From a virus, in IMG/VR virus record IMGVR_UViG_3300026078_000018: 64,000 bases of DNA. One strand, 5' to 3'. The position numbers and the translations under genes are program-made. The notes under the pieces were generated by a model. That model had not been told where the DNA came from. It saw only the letters and a list, made by a program, of their open reading frames with translations, and did not search any database. Each line of letters begins with the position of its first letter. The first letter of the stretch is position 1. Of this stretch, positions 1 through 64,000 are shown piece by piece.

Positions 1-194
1 TGCCGCTGGCGCAGCAACTGGCCAATCAGACTATGGCGGCCCAGACCAGTGCCAGTCAGACCGTGACGGTGGACCTGTCGGCGGACGCGCGCAAACTGCT
101 GACCGTCATGGGACAGACCGGCACCGCGGGGGCCGCAGGGGAGGCGGCACCGCCGCTGAACCCGTTCGCGGTCAACCCCTCGATCAACCGGTAG
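1..194 (+). CDS. 3' end of upstream tail gene (possibly tape measure C-terminus), partial
   Basis: Open frame ...QTVTVDLSADARKLL...SINR ends at TAG 192-194, just before the tail/baseplate genes. Confidence 0.45.
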   Translation, partial: PLAQQLANQTMAAQTSASQTVTVDLSADARKLLTVMGQTGTAGAAGEAAPPLNPFAVNPSINR

Positions 195-200
195 GCGCCG

Positions 201-854
201 ATGTCGTTTGCGACGCTGGGTTTTGCAGGTGGCCCGAAAGCCACCTTCCGGGTCGACCCCCAGGAGATCTCCTGGGGATATCAGATGCACACCTCGGTCA
301 TCGAAACCGTCGGTGGCCGCGTGGTGCAGGTGACCGGCGCGACTTTGTCTGACATCACGATCAACGGGCTGTACGGGGAGGACCGCACCCGCGGCCGCGG
401 CGCGCCTGGTGTAGACCACCCCGGCAAGGGGTGGCGGCTGGCCGAGGAGTTCGTGTCGACCATCCGGTCCCTGATGGCGTTCCAGTCCGGCGGCACCACC
501 GTGCAGGGGCAAGCCACGGTCGCGCCTGCAGTGTTCTCCTACCCGCCGATGGGCTGGCAGTTCCGCGTCTATATCAAAGACCTGTCAGATCCGGACGGCG
601 GCGCCGTCACCCACAAGGTCGGGAAGATCAGCTACGGGTACAGCCTGACCTTGTTCGTCGTCCAGGACGACTCCGACACCCTCACCCGAGCCGGATCCTC
701 CGGCGGCGTCATGAACGCCACCAAAGCCGCGGCCATCGACACCTACATCAACCGGATCTCCGACGGTGTCGGCTGGCACTACTCCCCATACAACGGGGGC
801 ACCCCTTCGAACACTTCGCTGGGGTCGTCCAGCCAGGGAGGGACCACCCAGTGA
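201..854 (+). CDS. tail/baseplate assembly protein (tube-initiator-like)
   Basis: 217 aa ORF located between the putative tape measure and the hub gene. Confidence 0.5.
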   Translation: MSFATLGFAGGPKATFRVDPQEISWGYQMHTSVIETVGGRVVQVTGATLSDITINGLYGEDRTRGRGAPGVDHPGKGWRLAEEFVSTIRSLMAFQSGGTTVQGQATVAPAVFSYPPMGWQFRVYIKDLSDPDGGAVTHKVGKISYGYSLTLFVVQDDSDTLTRAGSSGGVMNATKAAAIDTYINRISDGVGWHYSPYNGGTPSNTSLGSSSQGGTTQ

Positions 855-1057
855 GTTTCGCCTCCGACGTCCCCGTATCGCTGCCCGCCCCGATCGGCCC
901 CGACGACTCCCTGGTGGACATGTACGGGTTCTGCCTCACCAAATGGGGCGTGCGCCCGGCGCTGTCCGCCACCGACCACGAGCACCTCTCCACCCTGCAG
1001 CACGCCGCAACCCCGGGGCCGATCGTGTGGGACGACGCGCACCTGGAGGGCCGGTAG
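851..1057 (+). CDS. small hypothetical protein
   Basis: GTG overlaps the previous stop (GTGA); fills the gap to the next gene exactly. Confidence 0.55.
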   Translation: MSFASDVPVSLPAPIGPDDSLVDMYGFCLTKWGVRPALSATDHEHLSTLQHAATPGPIVWDDAHLEGR

Positions 1058-1702
1058 GTGGCTATCACCCCCGACGGAGGCTTCGCAGGCCCCCTGCCGC
1101 GGCCGGGCCTGAACGGCACCCTGTCCTACCCCGACAGCGCCGGAACCGTACACGGCTTCCAGATCCGCGTAGAGGCACTCACCCACGCCCTCAAGCCCGT
1201 CTTCGACGAATCCTCCGGACGCAATCGGCGCGCGATGTACCCGCACCGCATGTCCGACACGCAGTTCGTGCTTGGGCTGGTGACCGTCGGGCAGTCCGAG
1301 CGGCAGGCCTTCACCCAGTTCCTCGGAGGCTTCGCCGCCACGCTGCTGAACCCGGGCGCCAGCACGGTGTCGGTAATGACCGTGAACGTGCCGGTACGGA
1401 ACTTCACCAGGCGAGGGATTCCGCTGTCCGGTTTCGAATGGGGTGTGAAGCTCGGCCAGACGGTCTTCCACTCCCAGGTGGTTTTCGAGACGTCCTGGAG
1501 CCCTGTGGACGGGCCGTCGGATCCGGTCGCCTCCGGCGTTCCAGGCGCCTCGGCGGTCGGGGACCCGGCTGTGCAGTACTTCTATCCGTTCGGCACACAA
1601 CTGTCCGGGGACCAGGTGCCTGGCGGCGGTCCACTGCCGGAGTGGGCGCAGGTGCTGGCCGGGCTCGCGCGGCTGCTTGACCCGGCCAGCTGGGGGCAAT
1701 GA
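1058..1702 (+). CDS. putative baseplate/tail protein
   Basis: 214 aa, coupled to neighbours in the tail operon. Confidence 0.5.
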   Translation: MAITPDGGFAGPLPRPGLNGTLSYPDSAGTVHGFQIRVEALTHALKPVFDESSGRNRRAMYPHRMSDTQFVLGLVTVGQSERQAFTQFLGGFAATLLNPGASTVSVMTVNVPVRNFTRRGIPLSGFEWGVKLGQTVFHSQVVFETSWSPVDGPSDPVASGVPGASAVGDPAVQYFYPFGTQLSGDQVPGGGPLPEWAQVLAGLARLLDPASWGQ

Positions 1703-1703
1703 T

Positions 1704-4361
1704 ATGGGATCACTAATCTACGCACCGCAGGTGACGATCTACATTCGGACCGCCTCCGGCATCACCTACGACGTCTCCGACGATGTGACCGCAGGCCAGG
1801 TCGTCCGCCGCTCCGATGGCGTGTCCACGGCACAGTTCACCATGCAGAACGCGCGCCGCAAATATGACGAGGTCTTCACACCGAACGACCGTGTCATCAT
1901 CTTGGCAAAGCGGCTGGCATGGATGCGGATCTTCACCGGCTATCTGAACACGGTGCCGCTGCTGTCGATCTGGCCGACCGAGGTGACTTTGACCGCTTCG
2001 TGCACTCTGAAACGTCCTCAGTACTGGTTCTGGAACCCCATGACCCAGGCGACCCAGACCATGATCAGCAACGCGTTCGCCGCGGCCTCCGGGGACGCCT
2101 CCACCTCCGACGGCGGCGCGGGAGCCGCCGCGCTAGCGATCTTGAACAACGTCATGGGCTGGCCCCCGTCCAAAGCCCACATCGGCGCTATTCCTGCCCG
2201 CTGGCTCGACATCGCCTACAAGATCGCCCAGCAGGTCCAGTCGTCCGAGGGGGCCTCGGACCGGTTGGCCGCGCAGTTCTATTCGAACTTGACCGCAGGC
2301 GGCATCGTCGGCGGCGTCCCCAACGGCCCAGCCATCTCCGGTGTCCTCAAAGGCTCCTACGGCCCGTTCAGTGGCCAGCAGCTCCGCAACGCAGAGACCA
2401 TCTACAGCGTCGGGGTGTCCAAGGGTGCCTCCTTGGACGACATCACCGTGGCACTGATGGTGTCGATGGCCGGGGCCAGCCTCAACAACGCGATCCTGCC
2501 GAACGCCCAGGGGTACATGGGGCTGTTCCACCAGAAGCCCGCGGACGGCTGGGGAACCTTCGAACAGCTGCTCAACCCTACCTACGCGGCCTCCGCGTTC
2601 TTCGACAAGCTGTTGACGGTCGGCACCCGCTCCTCGCTGACCCCCGCGGCGCAGGCCCAGATGGTCTCCAAGATCCCGAACGTGACCAACTACGCCTCCT
2701 TCGAGCCCTACGCCGAGCAGATGGTCGCCGACATCTCCAAGGCCCAGGCTTCCAACGTGCCATCGGCCGCCAACAACCCGCTGCCGCAGGGCTTCAACCC
2801 CAACTCCCGGCCCACCGGCACCTCCACCGGCGCCGACTTCGCCACCACCGCCGTCAACTTCGTCCAGCAGTACCCGACCATCCCCTACAGCGAAGACTTC
2901 GGCGGCACCCAGATGGCGGTCATCTCCGCCTCGCCGCCCCCGGGACTGGACTGCAGCTCCTTTGTCCAGGCCGCCTATCTGCGCGCTCTCGGCTCGCTCT
3001 ACGACTGCCCACGCGTGGCCAGCGACCAGTCGGCCTGGTGCACCCAGATGCTCACCGCCGCCCAGGGCCTGGCCACTCCGGGTGCGTTGATGTTCAAGGG
3101 GCCCGGGAAGGGAAGCGCCAGCCACGTCGAGATCAGCCTCGGCGACGGCCATCACACCGTCGGCTCCCACCACTCCGGCACCTACGCCTCCATCGGCGGC
3201 GACGGAGCCGGATACTGGGACTACGCAGGCCTACCCCCGCGGATGACCTTCAGCATCGCCGGAGGCGCCCCCACCGCCCTGCAACTCGCTGGGGACGCAG
3301 CAGGAGCCAACGGCGGCACCACCACCACACCCACCTCCGCCGCGGCCGCAGCAGCAGCCGGGGCAGCCGGGCTCGTCGCAGCACCCAACCCCACCCCCTT
3401 CTCCTCCACCCCGGGCTACAACCCGAATGATCGTTTCGACAGCCTGTTCGGCGACAAGGCCTGGGTCGCCGTCTCCTCCTACGACGCCACCGACCCCGAC
3501 TACATCCTGGCCAACTCCCTGTCCGGCGCCCGCGCCCTGCTGGACGACCAGCCCCTGCTGCCGTATCTGAAACAACTGTTCGGCGCTTCGATGCGGAGCT
3601 TCTCCTCGGCGCCCAACGGCGACCTGATCGCATGGTTCCCGGACTACTACGGGATCTGGGGGACTGCGCCGGTCATGACCATCGAGGCTATTGAGTGCAA
3701 GAGTTTCGCGGTCAACTGGTCCGACGACTACCTGGTAACCCATCAATTCACTGCATCCACCCCCGGGGTCGGCGCCGGGGTCAACACTTTCGACCCAGCC
3801 ACCGGCTCCCTGTCCGGCACCGGCATCGACCCCTCCGTGCTGGTCTTCAACTCCTCAGTGGCCTCGATCGACATCCCCGCCGTGATGTACGCCCTTTTCG
3901 GGCTGGAAGCCACCGAAGCCGACGCCGCCAACTTCGCCGCCTGGATCTACCGCCGCTTCGGCGCGCGCCCGGACTACCAGGCTGTGCCGGGTCTGGTCGG
4001 ACCCGCCGCCGGATTCTTCGCCGCGCTGTACCTGTTCATGCGGCAGTGGGCGTTCCAGTACTCGGCGACGATGCCGCTGACGTGGATGCCGGAGGTGTGG
4101 CCGGGGATGCTGCTGCAGGCCCCGTGGGCCGATTTCCAGTGCTACGTCAACGCCGTGACGCACACTTTCCAGTTCGGAGAGAATGGGTTCTTCAACACAG
4201 ACGTGAACATCGCGGCCCCCGCGCGGATGCCGAAAGCCGACAACCCCAACGGCCACGTGCTGTTGGGGCTGCCGCTAGCCGGTGGGCTGGCACAGCCCTC
4301 CACCCCCAGCCCGATCCCGTCGAACGGCCCGCACGGCCGCATGTACACCGGCAACGACTGA
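1704..4361 (+). CDS. baseplate hub / tail-associated peptidoglycan hydrolase (lysozyme-like + NlpC/P60)
   Basis: Hub-like N- and C-termini; GLFHQKP..GWG..QLLNP.YAA..FF lysozyme-like segment; GLDCSSFVQ...HVEI NlpC/P60 motif. Confidence 0.8.
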   Translation: MGSLIYAPQVTIYIRTASGITYDVSDDVTAGQVVRRSDGVSTAQFTMQNARRKYDEVFTPNDRVIILAKRLAWMRIFTGYLNTVPLLSIWPTEVTLTASCTLKRPQYWFWNPMTQATQTMISNAFAAASGDASTSDGGAGAAALAILNNVMGWPPSKAHIGAIPARWLDIAYKIAQQVQSSEGASDRLAAQFYSNLTAGGIVGGVPNGPAISGVLKGSYGPFSGQQLRNAETIYSVGVSKGASLDDITVALMVSMAGASLNNAILPNAQGYMGLFHQKPADGWGTFEQLLNPTYAASAFFDKLLTVGTRSSLTPAAQAQMVSKIPNVTNYASFEPYAEQMVADISKAQASNVPSAANNPLPQGFNPNSRPTGTSTGADFATTAVNFVQQYPTIPYSEDFGGTQMAVISASPPPGLDCSSFVQAAYLRALGSLYDCPRVASDQSAWCTQMLTAAQGLATPGALMFKGPGKGSASHVEISLGDGHHTVGSHHSGTYASIGGDGAGYWDYAGLPPRMTFSIAGGAPTALQLAGDAAGANGGTTTTPTSAAAAAAAGAAGLVAAPNPTPFSSTPGYNPNDRFDSLFGDKAWVAVSSYDATDPDYILANSLSGARALLDDQPLLPYLKQLFGASMRSFSSAPNGDLIAWFPDYYGIWGTAPVMTIEAIECKSFAVNWSDDYLVTHQFTASTPGVGAGVNTFDPATGSLSGTGIDPSVLVFNSSVASIDIPAVMYALFGLEATEADAANFAAWIYRRFGARPDYQAVPGLVGPAAGFFAALYLFMRQWAFQYSATMPLTWMPEVWPGMLLQAPWADFQCYVNAVTHTFQFGENGFFNTDVNIAAPARMPKADNPNGHVLLGLPLAGGLAQPSTPSPIPSNGPHGRMYTGND

Positions 4362-4393
4362 GGAGGGGAACTTTGATCCGCGCCGGAGTGGCG

Positions 4394-4618
4394 ATGACGT
4401 CGCCCCAGAATCCAAACCGCCTAGGTGTCAAACGTGTGTTCATCAGGTCGATCGACACGGCATCCGACACGATCTACGCGACCGACCTCAACGGTGCCGA
4501 GATCCAGCTGCCGTGGCGCATCCGCCGCGTCGGGATCATCCCAGCTGTCGGCGACACGTGGCTGGCCGATACGGCACTGGGCTTCTGGTCGCTGGCTGCG
4601 TACGTCGTTCCCGAATAA
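4394..4618 (+). CDS. small baseplate spike-like protein
   Basis: ATG after GGAG; IPAVGDTW resembles the gpV/gp5 OB-fold motif; lies between hub and wedge. Confidence 0.5.
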   Translation: MTSPQNPNRLGVKRVFIRSIDTASDTIYATDLNGAEIQLPWRIRRVGIIPAVGDTWLADTALGFWSLAAYVVPE

Positions 4619-4633
4619 TGATCTTTCCGGCTA

Positions 4634-4817
4634 GTACGATTGTGAACCAGCACCACCGGATGATGACGTGTCCGGGCCTGACGGGAGTCCACGGCTCCCG
4701 GGGCATCTATCCCAGCAATCCACCGATCACGAGCCTGGGCAACGTCGAGTGGCTCACTCAACCTCCGAGCGCGACCGGGTAATGAACGGCCCGGTCACAC
4801 CTTCTTCCTCTGTCAGA
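4634..4817 (+). ncRNA. putative structured RNA, copy 1 of a tandem pair
   Basis: Shares blocks with the copy at 4821, with compensatory stem changes; TACGAT -10-like box at the start; strand inferred. Confidence 0.6.
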
Positions 4818-4820
4818 CTT

Positions 4821-4987
4821 GTACGATTACAGCCAGCACGACCGGATGATGACGTGTCCGGGCCCGGCGGGAGATCGTCACTCCCGAGGCGATACCTCAG
4901 TACCGTGGGCAACGTCGCGTGGCCCTCAATCCTAGGGGCGCGGCCGAGTAATGAACGGCTCGGCCACATCCTCCTTCTCGTGTCAGA
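4821..4987 (+). ncRNA. putative structured RNA, copy 2 of a tandem pair
   Basis: Conserved blocks CCGGATGATGACGTGTCCGGGCC, TGGGCAACGTCG and TAATGAACGG; stems covary with copy 1. Confidence 0.6.
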
Positions 4988-5023
4988 GAGGGCGCCTCCG
5001 CGCGGAATGCGCGAGGAGGCCCC

Positions 5024-5452
5024 ATGCACACCCTGGCACTGGCAGGCGGTGACCTGATCGCCACCGCGGCCGGATACGTCGTCATCGACGGCGCCGCGAT
5101 GGTCCGGCAGAACCTGGCCTGCGCACTGGCCGAGCCGATCGGCACCGACCGATTCCACCCCACCTTCGGCTCGACGCTGTCGCAGCAGATCGGCACGCCG
5201 ATGACAGACACCGAAATCGCCGGAGTCCGAACCGAAGCCGTCCGGGTGGTACAGGCACTCATCGCAGCACAAGGCGCGATGATCGCCGCAGACGCCGCTG
5301 CTGGTGCGCGCTCCCGGTTCTCCGCCGCTGACGTGATTGCGCAGCTCGTCGGTGTCAACGTCACGCAGACCCTCGACACCGCCAGTGTCATGGTGCAGGT
5401 GGAGACGGCAGCCGGGGCGACCCTGGGCTCGGCCACGATGGCGGTGGTCTGA
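5024..5452 (+). CDS. baseplate wedge protein, gp25/gpW-like
   Basis: L.EPIGTDRFHPTFGSTL motif; directly upstream of the gpJ-like gene. Confidence 0.8.
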   Translation: MHTLALAGGDLIATAAGYVVIDGAAMVRQNLACALAEPIGTDRFHPTFGSTLSQQIGTPMTDTEIAGVRTEAVRVVQALIAAQGAMIAADAAAGARSRFSAADVIAQLVGVNVTQTLDTASVMVQVETAAGATLGSATMAVV

Positions 5453-7290
5453 TGGGCGTGTCAGTCGACGACGTCTCGGCACAGATCCGAGCAGCGCTCG
5501 CGGTCGCCGACACCGAACTGGACACCAGCATCGGCTCTGTCACCCGCAAGATCATCGACGCGGTCGCCGAGCAGATCGCAGCTGCCTACGTCGACACCCA
5601 CCTGATCACTTACGCCTATGACGTGGATGCCAAAACCGGTGCCGACCTGGACGCTTTCACACAGCTTTTCGGGATCGCCAGACTTCCGGCCACACGCGCC
5701 GCCGGGGTGGTGACCTTCTCCCGGCCGTCCGGCGCCGGGGCCGCGGCCACCGCGTTCATCCCGATCCACACCGAGGTCCACGACGGCTCGTCCCCGGCGA
5801 TCGCCGTGCAAACCTCCACAGGCGCCGTCATGGACCCCGGGGTGACGTCGGTGTCGGTACCGGTGCAGGCAGTCGCCTCCGGGCCCAGCGGCAACCTGGC
5901 GGCCAACGCCGCGGTGAACATCGCCAGCCCGCTGCAGGGCATCACCTCGGTGACCAACCCGCAGCCGCTGTCCGGCGGTGCGGACGGCGAGTCCGACGGC
6001 GCGCTGCGCACCCGCTGGCGCAAGACGGCACTGCGCTCGCTGGCCGGAACCGAGCAGATGTATCTCGGGGTCGCCCTGGATGACCCGAACTGCACCGCAG
6101 CCAACGTGGTCGGCGCGTCCAAGGTGTATCGGGAGCAGGTGCAGATCGCCTCCGGCGTGGCCGTTTCCACGGTCACCGGCGCACAGTACGTATATATCAA
6201 CCCGGTGACGGTCGGCGCCGACATCGACAATGGCGTGATCGCGTTGAACGGCTTCGACTATACCTGGTCCGCTACTGTTCCTCCCCAGGTCAACGTGGTC
6301 AATTCGGCGGTGCTGCCCAATGGGACCGTGATCGATCTGGAATTCTCCTACACCTCGACGGCATCCCGTAACAGCCCCTTGACGAACATCACCAACCGGG
6401 TCGACGTGTGGTGCGGAGGTTCCCGGCCGACCCAGGGCAGCCAGGTGGTGGCCATCCCGGCCAGCCCGCAGACGTTTTCTGCATCCTCGTCCTCACCCCT
6501 GTATACCGGGATCTTTACGCGGCTCGACGGCAACCACCCGACCACGGCGAACGTCTTCATCCCGTTGGCATTCGGACCGATCCTCACAGTGCCCGCCACC
6601 ATCACCATCGGAGGCACGACCTACGGAGACGCGCAGGCCGCGGGGGTGGCCATGGGGACCGTGAGCGGCGGGGTCACCTACGCCTACCAGATCGTCCACG
6701 ACGACACTGCGTTCGGGTACTCCGCCAGCTCCAACTTCGGTCTGGAGTGGCAGGCCGCCGATCTGCCCACCGCAGGAACCACGTTCACCCTGTCCAACGG
6801 CTACACCTACAACCAGGTCCCCGCCAGCGTGCAGGCAGCGCTCGACAACTGGCGCCTGGTCGGCATCGACGCCAAGGCGCACGCCGCGCGGGTGCGCCGG
6901 ATGCAGCTGTCCCTGGCCGTGGTCTACTCCCCCGGCATCACCCCCTCGACCGTCAACGCCAGTATCACCACGGCACTGAGCAGCTTCCTGCAGGGGCTCG
7001 GCTTCGACTCGGTGCTGCGCGCATCGGATGCGATCAACATCGTGCACGGAGTCCCTGGGGTGGACAACTGTAGGTTCGCCAACGGCTCCGACTACCCCGG
7101 GTTCACCTTCGGCGCGGCCAACTCCTACCAGGTCGGCATTCAGCAGGTGAACGTGCACGGCGCCGTCAGCAGCTCCTACGTCGATGCCACCGGCCGCCCA
7201 CTGGACGTCGAATTCGGCGACGCCGATCTGCCCCAGCTGTATCAGATCAACGTGCTGACAAAGGCCGAGAACACCTTCGGCGCGTACTAG
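5452..7290 (+). CDS. baseplate J-like wedge protein
   Basis: GADLD..LFG..R..AT.A.G, G.SGN, and GGADGESDGALR.R motifs. Confidence 0.9.
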   Translation: MGVSVDDVSAQIRAALAVADTELDTSIGSVTRKIIDAVAEQIAAAYVDTHLITYAYDVDAKTGADLDAFTQLFGIARLPATRAAGVVTFSRPSGAGAAATAFIPIHTEVHDGSSPAIAVQTSTGAVMDPGVTSVSVPVQAVASGPSGNLAANAAVNIASPLQGITSVTNPQPLSGGADGESDGALRTRWRKTALRSLAGTEQMYLGVALDDPNCTAANVVGASKVYREQVQIASGVAVSTVTGAQYVYINPVTVGADIDNGVIALNGFDYTWSATVPPQVNVVNSAVLPNGTVIDLEFSYTSTASRNSPLTNITNRVDVWCGGSRPTQGSQVVAIPASPQTFSASSSSPLYTGIFTRLDGNHPTTANVFIPLAFGPILTVPATITIGGTTYGDAQAAGVAMGTVSGGVTYAYQIVHDDTAFGYSASSNFGLEWQAADLPTAGTTFTLSNGYTYNQVPASVQAALDNWRLVGIDAKAHAARVRRMQLSLAVVYSPGITPSTVNASITTALSSFLQGLGFDSVLRASDAINIVHGVPGVDNCRFANGSDYPGFTFGAANSYQVGIQQVNVHGAVSSSYVDATGRPLDVEFGDADLPQLYQINVLTKAENTFGAY

Positions 7291-7299
7291 GAGGTTGCC

Positions 7300-8625
7300 G
7301 TGCCGCAGATCATCACCTCCCCCACCGACCTGTTCGCTACGCCCATCGTCCCGGTCGCCACCCTGCTGCCGCAGCAGATCAACCCGGCACTCCCGCAGCC
7401 AGCGCCACTGGCCGCCGCCACCGGGATGCTGCTGCCGCAACCGGACCTGCAAAGGATGCTCGCGCACTTCCCCGAGGAGGTGTACGACCTTCGCCCCACC
7501 TCGCACCTGGTCCGGCTGATGGGGGTGCTACTGGGAGACTCCGGAGTCGGGCAGCTGCGCCGCCGCCAGAACCTAGCCCGGATCAACGCCACCCTCACCG
7601 GCTCATCCTGGCTGGACCAGGACCGGCTGTGGGGTGCCGTTTTCTCCATGGCCCGCACCCTGTCCGAGCAGCTGCCGATCGACCCCGCCGACCAGGTCGC
7701 CACCATCGAAGAGTGGGATGCGCTGGAGCAAGCCGACGCCCAATACCGCGAGCGCCTCATTGCACTGTGCGCAGCATTGCCGCTGGCCGGGACAATGCCC
7801 GGTCTCATCGCCGCTGCCAGCGCCATCATCGGCGCGCCGGTGGAGGCGTATGAGACATGGAAGATCCTCGACGGAGGAACCGTCATCCCCACCCGCACCT
7901 GGGGGCAGGTAGAGGCCTTGGGTAACTGGAGCGTCTTGGAGGGCCAGCACTGGATTCAGATCGAGACGGTGCTCAACGTGGGCCTTTCGGGGCTGAACTC
8001 CCGCGCCGAGGTCGAGATCCGGCCGCACAAGAACTACACCAGCGACCGGGCCGGGCAGGTTGCCGCGGCCGCCGACGCCAAGGCGCTGGCGGAGGTGCTG
8101 TCCAAGTTGACCCCGGACGGGATCCTGGTCACCATCGACAACGCCGTGGCCGCGCCCGGTATCGACGTGCCGATCGCCTCAGTCTGGGCTGACTCCGCAT
8201 ATGCTCAGGTCATTCCGCAGGTCACGGTGTCTTCCACGATCCCCGCCGCGACTGCGGCCACCTGCTACCCGCTATCGGCGCAGCAGGTGGCCGACGACGT
8301 CGACCCGTTCTCGCCGCGGTTCCTGCCGGTCCCCTACGGTGTCAACACCTCGGCCAGCGACTGGGACTTCAATGCCGCCATCACCGCGGTCACCAGCTAC
8401 TCCTTCGCCGATGGCTCCGACCCGCTGACGGTGCCCGGCAGCGGCACCGCGGTGCCTGGTGACGACCAAACCGTGCCCTGGCGAGATGGCACCTCCACCA
8501 CCTATACCCCGGACCTGGCGATCGCCCCTCCCGCGCTAGCCGCAGCCGCGCGGCTGGGCTCTCCGGGGCACCTGGCCGTGCACCCCTGGTCCGGTTCGCG
8601 GAAGGTGGTGCCGGTCCATGCCTGA
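7300..8625 (+). CDS. baseplate wedge protein (gpI/gp7-like)
   Basis: Follows gpJ; DAQYRERL...GT..G motif. Confidence 0.65.
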   Translation: MPQIITSPTDLFATPIVPVATLLPQQINPALPQPAPLAAATGMLLPQPDLQRMLAHFPEEVYDLRPTSHLVRLMGVLLGDSGVGQLRRRQNLARINATLTGSSWLDQDRLWGAVFSMARTLSEQLPIDPADQVATIEEWDALEQADAQYRERLIALCAALPLAGTMPGLIAAASAIIGAPVEAYETWKILDGGTVIPTRTWGQVEALGNWSVLEGQHWIQIETVLNVGLSGLNSRAEVEIRPHKNYTSDRAGQVAAAADAKALAEVLSKLTPDGILVTIDNAVAAPGIDVPIASVWADSAYAQVIPQVTVSSTIPAATAATCYPLSAQQVADDVDPFSPRFLPVPYGVNTSASDWDFNAAITAVTSYSFADGSDPLTVPGSGTAVPGDDQTVPWRDGTSTTYTPDLAIAPPALAAAARLGSPGHLAVHPWSGSRKVVPVHA

Positions 8626-11600
8626 GACCTCAGCTGCTGTCGCGGCCATGCCGGGCAACCTCAACACGCCGGTCCTGGCGCCGCTGTACGCCGACGGGAT
8701 GCCGCTGGCCGCGCTCGGGCAGGCCCTGTCCGGCACTGGCTCGGCCTCGGCGCCCGCCAGGTTCTGGTCCACACCGCCACGGGCGGCCGCTGACACCACT
8801 CGGGAGGTGTTGCAGGTCTCCCTCGGCGCGGCCCGCACCCTCAACCGCGTGTCCGTCTCGCTGCCCCGCTTCCCGCACACCAGCTGGCTGCAGGCCTACG
8901 ACGACACGACCGCGACCTGGATGACGCTGGTCGACGCAGGCGGCAACGCCGCGCAGGTGTCATTCACCGACTCTCTGCCGCCGGTGGTATCCGTCGGTGT
9001 CACCGACACCGGACGGCGCCACCCCGCGCACTACGGCGCCGGACACTGGGTGCCCACGACTTTCGAGTTCACCCCCGTCACCACCACCCAGCTGCGGCTC
9101 GTGCAGGTGCGTGTGCCCTCCGGCGCCATCCCCGTCGGCGTCACCGGCAGTCCCCAGCCCTACCCCCTGGGAGCCCGGGACCTGGTCGTCGGCTACGCCA
9201 CCGACACCCCCGGCGGCGCACCGCTGCGCACCGGCGCGATCGCCACCACGGCCGACATCCTCGGCTCCACCATCACCCACACCCTGCTGCGCGCCGACGC
9301 CTGGGGTCTGCCGATCGGCCGCACCTGGCGCTCGGCACCGATGCCGACCGCCGACTCGGTCGTGGGACTGTACGTGGACTGCCGCGACGCTCTGGGCGCG
9401 CCGCAGCTGGTAGACCGGCTGTATCTGGACCCGATCACCTCCGGCGTGTCAATGTGCGTGTATTACACCTCCGACGCGCCGATCGCCGACACCTTCCCGG
9501 CCTCCGATGCGCCGATGGGCGCCTACGTGGTGCCCTCAGTCTCGGCCCCAGTCATCTCCAACGGTCTCTTGACCTTCAGCGGCACCTCCTGCTATCTGGA
9601 CATCGCCGCGAGTGCCGTGGCGTTCGACCCCGGCAGCCCGTTCGCGCTGGGCTTGTCATTCGCCCCCGTGTACGCCTCCACCGCGGCCGGGCCATACACG
9701 CTGCTGGACGCCGAGGGGTTCACTGTGAGCTTTGCCGCAGGCGTGCTCACCGCCTCCATCGGCACCGCGCAGGCTTCGCTGGCGCTGTCATTCGCGTCCG
9801 GGACGCCGCTGGTTGTTGGCGTCTTCTCCGACGGCGCCACTCTGTCTTTGTCGGTCGGCGGCGTCGGGCAGACGGCCAGCACTGCCGGGGTGAGAGCGGT
9901 GGGCAGATCGGCATCGATCCGGCTCGGCGGCGCTCAGGGCGCAACCCCGGCCACCTCCGACATGTCGGTGTCAGCGCTGGCACTGTGGCAGTGCGGCGCC
10001 GCGCAGGCACATGCCGGGCTCGCCGCCTTCCTAACATCACCGGATTCGGTGATGCTGTTGCCGTCCACCGAGGTCGTCTCGCATCCCAGCGATGGCACCG
10101 TGCTGCGGGTCGACCCGCGGCGGGCCGACGCCGACACCGCCTTCGGGGTGTTCGGCGCCCCCGGGATCGACCTGTCGCGGGTGCGGTGGATTCCTTTGGC
10201 TCGTGACGCGGTAGCGCGGTCGGGGGCCTTGGCCATGGCCCCGATGCTCGCGACTCTACTGAAGATCGAATTCACGAACCTCGCTCCGGCGCCGCTTGAG
10301 ACCACCGGCGGTGTGCTCACGTCGGCGCCGCTGCTGGATTCCACACGGCAGTCGCAGCCCTCGGTCAGCTCTACCGGCTCCCCGGATCCGGGCACCGGTG
10401 TCATCTCGGCGAACGGCGCCTCGAACTACTCCGATATGCGTAGGTTGCCTGCTGCCACCACTTACCCGGTATCGCCGACCGAGGCGCTTTACGCGCCGGA
10501 CCCGCAGGTTGCGTCCCGTATCAACGACGGGCCCGGTTTCGGATTCACCCGCTGGCAGACGCCCGCATCGCCGGTGACACCGCGGCATGCGGGAGTACAC
10601 ACCGACGCTCCGGTCCAGACGTCGATCACGCAGCGGCAGACGTTTTTCGTCGCACTACGGAAGATCGCGCTGGGCCGGTTCCAGAACGGCGCCGCCCCGC
10701 TGGATTACGCCCGGTTGGTTGAGACCACTGACGACGCCCTGGGCCTGGGACCGACCGGGGGCGCAGGTCTATGGGAGCGGGCTAATGGCCGTTTGGTCAC
10801 TCCCTCCCCAGCCGGAGGACGCCGGATTGTCACCTCCCTGCCCTACGTCAGCCACCATCCGGTGGTGGCAGTGCAGTTCGCCTCGACATGTTCGGACGCT
10901 GCCGGAGTCATCACCGACGCCGACTTCACCGCCCCAGACTTCTCCGCCTGGTCGATGATCGGGGACGCCACCGTCGCCGTCGGCACCGGCTACGCCTCAG
11001 CAGTAGGTCACGCCGCCGCGCTCACCCGGCACGGCGGCGCCTCCGGCGGCATCGCCTCGGTTCAGACGCTCACCCCGGGCCGTACGGGACGTCTGTACGG
11101 TGCGGTGCGGCTGTACGCGCCGACTGACGCCTCGGCGCCGTGGCAGCTTTCACTGGTCAACGGCGACGGCACCATCCTGGCCCAGGCGAGTGCGACACCG
11201 ACGGCAGGGCAGGTGCTGGAGTTCACCTGCCAGCTGAACCTGGACGTGCCGCTCGTGTCCGGTGTGGATACCTGGGGCACCTACGACAACACCGGCACCT
11301 GGGCTTCGATGGCAGCTCATGGCAGCTATGCCGTCGTCTCCGGCGCCGGGCTGTGGATCCATGACGTCTCCGTCCACCTGGCCCAGACCGGCGTCGATTC
11401 CGACACCGTCCTGATCGACAGCCTCGCCATGTTCTACGACCCGATCACCTGGGAAGTTTCGGCCGACGGCGGCACCGATTGGTTTCCCGTCGCCGACATC
11501 CGCAACGACCCCGCAGGGGTGCTCGTGCTCCCGCCCGCCACGACCGGGACCTCGCTGATGTGGCGCGCCAGCTGTGATGCACCCGGGGTGAGCATCAGCG

Positions 11601-11785
11601 CAGTGGCCCTGCGCCCCTGGTACGAATTGCGCGCGGGCGGAGTGCGCCCACAACCGCCGGGAATCCCGTCCGGGCCGCTGCTTTCCCCCGCCGATCACTT
11701 CGGACCCATCGAGGAAGATCCTATGTGGATGGCCTGGGACCGCGGGGTGCCGCGCTCCTGGTGGGCATCGGGCCGCTCCTTCTGA
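8618..11785 (+). CDS. large minor tail/baseplate protein with beta-sandwich domains
   Basis: 1055 aa, beta-rich, WEVSADGG..W motif; last gene of the tail operon. Confidence 0.65.
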   Translation: MPETSAAVAAMPGNLNTPVLAPLYADGMPLAALGQALSGTGSASAPARFWSTPPRAAADTTREVLQVSLGAARTLNRVSVSLPRFPHTSWLQAYDDTTATWMTLVDAGGNAAQVSFTDSLPPVVSVGVTDTGRRHPAHYGAGHWVPTTFEFTPVTTTQLRLVQVRVPSGAIPVGVTGSPQPYPLGARDLVVGYATDTPGGAPLRTGAIATTADILGSTITHTLLRADAWGLPIGRTWRSAPMPTADSVVGLYVDCRDALGAPQLVDRLYLDPITSGVSMCVYYTSDAPIADTFPASDAPMGAYVVPSVSAPVISNGLLTFSGTSCYLDIAASAVAFDPGSPFALGLSFAPVYASTAAGPYTLLDAEGFTVSFAAGVLTASIGTAQASLALSFASGTPLVVGVFSDGATLSLSVGGVGQTASTAGVRAVGRSASIRLGGAQGATPATSDMSVSALALWQCGAAQAHAGLAAFLTSPDSVMLLPSTEVVSHPSDGTVLRVDPRRADADTAFGVFGAPGIDLSRVRWIPLARDAVARSGALAMAPMLATLLKIEFTNLAPAPLETTGGVLTSAPLLDSTRQSQPSVSSTGSPDPGTGVISANGASNYSDMRRLPAATTYPVSPTEALYAPDPQVASRINDGPGFGFTRWQTPASPVTPRHAGVHTDAPVQTSITQRQTFFVALRKIALGRFQNGAAPLDYARLVETTDDALGLGPTGGAGLWERANGRLVTPSPAGGRRIVTSLPYVSHHPVVAVQFASTCSDAAGVITDADFTAPDFSAWSMIGDATVAVGTGYASAVGHAAALTRHGGASGGIASVQTLTPGRTGRLYGAVRLYAPTDASAPWQLSLVNGDGTILAQASATPTAGQVLEFTCQLNLDVPLVSGVDTWGTYDNTGTWASMAAHGSYAVVSGAGLWIHDVSVHLAQTGVDSDTVLIDSLAMFYDPITWEVSADGGTDWFPVADIRNDPAGVLVLPPATTGTSLMWRASCDAPGVSISAVALRPWYELRAGGVRPQPPGIPSGPLLSPADHFGPIEEDPMWMAWDRGVPRSWWASGRSF

Positions 11786-11793
11786 TCTCTCAG

Positions 11794-11834
11794 CGAGACG
11801 CCGGTATATACCGTTGGTATATACCGGCGTCTCG
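11794..11834. terminator. perfect 19-bp inverted repeat (terminator and/or paired GGTATATACC site)
   Basis: CGAGACGCCGGTATATACC-GTT-GGTATATACCGGCGTCTCG right after the tail operon. Confidence 0.6.
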
Positions 11835-11964
11835 GCTTGTCAGCGTATGTATGATCGCGCATTTCTGTGGCATATGACGTAGGAAAACACTGACGATATC
11901 CGCCATGACCTCTACACTGTCTTCTGAGATAGGCATCTGATGCTATGGCCGGAGGTGAATTCGT

Positions 11965-12279
11965 ATGTCACTGGACCTTGAGCTGGCCGTCAACCGCACA
12001 CTGATGCGCGCACGCGCCGCCGAACGCGCCCTGCACGACCATGGCATCCCCTGGAGTCTGGAGACCGCAGGGCGACGTGTCGCCGTCGAGCCGATGCTCG
12101 GTGACGACCGCATCGTCTTCACAGGTGTGATCCCGGCCGAGCTGCCCGAGCGCTGTTGGCTGATGCTGCGCTGCGGGGAGGACATCGTGGACATCGCCGA
12201 GCTGCACACCGCCCCCGGCGGTGGAGGGACCGGATGCTGGACCCAAGTCCGGCACGAAATCGTGATGGGGACAGCGTGA
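11965..12279 (+). CDS. hypothetical protein
   Basis: GGAGG RBS; stop overlaps the helicase start. Confidence 0.65.
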   Translation: MSLDLELAVNRTLMRARAAERALHDHGIPWSLETAGRRVAVEPMLGDDRIVFTGVIPAELPERCWLMLRCGEDIVDIAELHTAPGGGGTGCWTQVRHEIVMGTA

Positions 12280-13805
12280 ACAGCCTGTATCGGGATCCGC
12301 AGAACCTGAAGGATTTCCAGCTAGAAGACATCGTCACGCTGCGCAGGCTGGGCCGCGGAGTGCTCGGCTGGGACACCGGCATGGGCAAGACCCGGGGCCT
12401 GCTAGGCCTGGCCTGCTGGCTGCTGGACAAACAAGAGATCGACACCATCCTGCTGGTGTGCGAGCAGAACAAACTCGGCCCCGACGAATGGGAAGGCGAC
12501 ATCAAAGCCCTCACCACCGCCACCTGGGCCAAATACCACGGCGCGCGCCGATCCAGCGTCCTGCAGGGTGAGCTCCCGCAGATCATCGCCACCACCTACG
12601 AGACAGCGCGCGAGGACATCGCAGTCCGCGACGCCGAGGGCCATCTGATTGCCGATGGGCCGCTGACTCGGGCACTGGCCGGTCGCCGGGTCCTGATCGC
12701 TTACGACGAGATGCCGAAGCTGGCGATCGCCTCCTCAGGGCTGTATCAGGCCCACAACTACCTGGTCGAGCGCATCGGGGCGTGCGTGGTCGGGCTGACT
12801 GCCATGGCCTACACCGTCGACTACGAATCGACCTACAACATGTTCCTGCTGGTCTGCCCGGACGTGCTGCCGACCCGGGAGCAGTTCGAGGAGTTGTGTG
12901 TGGTGCGGCGCAGAAGGCGCACCAACAAGGCGATCTTCAACGACCGGGCGGTACGACAGTACCTGCTGGAGCCGATCCGGCCGTACCTGCTGCGCCGCCG
13001 CAAGACAGACCCCGAGGTCGCGCACCTTTTCCCGAAGATGAGGGAGAAAACGCTGCACACTGTGATGACCCCGGACCAGGCTGAGGCCTACCAGACCATG
13101 GAGGCGTTCGGCCGCGTAGAAGCCGAACGCCTTGGCGAAGAGCCGTCCGGCCTGTACACGGTGCTGCGGATGATCGCTTCCTACCCCGAGGCACTGCTGG
13201 CCGCCGACGGCGCTTTGGCCGCTGAAACAGTCCAGGTCCTCGGAGCCGAATGGCTCGCCTCGATCCGGCCCGGCAAGCTGGACATGCTGCAGAAGCTCGC
13301 CGCCCACGCTGCCGCCGAGGACCGCAAGACGGTGGTCTTCTCGTTTTTTGGGCCGACGATCCTGCCGCTGTTGGCCCGCGATCTACAGCATCTGGGAGTT
13401 CCGATCCTGACGTTCTACGGGGCCGCGACCAAGGCCCGCCGGGAGTCGCTGGCCGCGTTCCGAGCGCACAAGGGCCCGGCACTCCTACTGGCCTCCAACG
13501 CCGCGGCCCGCGGGATTAATGTCCCGGAGGCCTCGCGCCTGATCGAGTATGAGGGTGCGCTGACGTACGAGATCGGTGCACAGCGGCGCAACCGCATCCA
13601 CCGCCTGGACTCGCCCCACGACGAGGTGGTCTGCGCCACGCTCATCGCCGACGGGACCCTGGAGCAGCCGATCGCCGAGAAAATGCTGCACCGCAACTTC
13701 GAGACCGATGCCGTCAACGGCGACGAGTTCGCAGCGCCCCACGGGTTCACTACCGCCTCGATCCGGCGCTCGAAAATGGACGTCTGGCAGAACGCTGTCG
13801 CCTGA
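12276..13805 (+). CDS. SNF2-family helicase/ATPase
   Basis: DTGMGKT, YDE, LRRRK, ARGIN and QR.NRIHR motifs; GTG start inferred. Confidence 0.85.
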   Translation: MNSLYRDPQNLKDFQLEDIVTLRRLGRGVLGWDTGMGKTRGLLGLACWLLDKQEIDTILLVCEQNKLGPDEWEGDIKALTTATWAKYHGARRSSVLQGELPQIIATTYETAREDIAVRDAEGHLIADGPLTRALAGRRVLIAYDEMPKLAIASSGLYQAHNYLVERIGACVVGLTAMAYTVDYESTYNMFLLVCPDVLPTREQFEELCVVRRRRRTNKAIFNDRAVRQYLLEPIRPYLLRRRKTDPEVAHLFPKMREKTLHTVMTPDQAEAYQTMEAFGRVEAERLGEEPSGLYTVLRMIASYPEALLAADGALAAETVQVLGAEWLASIRPGKLDMLQKLAAHAAAEDRKTVVFSFFGPTILPLLARDLQHLGVPILTFYGAATKARRESLAAFRAHKGPALLLASNAAARGINVPEASRLIEYEGALTYEIGAQRRNRIHRLDSPHDEVVCATLIADGTLEQPIAEKMLHRNFETDAVNGDEFAAPHGFTTASIRRSKMDVWQNAVA

Positions 13806-13817
13806 TTATCTCACTGG

Positions 13818-13860
13818 ACGACGAAACCACCCCGCCATTCGGGGTGGTTTCGTCGTTTCT
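13818..13860 (+). terminator. intrinsic terminator
   Basis: ACGACGAAACCACCCC / GGGGTGGTTTCGTCGT stem followed by TTCT. Confidence 0.75.
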
Positions 13861-14030
13861 GTCATAGCACCAATGTTCTGATTCGGTCTCGTCGCTTGCT
13901 CTTCCCGCCCCTGGTGCGCTGTACTGGCTGAATCAGCCTGTTCAGTAACCGCAGGGAACGGCAACGCGTATACGAGTAGATCCAAGTACATAAAACCCCG
14001 CCAGGCAGTATGGGCACATAGGTACACATT

Positions 14031-14122
14031 GACGCGTGCGTGCGCACATGCGTGCGCGTACCTGCGCGGGCGCGCGCATACGCACGCACGGGTGCGCGGG
14101 CGGGCGCACGCACGCACGCGCG
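14031..14122. repeat. alternating purine-pyrimidine (GC/GT/AC) tract upstream of the Rep-like gene
   Basis: GCGTGCGTGCGCACATGCGTGCGCG...GCACGCACGCACGCGCG. Confidence 0.7.
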
Positions 14123-14168
14123 GTATATAGAGCACGGCCACGCCCCAACGGCCGCAGGAGATCCCACG

Positions 14169-15764
14169 ATGACCGACGTCGAACAGCCCGCCGTCATGAA
14201 CAGCTTCGACTACATCACTGCAAAATATGGTGGACCACGCAAAACGGTCACCCACTGGCGCGTGGTCGCCGATTCGGCGGCCAACGCCCCGACAGCCCCC
14301 GCCGCGGTACCCAAGAGGCGACCCCGGCCGAACCGCCGACCGGTGGCCAGACCCGTCGACGAGCTGCCGTTCACCGTCCGCGCGGTTCTGCAGCTTGCCC
14401 CCGACCTCGACATCCCTACTTCCCACCTGGTCTACACCGCCCTGTGGGCCCCCGTCGTCGCCGCCGACATGGAGATCCGCGACTCGCAGGTGGCCTACCT
14501 GTCCCGTGACAGGCTTGCCGAGGCCACAGGCATGCAGGGCCCCAAACTGATGCTCCCCGGCGGCGTTGTCGAACGCGCCGCCAGCACCGTCGGGATCGTC
14601 CGGATGGTCGTACGCGGCGTACCCGGCGCGGTGGCCCTCGAAAACGGCGAGGGCTGGCGTGGCGAGGCCACCTCCTGGACCGTCACCCGCTCCCTGGACG
14701 ACTTCACCCACACCCCGGTCCGCACCGCCGAAACTCCGCGGGTCGTCACGGACGGCAGGGTCCTGCAGGACGGCGAGGTCGACCTGCGCGCCGTGGCCGT
14801 GTGGCTCAATCCGTTGCATCCCTGGTGGGGGCATAAGGCCGCCGGGCCCACCGGCATGCGCGCGGTCGCTGCGCTGATCACCCGCTACGGCTGGGTCGAC
14901 TTGCTGCTATCGGCCTCTGACGTGGCCGCCATCCTCGGCGCCCACCGTCAGACCGCCTGGCGCGTCCTGACCGCCCTGGCCGATCTCGGACTGGCCGAGC
15001 GTGAGGGCAAGCGGGGCCGCTGGCGCCTGCGGCTCGCATCTCGCCTCGGGCAGCTCACCGCCGACGACGTGAAATACAACCCCCGGCGCCCCACTCCTCC
15101 CTCAGCAGCCCGCGCCAGAGTCCACGACTGGGGCTGGTTCAGCCGCGAAGGCCGTGCAGTGCGCGCCCGAGCCCGATCGATCGTCACCGAGATGATCGAG
15201 GGCTGGGACTTCCCCGGCAATGAGCTGCGGCTCGACCCGCGCACCGGTCGCCCCTGGGGCATGGTCATCTGGGTCATCGAACAGCTGCGCCATCTCACGA
15301 AGCTCGGTGAAGACGCTGCGAAGGCCCTCCTGGCGCCGTTCGTCGAGCACATGACCTCCGGGACGCATCCGGCGCCCGCAGCGCGCCAGAGGCTCTCCCA
15401 GAGGCACCACGCGCCCCTTCCTGCCCCAGTGGCCCCCGCGGCTGCACCGGCTCCTCCGGTTCTGAAGCCGCGCGAGGAGCTCCCGACCGCTTCGGCGGTG
15501 GACGACGGGCCGATGATTGACGGCTTCCCCGTGGACAAGTTCGGGCGCCCCGACTTGAAGCGGATGTCCATCGCCCAGAAGCTCGAATGCCTGCAGCGCT
15601 ATCCCAAGGGCTTCCCAGACCATCTGAAGCCCTCCTGGGACGCCCCGGATGTCGCACAGCCACCACGGGCCCCACAGGCCGCCACAGACGCTCTCAGGGC
15701 CGTTCCCGGCCCCAGGACGCCCAGGACCGGTGGCGGGGCCCCGGCTGCTTCGGCCAGCGCATAG
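14169..15764 (+). CDS. wHTH DNA-binding protein, candidate replication initiator
   Basis: AGGAG RBS; SASDVAAILGAHRQTAWRVL..L..LGL wHTH and a second possible HTH (LSRDRLAEATGM). Confidence 0.5.
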   Translation: MTDVEQPAVMNSFDYITAKYGGPRKTVTHWRVVADSAANAPTAPAAVPKRRPRPNRRPVARPVDELPFTVRAVLQLAPDLDIPTSHLVYTALWAPVVAADMEIRDSQVAYLSRDRLAEATGMQGPKLMLPGGVVERAASTVGIVRMVVRGVPGAVALENGEGWRGEATSWTVTRSLDDFTHTPVRTAETPRVVTDGRVLQDGEVDLRAVAVWLNPLHPWWGHKAAGPTGMRAVAALITRYGWVDLLLSASDVAAILGAHRQTAWRVLTALADLGLAEREGKRGRWRLRLASRLGQLTADDVKYNPRRPTPPSAARARVHDWGWFSREGRAVRARARSIVTEMIEGWDFPGNELRLDPRTGRPWGMVIWVIEQLRHLTKLGEDAAKALLAPFVEHMTSGTHPAPAARQRLSQRHHAPLPAPVAPAAAPAPPVLKPREELPTASAVDDGPMIDGFPVDKFGRPDLKRMSIAQKLECLQRYPKGFPDHLKPSWDAPDVAQPPRAPQAATDALRAVPGPRTPRTGGGAPAASASA

Positions 15765-15817
15765 CGTGCACCCGTTCGCGTGAAAAATTTCAGACAGTCG
15801 CCAGGTCAGTGGCAGCT

Positions 15818-15840
15818 TAGTATGATCTGATGCTATGATT
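15818..15840 (+). promoter_or_regulatory. 18-bp operator overlapping a -10 box
   Basis: TAGTATGATCTGATGCTA followed by TGAT. Confidence 0.6.
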
Positions 15841-15878
15841 GGGTAACAATCAGGTCGCCGAAGCCCCTGGAGGACTAC

Positions 15879-17909
15879 ATGACCGCCGCAAAGCAGCAGC
15901 TCAAGACCTTCGCCGAGGCGACCGCCGTCCTGCGCACCGCCCTCCCCGGCTACGAAGAGCGGCCCCAGCAGGTCGCCCTTGCCGAGGCCATCGAGCAGAT
16001 CATGTCGGCCGACTGGGACGACGACTCCGAGAAGCTGCCCCCGGCGCTGGCCGGGCAGGCCGGATGCGGCACCGGCAAGTCCTACGCTCTGGCGATCCCG
16101 GCTGCGCTGTGCGGCCGCCGCGTGGTCATCGCCACCGGCACCATCGCCCTGCAGCGGCAGATCATCGACAAGGACCTCCCGTTCCTCGAAGAGCACCTCC
16201 CGGACTTCCCCAAGTTCGCGCTGCTCATGGGCCGCGGCAACTACCTGTGCGCCGCCAAGCTCGCCGAACCCGGCCTGGACCTGCCGCAGCTGACCGTCCT
16301 GCAGGAAGCCATGGCCGACGGCGACAACGAGGGCACCCGAGACAGCATCGACGTCGAGATCACCGGCGAGCAGTGGCGGCAGGTTTCCAGCACCGGAACC
16401 GAATGCCCCGGCGCCAAGAGCTGCCCCTTCTCCGACGGCTGCAAGGCCGAGAAGGCAAAGAAGGTCGCCGCCGAAGCGAAGATCGTCGTCACCAACTACG
16501 CGATGCTCGGCCTGGACATGGTCCTGCGCGAGAAGGCCGATACCACCGCGGGCCCCATGCTCGGCGACTACGCGGCATTGTTCTGCGACGAGGCCGACTC
16601 CATGGACCACGCCATCCGCAACGCCCTGGCCGCCAAGCTCACCCACCGCGGCCTGATGATGCTGGCCTCCGGCGCCGAGTCCTTCGTCAAGGCCCACGGC
16701 CAGATGGACGGCGAGCAGCTGAAGGCGGCCGTCGCCGTCAACCAGGCCGTCTGGGGCCTGGCGCAGGTGCTGCCCAAAACGGTCGACGAGGACAAGCCGA
16801 ACGCCGACCCCGAAGGCGGCAAGCTGCGGCTGGCCTGGTTCGGCGACAACGCCGAGCCGGTCATGGCCCTCATCAACGCACTCAAGAGCCTGTCGGCCGA
16901 GCTGGCACGCGTCCCCGACGACGGCTTCGGGCCAAAGGAGAAGAACCGCAAGCGCATGCTGGTGACCCAGGCCGACAACGCCGTGGAGGCCCTGCAGGAC
17001 GCGATCCTGGCCGAGGACGGCGAGATGGCCCGCTTCGTCGCATGGAACCGCGCCAAGAGCGCCAGCGGCCGCGGCGAAGACTTCTTCACCGTCGAATTCC
17101 ACCCCGTGCTCATCGCCGACCGGCTGCGCGAGAGCCTGTGGTCCCGGCAGCGCACCGTCGCCGTCTCCGCCACCCTCACCACGGCCCCCGGCGACTTCGG
17201 CTATTTCACCCGGACTCTCGGTTTGGAGCACGCCAAGACCATCGACGTCGGCACGCCTTTCGACTACGCCACCCAGGCGTTGTTGTTCGTCCCGGACCCC
17301 TCGGTCGCGGCGCCGCCCCAGCGCGAGGCGTGGATGGCCTACAGCATCACCAAGTCCTACGAGCTGGTGAAGCTCTCCGGCGGCGGCGCGCTGCTGCTGT
17401 ACACCTCCCGCAAGGCCATGATGGAGGCCCACGCCATGTTGGCTCCGCGGTTCGAGAAGATGGGCCTGACCGTTCTGGTCCAGGACGGCAACGTCCCCAA
17501 CGGCGAGCTCGCCGCCCGCTTCCGCGACGACGTCAACAGCGTGTTGTTCGGCCTCAAGAGCTTCTTCGTCGGCCTGGACGTCCAGGGCGAGTCGCTGAGG
17601 CTGGTCGTCATCGACAAACTCCCCTTCCCGGTCCCCACCGAGCCCATCTTCGAGGCCCGCAGCGAGGCGGAGCGGGCCGCCGGGCGCCACCCGTTCTCCT
17701 CGCTGTCCATCCCGATGATGACCCTGGACCTCACCCAGGCTTTCGGCCGTCTCATCCGCAAGCGCCAGGACAAGGGCGTCGTGGCCATCCTCGACTCCCG
17801 GCTGTCCAGCAAGGGCTACGGCAAGCAGATCATCGACGGGCTGCCCGGCTGCCCGGTCGAGGTCGAGGAGGACAAGGTCGAAGCCTTCTTCGAGGCTATG
17901 GCGAACTGA
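15879..17909 (+). CDS. dinG: DinG/YoaA-family Fe-S helicase
   Basis: AGCGTGKS, GRGNYLC, Cys cluster, DEAD, SATL, DKLPF and QAFGRLIR motifs. Confidence 0.92.
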   Translation: MTAAKQQLKTFAEATAVLRTALPGYEERPQQVALAEAIEQIMSADWDDDSEKLPPALAGQAGCGTGKSYALAIPAALCGRRVVIATGTIALQRQIIDKDLPFLEEHLPDFPKFALLMGRGNYLCAAKLAEPGLDLPQLTVLQEAMADGDNEGTRDSIDVEITGEQWRQVSSTGTECPGAKSCPFSDGCKAEKAKKVAAEAKIVVTNYAMLGLDMVLREKADTTAGPMLGDYAALFCDEADSMDHAIRNALAAKLTHRGLMMLASGAESFVKAHGQMDGEQLKAAVAVNQAVWGLAQVLPKTVDEDKPNADPEGGKLRLAWFGDNAEPVMALINALKSLSAELARVPDDGFGPKEKNRKRMLVTQADNAVEALQDAILAEDGEMARFVAWNRAKSASGRGEDFFTVEFHPVLIADRLRESLWSRQRTVAVSATLTTAPGDFGYFTRTLGLEHAKTIDVGTPFDYATQALLFVPDPSVAAPPQREAWMAYSITKSYELVKLSGGGALLLYTSRKAMMEAHAMLAPRFEKMGLTVLVQDGNVPNGELAARFRDDVNSVLFGLKSFFVGLDVQGESLRLVVIDKLPFPVPTEPIFEARSEAERAAGRHPFSSLSIPMMTLDLTQAFGRLIRKRQDKGVVAILDSRLSSKGYGKQIIDGLPGCPVEVEEDKVEAFFEAMAN

Positions 17910-17922
17910 GCCAGCACGTCGA

Positions 17923-17952
17923 GGCGGCGACCCCAACAGGGTCGCCGCTTTT
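17923..17952 (+). terminator. intrinsic terminator
   Basis: GCGGCGACCC / GGGTCGCCGC stem followed by TTTT. Confidence 0.8.
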
Positions 17953-17971
17953 CTATATGCAGAATTCGGAG

Positions 17972-18000
17972 TGGACCATAGTATGAGGTGATGCTAGACT
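17972..18000 (+). promoter_or_regulatory. promoter with 18-bp operator
   Basis: TGGACC-17bp-TAGACT; TAGTATGAGGTGATGCTA at 17979-17996. Confidence 0.65.
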
Positions 18001-18037
18001 GGGAACCAGAAGCCGAACTCCCCGCCAGGAGGATCCC

Positions 18038-18730
18038 ATGAACGCTCTCGACACCACCGCCCCGGCCGTCTCCATCTCCGCCACCGGCGAGCTCACCAAG
18101 ATGCACGACGCCACCCGCGAGACCGTCCCGGCCGTGCCGCTGGACGACGAGGTCGCCAAGGCCTGGCGCCACCTGCCCGCCGTGAACGGCACCGTCCGCA
18201 TCCCCGCGCCCGGCAGCCCCTGGACCGACGCCGAGCTGACCAACGCCGCTGACGCCATGGAGACCGCCCGCATCCTGCGCCACGCCGCCCAGGCCATCGA
18301 GGACGCCGTCACCGAGGGCTACCTCACCAACATCGACATGCAGGCCCACACTCGCGCGGCCCTCGACCCGGCCTACAACGCCAAGCTGGCCGAGGCGCTC
18401 CTCACCGGCAAGGGCCACCTCGTCCTCGGCGGGAAGGGCCGTCCGGTCCAGACCTCCATCCCCGGCACCGACAAGGTGCTCTCCGCCGAGTACAAGATCG
18501 GCAACCCCCAGATCTCCGTCGAGTCCCTCACCGAGCTCAAGGCCGCGGGCACTATCAGCTGGCGTGAGTACCGGCGTCTGACCCGCACCGTCCGGGTTGT
18601 CGACACCGAGGCCATCGCCCGCGAGAGCGACACCAACCCGAACCTGCGGGCCCGCCTGCGCGGCGCCTGGAAGCGCTCCGCTTCCGTCGGCGTTTACGTC
18701 CGTAAGGCCAAGGCGACCGCGATCGCCTAA
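18038..18730 (+). CDS. hypothetical phage protein
   Basis: AGGAGG RBS, typical codon bias. Confidence 0.75.
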   Translation: MNALDTTAPAVSISATGELTKMHDATRETVPAVPLDDEVAKAWRHLPAVNGTVRIPAPGSPWTDAELTNAADAMETARILRHAAQAIEDAVTEGYLTNIDMQAHTRAALDPAYNAKLAEALLTGKGHLVLGGKGRPVQTSIPGTDKVLSAEYKIGNPQISVESLTELKAAGTISWREYRRLTRTVRVVDTEAIARESDTNPNLRARLRGAWKRSASVGVYVRKAKATAIA

Positions 18731-18804
18731 GCCCCCTTCACCCAGCCCCCGCTGACTGGCGGGGGCCTTCGCACATCCACCGAGAGAACCCAGGAGAGCA
18801 CCTC

Positions 18805-19383
18805 ATGAGCATCACCCCACCAGAGCCGCTGGCCGCCCTTGAGCCGATCCTGGACCCCGCTGACACCCCCGGAAATATCAAAGGTAAACCCGTCCGCACC
18901 TGGTCCACCGGGGTCGTCGCCGAGACCTTTTTCGACCGGACGCTGAAGTGGTTCAACAACCTCGCCTGGGCCCCTCCAGGGTCGTCGCCCATCATCCCAG
19001 CCGACATCATTCCTGAACCGCCTGCAGTGTCCGGCGGCCGCAGCGGACAGCGAGTCTGGACCCTGTTCGATGTTGAACGCCTCGCCTATCACCTATTCCA
19101 TCACCCACGGAAACCGGACTACGACGCCACCGCGCTCTACCGGACACTGGACGTGGTCTACGCCGTCGCCAGGAACCAAGGCCTCCTGCCGAGAGACGTC
19201 GATCCCATCGCTCAGCTACGCCCCGCACCGAGGGCCTGGACCCCCGCCAAGCGCTCCAAGGCCAAGGCGAAGGCCAAGACCGACGACCAGAACCCCAAAC
19301 GCCAGCCGAAGATGAAGGGCTCCAGCGCCACCCTGGAGCAGACGACGTTGGAAGACGCCATCGACGAAGCCTCACAGCAGTAA
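18805..19383 (+). CDS. MerR-like HTH DNA-binding protein
   Basis: VAETFFDRT.KW...GQRVWTLFDVERLA pattern. Confidence 0.6.
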   Translation: MSITPPEPLAALEPILDPADTPGNIKGKPVRTWSTGVVAETFFDRTLKWFNNLAWAPPGSSPIIPADIIPEPPAVSGGRSGQRVWTLFDVERLAYHLFHHPRKPDYDATALYRTLDVVYAVARNQGLLPRDVDPIAQLRPAPRAWTPAKRSKAKAKAKTDDQNPKRQPKMKGSSATLEQTTLEDAIDEASQQ

Positions 19384-19689
19384 CTCCTCGCCCACACCTT
19401 TGCACTGATCTGTAGTCCACCGCTGACAGTATCCACTCACATCTTCCACCTAGATCGAGGGATGCGAGGCCTGGATGACAGCGGTGGGCTACAGGCATGT
19501 GTGAATGCCGAATGACTACAGACGCTCCTGCCAACAGGAGCTGTAAGAGCCTGTGAACAGAGAAGGACTCAAAGAGTCGGATGACACTGTGTCCCGATGG
19601 CGCTTGCATACTGCCTGCGCGCAGATCTTGTACCTTCAGAAGCTGATGATAGAGCCTGCTTGAGACCCGCTCTGACATCGCGGGATACA

Positions 19690-19725
19690 GGTATATACCT
19701 ATGGCATATACCATCCGCGTATACC
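19690..19725. repeat. three 10-bp GGYRTATACC-type repeats at 13-bp period (parS-like)
   Basis: GGTATATACC at 19690, GGCATATACC at 19703, CGCGTATACC at 19716. Confidence 0.65.
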
Positions 19726-19928
19726 ATCGCTGGGTACTTTAGGATCTCTCCTTCAGGCGCGGCTGACAGCAATCGTCCTGCGTTTGCGATGAAGACGTAT
19801 CCGGTAGGCCCCTAGCAGTGAGACGAGACTCTCGGGCGTCACTTAGAGCGGATTCTATTTGTGCCCGCTTATAGCCAGAGATTCAGGCCGCCGATCCTGT
19901 CCTAACCTGATCGTCTGTGATTACAGCA

Positions 19929-19967
19929 GACGGCCCCCGCAGACCCTGGAGTCCACGGGGGCCGTCA
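19929..19967. terminator. hairpin downstream of the par operon
   Basis: GACGGCCCCCG / CGGGGGCCGTC inverted repeat. Confidence 0.55.
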
Positions 19968-20017
19968 TATGCCTGTCAGATCAGGCGGTCAGTATTTGCT
20001 GACGGGCGTGGACCTGA

Positions 20018-20230
20018 TCAGGCGTCGTCGTTCTTCGATCGTGGTGCAGGCGAGGGGAGCTTGCGCGTGTCCTTACCTTCGATGTCCTTCTCTGCGCACT
20101 CGGTGCACAGGTCGATCTTGTATCTGAGCTTCAGCTGTCCGCGCAGCTCGACTGTGACCGGCACCCGCTCGGTGTTTGGCATCAGCTTTTCGCAGCGCGA
20201 GCACTGATAGATGTTTGCGACTCTTGGCAC
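20018..20230 (-). CDS. small Zn-binding protein, Lsr2-dimerisation-like pattern
   Basis: CSRC...YKIDLCTECA. Confidence 0.5.
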   Translation of the reverse strand: MPRVANIYQCSRCEKLMPNTERVPVTVELRGQLKLRYKIDLCTECAEKDIEGKDTRKLPSPAPRSKNDDA

Positions 20231-20255
20231 GTCTATTCCAATCCCCAGATCCCGG

Positions 20256-21068
20256 CTACAGCACCGTCAACAACGCCTGCGTCGCCGACGTGCATCCACG
20301 CATCGCGTCCCGCGCTTCGTCGGTCAACGCCCGAAGCGGCGACCCCACCGGCAGCCGCACCATCGTCCACCGCTGGCCCGCCGGATCCGGCAGCACGGCC
20401 GCCGGGCGCCCGCTGGCCACCTGCACCTTCAGCTGGTCCAAGACGGGGTCGAGGTACGTCTCGGTGAGCAGGTGCGCTTTCGACTCGGGGACGAAGGCCT
20501 TGTCGATCGTCAGGAAGGCGCGGACGACTCTGCGGATGAACTCGCTGCGATCCAGACCGCAGTCGTCTGCGTCGGCGTCGAACCGAACGCGCTGACTTTC
20601 GGTCATGTACGGGCTCAGCATCGTGCGGTGCGCGGACTCGGTGACGACCTCGTCGTAGATGTCGTCGATGACCGTCGTCGCCAACGGCGTGCTGGGGAGG
20701 TCCGCGGCGACGAGCCGGTATTCCCTGGCCGCGGTCATATAGACCTGAGCAAGCGTCAAGCCGCCGAGAGCAGGCTGCGCCAGTGCGATCAACGGGAGGA
20801 GATCCCGATCCATCAGCACCGCGGTGCGCTGCTTCTTGCCCCCTGCGGAGGGGGCAGCCTTCGCAGGGGGCTTCGGCTTGGGCTTGGGCGCCTTGGCTGC
20901 CTGCTGTGACGGGACAGCAGGCTCCGGCGGCTCGGGCTCAGAGGGCGCCGCCGGGGGAGGTGGGGGCGTCTGTGGCGGGTCTGGGGGCTTGCTGGCAACG
21001 GCTGCGCTCGGCGTCCCCATCGCCAGCATCGCGGCGACGGCGTCGCTGACGTCGTTAGAGTGGCTCAC
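20256..21068 (-). CDS. ParA partner, putative centromere-binding protein (RHH-like)
   Basis: Coupled to parA; Pro-rich disordered N-terminus; LDRSEFIRRVV RHH-like segment. Confidence 0.6.
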   Translation of the reverse strand: MSHSNDVSDAVAAMLAMGTPSAAVASKPPDPPQTPPPPPAAPSEPEPPEPAVPSQQAAKAPKPKPKPPAKAAPSAGGKKQRTAVLMDRDLLPLIALAQPALGGLTLAQVYMTAAREYRLVAADLPSTPLATTVIDDIYDEVVTESAHRTMLSPYMTESQRVRFDADADDCGLDRSEFIRRVVRAFLTIDKAFVPESKAHLLTETYLDPVLDQLKVQVASGRPAAVLPDPAGQRWTMVRLPVGSPLRALTDEARDAMRGCTSATQALLTVL

Positions 21069-22108
21069 GCCGTGTTCCTTGCTGCGATTGCGGCGTTCAT
21101 CCCGGCCAGGGTCTCCCGGGCGAACTCGTCGTAGTCACGCAGGATTGCGTGCTCCTCCAGCAGTTCCTCGTCGGTTGTACCCAGGGAAGTACTCCTGAGG
21201 TACTCGCCGATCGTCACGCCCTTCTCGCGAGCCTTGGCCACGTTGAGCGCCGAGTAGTGGATCATCGCGTTGAACAGCTTCGGGTAGCCGGGCAGCAGCG
21301 CGCGCTCCGAGTCGAACACCTCGTTGTCCAGTATCACTTGGATCTTCTTGGCGATGTCGACCATCGCCCCTCCGGGCCGGGCGTTGCCGTTGCCGTCCGT
21401 CCTGCGCCACGCACGGATCGTGGGGTCGGGAATGCGACCGGCCACGGCGCCGAGGAAGACGTGCTCGGGATTGCGCTCGCGCGCCTCACCGATCTCCTTG
21501 ATCAGGATGTTCAGACCGTCCTCGTAGGCCGCGATGTCGTAGTCCATTGGGGCGTAGGAGAACGCCGCCGCCTCCAGCACCATGAGACGAACGGTCTTGA
21601 TCTTCGGGTCGTTGTCCACCAGCGTCATGTGGTAGTCGCCGGAGACGGTCGCGATCACCTGTCCCAGAACGTGGGTGTAGGGGCGCTTCTGCAGGACCGA
21701 GACCGCGCTCATCCCGTCGATGGCGGCTTCCAGCGCGGTGCCGCCGACGATCACGTCCACCCGGCCCCCGTTGGGGTAGGACCGCACCCCCTTCACGACG
21801 GTGGGGGCCGTCGGCGTCCCAGTCATGAACGTCACCATCAGCGCGTCGGCCAGGGACTTGCCCTTGTCATCGTGTTCGGTCTCGTGCAGCCCCAGGTCGC
21901 GCCTGCTGGCGATGGCGTGGCTGTCGACGTCGACCACCAGGATGACGAAGCCCATACGGGCCAGGGCGTCGGCCAGCGCGGTGATGGTCGCGGTCTTTAG
22001 GATGCCACCCTTGCCGGTGACCACGGCGAGGACGCGCGCCAGCAGGGCGCGCTCGGTCAGCGAGATCCGTGGCGGGGCGTCGGCGGCTTCGAAAGCTGCT
22101 GTGGTCAT
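21065..22108 (-). CDS. parA: ParA/Soj partition ATPase
   Basis: Deviant Walker A GKGGILKT and LVVDVD; start at MTTAAF after a GGGAG RBS. Confidence 0.9.
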   Translation of the reverse strand: MTTAAFEAADAPPRISLTERALLARVLAVVTGKGGILKTATITALADALARMGFVILVVDVDSHAIASRRDLGLHETEHDDKGKSLADALMVTFMTGTPTAPTVVKGVRSYPNGGRVDVIVGGTALEAAIDGMSAVSVLQKRPYTHVLGQVIATVSGDYHMTLVDNDPKIKTVRLMVLEAAAFSYAPMDYDIAAYEDGLNILIKEIGEARERNPEHVFLGAVAGRIPDPTIRAWRRTDGNGNARPGGAMVDIAKKIQVILDNEVFDSERALLPGYPKLFNAMIHYSALNVAKAREKGVTIGEYLRSTSLGTTDEELLEEHAILRDYDEFARETLAGMNAAIAARNTA

Positions 22109-22155
22109 GCGGTTCTCCCTTGCTGGCGGGTCATGGGGGGATGCAGGGCGCTGAG

Positions 22156-22178
22156 GGCGTATACCGGTGGCATATACC
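22156..22178. promoter_or_regulatory. two GGYRTATACC repeats (13-bp period) upstream of parA
   Basis: GGCGTATACC at 22156, GGCATATACC at 22169. Confidence 0.6.
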
Positions 22179-22517
22179 TGCGGCGCGTGCCACAGCATAG
22201 CGTTTCTGGTACTCAAAACACGCGTTTTGAAGAGTAAAAATGGCCGTTTTCGATGTCGAAAACACGCGTTGGTGCTTGACCGTGCATGCGGCCCATCGAT
22301 AGCGTGACGGTGCCACGCCTCGGGGACGGCCGTACCGAGCGCGCGACGGCACCCACAACGCCCCTCGACCCGGGGGAGGCGACACCGGTTCCGCGAGCGT
22401 ACCGGCTGCCCACCACCTGCGCTGCAACCTGCACCGAATCCACCCTCGGTGTCTGCGGCGTCCAGTCGGACCCTGAAGCGTTGCTGACGTGCCACGCGAC
22501 TAGGACAGGGGACACCC

Positions 22518-22934
22518 ATGATCGAGTTCTACGACGGTCCGGTCCAGACCGCCCCCACCACCACCACGGCTACCACCATGACGGTGGTCCCCATCACTAC
22601 TCAAGCCACTGCGACCCCCATTGTCCCTGCTGCGCATCTGATCAAGCCCGACGAGCAGTGGACCCCCGAGGATCTGCGCGACTACATCCTCACCGAGATC
22701 GTCAAGCGTCAACCCGCCGCCGCGAGCCGTCGTAACCCGGCCGCCGAGATGGCCATCTGCCGCGCTTTCAGCGAGCGCCACGGCGTCAACGCCCCCCGCA
22801 TCGCGCGCTACGCCTTCACCATCGCCCAGGGCTGGTGGAACTCCAGCCCCATCGACTTCCGGCGCTTCTCCAAGGCCTCCGACACCTACTTCGCCAACAT
22901 CATCATCGGGCGTCTGCCTCAGGCCAGCGCGTGA
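22518..22934 (+). CDS. hypothetical replication-module protein
   Basis: First gene of the replication operon; coupled to the DnaC-like gene. Confidence 0.7.
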   Translation: MIEFYDGPVQTAPTTTTATTMTVVPITTQATATPIVPAAHLIKPDEQWTPEDLRDYILTEIVKRQPAAASRRNPAAEMAICRAFSERHGVNAPRIARYAFTIAQGWWNSSPIDFRRFSKASDTYFANIIIGRLPQASA

Positions 22935-23782
22935 ACCTGGCCCAGCAGCCTCCGCTGCCCGACACGCTGCTGCGCCTGAGCACCGAACAATCCAGACGGC
23001 TGAACCTGTCTTCGGCGAGGTCCTGGACCAATGCCAAAGAGAAGTGCCTGACGTGCAGCAAAGCCAACAACAGCACCTATCAGTGGTACGCCCCCGGCTC
23101 CCGCAATGAGCAGCACACCGTGCGCTACCAGTGCGACTGCGTCAGCCAGTACCGGCTCTACCGGTGGATGAGCTGGGCGGGCATCGGCCTGAACTACCAG
23201 CGGGCCGACTGGCAGGACGCCATCGGCATGGACGACTCCAAGGCGATGGAAGCCGTTCTTGACTATGCCTTGAACGCCGCCTACCACGTCAACGCAGGCA
23301 ACAACCTGATTCTGTGGTCCAAGCAGTTCGGCACCGGCAAGACCTTCCTGGCCAGCATGCTCGCCAAGCGGCTGCTGTTCCTGGGGGTTGACGTCTACTT
23401 CGCTACCCTGGATGAGATCCTCGACCTCTACACCGCCAGCTGGCGCTCCGAGACCGCGCTCGCCCACTTCGAAGAACGCGTCCGCACCTGTGACGTGCTT
23501 TTCATGGACGATATCGGCCGCGAACACCCCGGCCGCACAGATGTCGTCATCTCCATGCTGGACGGCGTCGTGCGCCGCCGTGTCGCCAACTGCCTGCCGA
23601 TCGCCGTCACCACCAACCTGCAGAAAGAAGAGCTCGTCGCCTACGGCCCCAACCTGGAGAGCCTCCTGAGGGAGCGCATGATCATGGTGGAGGTCGAAGG
23701 CGTCGACAAGCGACCGGCTATGTCAGCGCGCGCTGTCCGCGAGCATGAGCTCGGCCTCACCCGACCGATTGTGATCGCCTGA
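22931..23782 (+). CDS. DnaC/IstB-like helicase loader ATPase
   Basis: Zn Cys pairs; GTGKT, LFMDDIGRE and VTTNL motifs. Confidence 0.88.
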   Translation: MNLAQQPPLPDTLLRLSTEQSRRLNLSSARSWTNAKEKCLTCSKANNSTYQWYAPGSRNEQHTVRYQCDCVSQYRLYRWMSWAGIGLNYQRADWQDAIGMDDSKAMEAVLDYALNAAYHVNAGNNLILWSKQFGTGKTFLASMLAKRLLFLGVDVYFATLDEILDLYTASWRSETALAHFEERVRTCDVLFMDDIGREHPGRTDVVISMLDGVVRRRVANCLPIAVTTNLQKEELVAYGPNLESLLRERMIMVEVEGVDKRPAMSARAVREHELGLTRPIVIA

Positions 23783-25110
23783 TGCCGACACCTGCAGAGA
23801 ACGCCCTCATCAACGCGCTCACCGATGTCGAGGCGCTGGAACATCTGGTCGAGCTGGGCCTGGCCGCCGAATGCATTCCCACTCCGAAGCTTGCCGAGAT
23901 CATCGCCTGGGCCTGTGATTACTTCATCGACTCCCGTCGCACCCAGGCCCCGGAACGTAGCGTGCTGCAGGCCACCTGGGGCGCCGCCCTGGACGCCATG
24001 GGTGCGGAGCTGGAGGCCGAGGACGTCCAAGTACCCCAGATCTCCTGGGCTGTCAGGACCCTCAAAGAGCAGTACCTGCACCTGCAGTACCAGCAGATCC
24101 TCATCGACGGCGCCAACGCCATGGCCACGACCAATACCGGTGAGAAGGCCGCGGTGGTCCACGCCAGTATGGCGCGCCTGCAGGCCCTCGCTGACACCAC
24201 CGCGGAGACTCGGATTGGAGAGGATGGCCGCACTGGCCTGGAGGCCTCCGTTGCCCGCTACGAACACCGCGTCAACCACCCCGAGTCGATGCGAGGGCTG
24301 GGGCTCGGCCTGCCCGCGGTCGACGAACACACCGGCGGCATCCAGCGCGGCGAATGTGCTGCCGTCATCGCCCCGGAGAAGACCGGCAAGTCCAACATGG
24401 CCCTGTGGTCGGCGAAGGAGCACTTTCAGGCATACCAGGACTCGGTGACGGTCCTGTACACGCTGGAGAACTCCGTCAAAGCCGCCTACGACCGGCTGGC
24501 ATGCATGGTCGCCCAGATCGACTACACCGATTACCAGTGGGGACGTGTGGCCGCCGCCGATCTGGCATACCTGCGCGACTGGCAGTCTGACCATGCTGCC
24601 GATCTAGCCGAACGCTTCTTCGTTATGCAGCCCGGTGAGGGCGGCCGCACCGCGGCTGCCATGTGCCAGACAGCGCGGGCCCGCGGCGCCGACGCGGTGA
24701 TCTTCGACCAGCTGTCGCACTTCGAGATCACCCGCAACTACCGGACCGACCGCGAAGAGACCAAGCGTGCGATCAACGAACTGATCGTGGCACTGTCCGA
24801 CGGCGGAGGCCAGCGCGAGCCACTGTCCGGGCTTCTGCTGCACCAGGCCAGCCGCGAGGCAGCCGAAGCCGCCAAGAAGACGGGTACCCTCGGCACCCAT
24901 GGCGGCGCTGGAACTTCAGAAATCGAGCGCGCCGTCGATATGTACTTCGGCCTGTTCCAAAGCGAAGACGACGCCGGATGCGACGAGGCCAGCCTGGAAC
25001 TCCTCGCCTTCCGCCGCGGCCCAGCCAAGGCGAAGTGGCAGCTGGCCTGGCGCCCCTGGGCCGGGGACGTCCACGTCCTGTACAAGCCGGTGATGTCCGG
25101 TGGCTACTGA
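23782..25110 (+). CDS. dnaB: DnaB-like replicative helicase
   Basis: APEKTGKS, YTLEN, IFDQL, LHQASR and EIERAVD motifs. Confidence 0.88.
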   Translation: MPTPAENALINALTDVEALEHLVELGLAAECIPTPKLAEIIAWACDYFIDSRRTQAPERSVLQATWGAALDAMGAELEAEDVQVPQISWAVRTLKEQYLHLQYQQILIDGANAMATTNTGEKAAVVHASMARLQALADTTAETRIGEDGRTGLEASVARYEHRVNHPESMRGLGLGLPAVDEHTGGIQRGECAAVIAPEKTGKSNMALWSAKEHFQAYQDSVTVLYTLENSVKAAYDRLACMVAQIDYTDYQWGRVAAADLAYLRDWQSDHAADLAERFFVMQPGEGGRTAAAMCQTARARGADAVIFDQLSHFEITRNYRTDREETKRAINELIVALSDGGGQREPLSGLLLHQASREAAEAAKKTGTLGTHGGAGTSEIERAVDMYFGLFQSEDDAGCDEASLELLAFRRGPAKAKWQLAWRPWAGDVHVLYKPVMSGGY

Positions 25111-26227
25111 TACCGCCGGGATCGACCTGCTGCCCGAGCAGGCCCGCAGAGCCCTGCTCCTGGACCTACTGGCTCAGGCCGGGGCCGTGTCAGTCCGCGT
25201 CAACGACGCCAACGGCGAAATCATCCACGGCTGCCTGCTCACCCCCGGCGCACACCGCGATCAGGCCGCCAACCCCACTGCCAGCATCAACTACCGGCGT
25301 TTGGCCGGATCCTGCTTTGGATGCGGCGCCGCGGGCGGCCTGATCTGGTTTGTCGCCACTGTCCTGAACACTGACGACACCGGAGCCCGGACGTGGCTCG
25401 CAGGACACGGCGCCCCCGATGGCGGCCCTATCGCGCTGCCCACCATGCTGGCCGCGATTACCGAGCCGTTCACCACCACCGCCTCGGCTACCGAACCCAT
25501 CCCGAAGTACCACCCCAGCGCCCTGGACGCCTTCGCGCACTCCCATGGCTACTGGACCGACCCACCGGCCGCGCCCGGCACCTCAAGGGGCGGCCGAGGC
25601 ATCCACCCGGCCACCGTCGCCGCCCGACACCTGGGCTACGACCCCGGCACAGGCCGCGTCGTCATCCCGCACTTCTGGCGAGGCGACCTCGTCGGCTGGC
25701 AATCACGCCCCGCCGGGGCCGTCCCGCCGGACACCCCCAAGTACCAGAACACGCCCAGCTTTCCGAAACGTACTACTCTGCATCACCTCAACTCACAGGT
25801 CGAGGAGCTGCTACTCGTTGAGTCCTCGATGAGCGAACTACGCCACGCCCACGCCATGGACGACATCGCAGGAACATTCGGCGCATGGGTCAGCGACGAG
25901 CAGATCGAAGCCATCATCCGGCTGCCGCGCCTGCGCCGCATCATCGTCTGGCCCGACTCAGACCCCAAAGGCTGGGAGGCCTTCGACGGCGGCCGCACCC
26001 CCAAGCACGGCCTCATCGCCCGGCTCAGCCGCTACAAGCCCGTCTTCTACATCGACAGCCCCTTCACCGGCGACCCCGCCGACATCGACACCCCCACCGC
26101 GGTGGCCATGCGCGAACACCTGCTGCGCCCCGCAGCCCTGTGGCAGCGCCCCACTGCGCTTGCCTGCTGGCACTGCAGGCTCCCCGCCCACACCGGTGCC
26201 TGTCCTCATCCGGCGGCCGCCGCGTGA
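25100..26227 (+). CDS. DNA primase (Zn finger + TOPRIM)
   Basis: H.D..P.AS..CFGCG, VVIP, KYQN, LVES and D.D..G motifs. Confidence 0.85.
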   Translation: MATDTAGIDLLPEQARRALLLDLLAQAGAVSVRVNDANGEIIHGCLLTPGAHRDQAANPTASINYRRLAGSCFGCGAAGGLIWFVATVLNTDDTGARTWLAGHGAPDGGPIALPTMLAAITEPFTTTASATEPIPKYHPSALDAFAHSHGYWTDPPAAPGTSRGGRGIHPATVAARHLGYDPGTGRVVIPHFWRGDLVGWQSRPAGAVPPDTPKYQNTPSFPKRTTLHHLNSQVEELLLVESSMSELRHAHAMDDIAGTFGAWVSDEQIEAIIRLPRLRRIIVWPDSDPKGWEAFDGGRTPKHGLIARLSRYKPVFYIDSPFTGDPADIDTPTAVAMREHLLRPAALWQRPTALACWHCRLPAHTGACPHPAAAA

Positions 26228-26233
26228 AGGGAC

Positions 26234-26422
26234 ATGGCACTCACCAAGTTCTCCGTCGGCCAGCTGATCACCGACGACTCCAGCATCGACACCACCGCCG
26301 AGCCCACCAACCGTGTGGAATCCGCACCCGAACACAGGGCTACAGCTTGCCACTGCGGCACAATGTGCCGATGCGCCCCGAGCCACGCCCCGACGGACGA
26401 TTCCGACCCGACATCGACCTGA
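26234..26422 (+). CDS. small Cys-rich hypothetical protein
   Basis: AAGGGAC before ATG; CHCGTMCRC. Confidence 0.4.
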   Translation: MALTKFSVGQLITDDSSIDTTAEPTNRVESAPEHRATACHCGTMCRCAPSHAPTDDSDPTST

Positions 26423-27255
26423 CCGACCTGTGGGCCCGCATCCCCGGCCCCACCGCCACCCTGATCGCCTACGGCCCCGACGGCGTCCCGGTCATCCTCG
26501 TCGGCGACGGCCCGCGCCTGTGCACCTCGGCGCGCGCCGTTGTGAGCCTGCGCCCGTCGAGGATCTACGACGTCAACGGGTTCTACGCCGCCCTCGGAGT
26601 AGAACCCGGTGCCGACCGTCACACCTTGGCCAAGGCCTATGTCGCCCTCGGCGGTCACGGTGACCCCCGCCTGACCGAGATCATGTCGATTCTGCTCGAC
26701 CCAGACAAGCGGCGCGCCTATGACCGGATGCTGCCACACCAGCGGTTCGCCGACACCGAGACGGTGCAGCGGCTCACTAACGCCGAGTCGGCTCGGCGTC
26801 TCCGTGAAGCAGACCCTCTTTCGAGTGTTTTTGACACCGAAAACGTGCGTTCCGGGGGCCAAAATACGCGAGAATCAGTACACGAAACAGCCGGTCGTGT
26901 ACCGGGGAATGTAACCGAAACAGATCTGACGTGGGGATACGCCTACTACCTGTGGGGCGTCACCTACTCCGCCTCGGAGACAGCGGACCTGCCATTGTGG
27001 CAACAAGCTGTCATCACCGCGCTGGGCGCCCTCCCGGGCGCGGCGCAGCAGTTCGCCGTCGGCCGCTGCGCCCTCGGGACCGACCCGGTCGCCATCCGGG
27101 TCGCAGACGTCCCGGTGGCGTTCCTGTCGGCAGGCACCGCACCACAGCAAACCCTCGCCGAGCGCGTCGCGAACCAGCTACGCGCGCTGCAACAGCACAC
27201 CACCTCACCGTTTAGCCACGCGAAACAGCACACCCAAGGAGCACTCACCCCATGA
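26371..27255 (+). CDS. J-domain-like protein lacking HPD
   Basis: FYAALGV...L.KAY...LLDPDKRRAYD; start uncertain. Confidence 0.6.
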   Translation: MRPEPRPDGRFRPDIDLTDLWARIPGPTATLIAYGPDGVPVILVGDGPRLCTSARAVVSLRPSRIYDVNGFYAALGVEPGADRHTLAKAYVALGGHGDPRLTEIMSILLDPDKRRAYDRMLPHQRFADTETVQRLTNAESARRLREADPLSSVFDTENVRSGGQNTRESVHETAGRVPGNVTETDLTWGYAYYLWGVTYSASETADLPLWQQAVITALGALPGAAQQFAVGRCALGTDPVAIRVADVPVAFLSAGTAPQQTLAERVANQLRALQQHTTSPFSHAKQHTQGALTP

Positions 27256-28241
27256 GCAGCGACACCATCACGTTCAGCCCCGGCCGCGGCATCGAGGCCA
27301 CGAAGGCCGCCTCCGCGGCCAGCAGCGGCGGTGACTTCCGGAAGATCCACTACTTCCAGATCCCCAAGCCCGGAGACAAGGTCGTCCTGCGCTTCATCAC
27401 CTCCATCGATCGGATGCCGGTGGTGAAGTTCCATAACTTCGTGCCGACCAAGCAGGGTCCGGCGGGTGCCACCAACTGGCCCTCTTCGATGTCTGCGGTC
27501 TGCCGCTACGACGACGCCTTCAAGGGCGGCTTCAGCGACTGCTACATCTGCGACAACAAGATCACCAATGCGCAGGGCCGCGTCTGCAAGGCCACCCCCA
27601 AGACCACCGCCCTGGCCTGCCTGCGCATGGAGTACAAGGACCCGAACACGGGTGAGACCGGCTGGACCGACGTCCCGCGCGACGTGAAGATCAAGGAGGG
27701 GGAGACGGTCAAGGAGGTCGTCGAGCGCTCCCTGATCGTCGTGTCCATGGCCCCGTCCAATTTCTGGGACAACCTCATGGGCTTCGGTCAGAGGTTCAAA
27801 TCCTTGAGTGACCGTGACTACGAGGTCGAGCGCCAGGGCGAGGGCATCAAGACCAGCTACATGTTCTTCCCCCTGGACAAGGACCCGGTCTTGTATCCCG
27901 GTTCCGAGGCCTGGGTGTACGACCAGGTCGCCGAAACCCAGGGCCTGGACGTCGACCAGATCATCGTCAACCAGGCGAAAGACGAGTACTACGCGCGGTT
28001 CTTCGACCCGCGCTACACCGTCAACGACAAGGGCATCGTCGTGCCCGTCGGCAACGCTGCTTCCAACGGCCCGGCCACCGCCGCGGCGCAGGAGAGTACT
28101 GCGGAGAAGATCGCCAGGCTGCAGGAGGAAGTCCAGAAGGGCCAGGGCCGCGCCGAGGCCGCCACCGCAGGCGCCTTCGGCGGCACCCCCGCCGCCGCCC
28201 CCTCCGGCGACCCCTGGGCCAGCGGGAACAGCGGCTTCTAG
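27252..28241 (+). CDS. single-stranded DNA-binding protein (gp32-like)
   Basis: LRFI..., C..CYIC Zn site, DYEVERQGEG..TSY, flexible tail; directly upstream of the polymerase. Confidence 0.75.
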   Translation: MSSDTITFSPGRGIEATKAASAASSGGDFRKIHYFQIPKPGDKVVLRFITSIDRMPVVKFHNFVPTKQGPAGATNWPSSMSAVCRYDDAFKGGFSDCYICDNKITNAQGRVCKATPKTTALACLRMEYKDPNTGETGWTDVPRDVKIKEGETVKEVVERSLIVVSMAPSNFWDNLMGFGQRFKSLSDRDYEVERQGEGIKTSYMFFPLDKDPVLYPGSEAWVYDQVAETQGLDVDQIIVNQAKDEYYARFFDPRYTVNDKGIVVPVGNAASNGPATAAAQESTAEKIARLQEEVQKGQGRAEAATAGAFGGTPAAAPSGDPWASGNSGF

Positions 28242-28330
28242 CGCATCCAGGGGCCCGCGCCGGAGGCAACCCGGTGCGGGCCCCACCCCTACACCCGCTC
28301 CACGCAGAGCGCACCGAGAGGGGACTCCCT

Positions 28331-31300
28331 ATGCGCATCGTCGAAACCTACGACCCGGCCCCGGCCGAATACAGCGACGCCACCGGCACTCGCACCTGGC
28401 CCGTCGTCGCGCTCATCGAAGACGACGACGGCTTCCGCTGGCTCATCGCCGCCACCCAGATCACCGAGCACCACTGGCGCCGCGCCCTGGCCGCAGGCGC
28501 TGCCGGTGTCACCCAAGCGGCCCCCGGCAGGGGCTGGCACAGCGCCACCGCCGAACGCTACGCCGACCTGCGCGAGCACGGCGGCGAGCTCATCGCAAGC
28601 ACCGACATGCCGACCCTGATCGCTCTGCGCGAACAGGAAGCGGCAGCGCGTGCCCCCCGCCGCGCCGCCGGGTTCGTCAACCTGCACACCCATACCGAGC
28701 ATTCCCCGGTGGATGCCATCTCCCGGATCCCGCAGCTGGTGCAGATCGCTGCAGAACAGGGAGCTGGAGCGCTCGGCATCACTGACCATGGCTACTGCTC
28801 CGGCCATCCCGAGCTGCAGATTCAGGCTGCCGCCGTTGGGATTAAGCCGGTGTTCGGCATCGAGGCCTACTTCGTAGACGACGTCGAGCAGCGCGGCAGC
28901 GACCAGTATGACTACTGGCACCTGATCCTGCTCGCCCGTACTGATGAGGGGCTACGGAATCTGTGGGCGGCCTCCACCGAGTCGTTCCGGCGCGGCTTCT
29001 ATGGCAAGCCCCGCATGGACTGGGACATCCTCGGCCGCCATTCCGAAGGCCTCGTCGCGACTACCGCGTGCCTGGGCGGCCCCATTGCCGAAGCGCTCAA
29101 GCGCGGCGACGTTGACACTGCGGCCGCGCGCTTGACCCGACTTAAGGGCATCTTCGAGGACCGGCTCTACGCCGAGCTGCACGTTTACCCGACCGAAGAG
29201 CAGCGCTTCGTCAACAAGAACCTCGCCGACCTCGCCGCCATCTTCGAGATCCCCTTGGTTGCCGCTGCCGACTCCCACTACCCGCGCCCGGAGGACCACG
29301 AACGGCACCAGGTGTGGCTGGCCGCTGCCACCCGCAAGGACATCGGCGAAACCGGGATGTTCACTTCCGGCCGGTTCCACATGCACACCGCCGACGACAT
29401 CCGCGCCGCCCTGGACTATATGCGGCCCGAGCAGGTCGAGGAGGCTATCGCCTCTACGGTGGCTATCGCCAAGGCCGCTGAGGCCGAGATCCGTACCCGC
29501 AAGGTGTTGCCGCTGTACTCGCCGAAGTCCACCTACGACTCCGACGCCGAGCAACTGCGGAAGACCGCCCTGGCGAACTGGTCCAAGGTCGAGCCACGCA
29601 TCACGGATGAGACCTCCAAGAGGCTTTACACCGAGCGCTTCGAGCGTGAAATGAGCCTGCTGAAGGCTCAGAAGTTCTGCGGCTACTTCTTGATCGTCGC
29701 CGACTTCATCGGCTGGGCCAAGGGTCAGGGCATCCTCGTCGGCCCCGGCCGAGGCTCCGGAGGCGGCTCCTTGGTTGCCTACCTGATGGGCATCACCGAG
29801 ATGAACTCGGTCCGCTGGGATCTCCCGTTCGAGCGCTTCCTGACTCCGGGCAGGGAGTCCCTGCCCGACTTCGACACCGACTTCCCCGCCTCTAAACGTC
29901 CTGATATCTTCGCCTACTTGGCCCAGCGCTGGGGCAGCGAGAACGTTGTGTCCATTGGCACTGTGTCCCGCCTGCGCAACCGCGGCGTCGCCAAGGAGCT
30001 GGAGCGGGCCATGCGCCCCATGCTGCCGGACGGCTCGTTCGACGACATGGTGAAAGTCAGCAAGATTATCGAAGAGGCGGAGGCCGGGACCGCGGGCCTG
30101 GGCCTGTCCTGGGAAGACCTCTGGGACCAGCACGGAGATCAGCTGGCCGAATACCGTATGCGCTACCCGAACCTGTTCGATCACGCGGACCACCTAGTCG
30201 GCCTGCTCAAAACCTACGGCAAGCACGCTGCGGGCGCCGTCATTTCCACCGACGAACCGCTCACCGGCGTCATGCCGCTGCGTGGCGGCGAAGACGGCAG
30301 CCGGATGATCACGCAGTTCGACGATGACGCCGTCGAAATGCAGGGCTACATCAAGTACGACGTCCTCACTCTGACGACCCTGGACACCATCCAGATGACC
30401 ATCGATGCCATCGAGGAGCGCTGGGGCCATCGCCTCAACCTCTACAGCTTCGACAACGAGCTCGACGACCCCATCGTCTGGGACATGCTCTGCGCAGGCG
30501 ACGTCCTCGGCTGCTTTCAGATCGAGACCTCCCTGGGCATCCGCATGGTCCGCGACATGCAGCCCCGGAATATCGCCGACCTCGCCGACGTCATCACCCT
30601 GGTCCGGCCGGGCCCCCGCAACTCCGGCATCACCCGCACCTACCTCGCTCGCCGCAACGGCGAAGACGGGGTCACCGTCCCCGACGAGCGCCTGCGCGAA
30701 GTCTTGGCCCCCACCTACGGCACCATGATCTACCAGGAGCAAGTACTGGCCATCTGCCGGATCATCGCAGGGTACAACGATCTCGAAGCCGACGACATCC
30801 GCAAGATCCTCGGAAAGAAGAAGATCGACAAGGTCGACGCGGCGGGCCGCGACTTCGTGGCGCGCGCCATCGAACGTGGCATGTCCCGCAACGCAGCCCT
30901 GATGTTGTGGGGCCAGATGGCCGAGTTCTCCAAGTACGCCTTCGGCAAGGCCCACGCCTATGCCTACGGCCTGCTGTGCTACTGGACTGCCTTCCTGAAG
31001 ATCCACTACCCGGTGGAGTTCATGGCCGCGACCCTGTCCACCGTCAAAGACGAGCGGCTCCCGGTTTTCGTCAAGGAATCCCGGCGCATCGGGGTGCCGG
31101 TGCTGGCCCCGGACATCAACATCTCCGGCACCGGATTCACCATTGACAACGCCTCCGTCCGCTACGGCATCAGCTCCCTGAAGGGTGTCGGGGAGGCTGC
31201 CGCCGCAGAGATCATCGCCCACCAGCCCTACACCAGCATCGAAGACCTCGCCGAGCGCACCAGCAGCAAAGCCGTCACCCGCGGCACCATCGGCACCCTG

Positions 31301-31948
31301 GCGCTCGCTGGAGCCTTCGACACCCTCTACCCGCACCGCGCCGCCCTGGTCGCCCGGCTGAAGGCCGAGGCCTCCGGCGAGGCCACCCGCTGCCGGTTCA
31401 AGACCGACGACGTGCCGGAGGGGGAGCTGCCGTGCCGGTTCGACTGGGCCAGCGAACCGCCGCTGGTCAACCCGAAGACCGGGAAGAAGCTGAAGCCCAA
31501 GCCGCCGCCGAAGCGGTGCGTCAAGTCCTGCCGCCAGTACGCAGCCCCCGAGCCGTTCGACCCCGAGGCCGTACCCCGCTACACCCCCGAGCAGATCGGC
31601 GCCATCGAGCGCGAACTGTTCGGCCGCCACCTGACCTACAGCCCCTTCGACGTCATCGCCAACCGGGTCACCCGTGACGAGTTCCGGCACGTCGCCGAAA
31701 CCGCCGAAACCGCCTACGGCACCCACCTGCTGCTGGCCTACGTCGAGGACGTTGCCCCTCGCACCTCCAAGAACGGCCTGCGGATGGGCCGCATCACCTT
31801 GGCCACCGAGGGCCCCGACTTGGAGGCCGTCATTTTCTCCACCCTGTGGGAGAAGCTCGACCCCGACGCCCTGCGCGGCCGCCTGGTCGCCGCCGAGGTG
31901 CAGCACACCGACCGGGGCATGAACGTCAAATCCATCGAGCTCCTGTGA
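28331..31948 (+). CDS. dnaE: DNA polymerase III alpha subunit
   Basis: PHP HTHTEHS, ITDHG and DSHY; GRGSGGGS; PDFDTDF; KHAAG; YAFGKAHA. Confidence 0.96.
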   Translation: MRIVETYDPAPAEYSDATGTRTWPVVALIEDDDGFRWLIAATQITEHHWRRALAAGAAGVTQAAPGRGWHSATAERYADLREHGGELIASTDMPTLIALREQEAAARAPRRAAGFVNLHTHTEHSPVDAISRIPQLVQIAAEQGAGALGITDHGYCSGHPELQIQAAAVGIKPVFGIEAYFVDDVEQRGSDQYDYWHLILLARTDEGLRNLWAASTESFRRGFYGKPRMDWDILGRHSEGLVATTACLGGPIAEALKRGDVDTAAARLTRLKGIFEDRLYAELHVYPTEEQRFVNKNLADLAAIFEIPLVAAADSHYPRPEDHERHQVWLAAATRKDIGETGMFTSGRFHMHTADDIRAALDYMRPEQVEEAIASTVAIAKAAEAEIRTRKVLPLYSPKSTYDSDAEQLRKTALANWSKVEPRITDETSKRLYTERFEREMSLLKAQKFCGYFLIVADFIGWAKGQGILVGPGRGSGGGSLVAYLMGITEMNSVRWDLPFERFLTPGRESLPDFDTDFPASKRPDIFAYLAQRWGSENVVSIGTVSRLRNRGVAKELERAMRPMLPDGSFDDMVKVSKIIEEAEAGTAGLGLSWEDLWDQHGDQLAEYRMRYPNLFDHADHLVGLLKTYGKHAAGAVISTDEPLTGVMPLRGGEDGSRMITQFDDDAVEMQGYIKYDVLTLTTLDTIQMTIDAIEERWGHRLNLYSFDNELDDPIVWDMLCAGDVLGCFQIETSLGIRMVRDMQPRNIADLADVITLVRPGPRNSGITRTYLARRNGEDGVTVPDERLREVLAPTYGTMIYQEQVLAICRIIAGYNDLEADDIRKILGKKKIDKVDAAGRDFVARAIERGMSRNAALMLWGQMAEFSKYAFGKAHAYAYGLLCYWTAFLKIHYPVEFMAATLSTVKDERLPVFVKESRRIGVPVLAPDINISGTGFTIDNASVRYGISSLKGVGEAAAAEIIAHQPYTSIEDLAERTSSKAVTRGTIGTLALAGAFDTLYPHRAALVARLKAEASGEATRCRFKTDDVPEGELPCRFDWASEPPLVNPKTGKKLKPKPPPKRCVKSCRQYAAPEPFDPEAVPRYTPEQIGAIERELFGRHLTYSPFDVIANRVTRDEFRHVAETAETAYGTHLLLAYVEDVAPRTSKNGLRMGRITLATEGPDLEAVIFSTLWEKLDPDALRGRLVAAEVQHTDRGMNVKSIELL

Positions 31949-31956
31949 GGACCGAA

Positions 31957-32763
31957 GTGACCGACACTCTCTTCAGCCCGGTGCGCGCCTCCAGCGTGTA
32001 TGTGCCGGATGAGCAGCTGCACCTGATCCCGATGCTGCGGAATTTCCTCATCCCGTCCCTGGGCAACCTGCCGGACGTCATGCACTTCACCGCCTCGGGC
32101 CTCGCGCCGCGCACGTCGCCGCCGTCAGGCTACTTCTCCCCGTCGACCCACCCCACCTGGTCGCTGCGGGACCTGGTGCTGTACGCGATGGAGCCGACTT
32201 ACGTGCCGCCGGATCAGAAGGCGTTCTCGGACGACACCCAGATCTCCGCCCTGATGGGCACTATCTTCCACGTGATCTTCAACTACGCGTTCCGGGAGAT
32301 GGGGATCCTGGTGGCGCCGCCGGAGAAGAGCTGCCCGCTGTGCCACAAGCCCCGCGGCTACAAAGCCGGAGTCGACACCTGCAACGAGCACGTCGTCATC
32401 GACGAGAAGCTCAAGCGCCGCGGCCACGTGGACGGCGTGGTCAAGCTGCCGGACCTCGGCACCATCCCCATCGACGTCAAGACCTGCGCCCACCAAGCCA
32501 TCAAGTGGATCAACAATCACGACGCGCAGCCGTTCATCGAGGCCAAGGCAGGCAGCCTGAAGGCCAAGTACTACGGCCAGGCCCAGGAGTACCTGGCCAT
32601 GCGCGACGAAGACATGCTGATGTTCGTCTACATCGGCCTGGGCTATCCCTGGGAGATGCGCGAGATCATCATCAAGCGGGACCAGCCCTACATCGACGCC
32701 CTGCAGGCCAAGTACAAGCTCGCCCGGGAGATGGCCTCCCGCAGGGAGATCCCGCCCGCCTGA
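31957..32763 (+). CDS. PD-(D/E)XK (Cas4/RecB-like) exonuclease
   Basis: GTIFH, GHVDG, IDVKT and QAQEY motifs. Confidence 0.75.
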   Translation: MTDTLFSPVRASSVYVPDEQLHLIPMLRNFLIPSLGNLPDVMHFTASGLAPRTSPPSGYFSPSTHPTWSLRDLVLYAMEPTYVPPDQKAFSDDTQISALMGTIFHVIFNYAFREMGILVAPPEKSCPLCHKPRGYKAGVDTCNEHVVIDEKLKRRGHVDGVVKLPDLGTIPIDVKTCAHQAIKWINNHDAQPFIEAKAGSLKAKYYGQAQEYLAMRDEDMLMFVYIGLGYPWEMREIIIKRDQPYIDALQAKYKLAREMASRREIPPA

Positions 32764-32796
32764 TGTCCGCGCCGGGCCCGGCGGCCACCAAAGTGC

Positions 32797-33342
32797 GTGA
32801 GCCGACTCCTCCCACGCCCCATCGACACCGACCCGGCCCTGCTCGCCCGCGGCACCGTCCTCGCATTCGACGCCGCGCTGGCCAACACCGGCTGGTCGGT
32901 GATCCGCAACGACGGAGAGCATCTTGACGTGTTGAACTGCGGATGCGAACACACCTCCTCGCAGGCCACCAGCCACGAGAAGACCTACCAGCGCACAGAC
33001 GAGCTGATGAGCCACTTGACGCGGCTCATCGGCAACTGGGGTCACGCAGTCGACCACATCGTGGTCGAGCGGCCCGCAGTGGCAGGACACCGCATCGAAT
33101 CAGCCCTGATGGCCGCCTACGTCGTCCACCACGTCACCGGCGGCCGAGCGGTACTGGTATCCCGCCAGCACGTGCTGTCGCTCCTGCTCGGCCCCGGGAA
33201 CCACACCAAAGCCCAGGCGCGCGCCGCCGCTCGCCGTTGGATCCCCGACCGGGGTGCCGAGCCGTTCAACGAGCACATCGCCGATGCCGAGTTGCTCGGC
33301 ATCACCCACTTGTTCGACCTCGCCCATGGAGGTGTCTCATGA
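32797..33342 (+). CDS. ruvC: RuvC-like Holliday junction resolvase
   Basis: LAFD...TGW, IVVE, and HIADA motifs. Confidence 0.8.
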   Translation: MSRLLPRPIDTDPALLARGTVLAFDAALANTGWSVIRNDGEHLDVLNCGCEHTSSQATSHEKTYQRTDELMSHLTRLIGNWGHAVDHIVVERPAVAGHRIESALMAAYVVHHVTGGRAVLVSRQHVLSLLLGPGNHTKAQARAAARRWIPDRGAEPFNEHIADAELLGITHLFDLAHGGVS

Positions 33343-34016
33343 CCGCCACCGCCCCCATCGAGTTCTACGACGCCCCCTCCGCCACGGAGGAGCCCGTCGC
33401 GAGCCCGTCCACCCCCTCGGCGTTGTCGGAGGCCGTGGCCGAGCTGGACGAGGCCCTGGAGGGCCTCGACGAGCCGGAGCTGCCCGTCGAGCGGGAACGC
33501 ACTCTGCGCGCGCCGGGCTTCACCCGCATGCCGGTCAGCTGGCACGGCGATCACGCCCCCATGATCAGGACGATCAACGTCATGGCCGAGGAGTGGGTCC
33601 GCCAGGAGTTCGACGACTTGTTCGCGCTGAAGGAGGAGATCGAGCGCGCTGCCTGCCCGATCGATCTGTCCACCGGCGAGAAGGGACGCCCGGACTACGC
33701 CGCCATCCCCGAGACCCGTAAGCAGCACTGGGTGCTGGAGCTGTCGATCAAGTTGGTTGACTGGGAGCAGAAAGCCGCAGCGTTGTGGGGCGAGGCGATG
33801 ATGGCAAAGGTCATCCGCCAGGAAGTCTTCACCGACGCCTATCTGAACGCGGTGAAAGGCCGCACCGTGGAGGACCGCACCCAGTCCGGACAGAATGCGT
33901 CGCTGCAGGACTACTACTTCGCGGTGTTGTGCGCGCTGCGGCACAAGCATGCTGTGGCCGCGTGCTCCGGCGCTGAGCGGCTGTGTCAGCGCCTGAAGGA
34001 CTTCTGCGCACGCTGA
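33339..34016 (+). CDS. hypothetical helical protein
   Basis: GGAGG RBS; ATGA overlap with ruvC. Confidence 0.7.
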   Translation: MTATAPIEFYDAPSATEEPVASPSTPSALSEAVAELDEALEGLDEPELPVERERTLRAPGFTRMPVSWHGDHAPMIRTINVMAEEWVRQEFDDLFALKEEIERAACPIDLSTGEKGRPDYAAIPETRKQHWVLELSIKLVDWEQKAAALWGEAMMAKVIRQEVFTDAYLNAVKGRTVEDRTQSGQNASLQDYYFAVLCALRHKHAVAACSGAERLCQRLKDFCAR

Positions 34017-34285
34017 TTCATTCAGGTATATGTCAGGGCCATTATTAATAATCCCATCTTCACGGGTTCGCAGTGTTCTGTAATCAGTTTGGTGGGAACA
34101 GGCGATCGAACTAGGAAGATCCGGGGATGTTCATTTGATCACGCCATAACGCCGTTCCTATCCTGCGGACACAGGCGCCCCGATCACCTCGGGAATCTTC
34201 TCCTTTTCCTTCCGCGGGATCGGGTGTTGTTCACAACCCGGGGTGGTCGGGGCGCCGCCCACCACCGCGCACCCCGGGACGACAC

Positions 34286-34720
34286 ATGGCCACATCTCCT
34301 GACGCGCTGCCCACCGTCGGCGTGCTCCGCGAGCTCTTCCGCAACCTGCAGCCCTGGCGCTCCGCCGCCATCGAATACGGCATCGATTCCCTCACCGGCC
34401 CCGACGGCACCGAATACGCCCTCGTCGACATCGAAGCCCTCTACGCGCTGCGCCACCTGCTGTCTATGCGCCAGCGCCAGGCCATCGAGGCCTGCCTGGT
34501 CGCCGACCAGCGCGAGGTCGACGTCGCCATCGCCATGAGCGTCTCACCCACCAACCCCGTCGCGTCCTACGCCACCCAGGGCATGCGCCGCCTGCTGGCC
34601 ATGGCCGCGGAACAGCGCGCCGGACGTGATTCCCGCAGCCTCGGCCCCGAACCGCTGCCGTCCCGGCGTGAGGCCGAAGCCATGGCCGCCTGGAGCAGCC
34701 CGGAAGCGATCGCCGCATGA
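34286..34720 (+). CDS. sigma70 region-4-like HTH protein
   Basis: LS.RQRQAI......REVDVA.AM.VS...V..Y...G..RL. Confidence 0.65.
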   Translation: MATSPDALPTVGVLRELFRNLQPWRSAAIEYGIDSLTGPDGTEYALVDIEALYALRHLLSMRQRQAIEACLVADQREVDVAIAMSVSPTNPVASYATQGMRRLLAMAAEQRAGRDSRSLGPEPLPSRREAEAMAAWSSPEAIAA

Positions 34721-35094
34721 GCCGCGTCTGGTCCGGCGTCCATCCCCAGCTGGAGGACTACGCCGACGAACTCCTGCGACAGAGCTTCGTCGGCGTCACC
34801 CGCGCCGAGGAGCGCGGTGGCGTCCTGACTGCCTACATGCTCGCCTCCCGGCGCGCCCGCGAGGTCTACCCCGCCTCCGGCACCCCGGACCCGGCCATGA
34901 GGCAGGGTCTGTTCCATCGCGCCTACAACCCCGGCCGTCCCGACCTCAACTCCCGCGACGGCATCGCCGCCGCGGCCCCTGGACGTCTCGGCCGGGGCCT
35001 GCAACTGCAGACCGGCGGCACCTCCGCTCCCGTCGACCGGGTGACCCGCGCAGCCGCCCGCTCTGACAACGAACCCGAACTGCAGCCGTGGTGA
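34717..35094 (+). CDS. hypothetical protein
   Basis: ATGA coupling to the previous gene. Confidence 0.6.
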   Translation: MSRVWSGVHPQLEDYADELLRQSFVGVTRAEERGGVLTAYMLASRRAREVYPASGTPDPAMRQGLFHRAYNPGRPDLNSRDGIAAAAPGRLGRGLQLQTGGTSAPVDRVTRAAARSDNEPELQPW

Positions 35095-35729
35095 CCGGAC
35101 CGGCGGACACCGATGACCAGCCGCGCGCCATGGCCGAAGTCAAAATCGGCGGCAGGGTCTACCCCGTCGTGTCCCGCCCCAACTGCCGCACCTGCCAACA
35201 CCCCGACCGCCTGCACATCGAACACCAGATCATGTCCGGCATCTCCTACACCGCAGTCGCCGACTGGGCCGCGGACCAGGAAAACGGACACCTGCCACCT
35301 CCCGGGCCGGACTCCTTGGCCACCCACGCCAAAACCCACATGGGCATCCCCGGCCGGGTGCAGCGCGCCATCATCGACCGCCGCGCTGAGGACCTTGTCC
35401 TCGACGCTGACGACACCATGGCCGCCGACTATGTCACCCTCGCCCGGCTCCTGATCAAAACCGGCCTCGAAGGCCTCGCCGACGGCACCCTCAAACCCCA
35501 GCTGTCCGACATCCTCGCCGCCGCCAAATTCCTCGCCGAACACGACAGCACCGACGACGACCAGGACATCAACGCCTGGCGCGAAACCCTCATGACCTAT
35601 ATGGAGGTCGCGCGCCGCTATATCCCCGACACCGCGTGGCCTGCTTTCGCCGCCGAACTGTCTGGCCATCCCAACCTGCGCAAAACCACCCCCGCCCTAC
35701 CACCCGGCACAGAACGGAACCAGCCATGA
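35088..35729 (+). CDS. CxxC/HTH protein, possible small terminase
   Basis: CRTCQH.DR..IE....G.SY; two genes upstream of TerL. Confidence 0.5.
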   Translation: MVTGPADTDDQPRAMAEVKIGGRVYPVVSRPNCRTCQHPDRLHIEHQIMSGISYTAVADWAADQENGHLPPPGPDSLATHAKTHMGIPGRVQRAIIDRRAEDLVLDADDTMAADYVTLARLLIKTGLEGLADGTLKPQLSDILAAAKFLAEHDSTDDDQDINAWRETLMTYMEVARRYIPDTAWPAFAAELSGHPNLRKTTPALPPGTERNQP

Positions 35730-36130
35730 TCGACCTCTACGACTCCGAAGTCATCAAGATCGAACAGGTGCTGGACACGCTCAAGGCACGCGCCATCAAC
35801 CGCCGCAACTACGAAGACTTCGACCGCGAAATCAAAGAGAAGCTCGCCGAGGCAGGATTCGTCGCCACCGTCCACTGGTTCACCGCCGCGGGCCCCGACA
35901 AGGTCCAGATCCCCGACATGCTCATGCCCGAGATCACCATCGACGGCCGCATCGCCCCCGATGGCGCAGTCCTGGCCGCCGACCAGTTCGAGTTCGACCA
36001 CAACCAGCAAGTCCACGAGGTCACCCACAACCTGCTGGAACTCCCCGGCGAAGACGGCGTCATCAAAACCGGCCCCATCGACGCCGCCCACCGCGACATC
36101 CTCGACGCCCACAAGCACCACAAGCACTGA
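35726..36130 (+). CDS. hypothetical protein
   Basis: ATGA coupling; directly before TerL. Confidence 0.7.
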   Translation: MIDLYDSEVIKIEQVLDTLKARAINRRNYEDFDREIKEKLAEAGFVATVHWFTAAGPDKVQIPDMLMPEITIDGRIAPDGAVLAADQFEFDHNQQVHEVTHNLLELPGEDGVIKTGPIDAAHRDILDAHKHHKH

Positions 36131-36140
36131 AGACCCAGCC

Positions 36141-38234
36141 ATGGCGCGCGCCGGGATGCTGGACGGCTTCGGCCCGCGCCAGATCCATACCCTCTACACC
36201 GGGCTGCCGATCCCGGACCCCGTGACGTTCTGCGTCAGCCCCGACTACCTCAACCGCCCCAACCTCTATCCGAGGCAGGCCACACTCCTAAAGATCATCT
36301 TCCTGCGGGATGACCTATTCACCGATTACGACCACGCCGTCATCGACGAATGGGAAGCCGCCTACGCCGAGAGCGGCGAGGAAGGCATCTGCCCCCAGAT
36401 CCGCGAACGCATCCGCCTGCTCAAAGCACTCGGCGCGCGCTGGTTCAAGGAGGTGCTGCTGGTCCTGGGCCGCCGCGCCGGGAAGGGCCACATCTCGGCG
36501 ATCGCGATGGCGTATGTGCTGTGGCACTACATGGCCAAGGGCGACCCGCAGGAGCACTACGGCGTCGACCGCGACAAGAAGCTCGCCTGCATGATCTTCG
36601 CCGGGAAGCGCGACCAGGCCAAGACCAACCTGTGGGGCGACCTGGCCAACGTGATCACCGGTAGCGAGTGCTACACCCCCTACATCAACTCCGACCAGGC
36701 CGAGAAGCTCTCCGTCTACGTGCCGCACGACTTCGTCCGGCTGGCCGAGCTGCGCCGCAAGGGCCTTAACCCGGGCCGCGACCTGGCGACCCTGGAGATC
36801 CTGCCGAAGGAAAGCACCATGATGGCCGGTCGCGGACCTGCGTCTTGCGTGCTGGCCTTCGACGAGATGGCCCACGTCGTCGCGGCTGGAAGCAACCGGA
36901 GCGCCGAAGAGGTCTATACCGCATCTACTCCATCTCTGGACCAATTCGGACAAGACGCCTTTATTGTCGAGCCAAGCTCGCCGTATCAGATGACTGGTCA
37001 GTTCTATGCCAACTACCAGGCCTCTATCGCCATCGACGAAGAGACGGGCGTCCCGGAACGCCCCAACATGCTGATGCTGCAGCTGCCCAGCTGGGCCATC
37101 TACGTCGACTGGGAGCGCGCCGTCGACATCCCGCTGTTCCCCGAAGGCTTCACCGGCGACCTGGATGAGTACCTCCACACCCCGCCACCCGGCTTCAAGC
37201 GGCTCAAGGGCGCCATCCAGACCTACGACCGCGAGATGGAGCTGCTGGAAAGGGCCAACCCGGAAAGCTTCGCCGTCGAGCGCCGCTCCCACTTCGCCAC
37301 CGTCGTCGATGCCTACCTGCGCAAAGACCGGGTCGACGCCATGTTCACCCCCTGGTACGGGCGCCCGGCCATGTACGGGACGCCGCAGCTGGAGATGCAG
37401 ACCTCCGGCCCGCTGGCCATCATCTACCGCGGCCATGCCGACCCGAGCAAGAGCAACTGCAACTTCGCCGTCGCCGTCGGCCACTCCGAGCGGGTTCCGA
37501 AGACCCACCACACCGCAGTGGAACTCGCCATCATCGAAGCCGCCATGAACATGGGCGCCGCCCCGCCGGACACCGTCCTCTACGACAACCACGTGGTATT
37601 CGACCTGATTAAGCATTGGGAACCGGGTGACTTCGAAAACCACATCGTCGACTACGACGAGATCGCCGAATACATCCTTGACAACATCCTGCTCGCTTTC
37701 CACCCCACCGAATTCACGTTCGACCAGTTCAACTCGGCACAGACCATCCAGCAGCTCAACAAGGGACTGCGCCAGCACCGGCTGCCGAAGAACATTGCCG
37801 TCTACGAGAAAACCGCCACCGCCCCGCACAACTGGAAGCGCTACGAGACGTTCAAGACAGCCTTGAACCTGGGCCGCCTGCACGCCCCCGAATACGAGCT
37901 CGCCCAACTGGAACTGCAGTTCCTGCAAAAGCCCCCCAACATCGACAAAGTCGTGTGCCCGGACATCGGACCGGTCCAGACCAAAGACATCGCCGACGCC
38001 ATGTCTGAGGTCGTCTATGGCCTCATCGGCGACGAGATCACCATGCTGCGCGAACAGCTCGGCCGCACCCGCTTGTCCGGCGCCATGCAAGGAGGTACGC
38101 GCCCCGTCCCCCAAACCCCCAACCAGAGCGCCCTCACCGAAGATGACCCCCGACACGCCCTGTCAGCCGCCGGACGCCGCGGACGCTCACCCATGGGCGA
38201 CATGGGAGGCTTCGCACGCCCCCGCCGCCGCTGA
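36141..38234 (+). CDS. terL: terminase large subunit
   Basis: GRRAGKG Walker A, AFDEMAH Walker B, SSP, nuclease HADP / FDQFNS / KDIADA. Confidence 0.9.
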   Translation: MARAGMLDGFGPRQIHTLYTGLPIPDPVTFCVSPDYLNRPNLYPRQATLLKIIFLRDDLFTDYDHAVIDEWEAAYAESGEEGICPQIRERIRLLKALGARWFKEVLLVLGRRAGKGHISAIAMAYVLWHYMAKGDPQEHYGVDRDKKLACMIFAGKRDQAKTNLWGDLANVITGSECYTPYINSDQAEKLSVYVPHDFVRLAELRRKGLNPGRDLATLEILPKESTMMAGRGPASCVLAFDEMAHVVAAGSNRSAEEVYTASTPSLDQFGQDAFIVEPSSPYQMTGQFYANYQASIAIDEETGVPERPNMLMLQLPSWAIYVDWERAVDIPLFPEGFTGDLDEYLHTPPPGFKRLKGAIQTYDREMELLERANPESFAVERRSHFATVVDAYLRKDRVDAMFTPWYGRPAMYGTPQLEMQTSGPLAIIYRGHADPSKSNCNFAVAVGHSERVPKTHHTAVELAIIEAAMNMGAAPPDTVLYDNHVVFDLIKHWEPGDFENHIVDYDEIAEYILDNILLAFHPTEFTFDQFNSAQTIQQLNKGLRQHRLPKNIAVYEKTATAPHNWKRYETFKTALNLGRLHAPEYELAQLELQFLQKPPNIDKVVCPDIGPVQTKDIADAMSEVVYGLIGDEITMLREQLGRTRLSGAMQGGTRPVPQTPNQSALTEDDPRHALSAAGRRGRSPMGDMGGFARPRRR

Positions 38235-38441
38235 AGCAGGCGTTGCCCACAAGCGAAGCTCTTTGAGACCATCGGAGCGGCCTCGCCGCGGCACGGTGGT
38301 CCTGGCGGGACACCGGCTTCTTCGGCGAGGCCACCACCCATTCCGCAGCCGCGCGCAACGGCGATCATCGCGCTACGCTTGCCAAACCCGGAAAGTACAC
38401 CAGCCATAGCATCGGACACCTACACGACGGCGAGGAACTGC

Positions 38442-38861
38442 ATGCCCCGAAAGGCAGTCCCTTCGAGCACGAAATGCGTCACCTGCCACCACCCTCGCAG
38501 CTTCCACCCCGGCGGTGGCCGATGCCTGGCTGCACAGTGCTCCGCAGAGTGTAAGAAGTTCAAGATGCCGTCGCCTGCGGCGGCCACGACGATGCCCGTC
38601 GCGCCGGATCCCCGTGAACTGATCGCAGCACTGGATGTCCTGACCACCGTCGTACAGCGCGCGCCCAAGACCTACCGTGCCAAGGCTGCGATCAACCTGG
38701 AATGGTTCATCAACTCCTTCCCCACCCTGCGTAGAGCCGCCGGATCCTCAGACCGGCCCCTACGTCAAATTCTCGCCGACTGTCGCCAACCGCCCGCCGC
38801 GCCCCAAGACGCGGAGGTGGCCCCCGACGATGCCAGCAGAGAAGACACACCAGGACCATGA
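38442..38861 (+). CDS. Cys/His-rich hypothetical protein
   Basis: CVTCHH.RSFH....C....C...C; GAGG RBS. Confidence 0.55.
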   Translation: MPRKAVPSSTKCVTCHHPRSFHPGGGRCLAAQCSAECKKFKMPSPAAATTMPVAPDPRELIAALDVLTTVVQRAPKTYRAKAAINLEWFINSFPTLRRAAGSSDRPLRQILADCRQPPAAPQDAEVAPDDASREDTPGP

Positions 38862-41331
38862 CGGCCTGCTGTACCAGTTCGCCAGCGCACCGCCGCTGAG
38901 CATCACCGCCGCATTCGGCAGCGACGACCAGGACGACGAGTACCACAACTGGGCCCTGCAGGAATCCGAGTCCTGCCCAACCTGTGGCGAACACCATCCG
39001 CCGGAGCAGACGGCCAAATGCCCCTATGGCGGCTGCTACGACGGTGAGCACTGCCCCAACGACTGCCCCTACGAGAGCGGCCACACCAACTGGGACCAGG
39101 TCTATCCGCACCTGCCCGACACCATGCACCGCGGCATGTCGCTGCGCCTGCCCCACGACTTCGACCCGGCTGCGCCCCCGCACCGCATGGCCCGCACCAT
39201 CGCCGAAAACCTGCGCGAATACGGCTCCGGCACCCACTGGACCCCCCACGAGCACATGGCCCGCCACTACGCCGCCGTCAGCCACCGCAACGGCGACGAC
39301 CTCCACGTCATCCTGCACGCCGCCAAACCCGACCGCGACGACATCGAAGAAGACCCCCACGAACTGCTCAAACACGACGTCATCGGCTTCGGCGAACACC
39401 CAGACGCCGAAATCCCTCTACAGCGCGGCGTACCCGTCCACCTGACCGGCATCTCCTACCGCCGCCCCGACCAGAAGTCCTGGACCCGCCACGACTTCAA
39501 GACACCCATGGAACACCGGGCTGTTCTACGCGAGGCGATGCCGTCGACCAAACACCCGCGGCCGGACGGCTTCTACACCACCGTCAGACACGAGCCCCGA
39601 GACACCGACCAGCGCGGCTGGCACGGCACCACCATGATCGGACACCACCAAGGCCGCCAGGTCACCGAGGCCTACTTCCACGTCCACCCCCACGGCGACG
39701 CCATCGACATCCACTCCATCATCACCCACGACGGACACGAGGGACACGGCTACGCCTCCGCCCTCATGGACGACCTCTACGCCACCTACCCCCACGCCGT
39801 CATCAACCACGGGGCACGAACCGACAACGGAACCAACTGGTGGCAGTCCTACGAAGACCCGGCCCCCGACCGCAACACCCACAACATGCCAGCCTCCGAA
39901 TACGAGGAACACTTCGACCCGCAAGAGATCGAAAACGACAAGAAAACCAATCAGAACAGCGAGACCTATCTCAACACCCTCCACCACACCGCAGGCGGAC
40001 AGCCCTGGCTACCCCACGACCGCTACTTCGGCCCCGGCCACCCCGACCTCGACCCGCGCCTGTTTGACGGCACCCAGCTCAAACCCGCATGGCGGCGCGC
40101 GCTACTCGGACTCGTCAACCGCGCCTTCGCCGACTACACCTACCGCGTCCCCGGCGCCTGGCAACGCTGGGCCCGCGCCTACCTCGCCGGATCCCAGGCC
40201 TCCCACTGGTACGGCAACAACGACCTGGACGTCCTCGTCGGCATCGACTACAACGTCTTCCGGCGCGCGCAGCCGCGGTACCGGACGATGAGCGACCGCG
40301 ACATCGACGAGATGCTCAACGCCCGCGCGCACGAAGTCTGCGACCCAGCGCGCTGGTTCACCATCAACGGGCAGCACCTCGGACCCTTCGACTCCACGGT
40401 CTACATCAATCCGGACAGCTTCGACATCCGCAAGATCAAGCCGTATGCCGCCTACGACCTCGGCGCCAACCGCTGGACCGTCGAACCGATGGAAGTTCCC
40501 GACGACTTCGGCCCGGACAAGCTGCCGACCGCCGACTTCCTCTACGCCCGCTCCCTGGCATCCCAGGTGCGCTCCCTCAAGAAGCTCCCCGCTGGGCAGG
40601 CACAGGCCCTCGGGGCCGCGCTGTACGACAAGCTGCACGGTGAGCGCCACGACGCTTTCAGCGGCCACGGCGGAGGCCTCTACGACGTCCGCAACGTGGC
40701 CTGGAAGTACCTGGCGCTGCACCCAGAGAAGCCTATGGAGCAGCTGGTCGCATGGAAGCGTGCTGAGCAGGCCGAACCGGGAGCGCAGCACACCGCGGGG
40801 ACGAGCGGCCCCGGTTCTGATGCCGACTTCAACGACGACTCGGTGATGATCGCGCTGGTGCCGCCGCGGGACGTCGCCGAGCGCCTCGTGCTGCCCGACG
40901 GCAAAGGCGAGCCCGCCGACCAGATGCACATCACCCTCGCCTACATCCCGCATGTCCCGCCGGGTGATCTCGGACGTCTCACCGGCACCGTGGCCGAGTG
41001 GGCCTCCCGCCAGCGGCCCATCGTCGCGCGGGTCCAAGGCGCCGGGACGTTCGTGAACCCCGGCAAGCATGTGTTGTGGGGCGCCGTCGACATTCCTGGT
41101 TCTTCCCACCTGCACTCTTCGCTGGTGGACGCGCTGCGGGCAGCCAAGTTCCAGCCGAGTACTGATCACGGATTCACTGCGCATTTGACCATTTCATACG
41201 AGAAATACCACGTGCGGTTCCTGCCTAAGATCGATCCAGTGTCCTTCACCTGTCACAGCGTGTACGTCTGTCAAGGTGACAACTGGCGCCCAGTGCCCGT
41301 AGGAGGCTCAACCGGTGGAAAAGTGACGTGA
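38830..41331 (+). CDS. polyvalent protein: Zn + ADP-ribosyltransferase-like + GNAT + Pol-beta nucleotidyltransferase + 2H phosphoesterase
   Basis: MHRG..GTHWT..ARHYA..EIPL; GHGYASALM; GSQAS..DLDVLV; HITL/HLTI; GGAGG RBS. Confidence 0.75.
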   Translation: MPAEKTHQDHDGLLYQFASAPPLSITAAFGSDDQDDEYHNWALQESESCPTCGEHHPPEQTAKCPYGGCYDGEHCPNDCPYESGHTNWDQVYPHLPDTMHRGMSLRLPHDFDPAAPPHRMARTIAENLREYGSGTHWTPHEHMARHYAAVSHRNGDDLHVILHAAKPDRDDIEEDPHELLKHDVIGFGEHPDAEIPLQRGVPVHLTGISYRRPDQKSWTRHDFKTPMEHRAVLREAMPSTKHPRPDGFYTTVRHEPRDTDQRGWHGTTMIGHHQGRQVTEAYFHVHPHGDAIDIHSIITHDGHEGHGYASALMDDLYATYPHAVINHGARTDNGTNWWQSYEDPAPDRNTHNMPASEYEEHFDPQEIENDKKTNQNSETYLNTLHHTAGGQPWLPHDRYFGPGHPDLDPRLFDGTQLKPAWRRALLGLVNRAFADYTYRVPGAWQRWARAYLAGSQASHWYGNNDLDVLVGIDYNVFRRAQPRYRTMSDRDIDEMLNARAHEVCDPARWFTINGQHLGPFDSTVYINPDSFDIRKIKPYAAYDLGANRWTVEPMEVPDDFGPDKLPTADFLYARSLASQVRSLKKLPAGQAQALGAALYDKLHGERHDAFSGHGGGLYDVRNVAWKYLALHPEKPMEQLVAWKRAEQAEPGAQHTAGTSGPGSDADFNDDSVMIALVPPRDVAERLVLPDGKGEPADQMHITLAYIPHVPPGDLGRLTGTVAEWASRQRPIVARVQGAGTFVNPGKHVLWGAVDIPGSSHLHSSLVDALRAAKFQPSTDHGFTAHLTISYEKYHVRFLPKIDPVSFTCHSVYVCQGDNWRPVPVGGSTGGKVT

Positions 41332-41356
41332 CCATAGCATCATGTGATGCTAGACT
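41328..41356 (+). promoter_or_regulatory. promoter with near-perfect palindromic operator
   Basis: TAGCATCATGTGATGCTA at 41335-41352; TAGACT -10 box. Confidence 0.65.
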
Positions 41357-41385
41357 GGAGGGAGGCTCACAAGCGGGAGGCGACG

Positions 41386-41844
41386 ATGAACGCGATCAGC
41401 ATCGAGACCCGGATCATCCGTCCCGAGGTCGTGCACACCCGCTACGCCCTCCACAACGGCGTCTACTGGCTGGTCGAGTGGCACCGCGATGGTAACTGCT
41501 ACTGGCGTCGACTGCCGACCCCTCCGGTCGGCACAATCTGCCACATCAGCAACGACGGGTTCCTCAGCACGCAGACGTTCATCGTGCCAGGCAAGCCCCA
41601 TGCTTCGCCGACCATGGTCCTGTGCCTGCTGGTCGCGGCGCTCGCCGTCCCGATGGCCTTCATCCTGATGCGGGGATCCGTGCCCCTGGTCGCCGGACTC
41701 ACAGGCCTGGCGGTCGCCGGGTTGGCTTTGCTGCAGGCGCGCATTGAGCACCTGCGCCGCCGCGACCCCGCCACCGTCGCCCGCCTCGCCGCAGGATCCG
41801 CCCTCTACCTGGCAGCCACCCATCACCGCCACACCCATCACTGA
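41386..41844 (+). CDS. membrane protein (two TM helices)
   Basis: GGGAGG RBS; two hydrophobic stretches. Confidence 0.65.
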   Translation: MNAISIETRIIRPEVVHTRYALHNGVYWLVEWHRDGNCYWRRLPTPPVGTICHISNDGFLSTQTFIVPGKPHASPTMVLCLLVAALAVPMAFILMRGSVPLVAGLTGLAVAGLALLQARIEHLRRRDPATVARLAAGSALYLAATHHRHTHH

Positions 41845-41856
41845 AGGAGCGCCCCG

Positions 41857-42234
41857 ATGATCGGCCGCAAGTGCCCGATCTGCAACAAGCTGATCACTGG
41901 TCAGCGGTCCCAGTGGGAATCCCACGCCCGCACTCACACCTTCTTGCGCGAAGGGGTGCGGCGGTGGCGCACCGCCAAGCCCTACTGGCTGTGGCGATAC
42001 GAGCTGCTGAATCCGGCCGAGGAGGGCCCGAAGCTGTGGGTGGAGCGCACCGAAGCCCACCGGGGCGCCCCATCGAAGTACATCGCCAAACGCCGCATGA
42101 AACCCCGTGGTCGTGTCGAGGAAGTGGTGCTGGCTGTCACCAGCGCCAAGGCGGCCAAGGCTGAGGCAGCCAAGCTGCTGGACCTGGACTGGGAGCCGAT
42201 CATCCTGTCTCAGAAGGACAGCTCGGCCGCCTAA
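41857..42234 (+). CDS. C2H2-type Zn finger protein
   Basis: CPIC...H...H; AAGGAG RBS. Confidence 0.65.
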   Translation: MIGRKCPICNKLITGQRSQWESHARTHTFLREGVRRWRTAKPYWLWRYELLNPAEEGPKLWVERTEAHRGAPSKYIAKRRMKPRGRVEEVVLAVTSAKAAKAEAAKLLDLDWEPIILSQKDSSAA

Positions 42235-42239
42235 GAGGC

Positions 42240-42491
42240 GTGAAACTCGCCGAATACCCCGAGCGGACCTGCCGCGAGCCGGTCTCCGGGGAGTACCTGA
42301 TGTACACCTGCGAACTTGCAGATCTCCACGAGGGCCCCTGCGCGTCGTACTCCTCGAAAGCCTCCGTCATCGCGCGCGAGGCTTGGGAGCGCGGAGAGGC
42401 CGCCCGGCTTGTCAGGGAAGCCGAACAAGCCGCCAAGGCGCCCAAGGAACTGCGGAAGGCTCGGGGCAGGAGGCGCAAGAGCCATGGCTGA
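42240..42491 (+). CDS. small Cys/His protein
   Basis: C...CEL...HEGPC. Confidence 0.55.
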   Translation: MKLAEYPERTCREPVSGEYLMYTCELADLHEGPCASYSSKASVIAREAWERGEAARLVREAEQAAKAPKELRKARGRRRKSHG

Positions 42492-42759
42492 TCCGGTCGG
42501 TTTGTCAGGGCCCGATGATCCGGCAGAGGCGCTTGAGGATCCTCATGCCGGGATGATCAACAAGCTGCGCGGGTACCTCGCCGCACGTCACCCTGGCGAG
42601 GTGGAGGCGTATACGGCGCGTGGGGGTAGCGATCCGGTCACCCTCGCGTGTGAGTTGCTGAACCGGTTGCCGTTGCTGCCGGGGACGCAGATCGACCCAT
42701 GTCCGGTTTTGCACTGCAATAAAGCCGCAGGTCACATCGATCCCCATGGCTCGGTTTAG
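42484..42759 (+). CDS. small Cys/His protein
   Basis: CPVLHCNK.AGH..PH; overlaps the previous stop. Confidence 0.5.
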   Translation: MADPVGLSGPDDPAEALEDPHAGMINKLRGYLAARHPGEVEAYTARGGSDPVTLACELLNRLPLLPGTQIDPCPVLHCNKAAGHIDPHGSV

Positions 42760-42773
42760 TAAATGTGATCTAC

Positions 42774-43066
42774 GCCACGCCCGTGGTCAGAGGCCCAGTT
42801 CGAGGTTGAGTCATGGGACAACCTTGACTCTTCGATGCTGGCGTTCCGCCTGACCGGAAGTTAAAGTGGGCCCCGTATCCAGCTTCGGCTGGAGCAGCAT
42901 CAGGGTTGCCTTGCTTCTGCAAGGTATTTCTCCTGGTCGTTCTTGGCAGTGTGTATCCAGTCGCGTGGCTACACAAGCGCTGAGACCCCCCGGGGCCAGC
43001 TCGGGATCTAGCCGGTCATCCCAGATCCGGCAGATCCACAAGGGTGACTCTCCGGGGGGTTTCTGT
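42774..43066. ncRNA. candidate ~290-nt structured RNA
   Basis: Several nested or crossing stems, including a cUUCGg hairpin, in an intergenic gap. Confidence 0.45.
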
Positions 43067-43196
43067 TTCCCCGCCCGCGCTTCGCTCCCCGCCGATAGCC
43101 TTCAACGCGCGACCTGCTCGGTTTGCCGCCCCAAGCCGGGGGCTGGTGCTGCAGCAGGTTTTGAAACGCCCCCACGCCACGCGGAGACCGATTCAC

Positions 43197-43628
43197 ATGA
43201 TTCACGACGCCCCCATGCGCCCACCCCGCCTGACCGGCCGTTTAATACAGGTCGGGGCCCTCCTCACCGACGGCGCCACCAACCTGCAGATCGCTCACCA
43301 GCTGAAACTGAGTGAGACCACAGTCAGCAAATACGTGGTACGGCTGATGGCTGCCACCGGAACCAGTTCGCGCACCCAGGCCGCAGTCCAAATGATCGAA
43401 CGCGGCCTGGTCCCCACCCCCGCCGGTCGCGCCCTCATCCGGGTCGATCACCTGCAGGTTCTGATGGCGGCCTTGCGGAAGGTCGAACCCGACTATCCGT
43501 CTATCGCAGACCTGGCTACCCGTTTCGAGGCCGTCTACCCGGCAGCGGCCGCGACAGGAGCGCACCGCGGCGCTAATCTGGAAAAGCTGTCATGTCAGCG
43601 CCCGGATAGCAGCGAGGACACCGCGTGA
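43197..43628 (+). CDS. LuxR-type HTH regulator (contains a TTA codon)
   Basis: G.TN.QIA.QL.LSE.TV..YV..LM......SR; TTA at 43242. Confidence 0.75.
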   Translation: MIHDAPMRPPRLTGRLIQVGALLTDGATNLQIAHQLKLSETTVSKYVVRLMAATGTSSRTQAAVQMIERGLVPTPAGRALIRVDHLQVLMAALRKVEPDYPSIADLATRFEAVYPAAAATGAHRGANLEKLSCQRPDSSEDTA

Positions 43629-44131
43629 CCGACAACGAGACCCTCCCGCCCGACGAGGCCTTCGACACAGCCGTCGGGATCTTGGAGGAGTACCTGGAGC
43701 ACGCCCAGCATGCGATAGGCGACGGCACGACCGTCGAGCACCCCACGACCATGCTCGCCGTCGGGATCATCAACATGGCCGGGGAGTTCCTGCATCAGCT
43801 GGCCGTCCACCGCCCGGCTCTGAATCACGACGGGACCCTGGGGTGTCCGTCGTGCGTAGAGATGCATCCGGTCCTCGGGATGGTGCGCGCCGCAGCTCCA
43901 TGCGCTTCCGCGCTATCGGTTCTCAATGCCGTGCTGCAGACCGGCCGTGTCGAGACCCCCGCGCCCGGCGGCCTGCAGGTCATCCTGCAGGACGGCACAG
44001 AGCCGTACGTCAGCCTCGGGGCCTCTGAGGTGGAGCGCATGTGCGGGCTGTCTCCAGCCCAGGCGCGGTCGGCCTCCTCCGCTGTCGTGCAGGCCATCAG
44101 CCGGGTCCGGCGCCGCGCGCGCCACCACTGA
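43625..44131 (+). CDS. hypothetical protein
   Basis: GTGA coupling; H...CPSC...PC. Confidence 0.6.
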   Translation: MTDNETLPPDEAFDTAVGILEEYLEHAQHAIGDGTTVEHPTTMLAVGIINMAGEFLHQLAVHRPALNHDGTLGCPSCVEMHPVLGMVRAAAPCASALSVLNAVLQTGRVETPAPGGLQVILQDGTEPYVSLGASEVERMCGLSPAQARSASSAVVQAISRVRRRARHH

Positions 44132-44321
44132 TCAGGGTAATTAATATCAAAGCAATGATGCTTGTGTAGGGCGTCTAACGGGTTTAGCGTGCAGAGACCA
44201 CGCGAACTTGCGAATTTGGCTTGCAGCCAGCAGCCATGCTCGCTGCGGATACACACCCACATAGCGACCCTGAGCACCCGAGCCGGTCCCGCGCGGAGGG
44301 ACTGGTCCGGCTGGAGGCCCC

Positions 44322-44679
44322 GATGGTCAGTACACTGTGCTTCAGCCCCGTCTTCCTGCCGTCGCTAGGCGACCCTGCCGAACCGGGCCCTGCGGCAGCT
44401 ACGGCAGACGACGGGATCCACCTCCTGTACGACGAGCTGCTGGCCCAGCCCTGCTTCGCCGCCCTGCGCGAAGACCTGGAAGCCATCCCCTCCGGCGAGC
44501 CTCTGGACGAGCCCACCGCCCCAGGCCACGGCCACCCTGTCGCCACCATCCTGTCCGACGCACCCAGCGAAGGCCTGGACATCGAGAACACCTTGCTCCT
44601 CCCCGCGGTCGAGCCCCCCACGACCGAGCCCAGGCTTCCCGACGTCGGCGGCCCCGCGTACGCGCGGCAGCACGCCTGA
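44322..44679 (+). CDS. acidic hypothetical protein
   Basis: GGAGG before ATG; start uncertain. Confidence 0.4.
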
Positions 44680-44695
44680 CGCCGGAGTCACGGGG

Positions 44696-45235
44696 ATGCA
44701 GAACATCGACAGCGCCACACTCCAAACGATCCTGACGATCCGGCTGTCCGAATACCACGGCGCCTATCACCCCGCCGCGGTCGCTGAATACGTCATCACC
44801 GTCATCGCCGAAGCCGGGCTGCTCGCCGTCGAGGCACGGGACGCCATCCTGCCCTCCACCGACGGCCACGCCCCCCTCGAAGTCGCCGTCGTAGCCGAGG
44901 CACTGCGCGCCAACCTCGGAAACAGCAGCCTGTCACTGACGGGACTGGCCACTGTCATCATCGCCACCCTGCAGCAGTACGGGATCAGTCGCATCGGCCC
45001 CGTAGGCGGTGTGCGCCTGAGCCAGCGCCAACGCCAAAGCCTCACCCTGTATGCGCAGGGCAACTCCTACGAGGAGATCGGTACGATCATGGGAATCTCC
45101 TCCGACACCGTCAAAAACCACCTGGAGAGAGCCCGGGAGGCCTTCGGCGCACGTAACACGGTCCACGCCGTGGTCAAGGCCTCGACGATGAGACTGATCG
45201 ACCCCGACGGCACCCGCATACTCACCGCCGCCTAA
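44696..45235 (+). CDS. C-terminal LuxR-type HTH regulator
   Basis: LSQRQ..L...AQG.SYEEI...MGIS..TVK.HL. Confidence 0.8.
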   Translation: MQNIDSATLQTILTIRLSEYHGAYHPAAVAEYVITVIAEAGLLAVEARDAILPSTDGHAPLEVAVVAEALRANLGNSSLSLTGLATVIIATLQQYGISRIGPVGGVRLSQRQRQSLTLYAQGNSYEEIGTIMGISSDTVKNHLERAREAFGARNTVHAVVKASTMRLIDPDGTRILTAA

Positions 45236-45328
45236 CCATCAGACTCCGGGGCCGTCCACCCTGCTCGGGCGGCCTCGGACTACACCTTCCACACAGCTCC
45301 TGTCACCCACCGGCGCCGCCCCGGGCAA

Positions 45329-47572
45329 GTGACGACCCAACCGACGGGACAGGAGCGAGCCTTGAGCACCCAGTCACAGGCCCTACGGCAGGCGATGGCC
45401 AAGGCCACCAGCGGAGCCGAACTCAACGAGCTGGCCACCGAGCTGGCCGCCGCCGACCGCGCCGAGGCCGTGCGCAAGCAGGCCGCCGCCGACCTGGACT
45501 GGGCCGCCACCGCGACCGCCGCCACCTTCGCACCAGTCCAGACCTACACGGCCACGGTTCACACCGCCGCCTCTGACTGGCTCGGTGAGATCCCCGAGGG
45601 CACCGGCGACTGGCCCCGACGCCTCGTCGCAGAGGCCTCCCTGTGGTACACCCGCCTGGCCCCGGAGATCATCGAGGACGCCGACGAATTCAGCGCCCAA
45701 GCCCACGGCGCAGCACGCGTTGCCGCAGGGCGCCTCGGGGTTCACCCGGCGGCTGCGACCCCCAGCTTCTTGGACTACGTCCACTTCCTGCGCAAGCGCG
45801 CCGGATCCGGGCTGCCACAGATCCAGCAGACCACCGATGCCAACAACGCCCCCGCGCCCACCCCGCTGCCCCCGGACGTCTTCGACAACTTCGCCCCGCC
45901 GGTCGACCCGGTCAACGCCGGAACCGCGGGCACCGAAACCTCCATGCGCGCACCCATCATGTCCGAGATCGGCGGTACCGCCCCGACGGCCGGACCCGGC
46001 AGCGCACCGGTCTCCGGACCGGATCCCGTCCGCGCCGGAGACGATGCAGAGGGCGTCGACACCGAAAACGACCAGGACAAGGGTGCCCTGAGCGGCTCCA
46101 TGGCCGTCAACCACTCCTACACCCTCGCCGACTACCTGCGCACCACCGGCGCCATGCCCGAAATGGACTACGACGACGACATTTTCGGCGGCGACGATCC
46201 CGATCGCGAACACGACTACCACCGAGAGGAGATGCGGCGCCGCGCCGAGATCCCCGCACCCGACGACCGGGAGCAGCGCCGCCGCCACGACTTCGGCAGT
46301 CACTACCAGTGGCAGCGGTACCAGGACGCCGCCGATGAGTACGGGCCCGAACTCGCCCGGCAGATGCACCCGCTGCCCGGCACCCCGATCCACACCGGCG
46401 CCTCCACCCTGGACCAGATCCAGCAGACCACCGCCCCCGACGGCGTCACCAACCGCCCCACCCCGCTGCCGGACGCTGTCGCCTACCCCTGGATCATCAG
46501 CCCCAACGCCGAAAACGACGCCCCGCCTGCCGACGGCGAAATGGCCCAAGGCATGCAGCCCGCAGCCACCGTCACCACCGGCGAAGCCGCCTACGGCCGC
46601 CAAGCCGCCCACACCCACACTGCCGACCAGTGGCACGGCCAGGAATGGCCCCATGCCGTCGTCCAGCCGGACGCGTTCAACACTCCGGCCTCGACCCCGA
46701 TCCCGCCGACCGGCAGCGCCGAGACCGGCCGCACCGATGCACTCGCCGACCGCGGCGCCGCCGACACCGCCCCCACCTACAACGACGTCTCCGGTCACAT
46801 CCCGGACTACGCCCGCTCCTACGCCGAGACCTACAGCACCGCCCCCGGCCAGCAGCCCAACCAGGACATCCCGGCGGGCATGTCCGGGCCGCCGACCCAG
46901 CCTGCCCGACTGTCCCACCTGCTTTCCCGCGAAGACGAACGAGCCCTGCCGGACTACGCTGCCGGATACACCGCAGGCACAGCCTGGAAAACCGGCGGCG
47001 CCATCCCCGGCTTCGGCAGCGGCCACTTCGAAGCCGGGCTCTACGCCGGGATCCTGGACAACCCCGCCATCCAGCAGCCCTTCACCGACGCCCACCGCAA
47101 CGCTGCCGCAGCCGACCGGCGCGCCGGAAGCCGCATCGCCCGCCACGCCAGCGCCAGCGCCGCCCTGCACGGCCACCCCGGCCTGCCCGACACCGTCGGC
47201 ATCGAAGGCCCCTACCTGCGCCTCACCGCGGCCACCTCCACCGACTTGGACACCATGGCCCCCGGCACCAGCGCCGACCCCACCGGGAATACCCCCTTCA
47301 ACGGACCCGGCCGCCCCCCGATGCTCGACGGCCAGTACGGCGCCGCTGACCCCGGCGGCCCGCCGCCCTACAACGGCGCCCCGCCATACGGCACCCTCGC
47401 GGTTCCTACCGGAGCCGCAGCCACCACCGGCGCACCCGTCACCATCCCCGACACCGGCATGACCACCCCCAACCGCGCCACGGCGTTCCGCCGTACCGTC
47501 CAAGCCAACCTGGCCCGCGCCGCCGCTGGGGCCCCGCTGCTCACGATCGCCGACCCCGAGGGGAGCCTGTGA
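45329..47572 (+). CDS. head-associated, low-complexity multi-module protein
   Basis: Head region; xTA/TGA junctions; internal QIQQTT..PTPLP duplication. Confidence 0.6.
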   Translation: MTTQPTGQERALSTQSQALRQAMAKATSGAELNELATELAAADRAEAVRKQAAADLDWAATATAATFAPVQTYTATVHTAASDWLGEIPEGTGDWPRRLVAEASLWYTRLAPEIIEDADEFSAQAHGAARVAAGRLGVHPAAATPSFLDYVHFLRKRAGSGLPQIQQTTDANNAPAPTPLPPDVFDNFAPPVDPVNAGTAGTETSMRAPIMSEIGGTAPTAGPGSAPVSGPDPVRAGDDAEGVDTENDQDKGALSGSMAVNHSYTLADYLRTTGAMPEMDYDDDIFGGDDPDREHDYHREEMRRRAEIPAPDDREQRRRHDFGSHYQWQRYQDAADEYGPELARQMHPLPGTPIHTGASTLDQIQQTTAPDGVTNRPTPLPDAVAYPWIISPNAENDAPPADGEMAQGMQPAATVTTGEAAYGRQAAHTHTADQWHGQEWPHAVVQPDAFNTPASTPIPPTGSAETGRTDALADRGAADTAPTYNDVSGHIPDYARSYAETYSTAPGQQPNQDIPAGMSGPPTQPARLSHLLSREDERALPDYAAGYTAGTAWKTGGAIPGFGSGHFEAGLYAGILDNPAIQQPFTDAHRNAAAADRRAGSRIARHASASAALHGHPGLPDTVGIEGPYLRLTAATSTDLDTMAPGTSADPTGNTPFNGPGRPPMLDGQYGAADPGGPPPYNGAPPYGTLAVPTGAAATTGAPVTIPDTGMTTPNRATAFRRTVQANLARAAAGAPLLTIADPEGSL

Positions 47573-48507
47573 TGGACCACCACGCCCTGATGTGGGACGA
47601 GGCCACCCGCGACCTGACCGCCGAGGCCACCGAGACCGCCCTCGCCCACGCCCTCGCCGACCTGTCTGGGGTCCGCGATTTCACCCACCTGGCCACCCAG
47701 AACACCGAATACCAGCACCGTGTCGCCCTGACCTGCGAACAGGTCACCGCCGTCTCCGCGCGCTGGGGCGTCGACCCGGCCTACGTCCAGCAGGAACTGG
47801 ACACCTCCTTCAACCACGTCCAGGCGGCCCGGCGCGACGCCGAGACAGCAGCCCGCAAGACCGCCACCGCGGCGGCCGCACAGGCACTCACCATCACCGC
47901 CGCCATCGGCACTCAAGACGCCACAGCAGCCCCTGACACGGCTCCCGACGCCGCCCCCGGGGCGCCCGCCGACATGCTCAGCGCCGACACCACCGCCAAG
48001 ACCTCCAAGCCTCGCACGCTGCCCTCCGGCGGCACCGCCACCGCGGTGCCCATGCCCGCCCCCGTCGCACCCGGTATCGTCCCCGGCCCCTCGGCGCCGT
48101 CCGGCCCGGCGGCCCCCGGAGCCCAAGCTGCACCGCCGCACACCGCCAGCCTGCAAGGCCGCATCGAAGCCGACATCGCCGCACTCAACCCCCACCTCCC
48201 GGCCGCGACCGTCACCCGCCTGGCCAAGAACGCCATGCGACACCTCGCCGCCGAACCCCTCGCCTACGGCAACTGGGACAACGCCCCCGACGGACCCATC
48301 ACCAATAGCGTCAAGAACTGGTCACCCTCCGGCCATGGCAGCAGGAATCACGGCGGTGGCGACGGCGCCGGACTGTCCCCGGACGACGGAGGCGGCGACA
48401 CCCCGGCAGGCCCCGCTGCTGCAGGAACCGCCGCCGACGCCGCAGCCCCGGCCGCCACCGCGCTCACCGACGTGCTCCCACTGGCCGCAGCGGCAGCCGC
48501 ACGGTGA
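47569..48507 (+). CDS. head-region hypothetical protein
   Basis: Coupled to the previous gene; Ala/Pro-rich; RKTA and HTA motifs. Confidence 0.6.
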   Translation: MMDHHALMWDEATRDLTAEATETALAHALADLSGVRDFTHLATQNTEYQHRVALTCEQVTAVSARWGVDPAYVQQELDTSFNHVQAARRDAETAARKTATAAAAQALTITAAIGTQDATAAPDTAPDAAPGAPADMLSADTTAKTSKPRTLPSGGTATAVPMPAPVAPGIVPGPSAPSGPAAPGAQAAPPHTASLQGRIEADIAALNPHLPAATVTRLAKNAMRHLAAEPLAYGNWDNAPDGPITNSVKNWSPSGHGSRNHGGGDGAGLSPDDGGGDTPAGPAAAGTAADAAAPAATALTDVLPLAAAAAAR

Positions 48508-48713
48508 GCTGGACCGAGGGCGACCGGGTCGTCTTCGAGGGCATCGGCACCGAAGACGGCATCTGGCCCGGCGACATCGGCACCGTCCTCGCCCTCGGCG
48601 GCCGCGGCGTCTGGATCGACCTGCAGACCGGCCGCAAAGCCGGGACTCTCGCCCTAGTCCTGGCAGACGACCTGGTCGAATACAACGTGCCCGAGGAGAC
48701 ACAGAAGACATGA
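48504..48713 (+). CDS. small SH3/KOW-like protein
   Basis: GDRV....PGDIGTV; coupled on both sides. Confidence 0.55.
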   Translation: MSWTEGDRVVFEGIGTEDGIWPGDIGTVLALGGRGVWIDLQTGRKAGTLALVLADDLVEYNVPEETQKT

Positions 48714-49303
48714 GCAGCGCCGCGCCGATCCAGCGCCTCGCCCACGACTCCGGCGACGGTACGACGATCATGCACTGCCCCTTCTGCGGAGGGGGGCAGG
48801 TCATCGGCCGCAGCGACGGCACCGTGGAATGCGAATTCTGCGGCACCGCCTTCACCGTCCAGGTCCAGCCGGTCTACTCAGGCTTCCCCCAGACCGTCAA
48901 CGGCATGCCGTTCCCCATCCCAGGCATGCCCGGCCAGATCGGCGGCCCGCCGCTCGCCCCCGGCCCCATGGACAGCGCCCCACTGCCCCCCGGCGCCGAG
49001 CCGGACGACGGCAGCAACCCCTTCGCCGACGGCGACGACGATGCTGCAGGAGGTGGCGACGCCCCGCCGTTCGCCGACGACAGCAGCAGCGATGCTCCGC
49101 CGGACGACAGCTCCGACTCCGACGGACCGCCTCCGCCACCGAAGGGCAAGAGCAAGTCGAAGAAGTCCTCGGCGCTATATCGGACGGCCTCCGGCGCGCG
49201 CCTGTCTGAGCAGGCGTTCGTGGAGTACCTGGCGGTACGCCATGCCGACATCATGGAACGAGCCGAGCTGCTGGAGCGGCTGCGTCAGTCGAGGACCGCA
49301 TGA
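48710..49303 (+). CDS. Zn-ribbon protein with acidic linker
   Basis: HCPFCGGG...CEFC; ATGA coupling. Confidence 0.65.
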   Translation: MSSAAPIQRLAHDSGDGTTIMHCPFCGGGQVIGRSDGTVECEFCGTAFTVQVQPVYSGFPQTVNGMPFPIPGMPGQIGGPPLAPGPMDSAPLPPGAEPDDGSNPFADGDDDAAGGGDAPPFADDSSSDAPPDDSSDSDGPPPPPKGKSKSKKSSALYRTASGARLSEQAFVEYLAVRHADIMERAELLERLRQSRTA

Positions 49304-49602
49304 GTTCGATCGATTATGGCCGGATGTGCAAATGTAAGCACAATATGTATGCACACCGCATTGAAAAGTGTATTGGAAAGAATTGCATCTGCAAGCAGTT
49401 CATTCCACTTCCTGGAACTGATAACAGGCCCTAACTCGGCGCCCTGCGTAGCCATCGACGCCTCGCAAGCTCGGCGCAGCCCCTCGGCCCCTACGGGGCA
49501 GAGCGCTCCTGGACAATCCTGCTCGCGGTCATGCAGGCCTGTCTGCCTGGGGTCGGTGCTCACGAAGGGACGGAATTCCCGCCGAGCATCGAGGTGTAGC
49601 CG

Positions 49603-52600
49603 ATGGCCGCTCAGCAGCCCCGCCAGACCCCCAAGCCCAAGGGTCAGGTCAGCGCCGCCGACGAACGGAGCTTCGCCGCGCTGCAGGCGGCGTTCCGCCG
49701 CGGCCGGTCCAGCGATGACCCCCAGGTCGCCGAGATGAAGGCGAACCGGCGGGCCGCTGCGGGGCGCAAGCAGGGCTCGTTCTCATCCTCCACCACCGTC
49801 GGCTCCGGCGCCCTCACCTTCGCCACCGGCCGCCCGCGGGACCCGCTGTTCTACTGGAAACAGAACAACCTCCCGTATGAGCTGACGCGCGCCGATGAGC
49901 TGATCCGGCTGCGGGCGTACTGCCGTCTGCTGTACGCGTCGCACCCGGTGATCGCCTCCTGCGTCGACATCTACACCAAGTACCCTCTTCTAGGTATGGA
50001 ACTTCGCTGCTTTGCAGGGGAAACGCCCGTCATCACAGAGATGGGAACGCGCCAGATCAGAGACCTGGCCGGTGAAACCCACTCGATTCTGACCACCGGC
50101 GGCAAGTGGGTGGATGCACAGTTCGACAGCTACGGACAACAGCGGCTGCTGCGACTGGAAGTAAGGCGCAATGGCCGTACCCGCGAGATCTTCACGACTG
50201 CTGGGCACCGGTGGTATGTCTGGGGCACAGAAGGCCCAGGCCGCGGCAACGCTGGGGTTCAGAACCCCTCAGCCAAGCTGACTTGGGAAGCCGTCCAAGA
50301 GATTCGGCGTCGATACTCGGAAGGGGGAATCTCCCAAGCAAAGCTCGCCGCAGAATATGGCGTTACTCAGCCGATGATCGGTGGCATCGTGCGGGGAACT
50401 TCGTGGAAGTCCTCAGGGGAGGAGTCCCACCAGACCATCCGGCTTCACCCGGTCAAGAAGGAAATCGAGACCTCGCAGCTTGAGCCAGGGATGAAGCTGG
50501 TCAGCTGCTACCCCACCGCGCGGGTCCACTCGACCAACCCAAGCCCGTTCGGTATCGCCCACGGCATGGTCGTGGGCGACGGGACCCTGGCGACCTCCGG
50601 CCGAGGTGCGACCGTTGACCTCTGGGGCGAGAAGGACGCCCAGATGCTCAAGTACTACGCCGGATGTGAGACGTACCAGGTCACCGACACCTGCATCCGG
50701 GTCACCAACCTCCCCGCGTACTTCAAGGCCCTCCCCGCCATCAGCGAGTCACAGTCCTATCTCTACGGCTGGCTGGCAGGCTACTTCGCTGCTGACGGAA
50801 CTGTCTCCAAGAAGGGTGAAGTCCTGCTGGACTCCGCTTCGCGAAGCAACCTCCAGTTCGCGCGCGACGTCTGTCACCGTCTGGGAATTAAGACCCACGA
50901 CATCTATGAATACGTAGTCGCTCAGAAGAAGACGCCCCGGGGAGCGATCCTCAAGGACTGGCGCGGATACCGACTGCCCATCGACCCGGACTCTCTGACC
51001 GAAGCGTTCTTCTGCATGACTCACCATCTGGAACGGTGGCAGACGCGCCCAGAGCGTGTTCGTGAGCGCTGCGAGGACTGGACGGTCATCAGCGTTTCGG
51101 AAACTGATCGCATCGAAGAGGTCTTCTGCGCGAAGGTCCCGAACACGGAGGCCTTCACCCTCGACGGCAATATCCTTACAGGAAACTGCAAAGACCAGAA
51201 GATCACCGACTTCTACACCGAACTGTTCCTCGACGAGGACCGGCTGAACTACCCCGAGTTCCTGCTCAAGGTGGGCCGCGAGTATTGGACCTGCGGTGAG
51301 GCGTGGCCGTTCGCTACGTTCAACGAGCCGCTGGGGATCTGGGAGCACGAGGAGCTGCTCAACCCCGACGACATCGAAGTCCAGGCCTCACCGTTCCTGC
51401 GGGATCCGCGGTTCCTGATCCGGCTGCCGGAAACCCTGCGCAACGTCATCATGCGCCGCGAACCGGCCTGGGAGTACGAGCAGCTGATGGCCGCCTACCC
51501 GGAGCTGGCGAACTACGCCAGCAACGATTCGAAGATGCCGGTCAGCAACATCTTGCTGCGGCAGCTGAAATTCGAGACCGACACGTTCAACCCCCGCGGC
51601 GTCCCCATCCTGATGCGCGCGATGCGCGCCGTGATGCAGGAGGAGATGCTCAACGCCGCCCAGGACGCTATCGCAGACCGCCTCTACACCCCGCTGATCC
51701 TGGCCCGCCTGGGCGCCTCGGCCACCGAGCTCGGCACGCAGACCCCGTGGATCCCCACCCCCGACGACCTGGAGGAGTTCGAGCAGGCCCTCGACGCGGC
51801 GCTCGCGGGCGACTTCCGGGTGCTCACCTACCACTTCGGTGTGCAGATGGACGAAGTCTTCGGCCGCGAATCCATGCCGGACCTGTCAAATGATTTCGAA
51901 CGGCTGGAGGGCCGGATCCTGCTGTCCTTCGGCCTGTCCGCGACGCTGCTGACTGGCGCCGGGGAAGGCGAGACCTACGCCGCCGATGCCCTCAACAAAG
52001 ACCTGGTGTCCCAGCTGCTCACCACCTACCAGTCCCTGCTCAAGAGGCACTACAGGCAGAGGGCCCTGATCGTGGCCGAAGCCCAGGAGCACTTCGACTA
52101 CGAGGAGCGCGGCGGCAAACGCTACGTGAAATACGAGGAGATCCTGGAGATCGACGAAGAGACCGGCGAAGAGTCGATCATCCGACAGCCGAAACTGCTT
52201 GTCCCCGACATGTACATGAACACCATGTCTCTGTCTGACGACGAGCAGCAGCGCGGGTTCCTGGAGCAGCTGCGCGAGACCGGCGTCCCCATCTCGATGC
52301 GCACCCGCCTGACCAACATCCCCATCTCCTTCGAGGAGGAGCTGGAACGCTCCCAGGACGAGCAGGTTCAGCTGGCCGTCGCCGAACAGGAAACTCGCAA
52401 GCGCCAGTACCTGGAGCTGCGTAACCAGGGCCTGCCGATTCCCTCCGACCTGCGCGCCGACTTCGAGCCGCAGGCCATGCAGGCCCAGATCCCCTCGGCC
52501 ACCGAGGGCATGCGCACCCCCGTCATGGGCCTGGATCCCGGCATGCCCTACCCCAACCTGGCCCCCACCCCCGAAGACGTCGCCCAAGACCCCACCGCGG

Positions 52601-52896
52601 CCCCGCCCGGCATGCCCACCGAACCCGGCGCCGACCTCGCCGCCGAGGAAGACCCTGCGGTCCAGGAGGAAGACGAGCAGAGGCCCGACGAATCCGACGA
52701 GCAGCGTGGCGGCATGCCCAAGGACGCCGTCCTGTATCGGAAGGCTGCCCGCATGCGCGAACTCGGCCGCACCCACCGCCCCCTGCTCGCTGAAGACGGC
52801 ACCGCGCGCCGCCGCACCCGCCTGGACGAACCCCGCCACATCGGGCTGCGCAGACACGCCCTGGTCGACGCCGACACCCCGCTGGCCGACGACTGA
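49603..52896 (+). CDS. portal protein containing an intein
   Basis: LYASHPVIASCVDIY..YPL, RGVPIL, acidic C-tail; location in the head module. Confidence 0.75.
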   Translation: MAAQQPRQTPKPKGQVSAADERSFAALQAAFRRGRSSDDPQVAEMKANRRAAAGRKQGSFSSSTTVGSGALTFATGRPRDPLFYWKQNNLPYELTRADELIRLRAYCRLLYASHPVIASCVDIYTKYPLLGMELRCFAGETPVITEMGTRQIRDLAGETHSILTTGGKWVDAQFDSYGQQRLLRLEVRRNGRTREIFTTAGHRWYVWGTEGPGRGNAGVQNPSAKLTWEAVQEIRRRYSEGGISQAKLAAEYGVTQPMIGGIVRGTSWKSSGEESHQTIRLHPVKKEIETSQLEPGMKLVSCYPTARVHSTNPSPFGIAHGMVVGDGTLATSGRGATVDLWGEKDAQMLKYYAGCETYQVTDTCIRVTNLPAYFKALPAISESQSYLYGWLAGYFAADGTVSKKGEVLLDSASRSNLQFARDVCHRLGIKTHDIYEYVVAQKKTPRGAILKDWRGYRLPIDPDSLTEAFFCMTHHLERWQTRPERVRERCEDWTVISVSETDRIEEVFCAKVPNTEAFTLDGNILTGNCKDQKITDFYTELFLDEDRLNYPEFLLKVGREYWTCGEAWPFATFNEPLGIWEHEELLNPDDIEVQASPFLRDPRFLIRLPETLRNVIMRREPAWEYEQLMAAYPELANYASNDSKMPVSNILLRQLKFETDTFNPRGVPILMRAMRAVMQEEMLNAAQDAIADRLYTPLILARLGASATELGTQTPWIPTPDDLEEFEQALDAALAGDFRVLTYHFGVQMDEVFGRESMPDLSNDFERLEGRILLSFGLSATLLTGAGEGETYAADALNKDLVSQLLTTYQSLLKRHYRQRALIVAEAQEHFDYEERGGKRYVKYEEILEIDEETGEESIIRQPKLLVPDMYMNTMSLSDDEQQRGFLEQLRETGVPISMRTRLTNIPISFEEELERSQDEQVQLAVAEQETRKRQYLELRNQGLPIPSDLRADFEPQAMQAQIPSATEGMRTPVMGLDPGMPYPNLAPTPEDVAQDPTAAPPGMPTEPGADLAAEEDPAVQEEDEQRPDESDEQRGGMPKDAVLYRKAARMRELGRTHRPLLAEDGTARRRTRLDEPRHIGLRRHALVDADTPLADD
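50008..51186 (+). mobile_element. LAGLIDADG intein (393 aa) with an HTH insertion
   Basis: N-terminal CFAGET, TTAGHRW block B, VVGDG and LAGYFAADG, C-terminal ILTGN followed by Cys. Confidence 0.9.
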
Positions 52897-52962
52897 CCCC
52901 TGTCCGGCCCCGCCGCCGGACCGGGCAAGGGCCGAGGCTCACGCACGAAGAAAGGGTTCGCG

Positions 52963-54858
52963 ATGCTGCAGCGACAGGGACGCGCGCACAGGCTGCACAC
53001 AGCCGCCATAGCCGATCGGACTGCGCCGGTCTACGACTACGGCATCCGCTCCCGCGTCATGACCTGCGACGGCCACCCCGGCACCGTCCTGGCCGTCGCC
53101 GAAGGCCCCTTCCCAGGCACCGAATCCTACGAAGTCCAGCTCGACGGAGGCCTCGGCGGAGGCCAATACCTGCCCGGCCAACTGCAGCCCCTCGCAGCCG
53201 GACACGCCCCCGGCACCGCCGCCGCCGACTACCCGGAACTCGCACAGGTCCTCGCCGAACACCCCGACCCGGCCCGCGGCACCCTGGCCCGCGCAGCCGT
53301 CCTGCAGACGACCGCGATGCCGTCGCAGCGGCACCCGGCGCCGAGCGGGTTCCACGTACGGGAGTTTTTCCCCTCCTATGACGGAGACCCGAGCTCCGAG
53401 GAGGAAGTCCCGCCCGGTTACGACGACCACCCCACGCCCTGCAGCGGCCGCGACTGCGGTCACTTCGAGGAGCGCGTGCTGAAAGGCTTCGACCCCTCCC
53501 ACGGGGCCCACCCCAACCCGGTCTCCGAGCTCGCGTATCACCTGTCCAGCTGTGGCCACCAAGCCAAGGTGGACATGCTGTACAGCCGCCCGGACGCACA
53601 GCATCACGGCTACGCCTCAGCGATGATGGACCACCTGTACGCGCGCCACCCGCAGGCCGAGATCGACCACGGCGAGCGCACCCCCGAAGGCCAAGACTGG
53701 TGGTCCAGCTACACCGACCCGGACCCGGGCCGATCCACCGGCGGCTTCTCCTCCATCGTCGCCGCCACCATGCAGACTGCCGGTATGCAGCCGACAGGTG
53801 ACTTCCAGCAGGACCACGCCAACAGCCGGGCACGGAACTTCCACGACCGGATGCGGACGTTCATGAACGTCAACGGCGGCCACCGCATCCCCGCGGCCCC
53901 GGCCACTGGCCGCGAAGCCCACGAGGCAATGGCCAGCACCTGCCCAGATTGCGGCCGCACCCTGCACACCGATGCCACAACCGACACCTCCGGCGTCACA
54001 GGTCCCGATGGCCGCCCGGAGCCCCTGCAATTCGACACCCCCTGCGACACCAGCAACCCGCACCGCGCGCCACTCGGCGACACCGCCCACGAACCTGACG
54101 ACCAGCCGATCGAACAGTCCATCGGTGCACCATGCACCGGCTGCGGCACCCCCATGGGCAGTGAACAGAGCCACTACGGCTGTCAGATGTGCGGCCGGGG
54201 CGACCACCACTCCTACTGCTGCCCCACTCTGCACCACGGCTCACACACCGCCGTCTCCGAGATGACCCTCGGCGAGACGATCGTCCCCGACCGCATCCCG
54301 GGCCCTGGACCTACCAAGGCCCACTCGCCGATGGACAACCCCGCCTCCTCCGGCTGGGCCTCCGGGCCCGACCCCGACCAGTGGTCCGCAGCCCCGCTAT
54401 ACCCGCTGGACTCCCGCGTCGGCGCCTCACAAACCGACGAGCTTCAGCTGGAAGGCCCCGGCGCCGAAGCCACCCTGCACGAGGAACCGACCGCGGCGCT
54501 GCCGTCCACCGACGGCGAAATCAACGCCGACGACACCGACCCCGAAGCCCTCAATCCGATGGGCTTCAACGCCGTCCTGCAGGACTTCTGGTCCAAGGCC
54601 GCACACCTGGACCCCCGCCGCAGCGGCGGCGCAGCTCGCACCGACGGCGACATCGCCGCGGCTGCCCGCGCACACCTGGCAGGACTGGACAAGACCGCCG
54701 CCTACGCCTTCACCCCCGGCCAGCGCCGCGAGCTGATCGAGGAAGCACCCGAGGCGCGCGCCGCCAACGCCGACCGGCTGGATCTGACCGGGACTCACTA
54801 TGCGGATATGCAGCAGATGATGGGCGATGATGAGGAGGATGCGGCATGGCTGCTGTGA
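52963..54858 (+). CDS. polyvalent head protein: SH3-like + GNAT + Zn modules + C-terminal motif
   Basis: HGYASAMM..IDHGERT.EG.DWW; CxxC modules; FTP.QRRELIEE..LDLTGTHY. Confidence 0.65.
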   Translation: MLQRQGRAHRLHTAAIADRTAPVYDYGIRSRVMTCDGHPGTVLAVAEGPFPGTESYEVQLDGGLGGGQYLPGQLQPLAAGHAPGTAAADYPELAQVLAEHPDPARGTLARAAVLQTTAMPSQRHPAPSGFHVREFFPSYDGDPSSEEEVPPGYDDHPTPCSGRDCGHFEERVLKGFDPSHGAHPNPVSELAYHLSSCGHQAKVDMLYSRPDAQHHGYASAMMDHLYARHPQAEIDHGERTPEGQDWWSSYTDPDPGRSTGGFSSIVAATMQTAGMQPTGDFQQDHANSRARNFHDRMRTFMNVNGGHRIPAAPATGREAHEAMASTCPDCGRTLHTDATTDTSGVTGPDGRPEPLQFDTPCDTSNPHRAPLGDTAHEPDDQPIEQSIGAPCTGCGTPMGSEQSHYGCQMCGRGDHHSYCCPTLHHGSHTAVSEMTLGETIVPDRIPGPGPTKAHSPMDNPASSGWASGPDPDQWSAAPLYPLDSRVGASQTDELQLEGPGAEATLHEEPTAALPSTDGEINADDTDPEALNPMGFNAVLQDFWSKAAHLDPRRSGGAARTDGDIAAAARAHLAGLDKTAAYAFTPGQRRELIEEAPEARAANADRLDLTGTHYADMQQMMGDDEEDAAWLL

Positions 54859-55301
54859 AGGAGCCTACGGCGGTGCAGGACGCTGCCGCGGTGGCGGCGG
54901 AGAATCCGTTCGGCGAGGGCGGCGTGCAGGTGATGCTGACGGCGCCGTACGACGCGCACGGTCTGGCTATGGAGCTGTCGGCGGCGATGCCGGGTGTTGC
55001 GTCGGCGCTGCGGGCCCCGGCCAAGCCTGACGAGCCGGTGTCGGCGGACAATCCGGCGTGGTTGTCGCTGGGCGGTGAGGGCGTGTCGGTGGCGACGGTT
55101 CGGAAGGTGGTCGCTGCGCACGTTCCGACCTTGTCGGGTGATGTTACTAGGAACATCCGGGGATCTGATGTGGCGCAGGGTATCCAGGATCTGAGAGAAC
55201 GGTTGTCGGCCGGTGAGGTGCTCGACGCCATCGGGTGCTCCAAGGCCATCGCGCTGCTGCTGGGGGTTTACCCCCCCGAATCCCCAACAACAGCGGAGTA
55301 A
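54846..55301 (+). CDS. hypothetical protein
   Basis: GGAGG RBS; overlaps the previous stop. Confidence 0.55.
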
Positions 55302-55443
55302 ACAGGCTAAGCCTGGAAATGCCACGCGAATGGTGCATCGGGTCTGCTCTAGCACACGGCCCGGCCCGCCCTGCGGCACCCCGGACGGTCGACCACCCCG
55401 TCACGGGGTGCTGTCGCGTCCGGCCCCGGTTGCGGCAAGATGC

Positions 55444-56004
55444 ATGAGCCTTTCGAACCTGGCCGTGCTGGACGAATACAAGCGCCCTGCCGCCGGAGCC
55501 CGCGGCCCCGGCTTCCCTGACGGCTACCCCGCCAACTGCCGCACCTTCTACTCGCCGGTCGACGATGTCCACGGGGCACTCGCCCGGCTGCTGGATTCCG
55601 CCGACCACTCCCTGGTGATCGGCATGTATGGGTTCGACGATGAAGAACTGGCTGGGATCGTCAAGGCCAAGTTGGCCCACCAGGACATCTTCGTGCAGCT
55701 GACGTTGGACTCTTCCCAGGCTGGGGGCGTGCACGAGCGGCAGCTGCTGGCCGAGGCCGCCTACCCCGCGGCCTCCGTCGCCGTCGGCCGCTCCGAGCGC
55801 GGCGCGATCATGCACCTCAAGATGGTCATTGTCGATGGGCTCGACGTCGTCACCGGCTCCACCAACTGGTCCCAGGGCGGTGAAACCCGGCAGGACAACG
55901 CGTTGGTGGTGGTCCGGGACCCGTTTGTGGCCGCCGAGGCCCGTGCCCGCCTGGATGCCATCCACGCCCACATGCTGTCGGCGCAGCCGCGCACCACCCG
56001 CTGA
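55444..56004 (+). CDS. single-HKD phospholipase D/Nuc-like nuclease
   Basis: HLKMVIVD.....GSTNWS. Confidence 0.85.
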
Positions 56005-56065
56005 GAACGATCGCCGTGTCTGGATCACTTTTTCGATGCTTGACGTGCCTATTAAGCAGTATTGT

Positions 56066-56096
56066 TTGACACCATAGTATGGGGTGGTGCTAAGCT
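56066..56096 (+). promoter_or_regulatory. promoter with 18-bp operator
   Basis: TTGACA; TAGTATGGGGTGGTGCTA at 56075-56092; TAAGCT. Confidence 0.65.
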
Positions 56097-56129
56097 GAGA
56101 AACGCCAGCAAAACCCGAGCCCCAGGGGA

Positions 56130-57191
56130 GTGACCATGGCCTTCTACAGCGAATCCGCCAAAGCCAAGATCCTCTCCATCGACCCCACCGCCGCGAACTG
56201 GATCAACTCCCGCCCGCGGCGCCCGACCACCGGCAAGACCAGCATCGGCGCGAGCACGCGCACCAACAAGTTCCCCGGCCCCTGTCAGCGCTGTCACGGC
56301 CACGTCGCCGCGGGGGAGGGTCTGCTCGGCGACGAGAAGATCGGTGGCAAGTTCGTGATCTTCCACGCCGATGGCACCTGCCCCGACAAGCAGACCTCCA
56401 CGACCGCCACCGAGCAGCCCAAGGCCGCCGCCTCCAGCGCGCGCCGCAACCGCTACGCCGGACGTTGCGACAACTGCGGCGGCTGGGTCGAGGCCGAACA
56501 GGGCCTGTTGGTCGGCTCCAAGGGCGCCTGGAAGACCCTGCACGACGGCGAGTGCCCCAAGGCCGCCCCCGTGACCGAGCAGACCACCCACGCTCCCCTG
56601 GAGCGCTCGGGCAAGCCGAACCTGTACGGCGGCCGGTGCACCGACTGCGGCGAGTGGGTCGAGGCCGAGGAGGGTGTCCGGGTCAAGATCGAGGGCAAGT
56701 GGGGCGCGGCCCACCGCGCCGGGCAGTGCCCGGAGGAGATCGAGGAGGCCGAGGGCGACCGGATCGAGCTCACCGAGGCCCAGATCGAGCAGCTCCCCAC
56801 CGGCTACGCCACCGTCATCCTGAGCGGCGGCGACTTCTACGCCATCAAGGACGGATCCGACACCGTCGACTACCGCACCTTCCGTCTGCGCCTGCGCAAG
56901 GAGACCGCACGCCGCCACCCCGGCGCCTTGGAGATCGCTTACCTCGCAGGCCGCAACAACGAGAGCGACTACATGCCGCTGGGCATCGTCAAGGACGGCG
57001 CTCTGGTCTGCCGCAAGGCCATCCACTCTCAGGGCATGCGCGACGCCCTCGCCGTCCTGCTCGCCGACCCCTCCGCGGCACAATTCGGCTGGACCATCAC
57101 CAGCGAGTGCTGCAACCGCTGCGGTCGTACTCTCACCGTCCCCACCTCCCTGCACAACGGCCGCGGCCCGGAGTGCGTCAACAAGCGCTAG
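56130..57191 (+). CDS. multi-Zn-finger protein with DUF6011-like C-terminus
   Basis: Three N.Y/F.G.C..C...V..EG...H..CP repeats; C.RCGRTLT.P.S...G.GPEC. Confidence 0.75.
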   Translation: MTMAFYSESAKAKILSIDPTAANWINSRPRRPTTGKTSIGASTRTNKFPGPCQRCHGHVAAGEGLLGDEKIGGKFVIFHADGTCPDKQTSTTATEQPKAAASSARRNRYAGRCDNCGGWVEAEQGLLVGSKGAWKTLHDGECPKAAPVTEQTTHAPLERSGKPNLYGGRCTDCGEWVEAEEGVRVKIEGKWGAAHRAGQCPEEIEEAEGDRIELTEAQIEQLPTGYATVILSGGDFYAIKDGSDTVDYRTFRLRLRKETARRHPGALEIAYLAGRNNESDYMPLGIVKDGALVCRKAIHSQGMRDALAVLLADPSAAQFGWTITSECCNRCGRTLTVPTSLHNGRGPECVNKR

Positions 57192-57250
57192 ACCCCCGCG
57201 GGGCCCGGCACACGCCGGGCCCCGTCCCTGCGAACCCAAGGAGGACCGAG

Positions 57251-57451
57251 ATGACCATCGACGAGGCAATGCAGGCCTACGAGGCCGCTGAGTCCGCTGC
57301 CACCTACGACCTCGACCTGTACCGCGGCGACGTCGAGGACGGCGGCGAGGAGACCCCGCAGGAGAAGGCCGCCGAGCTGCGCGACTCCCTGCGCAAGCTG
57401 GCCCAGGCCGCCACCGACCTGGCGACCGCGCTCGACGAGGACCTGCCGTAG
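57251..57451 (+). CDS. small acidic protein
   Basis: AAGGAGG RBS. Confidence 0.7.
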   Translation: MTIDEAMQAYEAAESAATYDLDLYRGDVEDGGEETPQEKAAELRDSLRKLAQAATDLATALDEDLP

Positions 57452-57515
57452 CCTTCACCCCGGGCCCGGCGCAGCGAGCGCCGGGCCTCATCCCGCCAGA
57501 TGAAAGGACCCTCTT

Positions 57516-58157
57516 ATGACGAACACCACCGGCGCATACCCCGACACCCTGCACAACGCTGACGGCACTCATCGAGCCGAAGCTCCAGAGGTTGTTGATC
57601 CCAACGTTTTCGGCGAGCTCATTCGGCGGCATCAGACGGAGCACCGCGACCGCGACGAATACGCGTACGACCTGTACCGGCGCCTGGCCGCCGTCCTGAC
57701 CGAACTGGCCCAGCGCGGCGAGAACATCAAGATCGTAAACGAGGATCTGCAGACGCTCACGCTTCCCGACGGTACCCCCGTGACAATCGGTAGCGACGCC
57801 GCCTACATCCTGCAGGGACCGACCGGTGGCATCAGCTACTACAAGACCCTGCGCGCCTGGGACTTCGGCAACCGCATCTATGGGCTGCCCAGGACCGCGA
57901 CCGTCACCGAAGCGCACCTGCAGGCGTTGATGGGCGCTCGCGGGGCATTCTCGGCGTTGTATCTCGACTACCGCGCCGATGGCAACCTGGCGCTGTGGGA
58001 CGAGAACCTGAGCTCTCCGGAGAAGCGCTGCGAGGTGCTCCTGCGCTACAACGAACTGGTCGCCATCTACAACGAAGGCGCCGGACAGGACGACTTCGAC
58101 GCCGTCGCCGCCGCGCAGAAGATCATCGACGAGGTGCTCGCCAAGGACAACTCATGA
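57516..58157 (+). CDS. hypothetical protein
   Basis: AAAGGA RBS. Confidence 0.7.
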   Translation: MTNTTGAYPDTLHNADGTHRAEAPEVVDPNVFGELIRRHQTEHRDRDEYAYDLYRRLAAVLTELAQRGENIKIVNEDLQTLTLPDGTPVTIGSDAAYILQGPTGGISYYKTLRAWDFGNRIYGLPRTATVTEAHLQALMGARGAFSALYLDYRADGNLALWDENLSSPEKRCEVLLRYNELVAIYNEGAGQDDFDAVAAAQKIIDEVLAKDNS

Positions 58158-58381
58158 TCCACAACCACGACGTGGAGATCGACGCCTCTCAGCTCAAGCG
58201 CGGCGATATCGTCTGCTCCGGCGTGATGGACAAGGACGACAAGCAGCTGAGCGGGTCGTTCACCGTCTACTCCGACGCCCGATGGAACGCCGCCAGGCAG
58301 TGCTGGAACGTCGACTTCGAAGGCGCCCCCACCCAATGGTTCGCCAGGGGCTCCAACGTCTGGATCGAACCCCGCAGCTGA
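58154..58381 (+). CDS. small hypothetical protein
   Basis: ATGA coupling. Confidence 0.6.
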   Translation: MIHNHDVEIDASQLKRGDIVCSGVMDKDDKQLSGSFTVYSDARWNAARQCWNVDFEGAPTQWFARGSNVWIEPRS

Positions 58382-58391
58382 ACCGGCGCTC

Positions 58392-58434
58392 ACAGGGCCC
58401 CGATGACTACTTCAACTAGTCATCGGGGCCCTGT
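58392..58434. terminator. 18-bp inverted repeat, probable terminator
   Basis: ACAGGGCCCCGATGACTA / TAGTCATCGGGGCCCTGT. Confidence 0.7.
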
Positions 58435-58541
58435 CATGTCTACATCAACTCCACATCCTCACACGGCCCCCTGTGCGGTCGGCGGCGCGCGCTGCGAAGG
58501 ACGGAACACGTCCCTTTCCCGTTGCGATGCGAGGAGCCGCT

Positions 58542-59471
58542 ATGGCCCGTTGGAGCGATATCGCCGAGTGGATCGGCCCCACCGAGAACCGTTACCCGGG
58601 CGGCATGGGCTCGGTCGCCGGTGTCGTCCTGCACATCCAGGACGGCTCCGAGGCCGGAACCGAAGCCTGGCAGAAGAACCCGTCTGCGCAGGTCTCCTCC
58701 CACTTCCTGGCACCTCGGGATGGTGGTCTTCGGCAGATGACCGATACCCGTGATGCAGCTTGGGCAGAAGTGTCAGGTAATTTGCACTGGCTGTCGATCG
58801 AGAACGAAGGCTTCGGCGGGCAGCCACTCACCGCCGACCAGATCGAGTCATGTGCCCAGGTGCTGGCGCGCGCCCACGCCGTCTACGGCGTGCCGCTGCA
58901 GGCCTGCGACGACCCGCTGCTGCCCGGCGCCGCCGGACTCACCGGCCACGGCAAGGGCGGCGCCGCGTGGGGCGGCCACTACGACTGTCCCGGCGACCCG
59001 GTGCTGGCCCAGCGCGCCGCCATCCTCGACCGCGCCGCGGCGATCGTCGGGGCCCGACCTACCCCGACCCCCACCCCGGTGCCGACCCCGGCGCCCACAT
59101 CCGAGGAGGACGACGACATGGCTATCGCCCTGATGGGCTCGGTGCCCGAAGGCTTCGACGAGGCGCTGGTGCTCACCCCGCCGCCGCCGCAGACCGGCAA
59201 GAACTGGGGCGACCGCAACGTCTGGCTCTCCTTCGGCGCCGACTTCGACGACGCGCTGCTGCGCATCGCCTACTGGGTGCACGGCGACTCAGCCTGGAAG
59301 GTCATGCCGCAGCCGCTGCACGTGCCCCGCGTCGGCGACCGCGTCAACCCGTTCGGCGGCCCGGCGCCGAAGGGCCTGCAGAAGGTGTCGGTCAAGCGCG
59401 TGGCCGCCTCCGAAGCCGACAAGGGCACCTGCCCGGTCGGATGGCTCGTCGAGGTCGGACCAGCCTCGTGA
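58542..59471 (+). CDS. endolysin, N-acetylmuramoyl-L-alanine amidase (Amidase_2)
   Basis: VVLH, SSHF, AWA, SIENEG, GH and DCPG motifs; PT linker; GAGGAG RBS. Confidence 0.88.
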   Translation: MARWSDIAEWIGPTENRYPGGMGSVAGVVLHIQDGSEAGTEAWQKNPSAQVSSHFLAPRDGGLRQMTDTRDAAWAEVSGNLHWLSIENEGFGGQPLTADQIESCAQVLARAHAVYGVPLQACDDPLLPGAAGLTGHGKGGAAWGGHYDCPGDPVLAQRAAILDRAAAIVGARPTPTPTPVPTPAPTSEEDDDMAIALMGSVPEGFDEALVLTPPPPQTGKNWGDRNVWLSFGADFDDALLRIAYWVHGDSAWKVMPQPLHVPRVGDRVNPFGGPAPKGLQKVSVKRVAASEADKGTCPVGWLVEVGPAS

Positions 59472-59920
59472 GCCCGGCGTTCAAGACCAGCGGCACAGCG
59501 ACCAGGATCCTCGCCGACGACCTGCGCAAGCTGCACATCAACACCCAGCTGCTCCGATTCGGGCGCCTATTCGCAACCTACCTGGTCGCGCACTGGGTGT
59601 TCCCCAACGGCTTCGACTGGCAGGCCTTCGGGATCCTGCTGGCCACCGCCGTGGAGGCCGCGTTCCAGCAGATGTTCCCGCAGCTGCCGATCGCGCACGT
59701 CCTGCACACCGCCATCGCCTCCACACGGCTGCGCAAATACCTGGGCGGCACCGCCGCCACCAGCAGCTCCGGACAGCCGCAGACGACGCCCGCCACCGGC
59801 GACCCCATGACCGCATCACCCGCCGCCTCCCCGGCCGCCGGGACACCCGCGACGACGAGCAATGACCCGTCGGCCGATCCCGCCCAGAAGCCCCAGGCCA
59901 TCCCGAACAACGGCGACTGA
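59468..59920 (+). CDS. putative holin
   Basis: GTGA overlap with the lysin; two hydrophobic segments. Confidence 0.55.
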   Translation: MSPAFKTSGTATRILADDLRKLHINTQLLRFGRLFATYLVAHWVFPNGFDWQAFGILLATAVEAAFQQMFPQLPIAHVLHTAIASTRLRKYLGGTAATSSSGQPQTTPATGDPMTASPAASPAAGTPATTSNDPSADPAQKPQAIPNNGD

Positions 59921-59960
59921 CCCTCTGCACACCCACCCCCGAAATGAAAGGCCCACCATC

Positions 59961-60350
59961 ATGACCACTGGCGAAGTCAGCCACCGCACCGGCGCCCCGG
60001 CCGTCGGCACCGTCGTCCAGTACGAGCTGACCGAATACGACGCCGTCGAGATCAACAAGGCGCGCGCCGACCACCACAACTTCGCCCGCACTCTCGGGCA
60101 GGTGCTGCGCACCGGCCACGTCGGCCACATCGGCAACGGCGCCTCCAAGGGCGACATCGTCGCCGCGGTCGTCGTGCGCGTCTTCAACGAGGCCTCCCCG
60201 ACTGCCAACCTGCAGCTGCTGCTCGACGGCAACCACGGCTCCTGGAAGACCTCCATCAGCCACGGCCTGTCCGAGGGCACCTGGCGCTACATCGGCGAGA
60301 CGGCGCCGGACGCCCCGGCCGCGGCCGAGGACACCGCTGCCGTGTCCTGA
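59961..60350 (+). CDS. hypothetical protein
   Basis: AAAGG RBS; followed by a hairpin at about 60360-60399. Confidence 0.65.
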   Translation: MTTGEVSHRTGAPAVGTVVQYELTEYDAVEINKARADHHNFARTLGQVLRTGHVGHIGNGASKGDIVAAVVVRVFNEASPTANLQLLLDGNHGSWKTSISHGLSEGTWRYIGETAPDAPAAAEDTAAVS

Positions 60351-60440
60351 TCCAGCCCGACAGGCCGCCGTTCGCCATCGCCGCGGACGGCGGCCTGTCA
60401 CGTTCCCGGCGCGGACCGGAAAGCGTCGGAGGTCAACCTG

Positions 60441-63400
60441 ATGCTGAAGTTCGCCACCGCCGAGATCCTCTCGGCGCATCCCAGCGCCCACGCCACGCCC
60501 GCGCTGGCCCGCACAGCCCATCGCGCCGACTTCAGCCATCACCAGGTGCGCCCCGGCTTCCTGTATGTCCGCTCCCGCGCCATCTCCAGTCGTTGTAACG
60601 ACAACTTCGACGAGTTCCCTGCTGAAGAGCTTGAGAAGTCGTACAAGACGTTCATCGGCAAGCCGGTGTTCGTCAACCACGTCAACCACGACACCGACCG
60701 GGCTCGCGGAGTCGTCATCGACGCCGCCCTACACCGCGACCGCAACCCCGACGGCAGCCCCGACACCTGGGTCGAAGTCCTCATGGAAGTCGACGGCCTG
60801 CGCTTCCCCAAGCTCGCCGCCGCCATCATGGCCAAGCCACCGCGCGTCTACGAGACCTCCATGGGCTGCGACGTCGACTACTCCATCTGCAGCGCATGCG
60901 GCAACAAGGCCACGCGCCCGGAGGAGTACTGCCGCCACATCCCCGCTGCCAAGGGCACCCCCTACGCGGTCACCGACCACAAGACCGGCACCCGGCAGAC
61001 CAGCCCTATCCGCGAGATCTGCTACGGCCTGCGGTTCTTTGAGAATTCCCTGCTGGTCGAGGCACCGGCCGACCCGACCGCGCAGCTGCTTGGGGTGGAC
61101 GCCACCGGCCTGGACAAGACCTCGGCCGCCCGCCGCACTGCAATGCCGTCGCAGAACCACTCGCGTCCCGAAGGCTTCTACAGCACCATCACAGACCCCT
61201 ACGGCGACAAGGTCAGCCCCGGCCACTGCCCGCTATCCGACCCGAACTGCGATAGCAGAGCTCACAGCTCTGACGTCTATGAAACCCTCCACGAGATGGA
61301 GGGTTTCGATCCTGCCAGCCGCAGCCACCCCCAGCGAGTGTCCTCCATCGAATATGCCGTCCACCCCTGTGGTAAGCATGTTGATGTTCATGAGCTGAAA
61401 ACCGAACCCGATGAGACCGGCAATGGCTATGCCAGCGCTCTCATGGACGATCTGTACGACGCCTATCCTCACGCGATCATCAACCATGGGCGCCGTACCA
61501 GGGAGGGCGCGGGCTGGTGGTCCTCATATGAGGACCCCGACCCGAGCCGCTCCATCGCGGATACGAGCCGCTACGCCCCCAGCCGCACCGCCCGCTACAC
61601 CGATACCGGCCCGGTTTGCTCTCGCTGCCACCACGAGGCAGGCACCGGCCCCGGCTGCCCCAAATGCGACACCGCCCGGCTGTTGAAGGGCGCCATCGGC
61701 GACCTCGACCTCGGCGCCGAAGGCCACGACATGGCCTGGCAGTACCGCGACGCTGGACCCACCGTCCACGGCACCTGCCGAAACTGCGGACGCACCACCG
61801 AGCTCGGCGCCCCCGGCATGCGCGGCGACAACACCAAGGCACCCTCTGCCCACAGCGGCCCCTGCCCGGCCACCGACCGCCACGCCCCCGACGCCGCCGA
61901 CCGACTCACCCACGCCGTCGACTACCTCCCCGAGCCGCTGCAGCCGCGCCACCAGTCCAGCCGCACCGCTGGCTACGGCTATGACGACCGCTACATCAAC
62001 TGCGATCAAGGACACTGCCACTGGGATCCCGAGCGCACCGGATCAGGCGGGATGCTCATCCACCACGGCGGCCACGTACTGCTCGGCCGCCGCGCCGACT
62101 GGGTCCAGCACCCCGGCACCTGGGGCATCCCCGGCGGCGCCCTACACGAGGACGAGACCCCCGAGGAAGGCGCCCACCGCGAAGCCACCGAGGAACTCGG
62201 CCCGCTGCCGTCCCTACAGCACACCCACACCCACCACGACGACCACGGCGGCTGGGCCTACCACACCATCGTCGCCGAAGCCCCCCACCGCTTCCACCCC
62301 GAAGGCGGCGACGCCGAAACCGACGAGTTCCGGTGGGTTCACCCTCGCGACTTCCCCGACTATGACCTCCACCCCGGCTTCGCCGCCTCCTGGCCCCATC
62401 TCGCCCCCCATGTCCGAGGAGGCGCACGTGCCGCCGTGAAGACTGCGACGCGCGCCGAAGGCCTGTCCTTCGAGCACGAGGACACAGAGACTGGCGGCTC
62501 CAAGTGGCCGATGCTGCGGACGCTGCGCGCAGTCCACCCGGAGCACGGAACTGTGGGCGCCCTGTCCTACTGGCTGCCCAAGACCTCACGCGGACCCCTG
62601 GCCATCAAGGGCGTTTACGTGCCCCAGCAGCATCAGCGCAATGGCGTCGCCACTGCCCTAATGGATGAGGTTCAGCGTATGCACCCGGCCTCGGCGATCC
62701 AGCACGGTGACCGGACCAATGCCGGGCGCGCATGGTGGGAGGCCTACAGCGACAGCGCCCCCAAACAGCTACTGCAGCGCGGACGCACCCTGGCCACCCT
62801 CACCACTGAGGCCATGCCGCCCCGGCACACCGACCCGGCCGACCACCCCTTCTTCCAGGAGCACCCGGTATCCGCCGCCCATGTGGTGGCTCACTGGGCC
62901 GACGCCACCCCCGAGGAGAAGAACCAGGGTGAGCGCTGGTACGCCGACGCGCACCTGCTGGCCCACGCCCTGGCCCACACTTACGCAGGCGGCGATACCG
63001 GCAAGGCGGCAGGCGTCATCTCCGCCTACTCCCCGCGCACCAGCTGGGCCGCCAACATGCACAACGCCGCCCGCTCTCTGGCATCCGGACGCGCCTTGAA
63101 GGTCGGCGAAGGACTGTCGATCATGGGGGTGCACCACAGCCTCGCCGACAAGATCATGAACGGTGAGCACTACGACAAGGTGCTGAAGGGCCCGAAGACC
63201 AACGCCTTTGCCAAGCTCATCCACCATGGCGGCATCGACCCCGTCACCAAGCAGCCGATGCCCCACGTCGTCATCGACCGCCACGCCCTCTCAGTCGCCG
63301 CAGGCCAACGCCTATCCGAAGACGACGTCTCAGGCTTCCCCTCTTCCACCCCCCACTACTACAACCACGTCGCCAAGATTTACGCCGACGCCGCTGCCGC

Positions 63401-64000
63401 CATCTCCAAAGCCGAAAACCGCACCGTCGCCCCCCACCAAGTCCAAGCCACCACTTGGCTCGTCCGCATCCGCCACAACCAGGAAGAAGACCGGAACCTG
63501 CGCGGCGGAGGCGGCAAGGGCCGCGTCAAGAACCAGGAAAACCAGCTCGGCCAGTGGCGCGACCTCCACCCCACGCTGCTGCCCGGCGGCGCAGGATCCG
63601 ACAACATGCACATGTCGGCGCGGGCATCGCTGAGGAATACTGGAGCCATGGACAGCGGCGATCACCAACACCAGGCAGCCGAGCACCAGCTCTGCACCAG
63701 ATGCGGACGCCGCCTGAGCCGAGACTGGGACCGCGGCGGCCAGCCCATGCACTGCGACGAATGTGGTCAGCCCGGACACCACCGCGAATGCTGCACCGGC
63801 CCCACCGACACCGCCAAAGCCCTCCAACAGCAGTTCAGCGGCGCATCCGGCCGTATCACCACCCACCCCTCCTACGGCAACGTCTACCGCGCCGACCACC
63901 CCAGCGGCTGGTACGCCACCTACCCCCACGGCGCCACATACCTCACCATCGGACACGCCGCCTCCGACGAACACCACGGCGACGCAGTACATCACGGCGA
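60441..64000 (+). CDS. prohead (capsid maturation) protease fused to GNAT, Zn, Nudix, GNAT, glycosylase-like and Zn modules; runs off the window
   Basis: Hand-translated with no stop (>1180 aa); GGAGG RBS; GKPVFVNH...TSMGC..CSACG..CRHI..FFENSLL..PADPTA; exact Nudix box; not in the supplied ORF track. Confidence 0.85.
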   Translation, partial: MLKFATAEILSAHPSAHATPALARTAHRADFSHHQVRPGFLYVRSRAISSRCNDNFDEFPAEELEKSYKTFIGKPVFVNHVNHDTDRARGVVIDAALHRDRNPDGSPDTWVEVLMEVDGLRFPKLAAAIMAKPPRVYETSMGCDVDYSICSACGNKATRPEEYCRHIPAAKGTPYAVTDHKTGTRQTSPIREICYGLRFFENSLLVEAPADPTAQLLGVDATGLDKTSAARRTAMPSQNHSRPEGFYSTITDPYGDKVSPGHCPLSDPNCDSRAHSSDVYETLHEMEGFDPASRSHPQRVSSIEYAVHPCGKHVDVHELKTEPDETGNGYASALMDDLYDAYPHAIINHGRRTREGAGWWSSYEDPDPSRSIADTSRYAPSRTARYTDTGPVCSRCHHEAGTGPGCPKCDTARLLKGAIGDLDLGAEGHDMAWQYRDAGPTVHGTCRNCGRTTELGAPGMRGDNTKAPSAHSGPCPATDRHAPDAADRLTHAVDYLPEPLQPRHQSSRTAGYGYDDRYINCDQGHCHWDPERTGSGGMLIHHGGHVLLGRRADWVQHPGTWGIPGGALHEDETPEEGAHREATEELGPLPSLQHTHTHHDDHGGWAYHTIVAEAPHRFHPEGGDAETDEFRWVHPRDFPDYDLHPGFAASWPHLAPHVRGGARAAVKTATRAEGLSFEHEDTETGGSKWPMLRTLRAVHPEHGTVGALSYWLPKTSRGPLAIKGVYVPQQHQRNGVATALMDEVQRMHPASAIQHGDRTNAGRAWWEAYSDSAPKQLLQRGRTLATLTTEAMPPRHTDPADHPFFQEHPVSAAHVVAHWADATPEEKNQGERWYADAHLLAHALAHTYAGGDTGKAAGVISAYSPRTSWAANMHNAARSLASGRALKVGEGLSIMGVHHSLADKIMNGEHYDKVLKGPKTNAFAKLIHHGGIDPVTKQPMPHVVIDRHALSVAAGQRLSEDDVSGFPSSTPHYYNHVAKIYADAAAAISKAENRTVAPHQVQATTWLVRIRHNQEEDRNLRGGGGKGRVKNQENQLGQWRDLHPTLLPGGAGSDNMHMSARASLRNTGAMDSGDHQHQAAEHQLCTRCGRRLSRDWDRGGQPMHCDECGQPGHHRECCTGPTDTAKALQQQFSGASGRITTHPSYGNVYRADHPSGWYATYPHGATYLTIGHAASDEHHGDAVHHG

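Follow-up and report, generated by a model that had tools for sequence, protein, structure and literature searches.

The window, a stretch of 64,000 nt, is part of a 153-kb contig from a rhizosphere metagenome, and its DNA has a G+C content of 67%. Positions 4619–5023 form a 405-nt non-coding gap between an ORF of 82 amino acids and a gp25/W-like baseplate gene (W), which is followed by a Baseplate_J gene. Upstream of the 82-aa ORF, an 894-aa protein (1677–4361) has a match to a PHROG family of virion structural proteins and contains an NlpC/P60 domain. The nearest cultured phages, as judged by the W protein, infect Eggerthella, Rhodococcus, and Mycobacterium, at an identity of only 34%–42%. 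No tRNA or tmRNA genes were found in the window with ARAGORN or the Rfam tRNA/tmRNA models. The gene 5′ of the gap occurs in two forms among relatives, of 82 or 243 residues (L015:130–861; L017:734–1465); the first ∼80 residues of the longer form are homologous to the shorter one, and its extra C-terminal domain has no family match. Which form is present does not depend on the presence of the RNA units described below. At the 3′ end of the gap, CCUCC pairs with the GAGGAGG ribosome-binding site of W in a hairpin that is kept in close relatives whether or not they have the RNA unit. Given this hairpin, W may be translated only with coupling or after an unfolding step.

The gap consists of two diverged tandem units, at about 4620–4812 and 4807–4990 (Table 1). 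Over ∼190 aligned nt the units are roughly 71%–80% identical (blastn E values of 4e-20 and 1e-21), and their starts lie 186–187 nt apart, in agreement with the spacing of 187 given in an earlier sequence-only reading of this DNA. The motifs listed in that reading are all in place, including CCGGA/TCCGG and the CGGGAG/CTCCCG stem with different loops, as are the stems whose two strands differ together between the units: GACCGGG/CCCGGTC against GGCCGAG/CTCGGCC around TAATGAACGG, and GCTC/GAGC against GCCC/GGGC. The GGG/CCC stem of unit 1 is likewise present, and its counterpart in unit 2, given there as GAGG/CCTC, is read here as AGG/CCT. Both units contain the loop GACGT and the downstream ACGTC. 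A 20-mer, CCGGATGATGACGTGTCCGG, occurs within the 64 kb only at 4656 and 4842 even when three mismatches are allowed, against a chance expectation of 0.01, and no further copies of the unit were found in the window. The two invariant 10-nt loops each hold in-frame tandem stop triplets, UGAUGA (4661–4666) and UAAUGA (4780–4785), and have the pattern U-R-A-U-G-A in common; UAAUGA is also the end of the 82-aa ORF (4616–4621).

Table 1. Features of the gap and its flanking genes, in window positions; paired strands are separated by a slash
Feature	Position	Strand	Remarks
Upstream 82-aa gene	4373–4618	+	TTG start; no Pfam or PHROG match
TACGAT box, units 1 and 2	4636–4641; 4823–4828	+	Outside the conserved core
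Unit 1 P1 hairpin, CCGGA/UCCGG	4656–4660/4671–4675	+	10-nt loop UGAUGACGUG; P1 covaries in L037
Unit 1 putative pseudoknot, loop GACGU with ACGUC	4665–4669/4742–4746	+	Both strands invariant in 7/7
Unit 1 P1b, GCCU/GGGC	4676–4679/4737–4740	+	Within the pseudoknot span
Unit 1 P2, CGGGAG/CUCCCG	4682–4687/4695–4700	+	Covaries
Unit 1 P3, GGG/CCC	4701–4703/4711–4713	+	
Unit 1 junction G-A-GUGG, then P4 and P5	4747–4796	+	
Unit 1 P4, GCUC/GAGC	4752–4755/4767–4770	+	3 pairs changed on both sides
Unit 1 P5, GACCGGG/CCCGGUC	4773–4779/4790–4796	+	Invariant loop UAAUGAACGG (4780–4789); 3 pairs changed on both sides
Unit 1 pyrimidine-rich tail	4797–4819	+	Ends UGUCAGA; similar tail in unit-less L033
Unit 2	4842–4965	+	Architecture as unit 1; 151.9 bits against model R2
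Unit 2 P1	4842–4846/4857–4861	+	
Unit 2 putative pseudoknot	4851–4855/4912–4916	+	
Unit 2 P1b	4862–4865/4907–4910	+	
Unit 2 P2	4868–4873/4881–4886	+	
Unit 2 P3	4887–4889/4895–4897	+	
Unit 2 P4	4922–4925/4936–4939	+	
Unit 2 P5	4942–4948/4959–4965	+	Loop 4949–4958
Hairpin burying the ribosome-binding site of W	4990–5023	+	−26.9 kcal/mol, z −4.1; outside the repeated unit
gp25/W-like baseplate gene	5024–5452	+	phrog_2669 and phrog_43; homologues P0002–P0016

The sequence-only reading did not recognise the family. Indeed, a cmscan search of the whole window against Rfam 15 gave nothing at gathering score. Relaxing the E value to 10 over 4000–5600 returned four weak hits, of which only sR28 (11.8 bits against a threshold of 39) touches a unit; a minus-strand aspS hit of 17.2 bits covers the tail of unit 2 and the hairpin at the ribosome-binding site. 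The units also show a likeness to box C/D (K-turn) RNAs, in that the loop sequence AUGAUGA agrees with the C box, RUGAUGA. Unlike these RNAs, which are archaeal and eukaryotic, the units lack a 3′ D box (CUGA) and a terminal stem, the 3′ end being UGUCAGA or, in L037, absent, and AUGAUGA lies in a hairpin loop predicted to be engaged in a pseudoknot. A blastn search of 50,697 phage records matched nothing to the window gap, and for the L037 element it gave chance hits alone. Pattern scans of IMG/VR, JGI metagenomes, and GTDB genomes gave chance hits (L001, L003–L012, L029, and L030), with the exception of L037. No host copy was found by the pattern scan of one genome each from 185,579 species, which gave a chance hit only. 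A search for targets complementary to the P5 or P1 loop yielded nothing beyond chance-like coding matches, and no description of the element was found in a general literature search.

Homologues at the same baseplate site were surveyed in contigs from 12 W-protein database clusters at 65%–96% identity. W is preceded by a single unit in L013, L014, L019, and L021, which belong to related uncultured high-GC myophages; the gap sequences of L015 and L016 are identical to that of L014, and those of L022 and L023 to that of L021. L017/L018, L024, L025–L028, and L032 have no unit and a gap of only ∼55–60 nt, and the unit is also missing in L033–L036, though their W protein falls in the 90%-identity cluster of the window's own. 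No copy was found in a 166-kb phage (G002) with a W protein 44% identical. The 196-nt gap of L031 (72% W-protein identity) was considered and rejected as a homologue, the sequence at the site being unrelated. In L019, a 93-aa ORF of no known family is encoded on the minus strand between the RNA unit and W (L019:2567–2848). This reverse ORF and the unrelated insert at L031:2805–3000 together indicate that the junction is an insertion hotspot. A relative in DNA run X3 (∼90% identity) has one unit, matching unit 1 over its 5′ half and unit 2 over its 3′ half; the joint skips 186 nt, and the unit looks like a recombinant of the two. Run X3 contained only a small share of the words and was used only for this single-unit relative. 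The absence of units in close relatives, the presence of zero, one, or two copies, and the joint between units 1 and 2 indicate that the phages can dispense with the element and that recombination alters its copy number.

A distant copy, L037, was found by a two-block pattern scan of IMG/VR. It scores 40.9 bits (E value 1.5e-9) against a covariance model built from the six local sequences without L037. The contig is a complete 46.9-kb phage (G001) with terminal repeats and 53% G+C, and no similarity to the window phage was detected beyond the RNA element. The element is shortened (L037:5226–5357) and lies in a region of small ORFs. About 360 nt upstream of it there is a 71-nt tRNA-Ser(GCU) call (L037:4795–4865) that has no long variable arm. 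A tRNA-Pro(CGG)-like gene (L037:5339–5452), whose anticodon loop has a 38-nt insert and which ARAGORN called only with introns allowed, starts 0–4 bases from the last P5 pair. Both calls lie beside the conserved core, the tRNA-Pro-like one reaching into no more than the final bases of the match to the model. The tRNA-Ser, two small ORFs, the element, and the tRNA-Pro-like gene make up a cassette of ∼870 nt that is absent from a sister phage (L045, helicase 80% identical). The missing cassette indicates that the element is accessory in this second lineage too and is unconnected with baseplates as such. Window positions 4610–4630, at the 5′ side of unit 1, resemble L037:5203–5225, at the 5′ side of the distant copy (CCGAATAA, four bases, CTTTCC); the adjoining upstream ORFs are unrelated and their frames differ, and the likeness could be due to chance or to a shared 5′ edge of a mobile piece.

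Covariation was assessed in seven distinct sequences from two unrelated phage lineages, six of them from one lineage. In this alignment, whose fitting to the proposed structure by the model somewhat favours that structure, 95.0% of the predicted pair cells hold standard pairs. Changes on both sides were observed at 8 pairs (13 cells); none of 500 shuffles reached these values, and in controls with the partner strand slid, only 25%–48% of cells were paired. The double changes fall in P1 (one), P2 (one), P4 (three), and P5 (three). Selection on RNA structure, proposed earlier from the two window units, is thus borne out across both lineages. Eleven G-U cells would read as A-C mismatches on the opposite strand, which places the RNA on the + strand. 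The folding energy of a single unit is unexceptional on either strand (z −1.0 to −1.3), and support for the structure therefore comes from the comparison of homologues. Three blocks are invariant in all seven sequences: GGAUGAUGACGUGU, which in unit 1 lies in the P1 region, AACGUCG(A/C)GUGG, and AAUGAACGGC inside the P5 loop. The TACGAT box, taken in the sequence-only reading as a −10-like element starting each unit, was rejected as a unit promoter: it is present in both window units, L013, and L014 but absent from three of the seven sequences (L019, L021, and L037). A consensus promoter scan gave nothing on the + strand.

In the fold that the comparison supports, the core is a 5-bp hairpin bearing the invariant 10-nt loop, in which GACGU would face the downstream ACGUC and form an H-type pseudoknot. 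The predicted geometry has a stem 1 of 5 bp, a loop 1 of UGAU, a stem 2 of 5 bp, and a loop 2 of a single G. The long third loop carries a variable domain closed by the short helix P1b, which is GCCY/GGGC in the window lineage and GGCC/GGCC in L037 (manual alignment); the domain contains two hairpins, P2 and P3, in the window lineage and only a 12-nt loop in L037. It is followed by the invariant junction G-N-GUGG and two covarying hairpins, the last with the invariant loop YAAUGAACGG.

The pairing of GACGU with ACGUC, proposed in the sequence-only reading, is plausible as part of this modelled fold. In L037, P1 is ACGGGA/UUCCGU instead of ACCGGA/UCCGGG, which amounts to a C-G to G-C double change and a G-C to G-U change. 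This covariation of P1 places GACGU in a hairpin loop facing the invariant ACGUC. The strands of the pseudoknot themselves, on the other hand, show no covariation; like most of P1 they are unvarying, and so are compatible with the fold rather than proof of it. RNAalifold on the six sequences preferred a nested model, with a helix A between UGAU and GUCA of the 3′ tail and a long-range helix B, GACGU-G-UCCGGG with CCYGGGC-A-ACGUC, which uses bases of P1 and the pseudoknot. The alternative long-range helix is also the lowest-energy nested fold in four of the six copies of the window lineage, and comes within 1.3 kcal/mol of the lowest in a fifth. The nested model was rejected as the conserved fold because L037 keeps P1 by covariation and breaks the inner part of helix B, because unit-less relatives also have the UGUC tail, and because the tRNA-like gene follows P5 almost at once in L037. 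The pyrimidine-rich tail itself, judged from its occurrence in unit-less relatives and from the 0–4 bases that separate P5 from the tRNA-like gene, is probably flank and not core.

A lead on expression came from a rhizosphere metatranscriptome of a different study (run X2). A 518-nt contig from this run consists of 18 leading letters, which we take to be the Illumina Read-2 adapter, and window positions 4664–5163 without a mismatch. The sequence is therefore present in an RNA library; as DNA can occur in such libraries, this is a lead and not proof of transcription. The adapter junction marks a fragment end at U4664/G4665, inside the invariant 14-mer and between loop 1 and stem 2 of the putative pseudoknot, and could stem from processing or self-cleavage, or else be an artefact of duplicates in the library. 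At the corresponding site of unit 2 (4850/4851) the contig is unbroken, and its continuation into the W gene is as consistent with a leader as with a free RNA. Positions 3400–4663 are covered by no contig of run X2, an absence to which we give no weight.

Taken together, the units very probably represent a real structured RNA family outside Rfam that is encoded on the + strand and is accessory to its phages. We infer that it is an RNA module that is optional and moves horizontally, as opposed to a control element for baseplate genes, because zero, one, or two copies are found at the site among near-identical phages, and because an unrelated phage has a short version in an inserted cassette, between tRNA and tRNA-like genes. 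The reading that we favour, mechanism included, has about an even chance of being right: the RNA would act through its + strand fold, being made within a rightward transcript, freed from it by processing, and persisting as a stand-alone stable RNA, with the three invariant single-stranded blocks as one binding surface for a protein or an RNA partner. It is favoured because the three blocks are kept across unrelated phages and because the element is independent of the downstream gene. Stable RNAs of this general description are encoded in the tRNA cluster of phage T4 (species 1 and 2, rnaC/rnaD), which are structured and of unknown function. The copy in G001 is similarly placed among tRNA genes (tRNA-Ser and tRNA-Pro-like); in contrast, the window element is in a late baseplate operon without tRNA genes.

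The fragment end in run X2 raises a different interpretation, in which the unit is a self-cleaving or nuclease-guided processing element that is cut at U4664/G4665, at the junction of loop 1 and stem 2, and parts the upstream from the downstream RNA, leaving a defined and protected 5′ end on the latter. The contig does begin exactly there, right after the adapter and inside the invariant 14-mer, and catalytic cores typically combine a pseudoknot with invariant blocks, of which there are three here. A tRNA-like gene adjoins the element in G001, and theta ribozymes, which are small phage ribozymes, also sit beside tRNAs (PMC10879173). Nevertheless, we regard this interpretation as unlikely: the end is seen in a single contig of a single study, PCR duplicates or tagged-primer libraries can give a like picture, and the same contig is uncut at the unit 2 site. 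With the known small phage ribozymes (hammerhead, twister, pistol, hatchet, and the HDV-like theta), the element shares a compact predicted pseudoknot, invariant single-stranded blocks, a patchy accessory distribution, and, in one phage, a tRNA-like neighbour. It differs from them in having no match to a Rfam ribozyme model at E values up to 10 and no defining core, and cleavage is hinted at by one adapter junction only. A hammerhead has a three-helix junction with the core CUGANGA, GAAA and an NUH cleavage site; by inspection, this core is absent, the junction strands being G-N-GUGG and GC/AC and the candidate site lying between GAU and G. The nested double pseudoknot of HDV-like and theta ribozymes, in which P1 begins at the cleavage site and its 3′ strand comes directly after the P3 hairpin, is absent as well, since 8–28 nt and one or two hairpins lie between the equivalent strands. 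That the unit is a new class of self-cleaving ribozyme or self-guided processing RNA, cut between GGAUGAU and GACGUG, is quite improbable; if true, a stable RNA would be released by the cut and the downstream message would acquire a new 5′ end.

Another rival reading makes the unit a decoy or antitoxin-like RNA that would bind and neutralise a host RNA-binding defence protein in the way that pseudo-ToxI acts against ToxN, with tandem copies raising the dose. There is precedent in phage PhiTE, in whose escape mutants pseudo-ToxI at an intergenic locus expanded from 1.5 to 4.5–5.5 repeats (PMC3475682). The parallels are tandem units with a pseudoknot (predicted here) at an intergenic phage locus, RNA that is presumably excised from a longer transcript, and a copy number of zero, one, or two among near-identical phages, with the X3 unit resembling a recombinant; the accessory status in two lineages is also as would be expected. 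The units, however, measure 130–190 nt against 36 nt for ToxI and show no sequence similarity to it or to other Rfam families. Type III antitoxin RNAs (ToxI, CptI, and TenpI) are direct repeats of ∼34–45 nt, whereas the period here is 186–187 nt and most relatives are single copy. The pseudoknot that characterises them is predicted and invariant in the units, with covariation in P1 and none in the pseudoknot. No cognate ToxN-like toxin gene was found nearby, where the flanks are baseplate genes, nor a host locus in the species scan. A decoy function is thus a doubtful prospect.

An action in cis on W, as a riboswitch or translational control leader working through the ribosome-binding-site hairpin, is likewise not probable. 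The element does lie directly 5′ of this strong hairpin, and the X2 contig spans it into W. Tandem aptamers are known in riboswitches. Against this, phages with a W protein in the same 90%-identity cluster and with the same hairpin have no unit. What lies downstream also varies: it is W in the window, L013, L014, and L021, the reverse-strand ORF in L019, and the tRNA-like gene, not an ORF, in L037. Finally, a DNA-level signal (a protein operator or a recombination or packaging site) or a small protein gene is largely refuted and very improbable, for although CCGGA-N10-TCCGG is an inverted repeat and an ORF (4668–5057) is open across both units, the compensatory changes and G-U pairs are strand specific, the motif occurs only at this site in 64 kb, and six-frame translations share no frame, the conserved blocks falling in all three frames across copies, as with GGGCAACGTCG.

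With seven sequences so far, the element constitutes a new RNA family, though its general type, that of orphan pseudoknotted phage RNAs, is familiar. Phage structured RNAs with strictly invariant cores are often ribozymes, ligand sensors, or counter-defence decoys, and here three invariant blocks and a predicted pseudoknotted core are kept between phages that are otherwise dissimilar. At ∼115–165 nt, the RNA is small and can be synthesised, which makes self-cleavage, protein binding, and an anti-defence role directly testable; if no such role holds, RNA family catalogues would still gain an entry. Such variation in presence and copy number typifies accessory genes, which are gained and lost among closely related phages, and the junction between the 82-aa gene and W acts in these phages as an insertion hotspot for non-coding cargo.

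Follow-up and report, generated by a model that had tools for sequence, protein, structure and literature searches.

What is the short motif that recurs between the modules of several large proteins encoded among the head genes of a soil phage, and what would read it? The window analysed here, a stretch of 64,000 nucleotides, is the head-gene region of a large uncultured phage (~153 kb, high-GC, myovirus-type), a relative of the Bixzunavirus (cluster C) mycobacteriophages. The original prediction held that four of its ORFs are built from enzyme modules sharing one junction, and that the phage's own prohead protease cleaves there.

Three strings of enzyme modules

The first part of this prediction stands for ORFs 38830, 52963 and 60441 (proteins A, C and D; Table 1), which are polyvalent proteins, that is, strings of small enzyme modules comprising, across the three, GNAT, NUDIX, 2H phosphoesterase, ART-like, DUF7178 and Zn-ribbon modules. 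It does not extend to ORF 45329 (protein B), in which Pfam and PHROG searches detected no enzyme module or domain. This protein contains 15 TA dipeptides, and of its four proposed sites two are altered in a 57% identical orthologue (L042:3816-6092), where HTA becomes HTM in one case and TVA in the other, while TGA/MPE and HTGA/S are kept. All 19 motif coordinates proposed in the four ORFs lie in frame on the residues named. The portal gene, which lies between these ORFs, gives them their head-module context; its insert is not present in the relative compared.

Table 1. Positions of the head-region proteins, the protease domain and the module junctions in the window. A slash within a motif marks the joint.
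Feature	Residues	Coordinates	Strand	Remarks
Polyvalent protein A	833 aa	38830..41331	+	Order: N-terminal leader and Cys/His region, ART-like a1 (res ~86-231), GNAT-like (237-~355), module X (389-~648), 2H/LigT phosphoesterase (666-795)
Junction LREA/M	233-236	39526..39537	+	Boundary of a1 and GNAT-like module
Junction HHTA/G	385-388	39982..39993	+	Precedes module X
Junction QHTA/G	653-656	40786..40797	+	Precedes LigT module
Protein B	747 aa	45329..47572	+	Ala/Thr/Pro-rich; weak member of the set
Portal protein, intein-like insert		49603..52896	+	phrog_2833, E 1.7e-144
Polyvalent protein C	631 aa	52963..54858	+	Order: 14-aa leader, conserved N-terminal domain, GNAT-like (119-~265), Zn-ribbon region, conserved C-terminal carrier part
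Junction LHTA/A	11-14	52993..53004	+	End of N-terminal leader
Junction QTTA/M	115-118	53305..53316	+	Precedes GNAT-like module
Junction MQTA/G	270-273	53770..53781	+	Follows GNAT-like module; weaker support
Junction SHTA/V	427-430	54241..54252	+	Precedes conserved block SEM[ST]LGETI
Junction DKTA/A	576-579	54688..54699	+	Precedes conserved ~55-aa C-terminal block
Polyvalent protein D	at least 1791 aa on source contig	60441..64000	+	Order: prohead protease, GNAT-like, Cys/His module, NUDIX, GNAT, DUF7178, further modules
Junction ARTA/H	23-26	60507..60518	+	Boundary of disordered leader and protease fold
Prohead protease domain	27-234	60519..61142	+	Invariant H80, S140, H166
Junction RRTA/M	231-234	61131..61142	+	End of protease domain
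Junction SRTA/R	381-384	61581..61592	+	ARTA/R in orthologue P0060
Junction SRTA/G	507-510	61959..61970	+	Left edge of NUDIX module
Junction VKTA/T	666-669	62436..62447	+	Right edge of NUDIX module
Junction TTEA/M	788-791	62802..62813	+	Precedes DUF7178
Junction NTGA/M	1066-1069	63636..63647	+	Follows DUF7178; weaker support

The motif at module joints

The linkers between modules are short and end in a conserved tripeptide, with the consensus L-x-[HRK]-T-A followed by A, G, S or M. Ala at P1 is near-invariant and P2 is looser (E, L, I, V, A); deviant joints occur as well (HLA, HIA, ISA, HLG, QA/M). The close homologues of ORFs 38830 and 52963 have the same modules in different orders (for protein A, in relatives P0008-P0014), with almost every joint formed by [HRK]-T-A and then A, G or S, and the same pattern is seen in dozens of relatives, cultured mycobacteriophages among them.

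The predicted coincidence of sites and domain boundaries is borne out in protein A by the AlphaFold model, in which the sites 236/237, 388/389 and 656/657 all fall in stretches of pLDDT<50 (236-244, 321-391 and 648-666) between folded parts. Relatives have RQEA/G, EHTA/G or RRTA/G at the first of these. Six homology breakpoints lie at residues 380-385, next to the second, and eleven at 644-653, next to the third, which in relatives reads HTA/G, HLA/G, HLA/A or HLG/L. Seven relatives have HTA, QEA or HIA in front of module X, and the motif stands there behind four different upstream modules. In protein C, HTA/A ends the leader in P0031-P0036 and P0039, seven of the nine C-family relatives compared, and is missing from P0037 and P0038, whose N-terminus differs. 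BLAST module matches start or stop at residues 118-120, where relatives have HTTA/M, QITA/M or ARTA/M, and GNAT matches stop at 259-268, ahead of a joint that reads HNAA/M in the closest relative. The SEM[ST]LGETI block follows [HR]-[TLF]-A or VQA in eight relatives (P0031-P0038) that differ in their upstream modules, and at the position of DKTA/A, 15 distant relatives and most of the close ones have [KR]-x-A.

Comparison of orthologues revealed the module swaps that the prediction would lead one to look for. Between SRTA/G and VKTA/T of protein D, the closest orthologue, P0060, has an unrelated module in place of NUDIX: its alignment (67% identical) ends at residue 512, two residues beyond the first site, and homology restarts at residue 673, four beyond the second. 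Further along, DUF7178 matches begin at residues 784-808 (the orthologue has QTQA/M at this joint), and P0060 homology stops at 1061, close to NTGA/M. Indels of whole modules are likewise seen between close orthologues.

Enrichment at boundaries holds statistically. In the A family, 19 of 25 [HRK]TA sites lie no more than 10 residues from a homology breakpoint, where 6.4 would be expected (p<5e-5), and the control patterns [HRK]T[^A] and [HRK][^T]A have no such association; the C family gives 19 of 28 sites against 12.6 expected (p 0.013). A few [HRK]TA sites do fall within folded modules. Two crude tests on 36 more distant loci, of BLAST-coverage dips and of FoldIndex, were null, and a position matrix, trained only on relatives' conserved capsid-leader, protease N-terminal and C-family sites, gave only a 1.7-fold enrichment in the four ORFs of the window.

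Since the module swaps fall exactly at the joints, the motif could be a conserved joint for shuffling or an element of linker structure (a domain cap or turn, or a recombination joint) in proteins that remain uncut, as some polyvalent proteins, e.g., N4 vRNAP, are packaged unprocessed (Iyer et al., PMC5512222). We regard this as rather unlikely. Unrelated module families share the same terminal tripeptide, while the residues immediately upstream of it are unrelated. Thr and Ala codons vary freely at the sites and differ among them, so that there is no shared DNA joint; selection acts on the protein and not on the DNA. In addition, P1' is A, G or S at 49 of 76 sites (26% background) and P5 is Leu at 19 of 76 (6% background), preferences that look like the extended pattern typical of protease subsites. 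A similar motif also occurs at the end of the capsid-protein leader and around the protease domain, both places without shuffling.

The protease and its surroundings

As predicted, one carrier opens with a prohead protease. This carrier is ORF 60441, whose N-terminal domain adopts the gp21/assemblin fold, recognised both by profiles (phrog_2774, E 1.8e-51; phrog_18299, "head maturation protease," E 4.8e-18) and by its model (pLDDT 77.5), which matches T4 gp21 (5jbl, Z 9.2) and the herpesvirus assemblins of VZV (1vzv, Z 8.9), HCMV (Z 6.9) and KSHV (Z 6.4). All five [RK]TA sites of this ORF fall outside the Pfam, PHROG and BLAST envelopes of its protease, NUDIX, GNAT and DUF7178 modules. In about 30 relatives, [RK]-x-A is conserved at both ends of the protease domain. 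At the leader boundary, 30 relatives have [LIVM]-x-[RK]-x-A/HR, and residues 1-25 of the model have pLDDT<50; at the C-terminal end, all protease matches stop at residues 226-244, with divergence beyond, and the orthologue has GKTA/G-SRTA/M.

The source contig ends within ORF 60441, which places the capsid gene of this phage out of reach; the capsid-leader data come from relatives. Their major capsid protein has a 15-20-aa leader with [RK]-x-A at its end (RVA/RK, RTA/KK, REA/RK; RFA/KA in Alice), the conserved start following directly. In a close relative the leader ends GREA/R, comparable to TTEA/M of protein D.

A different protease, of host or phage, might cut the sites instead. The characterised phage proteases of gp21 fold (T4 gp21, phiKZ/SPN3US) cleave after Glu, which counts against an Ala reading, and Ala at P1 with a small P1' residue resembles signal-peptidase-like specificities. 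This nevertheless seems improbable: the head module yielded no second peptidase domain, the motif adjoins the protease domain and the capsid leader, both classic prohead-protease substrates, and the herpesvirus assemblins, which share the fold, cleave after Ala and have a small residue at P1'.

Excess over composition

The motif is commoner than Ala/Thr composition predicts. In the four ORFs, HTA occurs 6 times against 1.7 expected (p 0.008), [RK]TA 7 times against 2.5 (p 0.014) and [HRK]TA[AGS] 6 times against 1.2 (p 0.001), while the window's remaining 33 ORFs have no excess (HTA 3 vs 3.1, [RK]TA 15 vs 11.0). Relatives of protein A have 16 HTA against 3.2 expected (p 3e-7) and those of protein C 18 against 3.3, with 15 [RK]TA against 3.7; the p-values, those of the breakpoint tests included, are optimistic, because orthologous sites are counted as if independent. 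The polyvalent proteins of 36 IMG/VR loci contain 82 [RK]TA against 21.9 expected. In the cultured mycobacteriophage Alice, three giant head proteins (gp81, gp89 and gp90) have 13 against 2.7 expected, with G or A after 12 of the 13, and RTA ranks second among all their tripeptides; [RK]TA is absent from about 6000 aa of Alice tail proteins.

The widest form originally proposed, [RKHQT]T(G)A or xEA, is a loose one, although it too is denser in the four ORFs (5.9 per 1000 aa) than elsewhere (3.3). That permissiveness, the TA dipeptides of ORF 45329, four [HRK]TA in the large terminase and the weak or null results of the position-matrix, coverage-dip and FoldIndex tests would suit a selection by eye of TA-rich linkers from an Ala/Thr-rich, high-GC proteome. 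The composition-corrected excess, seen both in independent proteins and in cultured Alice, the breakpoint tests with their unassociated control tripeptides, and the conservation of sites within otherwise variable linkers largely refute such a chance origin, to which we give very little credence: the motif is real. Equally hard to credit are internal translation starts yielding separate module proteins at the A/M joints, since the GAGG/GGAG found 2-4 bases upstream of the ATG in three of the six such joints is spaced more closely than a typical ribosome-binding site, the other three have none, and G, A or S, not M, follows most joints.

Comparison with known systems

T4 offers the same protease fold and a similar logic: its head protease reads a short motif, removes the capsid-protein leaders (gp23/gp24) and cleaves the internal proteins IPI-III and Alt, an ADP-ribosyltransferase, so that enzymes are borne in the head and injected, with a capsid targeting sequence among the substrate features. 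However, T4 cleaves after Glu (L/I-x-E), once per substrate, removing an N-terminal targeting peptide, whereas here P1 would be Ala, each protein would have many sites between its enzyme modules and the protease is the first module of one polyprotein. Herpesvirus assemblin likewise forms the N-terminal part of a larger precursor, from which it releases itself by cuts at both ends. This, however, is a eukaryotic virus, whose precursor contains only scaffold and no enzymes to be delivered; known sites number only two, and they lack a basic P3. The proteases phiKZ gp175 and SPN3US gp245 cleave many head proteins, some of them in several places, at a conserved short motif, process themselves and act on cargo ejected into the host (ejection and inner-body proteins; PMC10052503, PMC5694885); their motif, however, ends in Glu, their substrates are mostly separate genes rather than shuffled strings of small enzymes, and the phages are jumbo phages of Gram-negative hosts.

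Processing of phage polyvalent proteins by assemblin-like peptidases has already been proposed: Iyer et al. 2017 (PMC5512222) described such proteins in phages and conjugative elements, suggested their processing by embedded peptidases and noted GNAT in phage Alice. Likenesses include multi-enzyme single polypeptides, a late or head gene context, extensive domain shuffling and GNAT, ART, NUDIX-type and ParB-like modules. In that paper assemblin-like peptidases are reported as C-terminal only, and a junction motif is not described. In this phage the protease occupies the N-terminus, and the joints of three protein families share one defined tripeptide.

Implications

Judged on sequence and structure comparison, the junctions in the polyvalent head proteins are probably prohead-protease cleavage sites, and the HTA/RTA/KTA tripeptide is most likely where the phage's own head protease would cut. 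Literature searches found no proteomic or biochemical evidence for this phage group. The original prediction also took the motif for a modular packaging tag; it marks the joints instead, and targeting is more likely a property of the carrier parts conserved at the N- and C-termini. These parts would bring the polyproteins into the prohead, where the protease, bracketed by the motif at the N-terminus of ORF 60441, would release itself, remove the capsid-protein leader and cleave the polyproteins at every joint. The freed enzymes would remain in the head and then reach the host along with the DNA, where, on the original prediction, they might counter its defences. A common grammar of all joints would allow modules to be inserted, lost or swapped without harm to processing, which would explain the module shuffling observed.

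Module joints in close relatives

The evidence that appears decisive, at the level of sequence comparison, is in our opinion provided by the close relatives of the polyvalent head proteins. A search with ORF 38830 (polyvalent protein A) returned seven relatives, which are 69-91% identical in their common modules and differ in module order and number. The joints in this family are nearly all [H/R/K]-T-A↓ (the arrow marks the putative cut, with P1 the Ala before it and P1' the residue after it); the variants are HLA, HIA, QEA, HAA, ISA and HLG. Across the eight family members, 19 of 25 [HRK]TA sites have a BLAST breakpoint no more than 10 residues away, versus 6.4 expected (p<5e-5), and the control patterns show no such association ([HRK]T[^A], 13 vs 10.9; [HRK][^T]A, 40 vs 39.3). 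Analogously, in the family of ORF 52963 (polyvalent protein C) 19 of 28 sites are as near to breakpoints, versus 12.6 expected (p 0.013). The conserved sites of that family follow a 14-residue leader, precede a 'SEM[ST]LGETI' block and precede a C-terminal block of ~55 residues.

ORF 60441 (polyvalent protein D) and its closest orthologue are 67% identical up to residue 512, i.e., two residues beyond SRTA↓G. Homology returns at residue 673, four residues beyond VKTA↓T, with an unrelated module replacing NUDIX in between, and the block that follows stops 8 residues short of NTGA↓M. Module swaps at the junctions, for which the original prediction had proposed to compare orthologues, are seen, both in this NUDIX replacement and in the reordered modules of the ORF 38830 family. 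In the IMG/VR set, too, whole modules are inserted or deleted between closely related orthologues. In the protease fusion genes of loci L003, L007, L014, L017 and L019, a ParB-like module ('VADGHHR') and DUF7178 are present or absent, with LQA↓ or LEA↓M at the borders of the indels.

The motif within the window

All motif copies listed in the original prediction are in frame and on the residues it named. By counts alone, the excess in the four ORFs is modest: HTA occurs 6 times versus 1.7 expected from composition, [RK]TA 7 versus 2.5, and [HRK]TA[AGS] 6 versus 1.2, while the other 33 ORFs of the window show no excess. The widest form of the motif first proposed is permissive. The terminase has four [HRK]TA. 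A position matrix trained on the relatives' capsid-leader, protease N-terminal and ORF 52963-family sites gave just 1.7-fold enrichment for the four ORFs and could not tell them apart from other proteins. At the 13 [HRK]TA sites of ORFs 38830, 45329, 52963 and 60441, rare A/T-ending codons are common (ACT/ACA at 6 of 13, GCA/GCT at 3 of 13; genome GC3 ~0.85).

The position of the motif is more telling than its counts. The claim that it marks domain boundaries holds for ORF 60441, where all five [RK]TA fall between module envelopes, and for ORF 38830, whose three sites (236/237, 388/389 and 656/657) lie inside stretches of the AlphaFold model with pLDDT<50 (236-244, 321-391 and 648-666); two of the three remaining TA dipeptides of this model are in confident secondary structure. 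ORF 45329 (protein B), which had been counted as a fourth member of the set, fits poorly: it has no string of enzymes, domain searches with it found nothing, and the orthologue has lost two of the four sites.

Carrier proteins and gene context

Two properties by which polyvalent proteins are recognized, at least two distinct enzymatic or effector domains on one polypeptide and variable domain combinations among relatives, are both present here. ORF 38830 combines GNAT-like and 2H/LigT phosphoesterase modules; in ORF 60441 the protease shares the polypeptide with a GNAT-like module, NUDIX (E 2e-15), another GNAT and DUF7178 (E 4e-35). ORF 52963, downstream of the portal gene, has a GNAT-like module flanked by conserved N- and C-terminal parts. 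The Phage_Mu_F domain of MuF/SPP1 gp7-like minor head protein carriers was looked for in it with Pfam, which gave no match of any kind for this ORF or its parts, even at E up to 1. Relaxed Pfam searches with the unnamed modules yielded nothing usable. Language-model leads point from module a1 of ORF 38830 to the Arr-ms/PARP ADP-ribosyltransferases, and its ART-like designation is a lead of that kind.

The source of the window is a metagenome contig of 153,052 bp (ERZ27252105 k141_1438235), whose end interrupts ORF 60441; this ORF is at least 1791 aa long. Searches of viral and metagenome contigs for an exact match that would extend the window returned none. The window has a G+C content of 65-71%, and its + strand carries nearly all genes. 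A GenBank search found no phage near-identical to the window; the nearest named phages are the Bixzunavirus/cluster C mycobacteriophages, with 39% identity across the protease domain.

Features of the window and of adjoining or related sequences
Feature	Coordinates	Strand	Remarks
Leader of ORF 38830 family	38830-38940		~30 aa, 'MP...GLL.LFQTAP.SITAAF', then an acidic run; common to relatives P0008-P0014
Large terminase	35961-38234		four [HRK]TA
Module a1 of ORF 38830	39085-39537		also a stand-alone protein of ~100-170 aa in many phages; two copies in some relatives
Two small sigma-factor-like/HTH proteins	43044-43628; 44696-45235		phrog_3282; after the polyvalent gene on the terminase side and before ORF 45329
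Portal	49603-52896		phrog_2833, E 1.7e-144
Intein-like insert in portal gene	about 50008-51186		~392 aa (residues 136-528); starts 'CFAGETPV', Cys529 after it, LAGLIDADG_3 match
Portal of a close relative	L042:7786-9915		73% identical, insert missing
C-terminal ~55 aa of ORF 52963	54700-54855		'F[ST]P..Q..LI.E....RA.N.D.LD..GTHY'; kept in all relatives, always preceded by [KR]-x-A
PLD-like (PLDc_2) protein	55213-56004		head module, between ORF 52963 and ORF 60441
Amidase_2 endolysin-like protein	58473-59471		head module, between ORF 52963 and ORF 60441
ORF 60441 past the window	L040:16484-18298		605 further residues; ~150-aa module 'IRIYR.VP.GV..IN.GDWVT' present twice; extra joints RHTA↓G and ATGA↓M; conserved Zn-ribbon block 'AYGETKAP..VDTLR'; interrupted by contig end

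The prohead protease

ORF 60441 begins, as the original prediction had it, with a prohead protease; both its sequence family (phrog_2774, E 1.8e-51; phrog_18299 'head maturation protease', E 4.8e-18) and its predicted fold indicate this. The protease domain has no Pfam match, and its profile found nothing among PDB sequences either. The AlphaFold model of the N-terminal 240 residues (pLDDT 77.5) is matched best in VIA-align by T4 gp21 (5jbl, Z 9.2, 123 aligned residues, rmsd 2.7) and the VZV protease (1vzv, Z 8.9), with Z 6.9 and 6.4 for the HCMV and KSHV proteases. Herpesvirus proteases also make up nearly all of the ten best Foldseek matches, at weak E-values of 0.03-0.1. The modelled fold is thus predicted to be the one common to T4 gp21 and the herpesvirus proteases. 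H80, S140 (in T-S-M-G) and H166 are invariant among 22 sequences and may correspond to the His-Ser-His triad of assemblins, which they resemble in spacing. The gene lies in a head module with the portal gene, and in relatives it is followed downstream by genes for scaffold-like, cement-like and major capsid proteins.

Both ends of the protease domain carry the motif. Residues 1-25 of the model are disordered; the fold starts at ARTA↓H, a position where ~30 relatives retain [LIVM]-x-[RK]-x-A↓HR. In relatives the C-terminal end has L-x-[KH]-x-A, with GKTA↓G and SRTA↓M in the closest one. A similar pattern is found in the relatives' major capsid proteins, from which, rather than from the window's own, the capsid-leader evidence comes: a variable leader of 15-20 residues ends in [RK]-x-A and is followed by a conserved start. 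Examples of leader ends are RVA↓RK and RTA↓KK, REA↓RK in the closest relative and RFA↓KA in gp92 of Alice, a cultured mycobacteriophage; REA↓RK lends some support to the xEA variant of the motif suggested earlier.

The motif in the wider family

The wider set comprises 36 IMG/VR loci with proteases 60-68% identical to that of ORF 60441. Their protease fusion proteins are 563-1922 aa long and diverge completely directly after the protease domain. The polyvalent proteins of these loci contain 82 [RK]TA versus 21.9 expected, and the other ORFs of the same loci 96 versus 61.7. In Alice, the giant head-region proteins gp81, gp89 and gp90 contain 13 [RK]TA versus 2.7 expected, of which 12 have G or A as the next residue, and RTA ranks second among all their tripeptides; the tail proteins (~6000 aa) contain no [RK]TA. 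Among 76 sites, P1' is A, G or S at 64% (background 26%) and P5 is Leu at 25% (background 6%). The density of BLAST endpoints across the 36 distant loci is dominated by the protease boundary. With this boundary masked, the coverage-dip score was null, as were FoldIndex disorder ranks, both being crude linker tests; Pfam coverage of the relatives' polyvalent proteins is too low for an inside-versus-outside-domain comparison.

The Thr and Ala codons vary among sites; therefore, the constraint is on the peptide and not on the DNA, and for this reason a joint for DNA-level recombination is judged unlikely. Internal translation starts at the joints were also weighed and judged unlikely. That the tripeptide is a hitch-hiking remnant of a single ancestral linker is ruled out, because the motif stands before module X behind four distinct upstream modules, and the residues immediately upstream of it are unrelated.

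Proposed cleavage, packaging and delivery

The joints are probably cleavage sites of the prohead protease, a reading whose basis is comparative: the motif recurs where modules meet, at both ends of the protease and where the capsid leader stops. We found no cleavage, virion or injection data in the literature on this phage group. The original prediction also saw in the motif a modular packaging tag. This part is not borne out, the motif being a joint and not a tag; targeting parts likely lie elsewhere in the carriers, namely in the conserved leader of the ORF 38830 family, which is a candidate capsid-targeting part, at either terminus of the ORF 52963 family proteins, and in the protease and scaffold-like ends of ORF 60441. 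The C-terminal ~55 residues of ORF 52963 may be a removable prohead-binding part. Gene context supports the predicted packaging of the polyvalent proteins into the capsid and their delivery with the DNA, and we infer a counter-defence role solely from the kinds of enzymes present.

Herpesvirus assemblins, which have the same fold, cleave after Ala and release themselves from a longer precursor. In contrast, the phage enzymes of the gp21-type fold studied so far cleave after Glu (PMC10052503). T4 and phiKZ-like phages inject head proteins processed by a protease at Glu-ending motifs (L/I-x-E or S/A/G-x-E in the T4 IPs and Alt and in the E proteins of phiKZ and SPN3US), whereas the joints described here end in Ala. 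Polyvalent proteins were defined by Iyer et al. 2017 (PMC5512222), who proposed embedded peptidases as their processors and listed the assemblin-like peptidases as always C-terminal; the protease of ORF 60441, unlike these, is the N-terminal, first module. Thus, polyvalent proteins, their proposed processing by peptidases and injected head proteins cut at Glu-ending motifs are already known. What is new is an Ala-ending junction tripeptide that is common to three carrier families and coincides with module swap points, together with a protease as the N-terminal first module.

More tentatively, Bixzunavirus-like actinophages may possess a cassette system for injected enzymes, in which any small enzyme inside one of three carriers, with L-x-[H/R/K]-T-A↓[A/G/S] on either side, would be loaded into the prohead, freed by an assemblin-type P1-Ala protease and carried into the host with the DNA. 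With joints of such uniform grammar, modules could be exchanged between phages as parts. Should the joints prove to be cleavage sites, a specificity (P1 Ala, basic P3) would for the first time be predicted for the head protease of a large phage group with actinobacterial hosts. To this group belong hundreds of cultured cluster C mycobacteriophages, whose giant head genes have to date been annotated as hypothetical. The Ala-specific cleavage of the herpesvirus assemblin would then extend to phages, in a protease that shares its fold, and the free shuffling of modules in these proteins would be explained. Each giant ORF would be readable as a list of mature enzymes (GNAT, NUDIX, 2H phosphoesterase, ART-like), probably active in the first minutes of infection.

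Follow-up and report, generated by a model that had tools for sequence, protein, structure and literature searches.

The window analysed here is the whole stretch of 64,000 nucleotides of viral DNA (IMG/VR record IMGVR_UViG_3300026078_000018), and its last part is occupied by one long open reading frame. An ATG at position 60441 opens a frame on the plus strand that runs free of stop codons to the window end, as the first-pass annotation had said, and the gene is incomplete. Its GC3 is 0.84, the same as that of real genes in the window, and in an alignment residue 1 of the closest relatives coincides with this ATG. The same annotation had divided the frame into seven modules, all of which exist. 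The features of the locus are as follows.

49603..52896, plus strand, portal protein gene, interrupted by an intein, in the same head module (context)
60441..63998, plus strand, long open reading frame, 1186 codons, 3' end cut by the window edge
60441..60518, plus strand, N-terminal leader, residues 1-26, of low model confidence, ending at the first R-T-A
60519..61133, plus strand, predicted prohead serine protease domain of the assemblin / T4 gp21 fold (PHROG profile, fold, conserved residues)
60678-60680, plus strand, candidate catalytic His80, invariant in 251 relatives
60858-60860, plus strand, candidate catalytic Ser140, invariant in 251 relatives
60870..61028, plus strand, Cys-rich insert directly after the candidate catalytic Ser, with C150, C153, C164, (H166) and C194
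60936-60938, plus strand, His166, a possible third catalytic residue, invariant in 251 relatives
61134..61142, plus strand, R-T-A motif 2, residues 232-234, where the protease meets GNAT module 1, at the deletion junction in the relative P0122
61143..61583, plus strand, GNAT-like module 1, residues 235-381, a divergent paralogue of GNAT module 2
61584..61592, plus strand, R-T-A motif 3, residues 382-384, at a module boundary
61593..61961, plus strand, Cys/His module, residues 385-507, with three CxxC pairs, zinc-ribbon-like
61962..61970, plus strand, R-T-A motif 4, residues 508-510, at a module boundary
61971..62438, plus strand, Nudix hydrolase module, residues 511-666 (Pfam, RenU, Nudix box)
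62439..62447, plus strand, K-T-A motif 5, residues 667-669, at a module boundary
62448..62795, plus strand, GNAT acetyltransferase module 2, residues 670-785 (Pfam)
62796..63620, plus strand, DUF7178, residues 786-1060 (Pfam E 4e-35), predicted HhH-GPD fold
63693..63794, plus strand, Cys/His cluster CxxC...CxxC..HH..CC, residues 1085-1118, a small zinc-finger-like module
63795..63998, plus strand, beginning of one more module, rich in His and truncated at the window edge

Fusion of separate genes by sequencing errors, which had been named as a possible source of so long a frame, is ruled out because hundreds of homologues from independent assemblies carry the protease and DUF7178 together in a single open reading frame. 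Close relatives are 1334-2138 residues long; their C-terminal end, a double zinc ribbon followed by an acidic tail, is conserved in 84 of 120 relatives, and from these relatives the part of the protein beyond the window edge is inferred to end likewise. No near DNA match to the window was obtained in phage or plasmid collections, and searches of viral, genome and metagenome contigs for an exact 60-mer of the window end gave no copy. In addition, no Rfam family was detected in the 56-64 kb region, and antisense or direct matches to the protease gene elsewhere in the window did not go beyond chance 12-18-mers.

The N-terminal domain had been called a prohead protease with a zinc insert, and several lines of evidence agree with this. 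The PHROG profile phrog_18299, "head maturation protease", matches the domain with an E of 5e-18. Its AlphaFold model (pLDDT 86) has T4 gp21 (5jbl_A) as top structural match (Z 10.1, rmsd 2.6 A over 126 residues), herpesvirus assemblins follow with Z 6.1-9.0 against an unrelated background of Z < 6, and Foldseek again places T4 gp21 and the assemblins at the top. Furthermore, BFVD gave 152 matches at E<=1e-3, which include named prohead proteases, COG3740 and XkdF. The capsid-maturation protease fold of the domain is confirmed in this sense, that is, on the predicted model. At the level of sequence, residues 1-240 gave nothing in Pfam at E<=5, hence no match to Peptidase_S78, S78_2 or S77 above the gathering threshold, and the single match to these families was a sub-threshold one of S78_2 on gp90 of the mycobacteriophage Alice; the domain belongs to a distinct sequence family with the same fold. 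A phmmer and profile search of the PDB for links to solved proteases returned only Nudix matches and low-complexity noise. The fold assignments of the protease domain and of DUF7178 are both based on AlphaFold models, and the sequence links to solved proteins are not significant.

Seven residues of the protease domain (H80, S140, C150, C153, C164, H166 and C194) are invariant across 251 relatives. In the hhalign register, which has a weak score (E 0.19), H80 falls on His85 ("NH85") and S140 on Ser140 ("VS140") of gp21, which we take to be the catalytic residues of that enzyme. Prohead proteases of the T4 type have an H/S/D triad (PMC5694885), and H166 or D144 may serve as the third catalytic residue here. 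The Cys-rich insert, which is also present in Alice gp90, is probably a zinc site. The leader ends in ALARTA, followed by HRADF, and this first R-T-A is kept in close relatives. The leader may be a propeptide.

The cargo modules behind the protease are mostly of recognisable kinds. The Nudix module matches PF00293 with 57 bits against a cut-off of 21 (Pfam E 2e-15), its closest solved relative is the actinobacterial RenU (PDB 6uuf, E 8e-16), and the Nudix box GX5EX7REUXEEXGU is intact at residues 566-587 (62136-62201), all of which agree with the call made on first reading; an NCBIfam search gave only sub-threshold Nudix matches. The second GNAT module, likewise expected, matches Acetyltransf_1 (PF00583) with 26.2 bits against a cut-off of 20.7. 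The GNAT proposed directly after the protease holds for its C-terminal half, where residues about 300-400 match GNAT-annotated Streptomyces proteins by tblastn and the acetyl-CoA motif region is paralogous to that of GNAT module 2 (E 2e-12), and it finds no match in Pfam. The Cys/His module between GNAT module 1 and the Nudix module has the pattern C393xxC396...C406xxC409...C446xxC449...C475 with the CxxC pairs that had been noticed, and is 71-75% conserved in relatives; it could be assigned to no family. The Cys/His cluster towards the window end is present with the pattern described for it and has only sub-threshold zinc-finger matches in Pfam.

The largest cargo module had been described as a glycosylase-like domain. 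It is DUF7178, and its model (pLDDT 92) has the HhH-GPD fold of the DNA-glycosylase superfamily: the best match is Ogg2 Tm1821 (3n0u_A, Z 10.5 over 177 of 209 residues), the top 22 among 48,161 chains all belong to the HhH-GPD superfamily, and the next, unrelated folds fall to Z < 4. Therefore, the glycosylase-like call holds. The superfamily (Ogg2 Tm1821, AGOG, MagIII, EndoIII, MutY and also the queuine-salvage DUF2419) shares a common fold with DUF7178 and no significant sequence similarity; hhalign of DUF7178 against E. coli Nth gave no meaningful alignment. Lys919 (63195-63197) and Asp946 (63276-63278) are invariant and lie in a "GPKT...V.DRH" block, which by eye resembles "GRK120TA...VD138TH" of Nth, that is, the hairpin Lys and the catalytic Asp of EndoIII, a likeness that is not significant in hhalign. 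In addition, HhH-GPD enzymes are stand-alone repair enzymes, whereas DUF7178 lies inside a putative virion polyprotein. No relevant literature on DUF7178 was found.

The protein belongs to a family of > 2,200 clusters, mostly from Streptomyces contigs of ~150 kb and from cluster-C mycobacteriophages, and the cargo modules of the family, which include rapidly exchanged, conflict-type GNAT, Nudix and ART-like domains, differ even among close relatives. At least one ~150-kb Streptomyces "plasmid" is shown to be a phage-like element. A distant member is gp90 of Alice (cluster C, Bixzunavirus), whose N-terminal domain is 39% identical (E 2e-40), Cys-rich insert included. It is a protein of 1511 residues with a long C-terminal extension carrying K/R-T-A motifs, and its gene precedes those of gp91 and the major head protein. 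Thus gp90 resembles the long frame in its N-terminal domain, position, insert and motifs, and differs from it in its cargo: no shared module was detected in the extension, where Pfam finds only Phage_L5_gp82 and no DUF7178. Among the matches listed, the cluster-C protein of the gp90 type is annotated "hypothetical protein" in all records. A literature search gave nothing relevant on the processing of this cluster-C protein or on pRLB1-9.1, a related complete record, as a phage.

The position of the gene is that of a head-maturation protease. In the window the portal gene lies upstream of it, and replication genes form a block separate from the head-morphogenesis genes; in three relatives (L001, L002 and L006) one or two small genes follow the protease gene, and then the major capsid protein gene, which places the protease gene between the portal and the scaffold/major capsid genes. 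In the complete records of pRLB1-9.1 and phage Alice the protease profile matches only the protease-fusion gene, and S78, S77 and ClpP profiles match nothing. Judged by these profile searches of two complete related genomes, the N-terminal domain appears to be the only recognisable maturation protease.

The modules are separated by a short motif. The long frame holds five [RK]-T-A tripeptides against 0.89 expected, and all five stand at module boundaries (P about 0.002) and also coincide with insertion-deletion junctions to close relatives, which have different module sets; the two boundaries flanking DUF7178 have no exact [RK]-T-A. Family-wide, 645 occurrences were observed against 160 expected, and permuted motifs gave 100-269. 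Within 40 residues or fewer after the protease domain the motif is found in 101 of 247 proteins (permuted motifs, 7-21), and a K-T-A follows the protease domain even in the distant gp90. Moreover, the spacing of the motifs is domain-sized, and one module has identical flanks in seven relatives. Consequently, [RK]-T-A sites, as far as their distribution in these sequences tells, are non-random markers of module boundaries, and the RTA/KTA sites that had been singled out as possible places of autocleavage are of this kind. The motif is not universal, being missing in its strict form in 36 of 247 relatives, the pRLB1-9.1 protein among them. The major capsid proteins of relatives mostly lack it, and therefore [RK]-T-A may not be the general recognition site of the protease. 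A broader motif, [RKH]-x-A, occurs in 216 of 244 linkers and is too permissive to discriminate, and an unbiased search for enriched tripeptides in whole proteins was swamped by words from conserved domains and was uninformative.

Three known systems are close enough to be compared. In herpesviruses, the UL26-type precursor has an N-terminal assemblin protease and a long C-terminal extension that brings the chain into the procapsid, and it cleaves itself after Ala at short consensus sites to release the protease inside the capsid. Its extension, however, is scaffold where the phage protein has enzymes, its triad and its cleavage consensus are different, and homology is at the level of the fold only (Z 6-9). 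T4, whose gp21 is the best structural match (Z 10.1), also uses capsid-targeted internal proteins, Alt and IPI-III, and its head-packaged Alt ADP-ribosyltransferase is trimmed by gp21 at short motifs (PMC5694885). The T4 cargo is encoded by separate genes with an N-terminal capsid-targeting sequence and is cut after Glu, whereas cargo and protease are here one chain with [RK]-T-A as candidate site. Finally, polyvalent proteins of phages and conjugative elements, as surveyed by Iyer, Burroughs, Anand, de Souza and Aravind in 2017, combine 2-15 unrelated domains, including GNAT, ART and Nudix-linked ones, in one polypeptide; they are encoded near portal/capsid genes, by prediction enter the head and are injected, gain and lose domains fast, and usually have a zincin-like metallopeptidase as processing peptidase (PMC5512222). 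The protein described here likewise joins disparate domains (protease, two GNATs, Nudix, an HhH-GPD fold by model, zinc modules) in one chain beside portal/terminase-type genes. Unlike those of the survey, it has an assemblin-fold protease as the constant N-terminal anchor of a family of that size, apparently the sole maturation protease, and in the nearest relatives this protease is paired with DUF7178. The arrangement adds to the known polyvalent-protein theme a form anchored by an assemblin-fold protease.

With good though not complete confidence, we read the frame as encoding a polyvalent head protein, long and modular, that begins with the capsid-maturation protease of the phage and whose cargo would be packaged along with it, cut at [RK]-T-A and ejected. 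Since the only recognisable maturation protease sits in front of swappable enzyme modules, this large phage of the Streptomyces type probably packs finished enzymes into its head and delivers them to the host together with the DNA. The whole polypeptide would join the procapsid via the protease domain and/or the C-terminal zinc ribbon and acidic tail, as the UL26 precursor does; the protease would then cut the [RK]-T-A linkers and free the modules inside the head, and the freed enzymes would leave along with the DNA and be the first to act in the new host. There the Nudix module would have nucleotides of the NAD/ADP-ribose type as substrates, the GNATs would modify host proteins, and the target of the glycosylase-fold domain would be DNA or a modified nucleoside. 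The conserved linkers would also offer short homologies for the exchange of cassettes between phages. It is plausible that a payload is sure to be encapsidated once it is fused to the protease, to judge from the position of the gene, the lack of a second recognisable protease and the analogy with UL26. More tentative, and to our mind somewhat doubtful, is the full version of this reading, a true phage polyprotein in which the sole maturation protease heads a self-cleaving chain of swapped cassettes, a first-strike anti-defence kit with a virion-borne HhH-GPD glycosylase acting on DNA or a modified base at injection. Neither proteomic data on packaging in virions nor experimental data on cleavage, packaging or ejection were found in the literature for any member.

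Three other explanations deserve weighing. The protein may be packaged and injected intact, the protease maturing the capsid and leaving the cargo uncut, with [RK]-T-A as a linker or a recombination scar. Some polyvalent proteins, N4 vRNAP among them, are packaged unprocessed (PMC5512222), the motif is missing in the 36 relatives and in most of the capsid proteins examined, and transfer of cassettes alone could explain how the same module comes to have the same flanks. However, the motif is short and strict, is spaced by about the length of a domain and also stands directly behind the protease, even in a mycobacteriophage protein of 39% identity, a pattern typical of polyprotein cleavage sites. 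Injected whole, the chain of 1,300-2,500 residues would need to be threaded unfolded through the tail channel, and we think intact injection unlikely.

The presence of stand-alone DUF7178 and Nudix genes in phages, together with the ordinary metabolic and repair roles of Nudix and HhH-GPD enzymes, would also suit modules that are no virion cargo at all and belong to a late polyprotein acting on nucleotide or DNA metabolism in the infected cell, fused for the sake of co-expression. Such a role is quite improbable for a gene placed among the head-morphogenesis genes, with the portal gene on one side and capsid genes on the other and apart from the replication genes, whose anchor domain is a protease of procapsids and whose fast-exchanged, conflict-type modules match known head-packaged effectors (PMC5512222). 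It is more improbable still that the N-terminal domain is a catalytically dead protease fold, kept only as a handle for capsid targeting or scaffolding: His80 and Ser140 never vary among the 251 sequences and lie in motifs of the kind expected in this fold, and no other maturation protease was detected in the two complete related genomes, although characterised proteases are too distant in sequence for direct alignment statistics and giant phages do have diverged, possibly inactive protease paralogues such as SPN3US gp117 (PMC5694885).

Head-packaged effectors decide the first seconds of an infection, and few routes for their recruitment are known, namely the capsid-targeting peptides of T4, MuF fusions and zincin-processed polyvalent proteins. 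Fusion of the cargo to the one protein that enters every procapsid is a simple and, to judge from the size of the family, apparently very successful solution. If true, the parallel with herpesvirus UL26 would link the assembly strategies of phages and herpesviruses. In addition, the "hypothetical" protein of cluster-C mycobacteriophages is given a likely function and DUF7178 a predicted fold. Furthermore, the boundary motif and the modular design offer a possible means of putting proteins of choice into the capsids of actinophages, and the list of cargo modules is a catalogue of candidate anti-defence enzymes.

As the first-pass annotation had claimed, the frame that opens at ATG 60441 on the plus strand stays open as far as the window goes. 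Its 1186 residues up to the final full codon (60441-63998) contain no stop. Its GC3 is 0.84, as for real genes in the window (window GC 67%), and its start coincides in alignment with residue 1 of the nearest homologues; therefore, the long protein is genuine, but it is cut by the window edge. The window is a portion of a large tailed-phage genome and encodes baseplate and virion structural proteins, two helicases, a DnaB-like helicase, a primase, a PolIII-alpha-like polymerase and a terminase-like gene, and the long ORF comes after the genes for the portal, a PLD-like protein and an amidase. No near DNA match to the window was found in phage or plasmid collections, and its last 60 bases have no exact match in three contig collections. 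The features upstream of the long ORF are as follows.

38677-41331: 884-aa ORF upstream of the portal gene, ending in a 2'-5' RNA ligase / LigT-like phosphoesterase domain
49603-52896, plus strand: portal gene, interrupted by an intein, with a stretch on either side that matches the portal PHROG
about 50038-51186, plus strand: intein of about 383 aa in the portal gene, containing a LAGLIDADG homing-endonuclease domain

The intein junctions read ...MELR/CFAGETPV... and ...ILTGN/CKDQ.... The 2'-5' RNA ligase-like ORF near the portal recalls the RNA ligase by the portal in the cluster-C mycobacteriophage Alice.

Pfam gave no match on residues 1-240 of the long protein. In PHROGs, this N-terminal domain fits a family of 1263 positions with unknown function at E 2e-51 and, at E 5e-18, phrog_18299, named "head maturation protease". 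With an AlphaFold model made from 40 family sequences (pLDDT 86, pTM 0.77), the best Foldseek matches in the PDB were nearly all T4 gp21 and herpesvirus assemblins, each of them weak (E about 0.02), while with a second, independent structure aligner T4 gp21 reached Z 10.1 (126 of 165 residues at rmsd 2.6 Å) and the assemblins 6.1-9.0, the unrelated background staying below Z 6. Moreover, 152 predicted viral structures match the model at E<=1e-3, many of them named prohead serine protease, COG3740 or XkdF, and those of Bacillus phage G, phiRSL1 and PaBG have the protease as a stand-alone protein of 243-300 aa. The N-terminal domain is thus predicted to have the capsid-maturation protease fold, and the PHROG match and this predicted fold bear out its earlier description as a prohead protease. 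Two BFVD matches to the protease model, A0A6J5N5R9 and A0A6J5RFH1, are 620-680-aa proteins of uncultured phages named as ferritin/Dps-domain proteins, which suggests further protease-plus-cargo fusions, reminiscent of encapsulin cargo.

His80 (in FVNH), Ser140 (in TSMG), C150, C153, C164, H166 and C194 are invariant across 251 relatives. The hhalign comparison of the domain with T4 gp21 was non-significant (E 0.19); its register pairs His80 with His85 and Ser140 with Ser140 of gp21, which we take to be the catalytic residues of that enzyme. Enzymes of the gp21 class have an H/S/D triad whose third residue lies about 25 positions past the serine (PMC5694885), and the invariant His166 is Ser140+26, so a putative herpes-like His-Ser-His triad together with a Cys4 zinc site (C150, C153, C164, C194) is possible.

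In three relatives, namely pRLB1-9.1 (154 kb, from Streptomyces sp. RLB1-9), a contig of Streptomyces sp. A0642 and Alice, one or two small genes separate the homologue from the major capsid protein gene downstream. In the complete records of pRLB1-9.1 and Alice, the protease PHROG matches this homologue only, the Peptidase_S78, S77 and ClpP profiles match nowhere, and the one sub-threshold match of the S78_2 profile falls again on the protease domain of the homologue. The gene of the long protein sits in the protease slot and seems to encode the sole maturation protease. The homologue of cluster-C mycobacteriophages is annotated "hypothetical protein" in records as late as 2025. Furthermore, pRLB1-9.1 is handled in the literature as a plain circular plasmid that is often lost. 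Many Streptomyces assemblies contain circular "plasmids" and contigs of about 150-165 kb, for example pRLB1-9.1 (NZ_CP041653.1) and the A0642 contig (152,548 bp), that encode the protease fusion together with ThyX, tail fibre proteins and an HK97-fold capsid; they are genomes of phages or phage-plasmids, and their head module is related to the one in cluster-C mycobacteriophages.

Behind the protease domain, the long protein carries the following modules (residue numbers).

235-381: GNAT module 1, a divergent paralogue of GNAT module 2
385-507: Cys/His cluster
511-666: Nudix hydrolase (PF00293, E 2e-15), Nudix box intact
670-785: GNAT module 2, above the Pfam threshold
786-1060: DUF7178 (E 4e-35)
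1085-1118: Cys/His cluster

The two Cys/His patterns of the first-pass annotation are present in the translated sequence, and Pfam places neither cluster in a family. Pfam is silent on GNAT module 1, which matches Streptomyces genes annotated GNAT and aligns with GNAT module 2 at E 2e-12 across the acetyl-CoA motif region. The nearest solved relative of the Nudix module is the actinobacterial RenU (E 8e-16). A literature search gave no paper on DUF7178. When its model (pLDDT 92, pTM 0.89) was compared with 48,161 representative chains, the best 22 matches were all of the HhH-GPD superfamily, including Tm1821 Ogg (Z 10.5, 177 residues), queuine-salvage DUF2419 (8.4) and MagIII (8.1) as well as AGOG, Mag1, OGG1, EndoIII, MutY and AlkA, and below them came unrelated folds at Z < 4; Foldseek pointed weakly to the same superfamily. 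The predicted structure therefore establishes an HhH-GPD fold for DUF7178, in agreement with the glycosylase-like domain claimed earlier. By eye, the invariant block GPK919T...V.D946RH looks like the part of E. coli Nth that holds the hairpin Lys and the catalytic Asp, and a profile comparison of DUF7178 with Nth gave no significant similarity. Histidine makes up 7.6% of the long protein versus 3.3% pooled over 12 other ORFs of the window, reaching 12.7% in the Nudix module (61971-62438) and 11.1% in the C-terminal part (63621-63998). No sign of a guide RNA came up: elsewhere in the window, sense or antisense, the protease gene matches only chance 12-18-mers, and Rfam recognises no family in 56-64 kb.

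Shuffled sequences predict 0.89 copies of the tripeptide [RK]-T-A, whereas the long protein has five, at residues 24, 232, 382, 508 and 667 (P about 0.002). The four internal copies match exactly the module boundaries drawn in the first-pass annotation and are the end points of alignments to close relatives, as in AARRTA/MPSQ...[GNAT]...APSRTA/RYTDTG of the long protein versus AAAKTA/RYTDTG of its close relative P0122. In seven close relatives the motif stands at about residue 22, at about 225 and then at domain-sized spacing, and a given module has identical flanks across different proteins. Family-wide there are 645 copies versus about 160 expected (permuted tripeptides, 100-269), and 101 of 247 proteins have one within 40 residues past the protease domain versus 7-21 for permuted motifs. 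Gp90 of Alice, a distant homologue, has six copies, with K-T-A past the protease domain there too. [RK]-T-A is, however, disfavoured as a universal cleavage site, because it is absent from 36 of the 247 relatives, the pRLB1-9.1 protein included, and from most of the relatives' capsid proteins; a wider [KRH]-x-A pattern was too permissive to discriminate.

Searching with the whole fragment gave at least 384 homologues, 650-2000 aa long and mostly from Streptomyces or Kitasatospora contigs of 150-165 kb. Among the matches listed, the protease domain and DUF7178 are common to all homologues (120/120), and what lies between or behind these two is variable, with Nudix in 19/120 and other modules in about 3/120. 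Module order is not fixed, since Nudix lies ahead of DUF7178 or at the far C-terminus depending on the protein. When the protease domain was the only query, an exhaustive search gave representatives of 2,232 clusters at E<=1e-3; among the 150 matches listed, the domain begins within the first ~50 residues (mostly residue 1-9) of proteins of 249-2557 aa, and the 27 longest of these contain DUF7178 (16), Nudix (12), GNAT (2) and an Arr-like ADP-ribosyltransferase (1), the majority of their residues being without any Pfam family. With P0122 (2138 aa), its nearest relative, the window's protein shares 90% identity in the protease, 75% in Zn+Nudix and 79% in DUF7178, but P0122 lacks both GNATs and has other inserts; therefore, module turnover in the family is fast. 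At the C-terminus, 84/120 relatives have a conserved stretch in which a double CPxCG zinc ribbon precedes an acidic, Pro-rich tail and a basic end, and the corresponding part of the window's protein must lie past the window end. Behind DUF7178, P0122 (1460-1520) and another close relative, P0004 (1168-1222), have an Arr-type (rifampin ADP-ribosyltransferase-like) module, just sub-threshold in Pfam, where the window's protein has a zinc-finger-like module. A homologous gene on a metagenome-assembled contig (CAZWRK010000002.1, 10001-14168) lies in two overlapping frames of 544 aa and then 881 aa, a pattern that a frameshift, a misassembly or a genuine split could explain; the binning of this 113-kb high-GC phage contig to "Aquaspirillum" is probably wrong.

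What is seen is a domain of protease fold whose catalytic-type residues are conserved, encoded in the protease slot and fused to exchangeable enzyme modules with a short, non-random motif between them. We think it likely that this protease-anchored chain carries cargo into the head, cuts itself at the linkers and delivers the enzymes with the DNA. The whole chain would go into the procapsid as a single unit, the protease would cleave the linkers, and the released enzymes would remain in the head and then leave together with the DNA. The GNATs may have host proteins as targets, as those in packaged multi-domain proteins have been read (PMC5512222), and the Nudix may counter NAD/ADP-ribose-derived immune signals, which is also a published reading (PMC9503650).

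The earlier observation of an open frame joining protease and modules is confirmed overall, and its interpretation as a maturation protease that would bring its own payload into the head is supported. Among the nearest mechanistic parallels is the herpesvirus UL26 precursor, which has an N-terminal assemblin, a capsid-binding C-terminal end and self-cleavage after Ala. The other is T4, in which gp21 trims head-packaged enzymes such as Alt (PMC5694885), although these are encoded separately. Head-packaged multi-domain "polyvalent proteins" are an already published concept (PMC5512222); unlike these, the window's family has the protease as a constant N-terminal anchor, apparently also the phage's own maturation protease.
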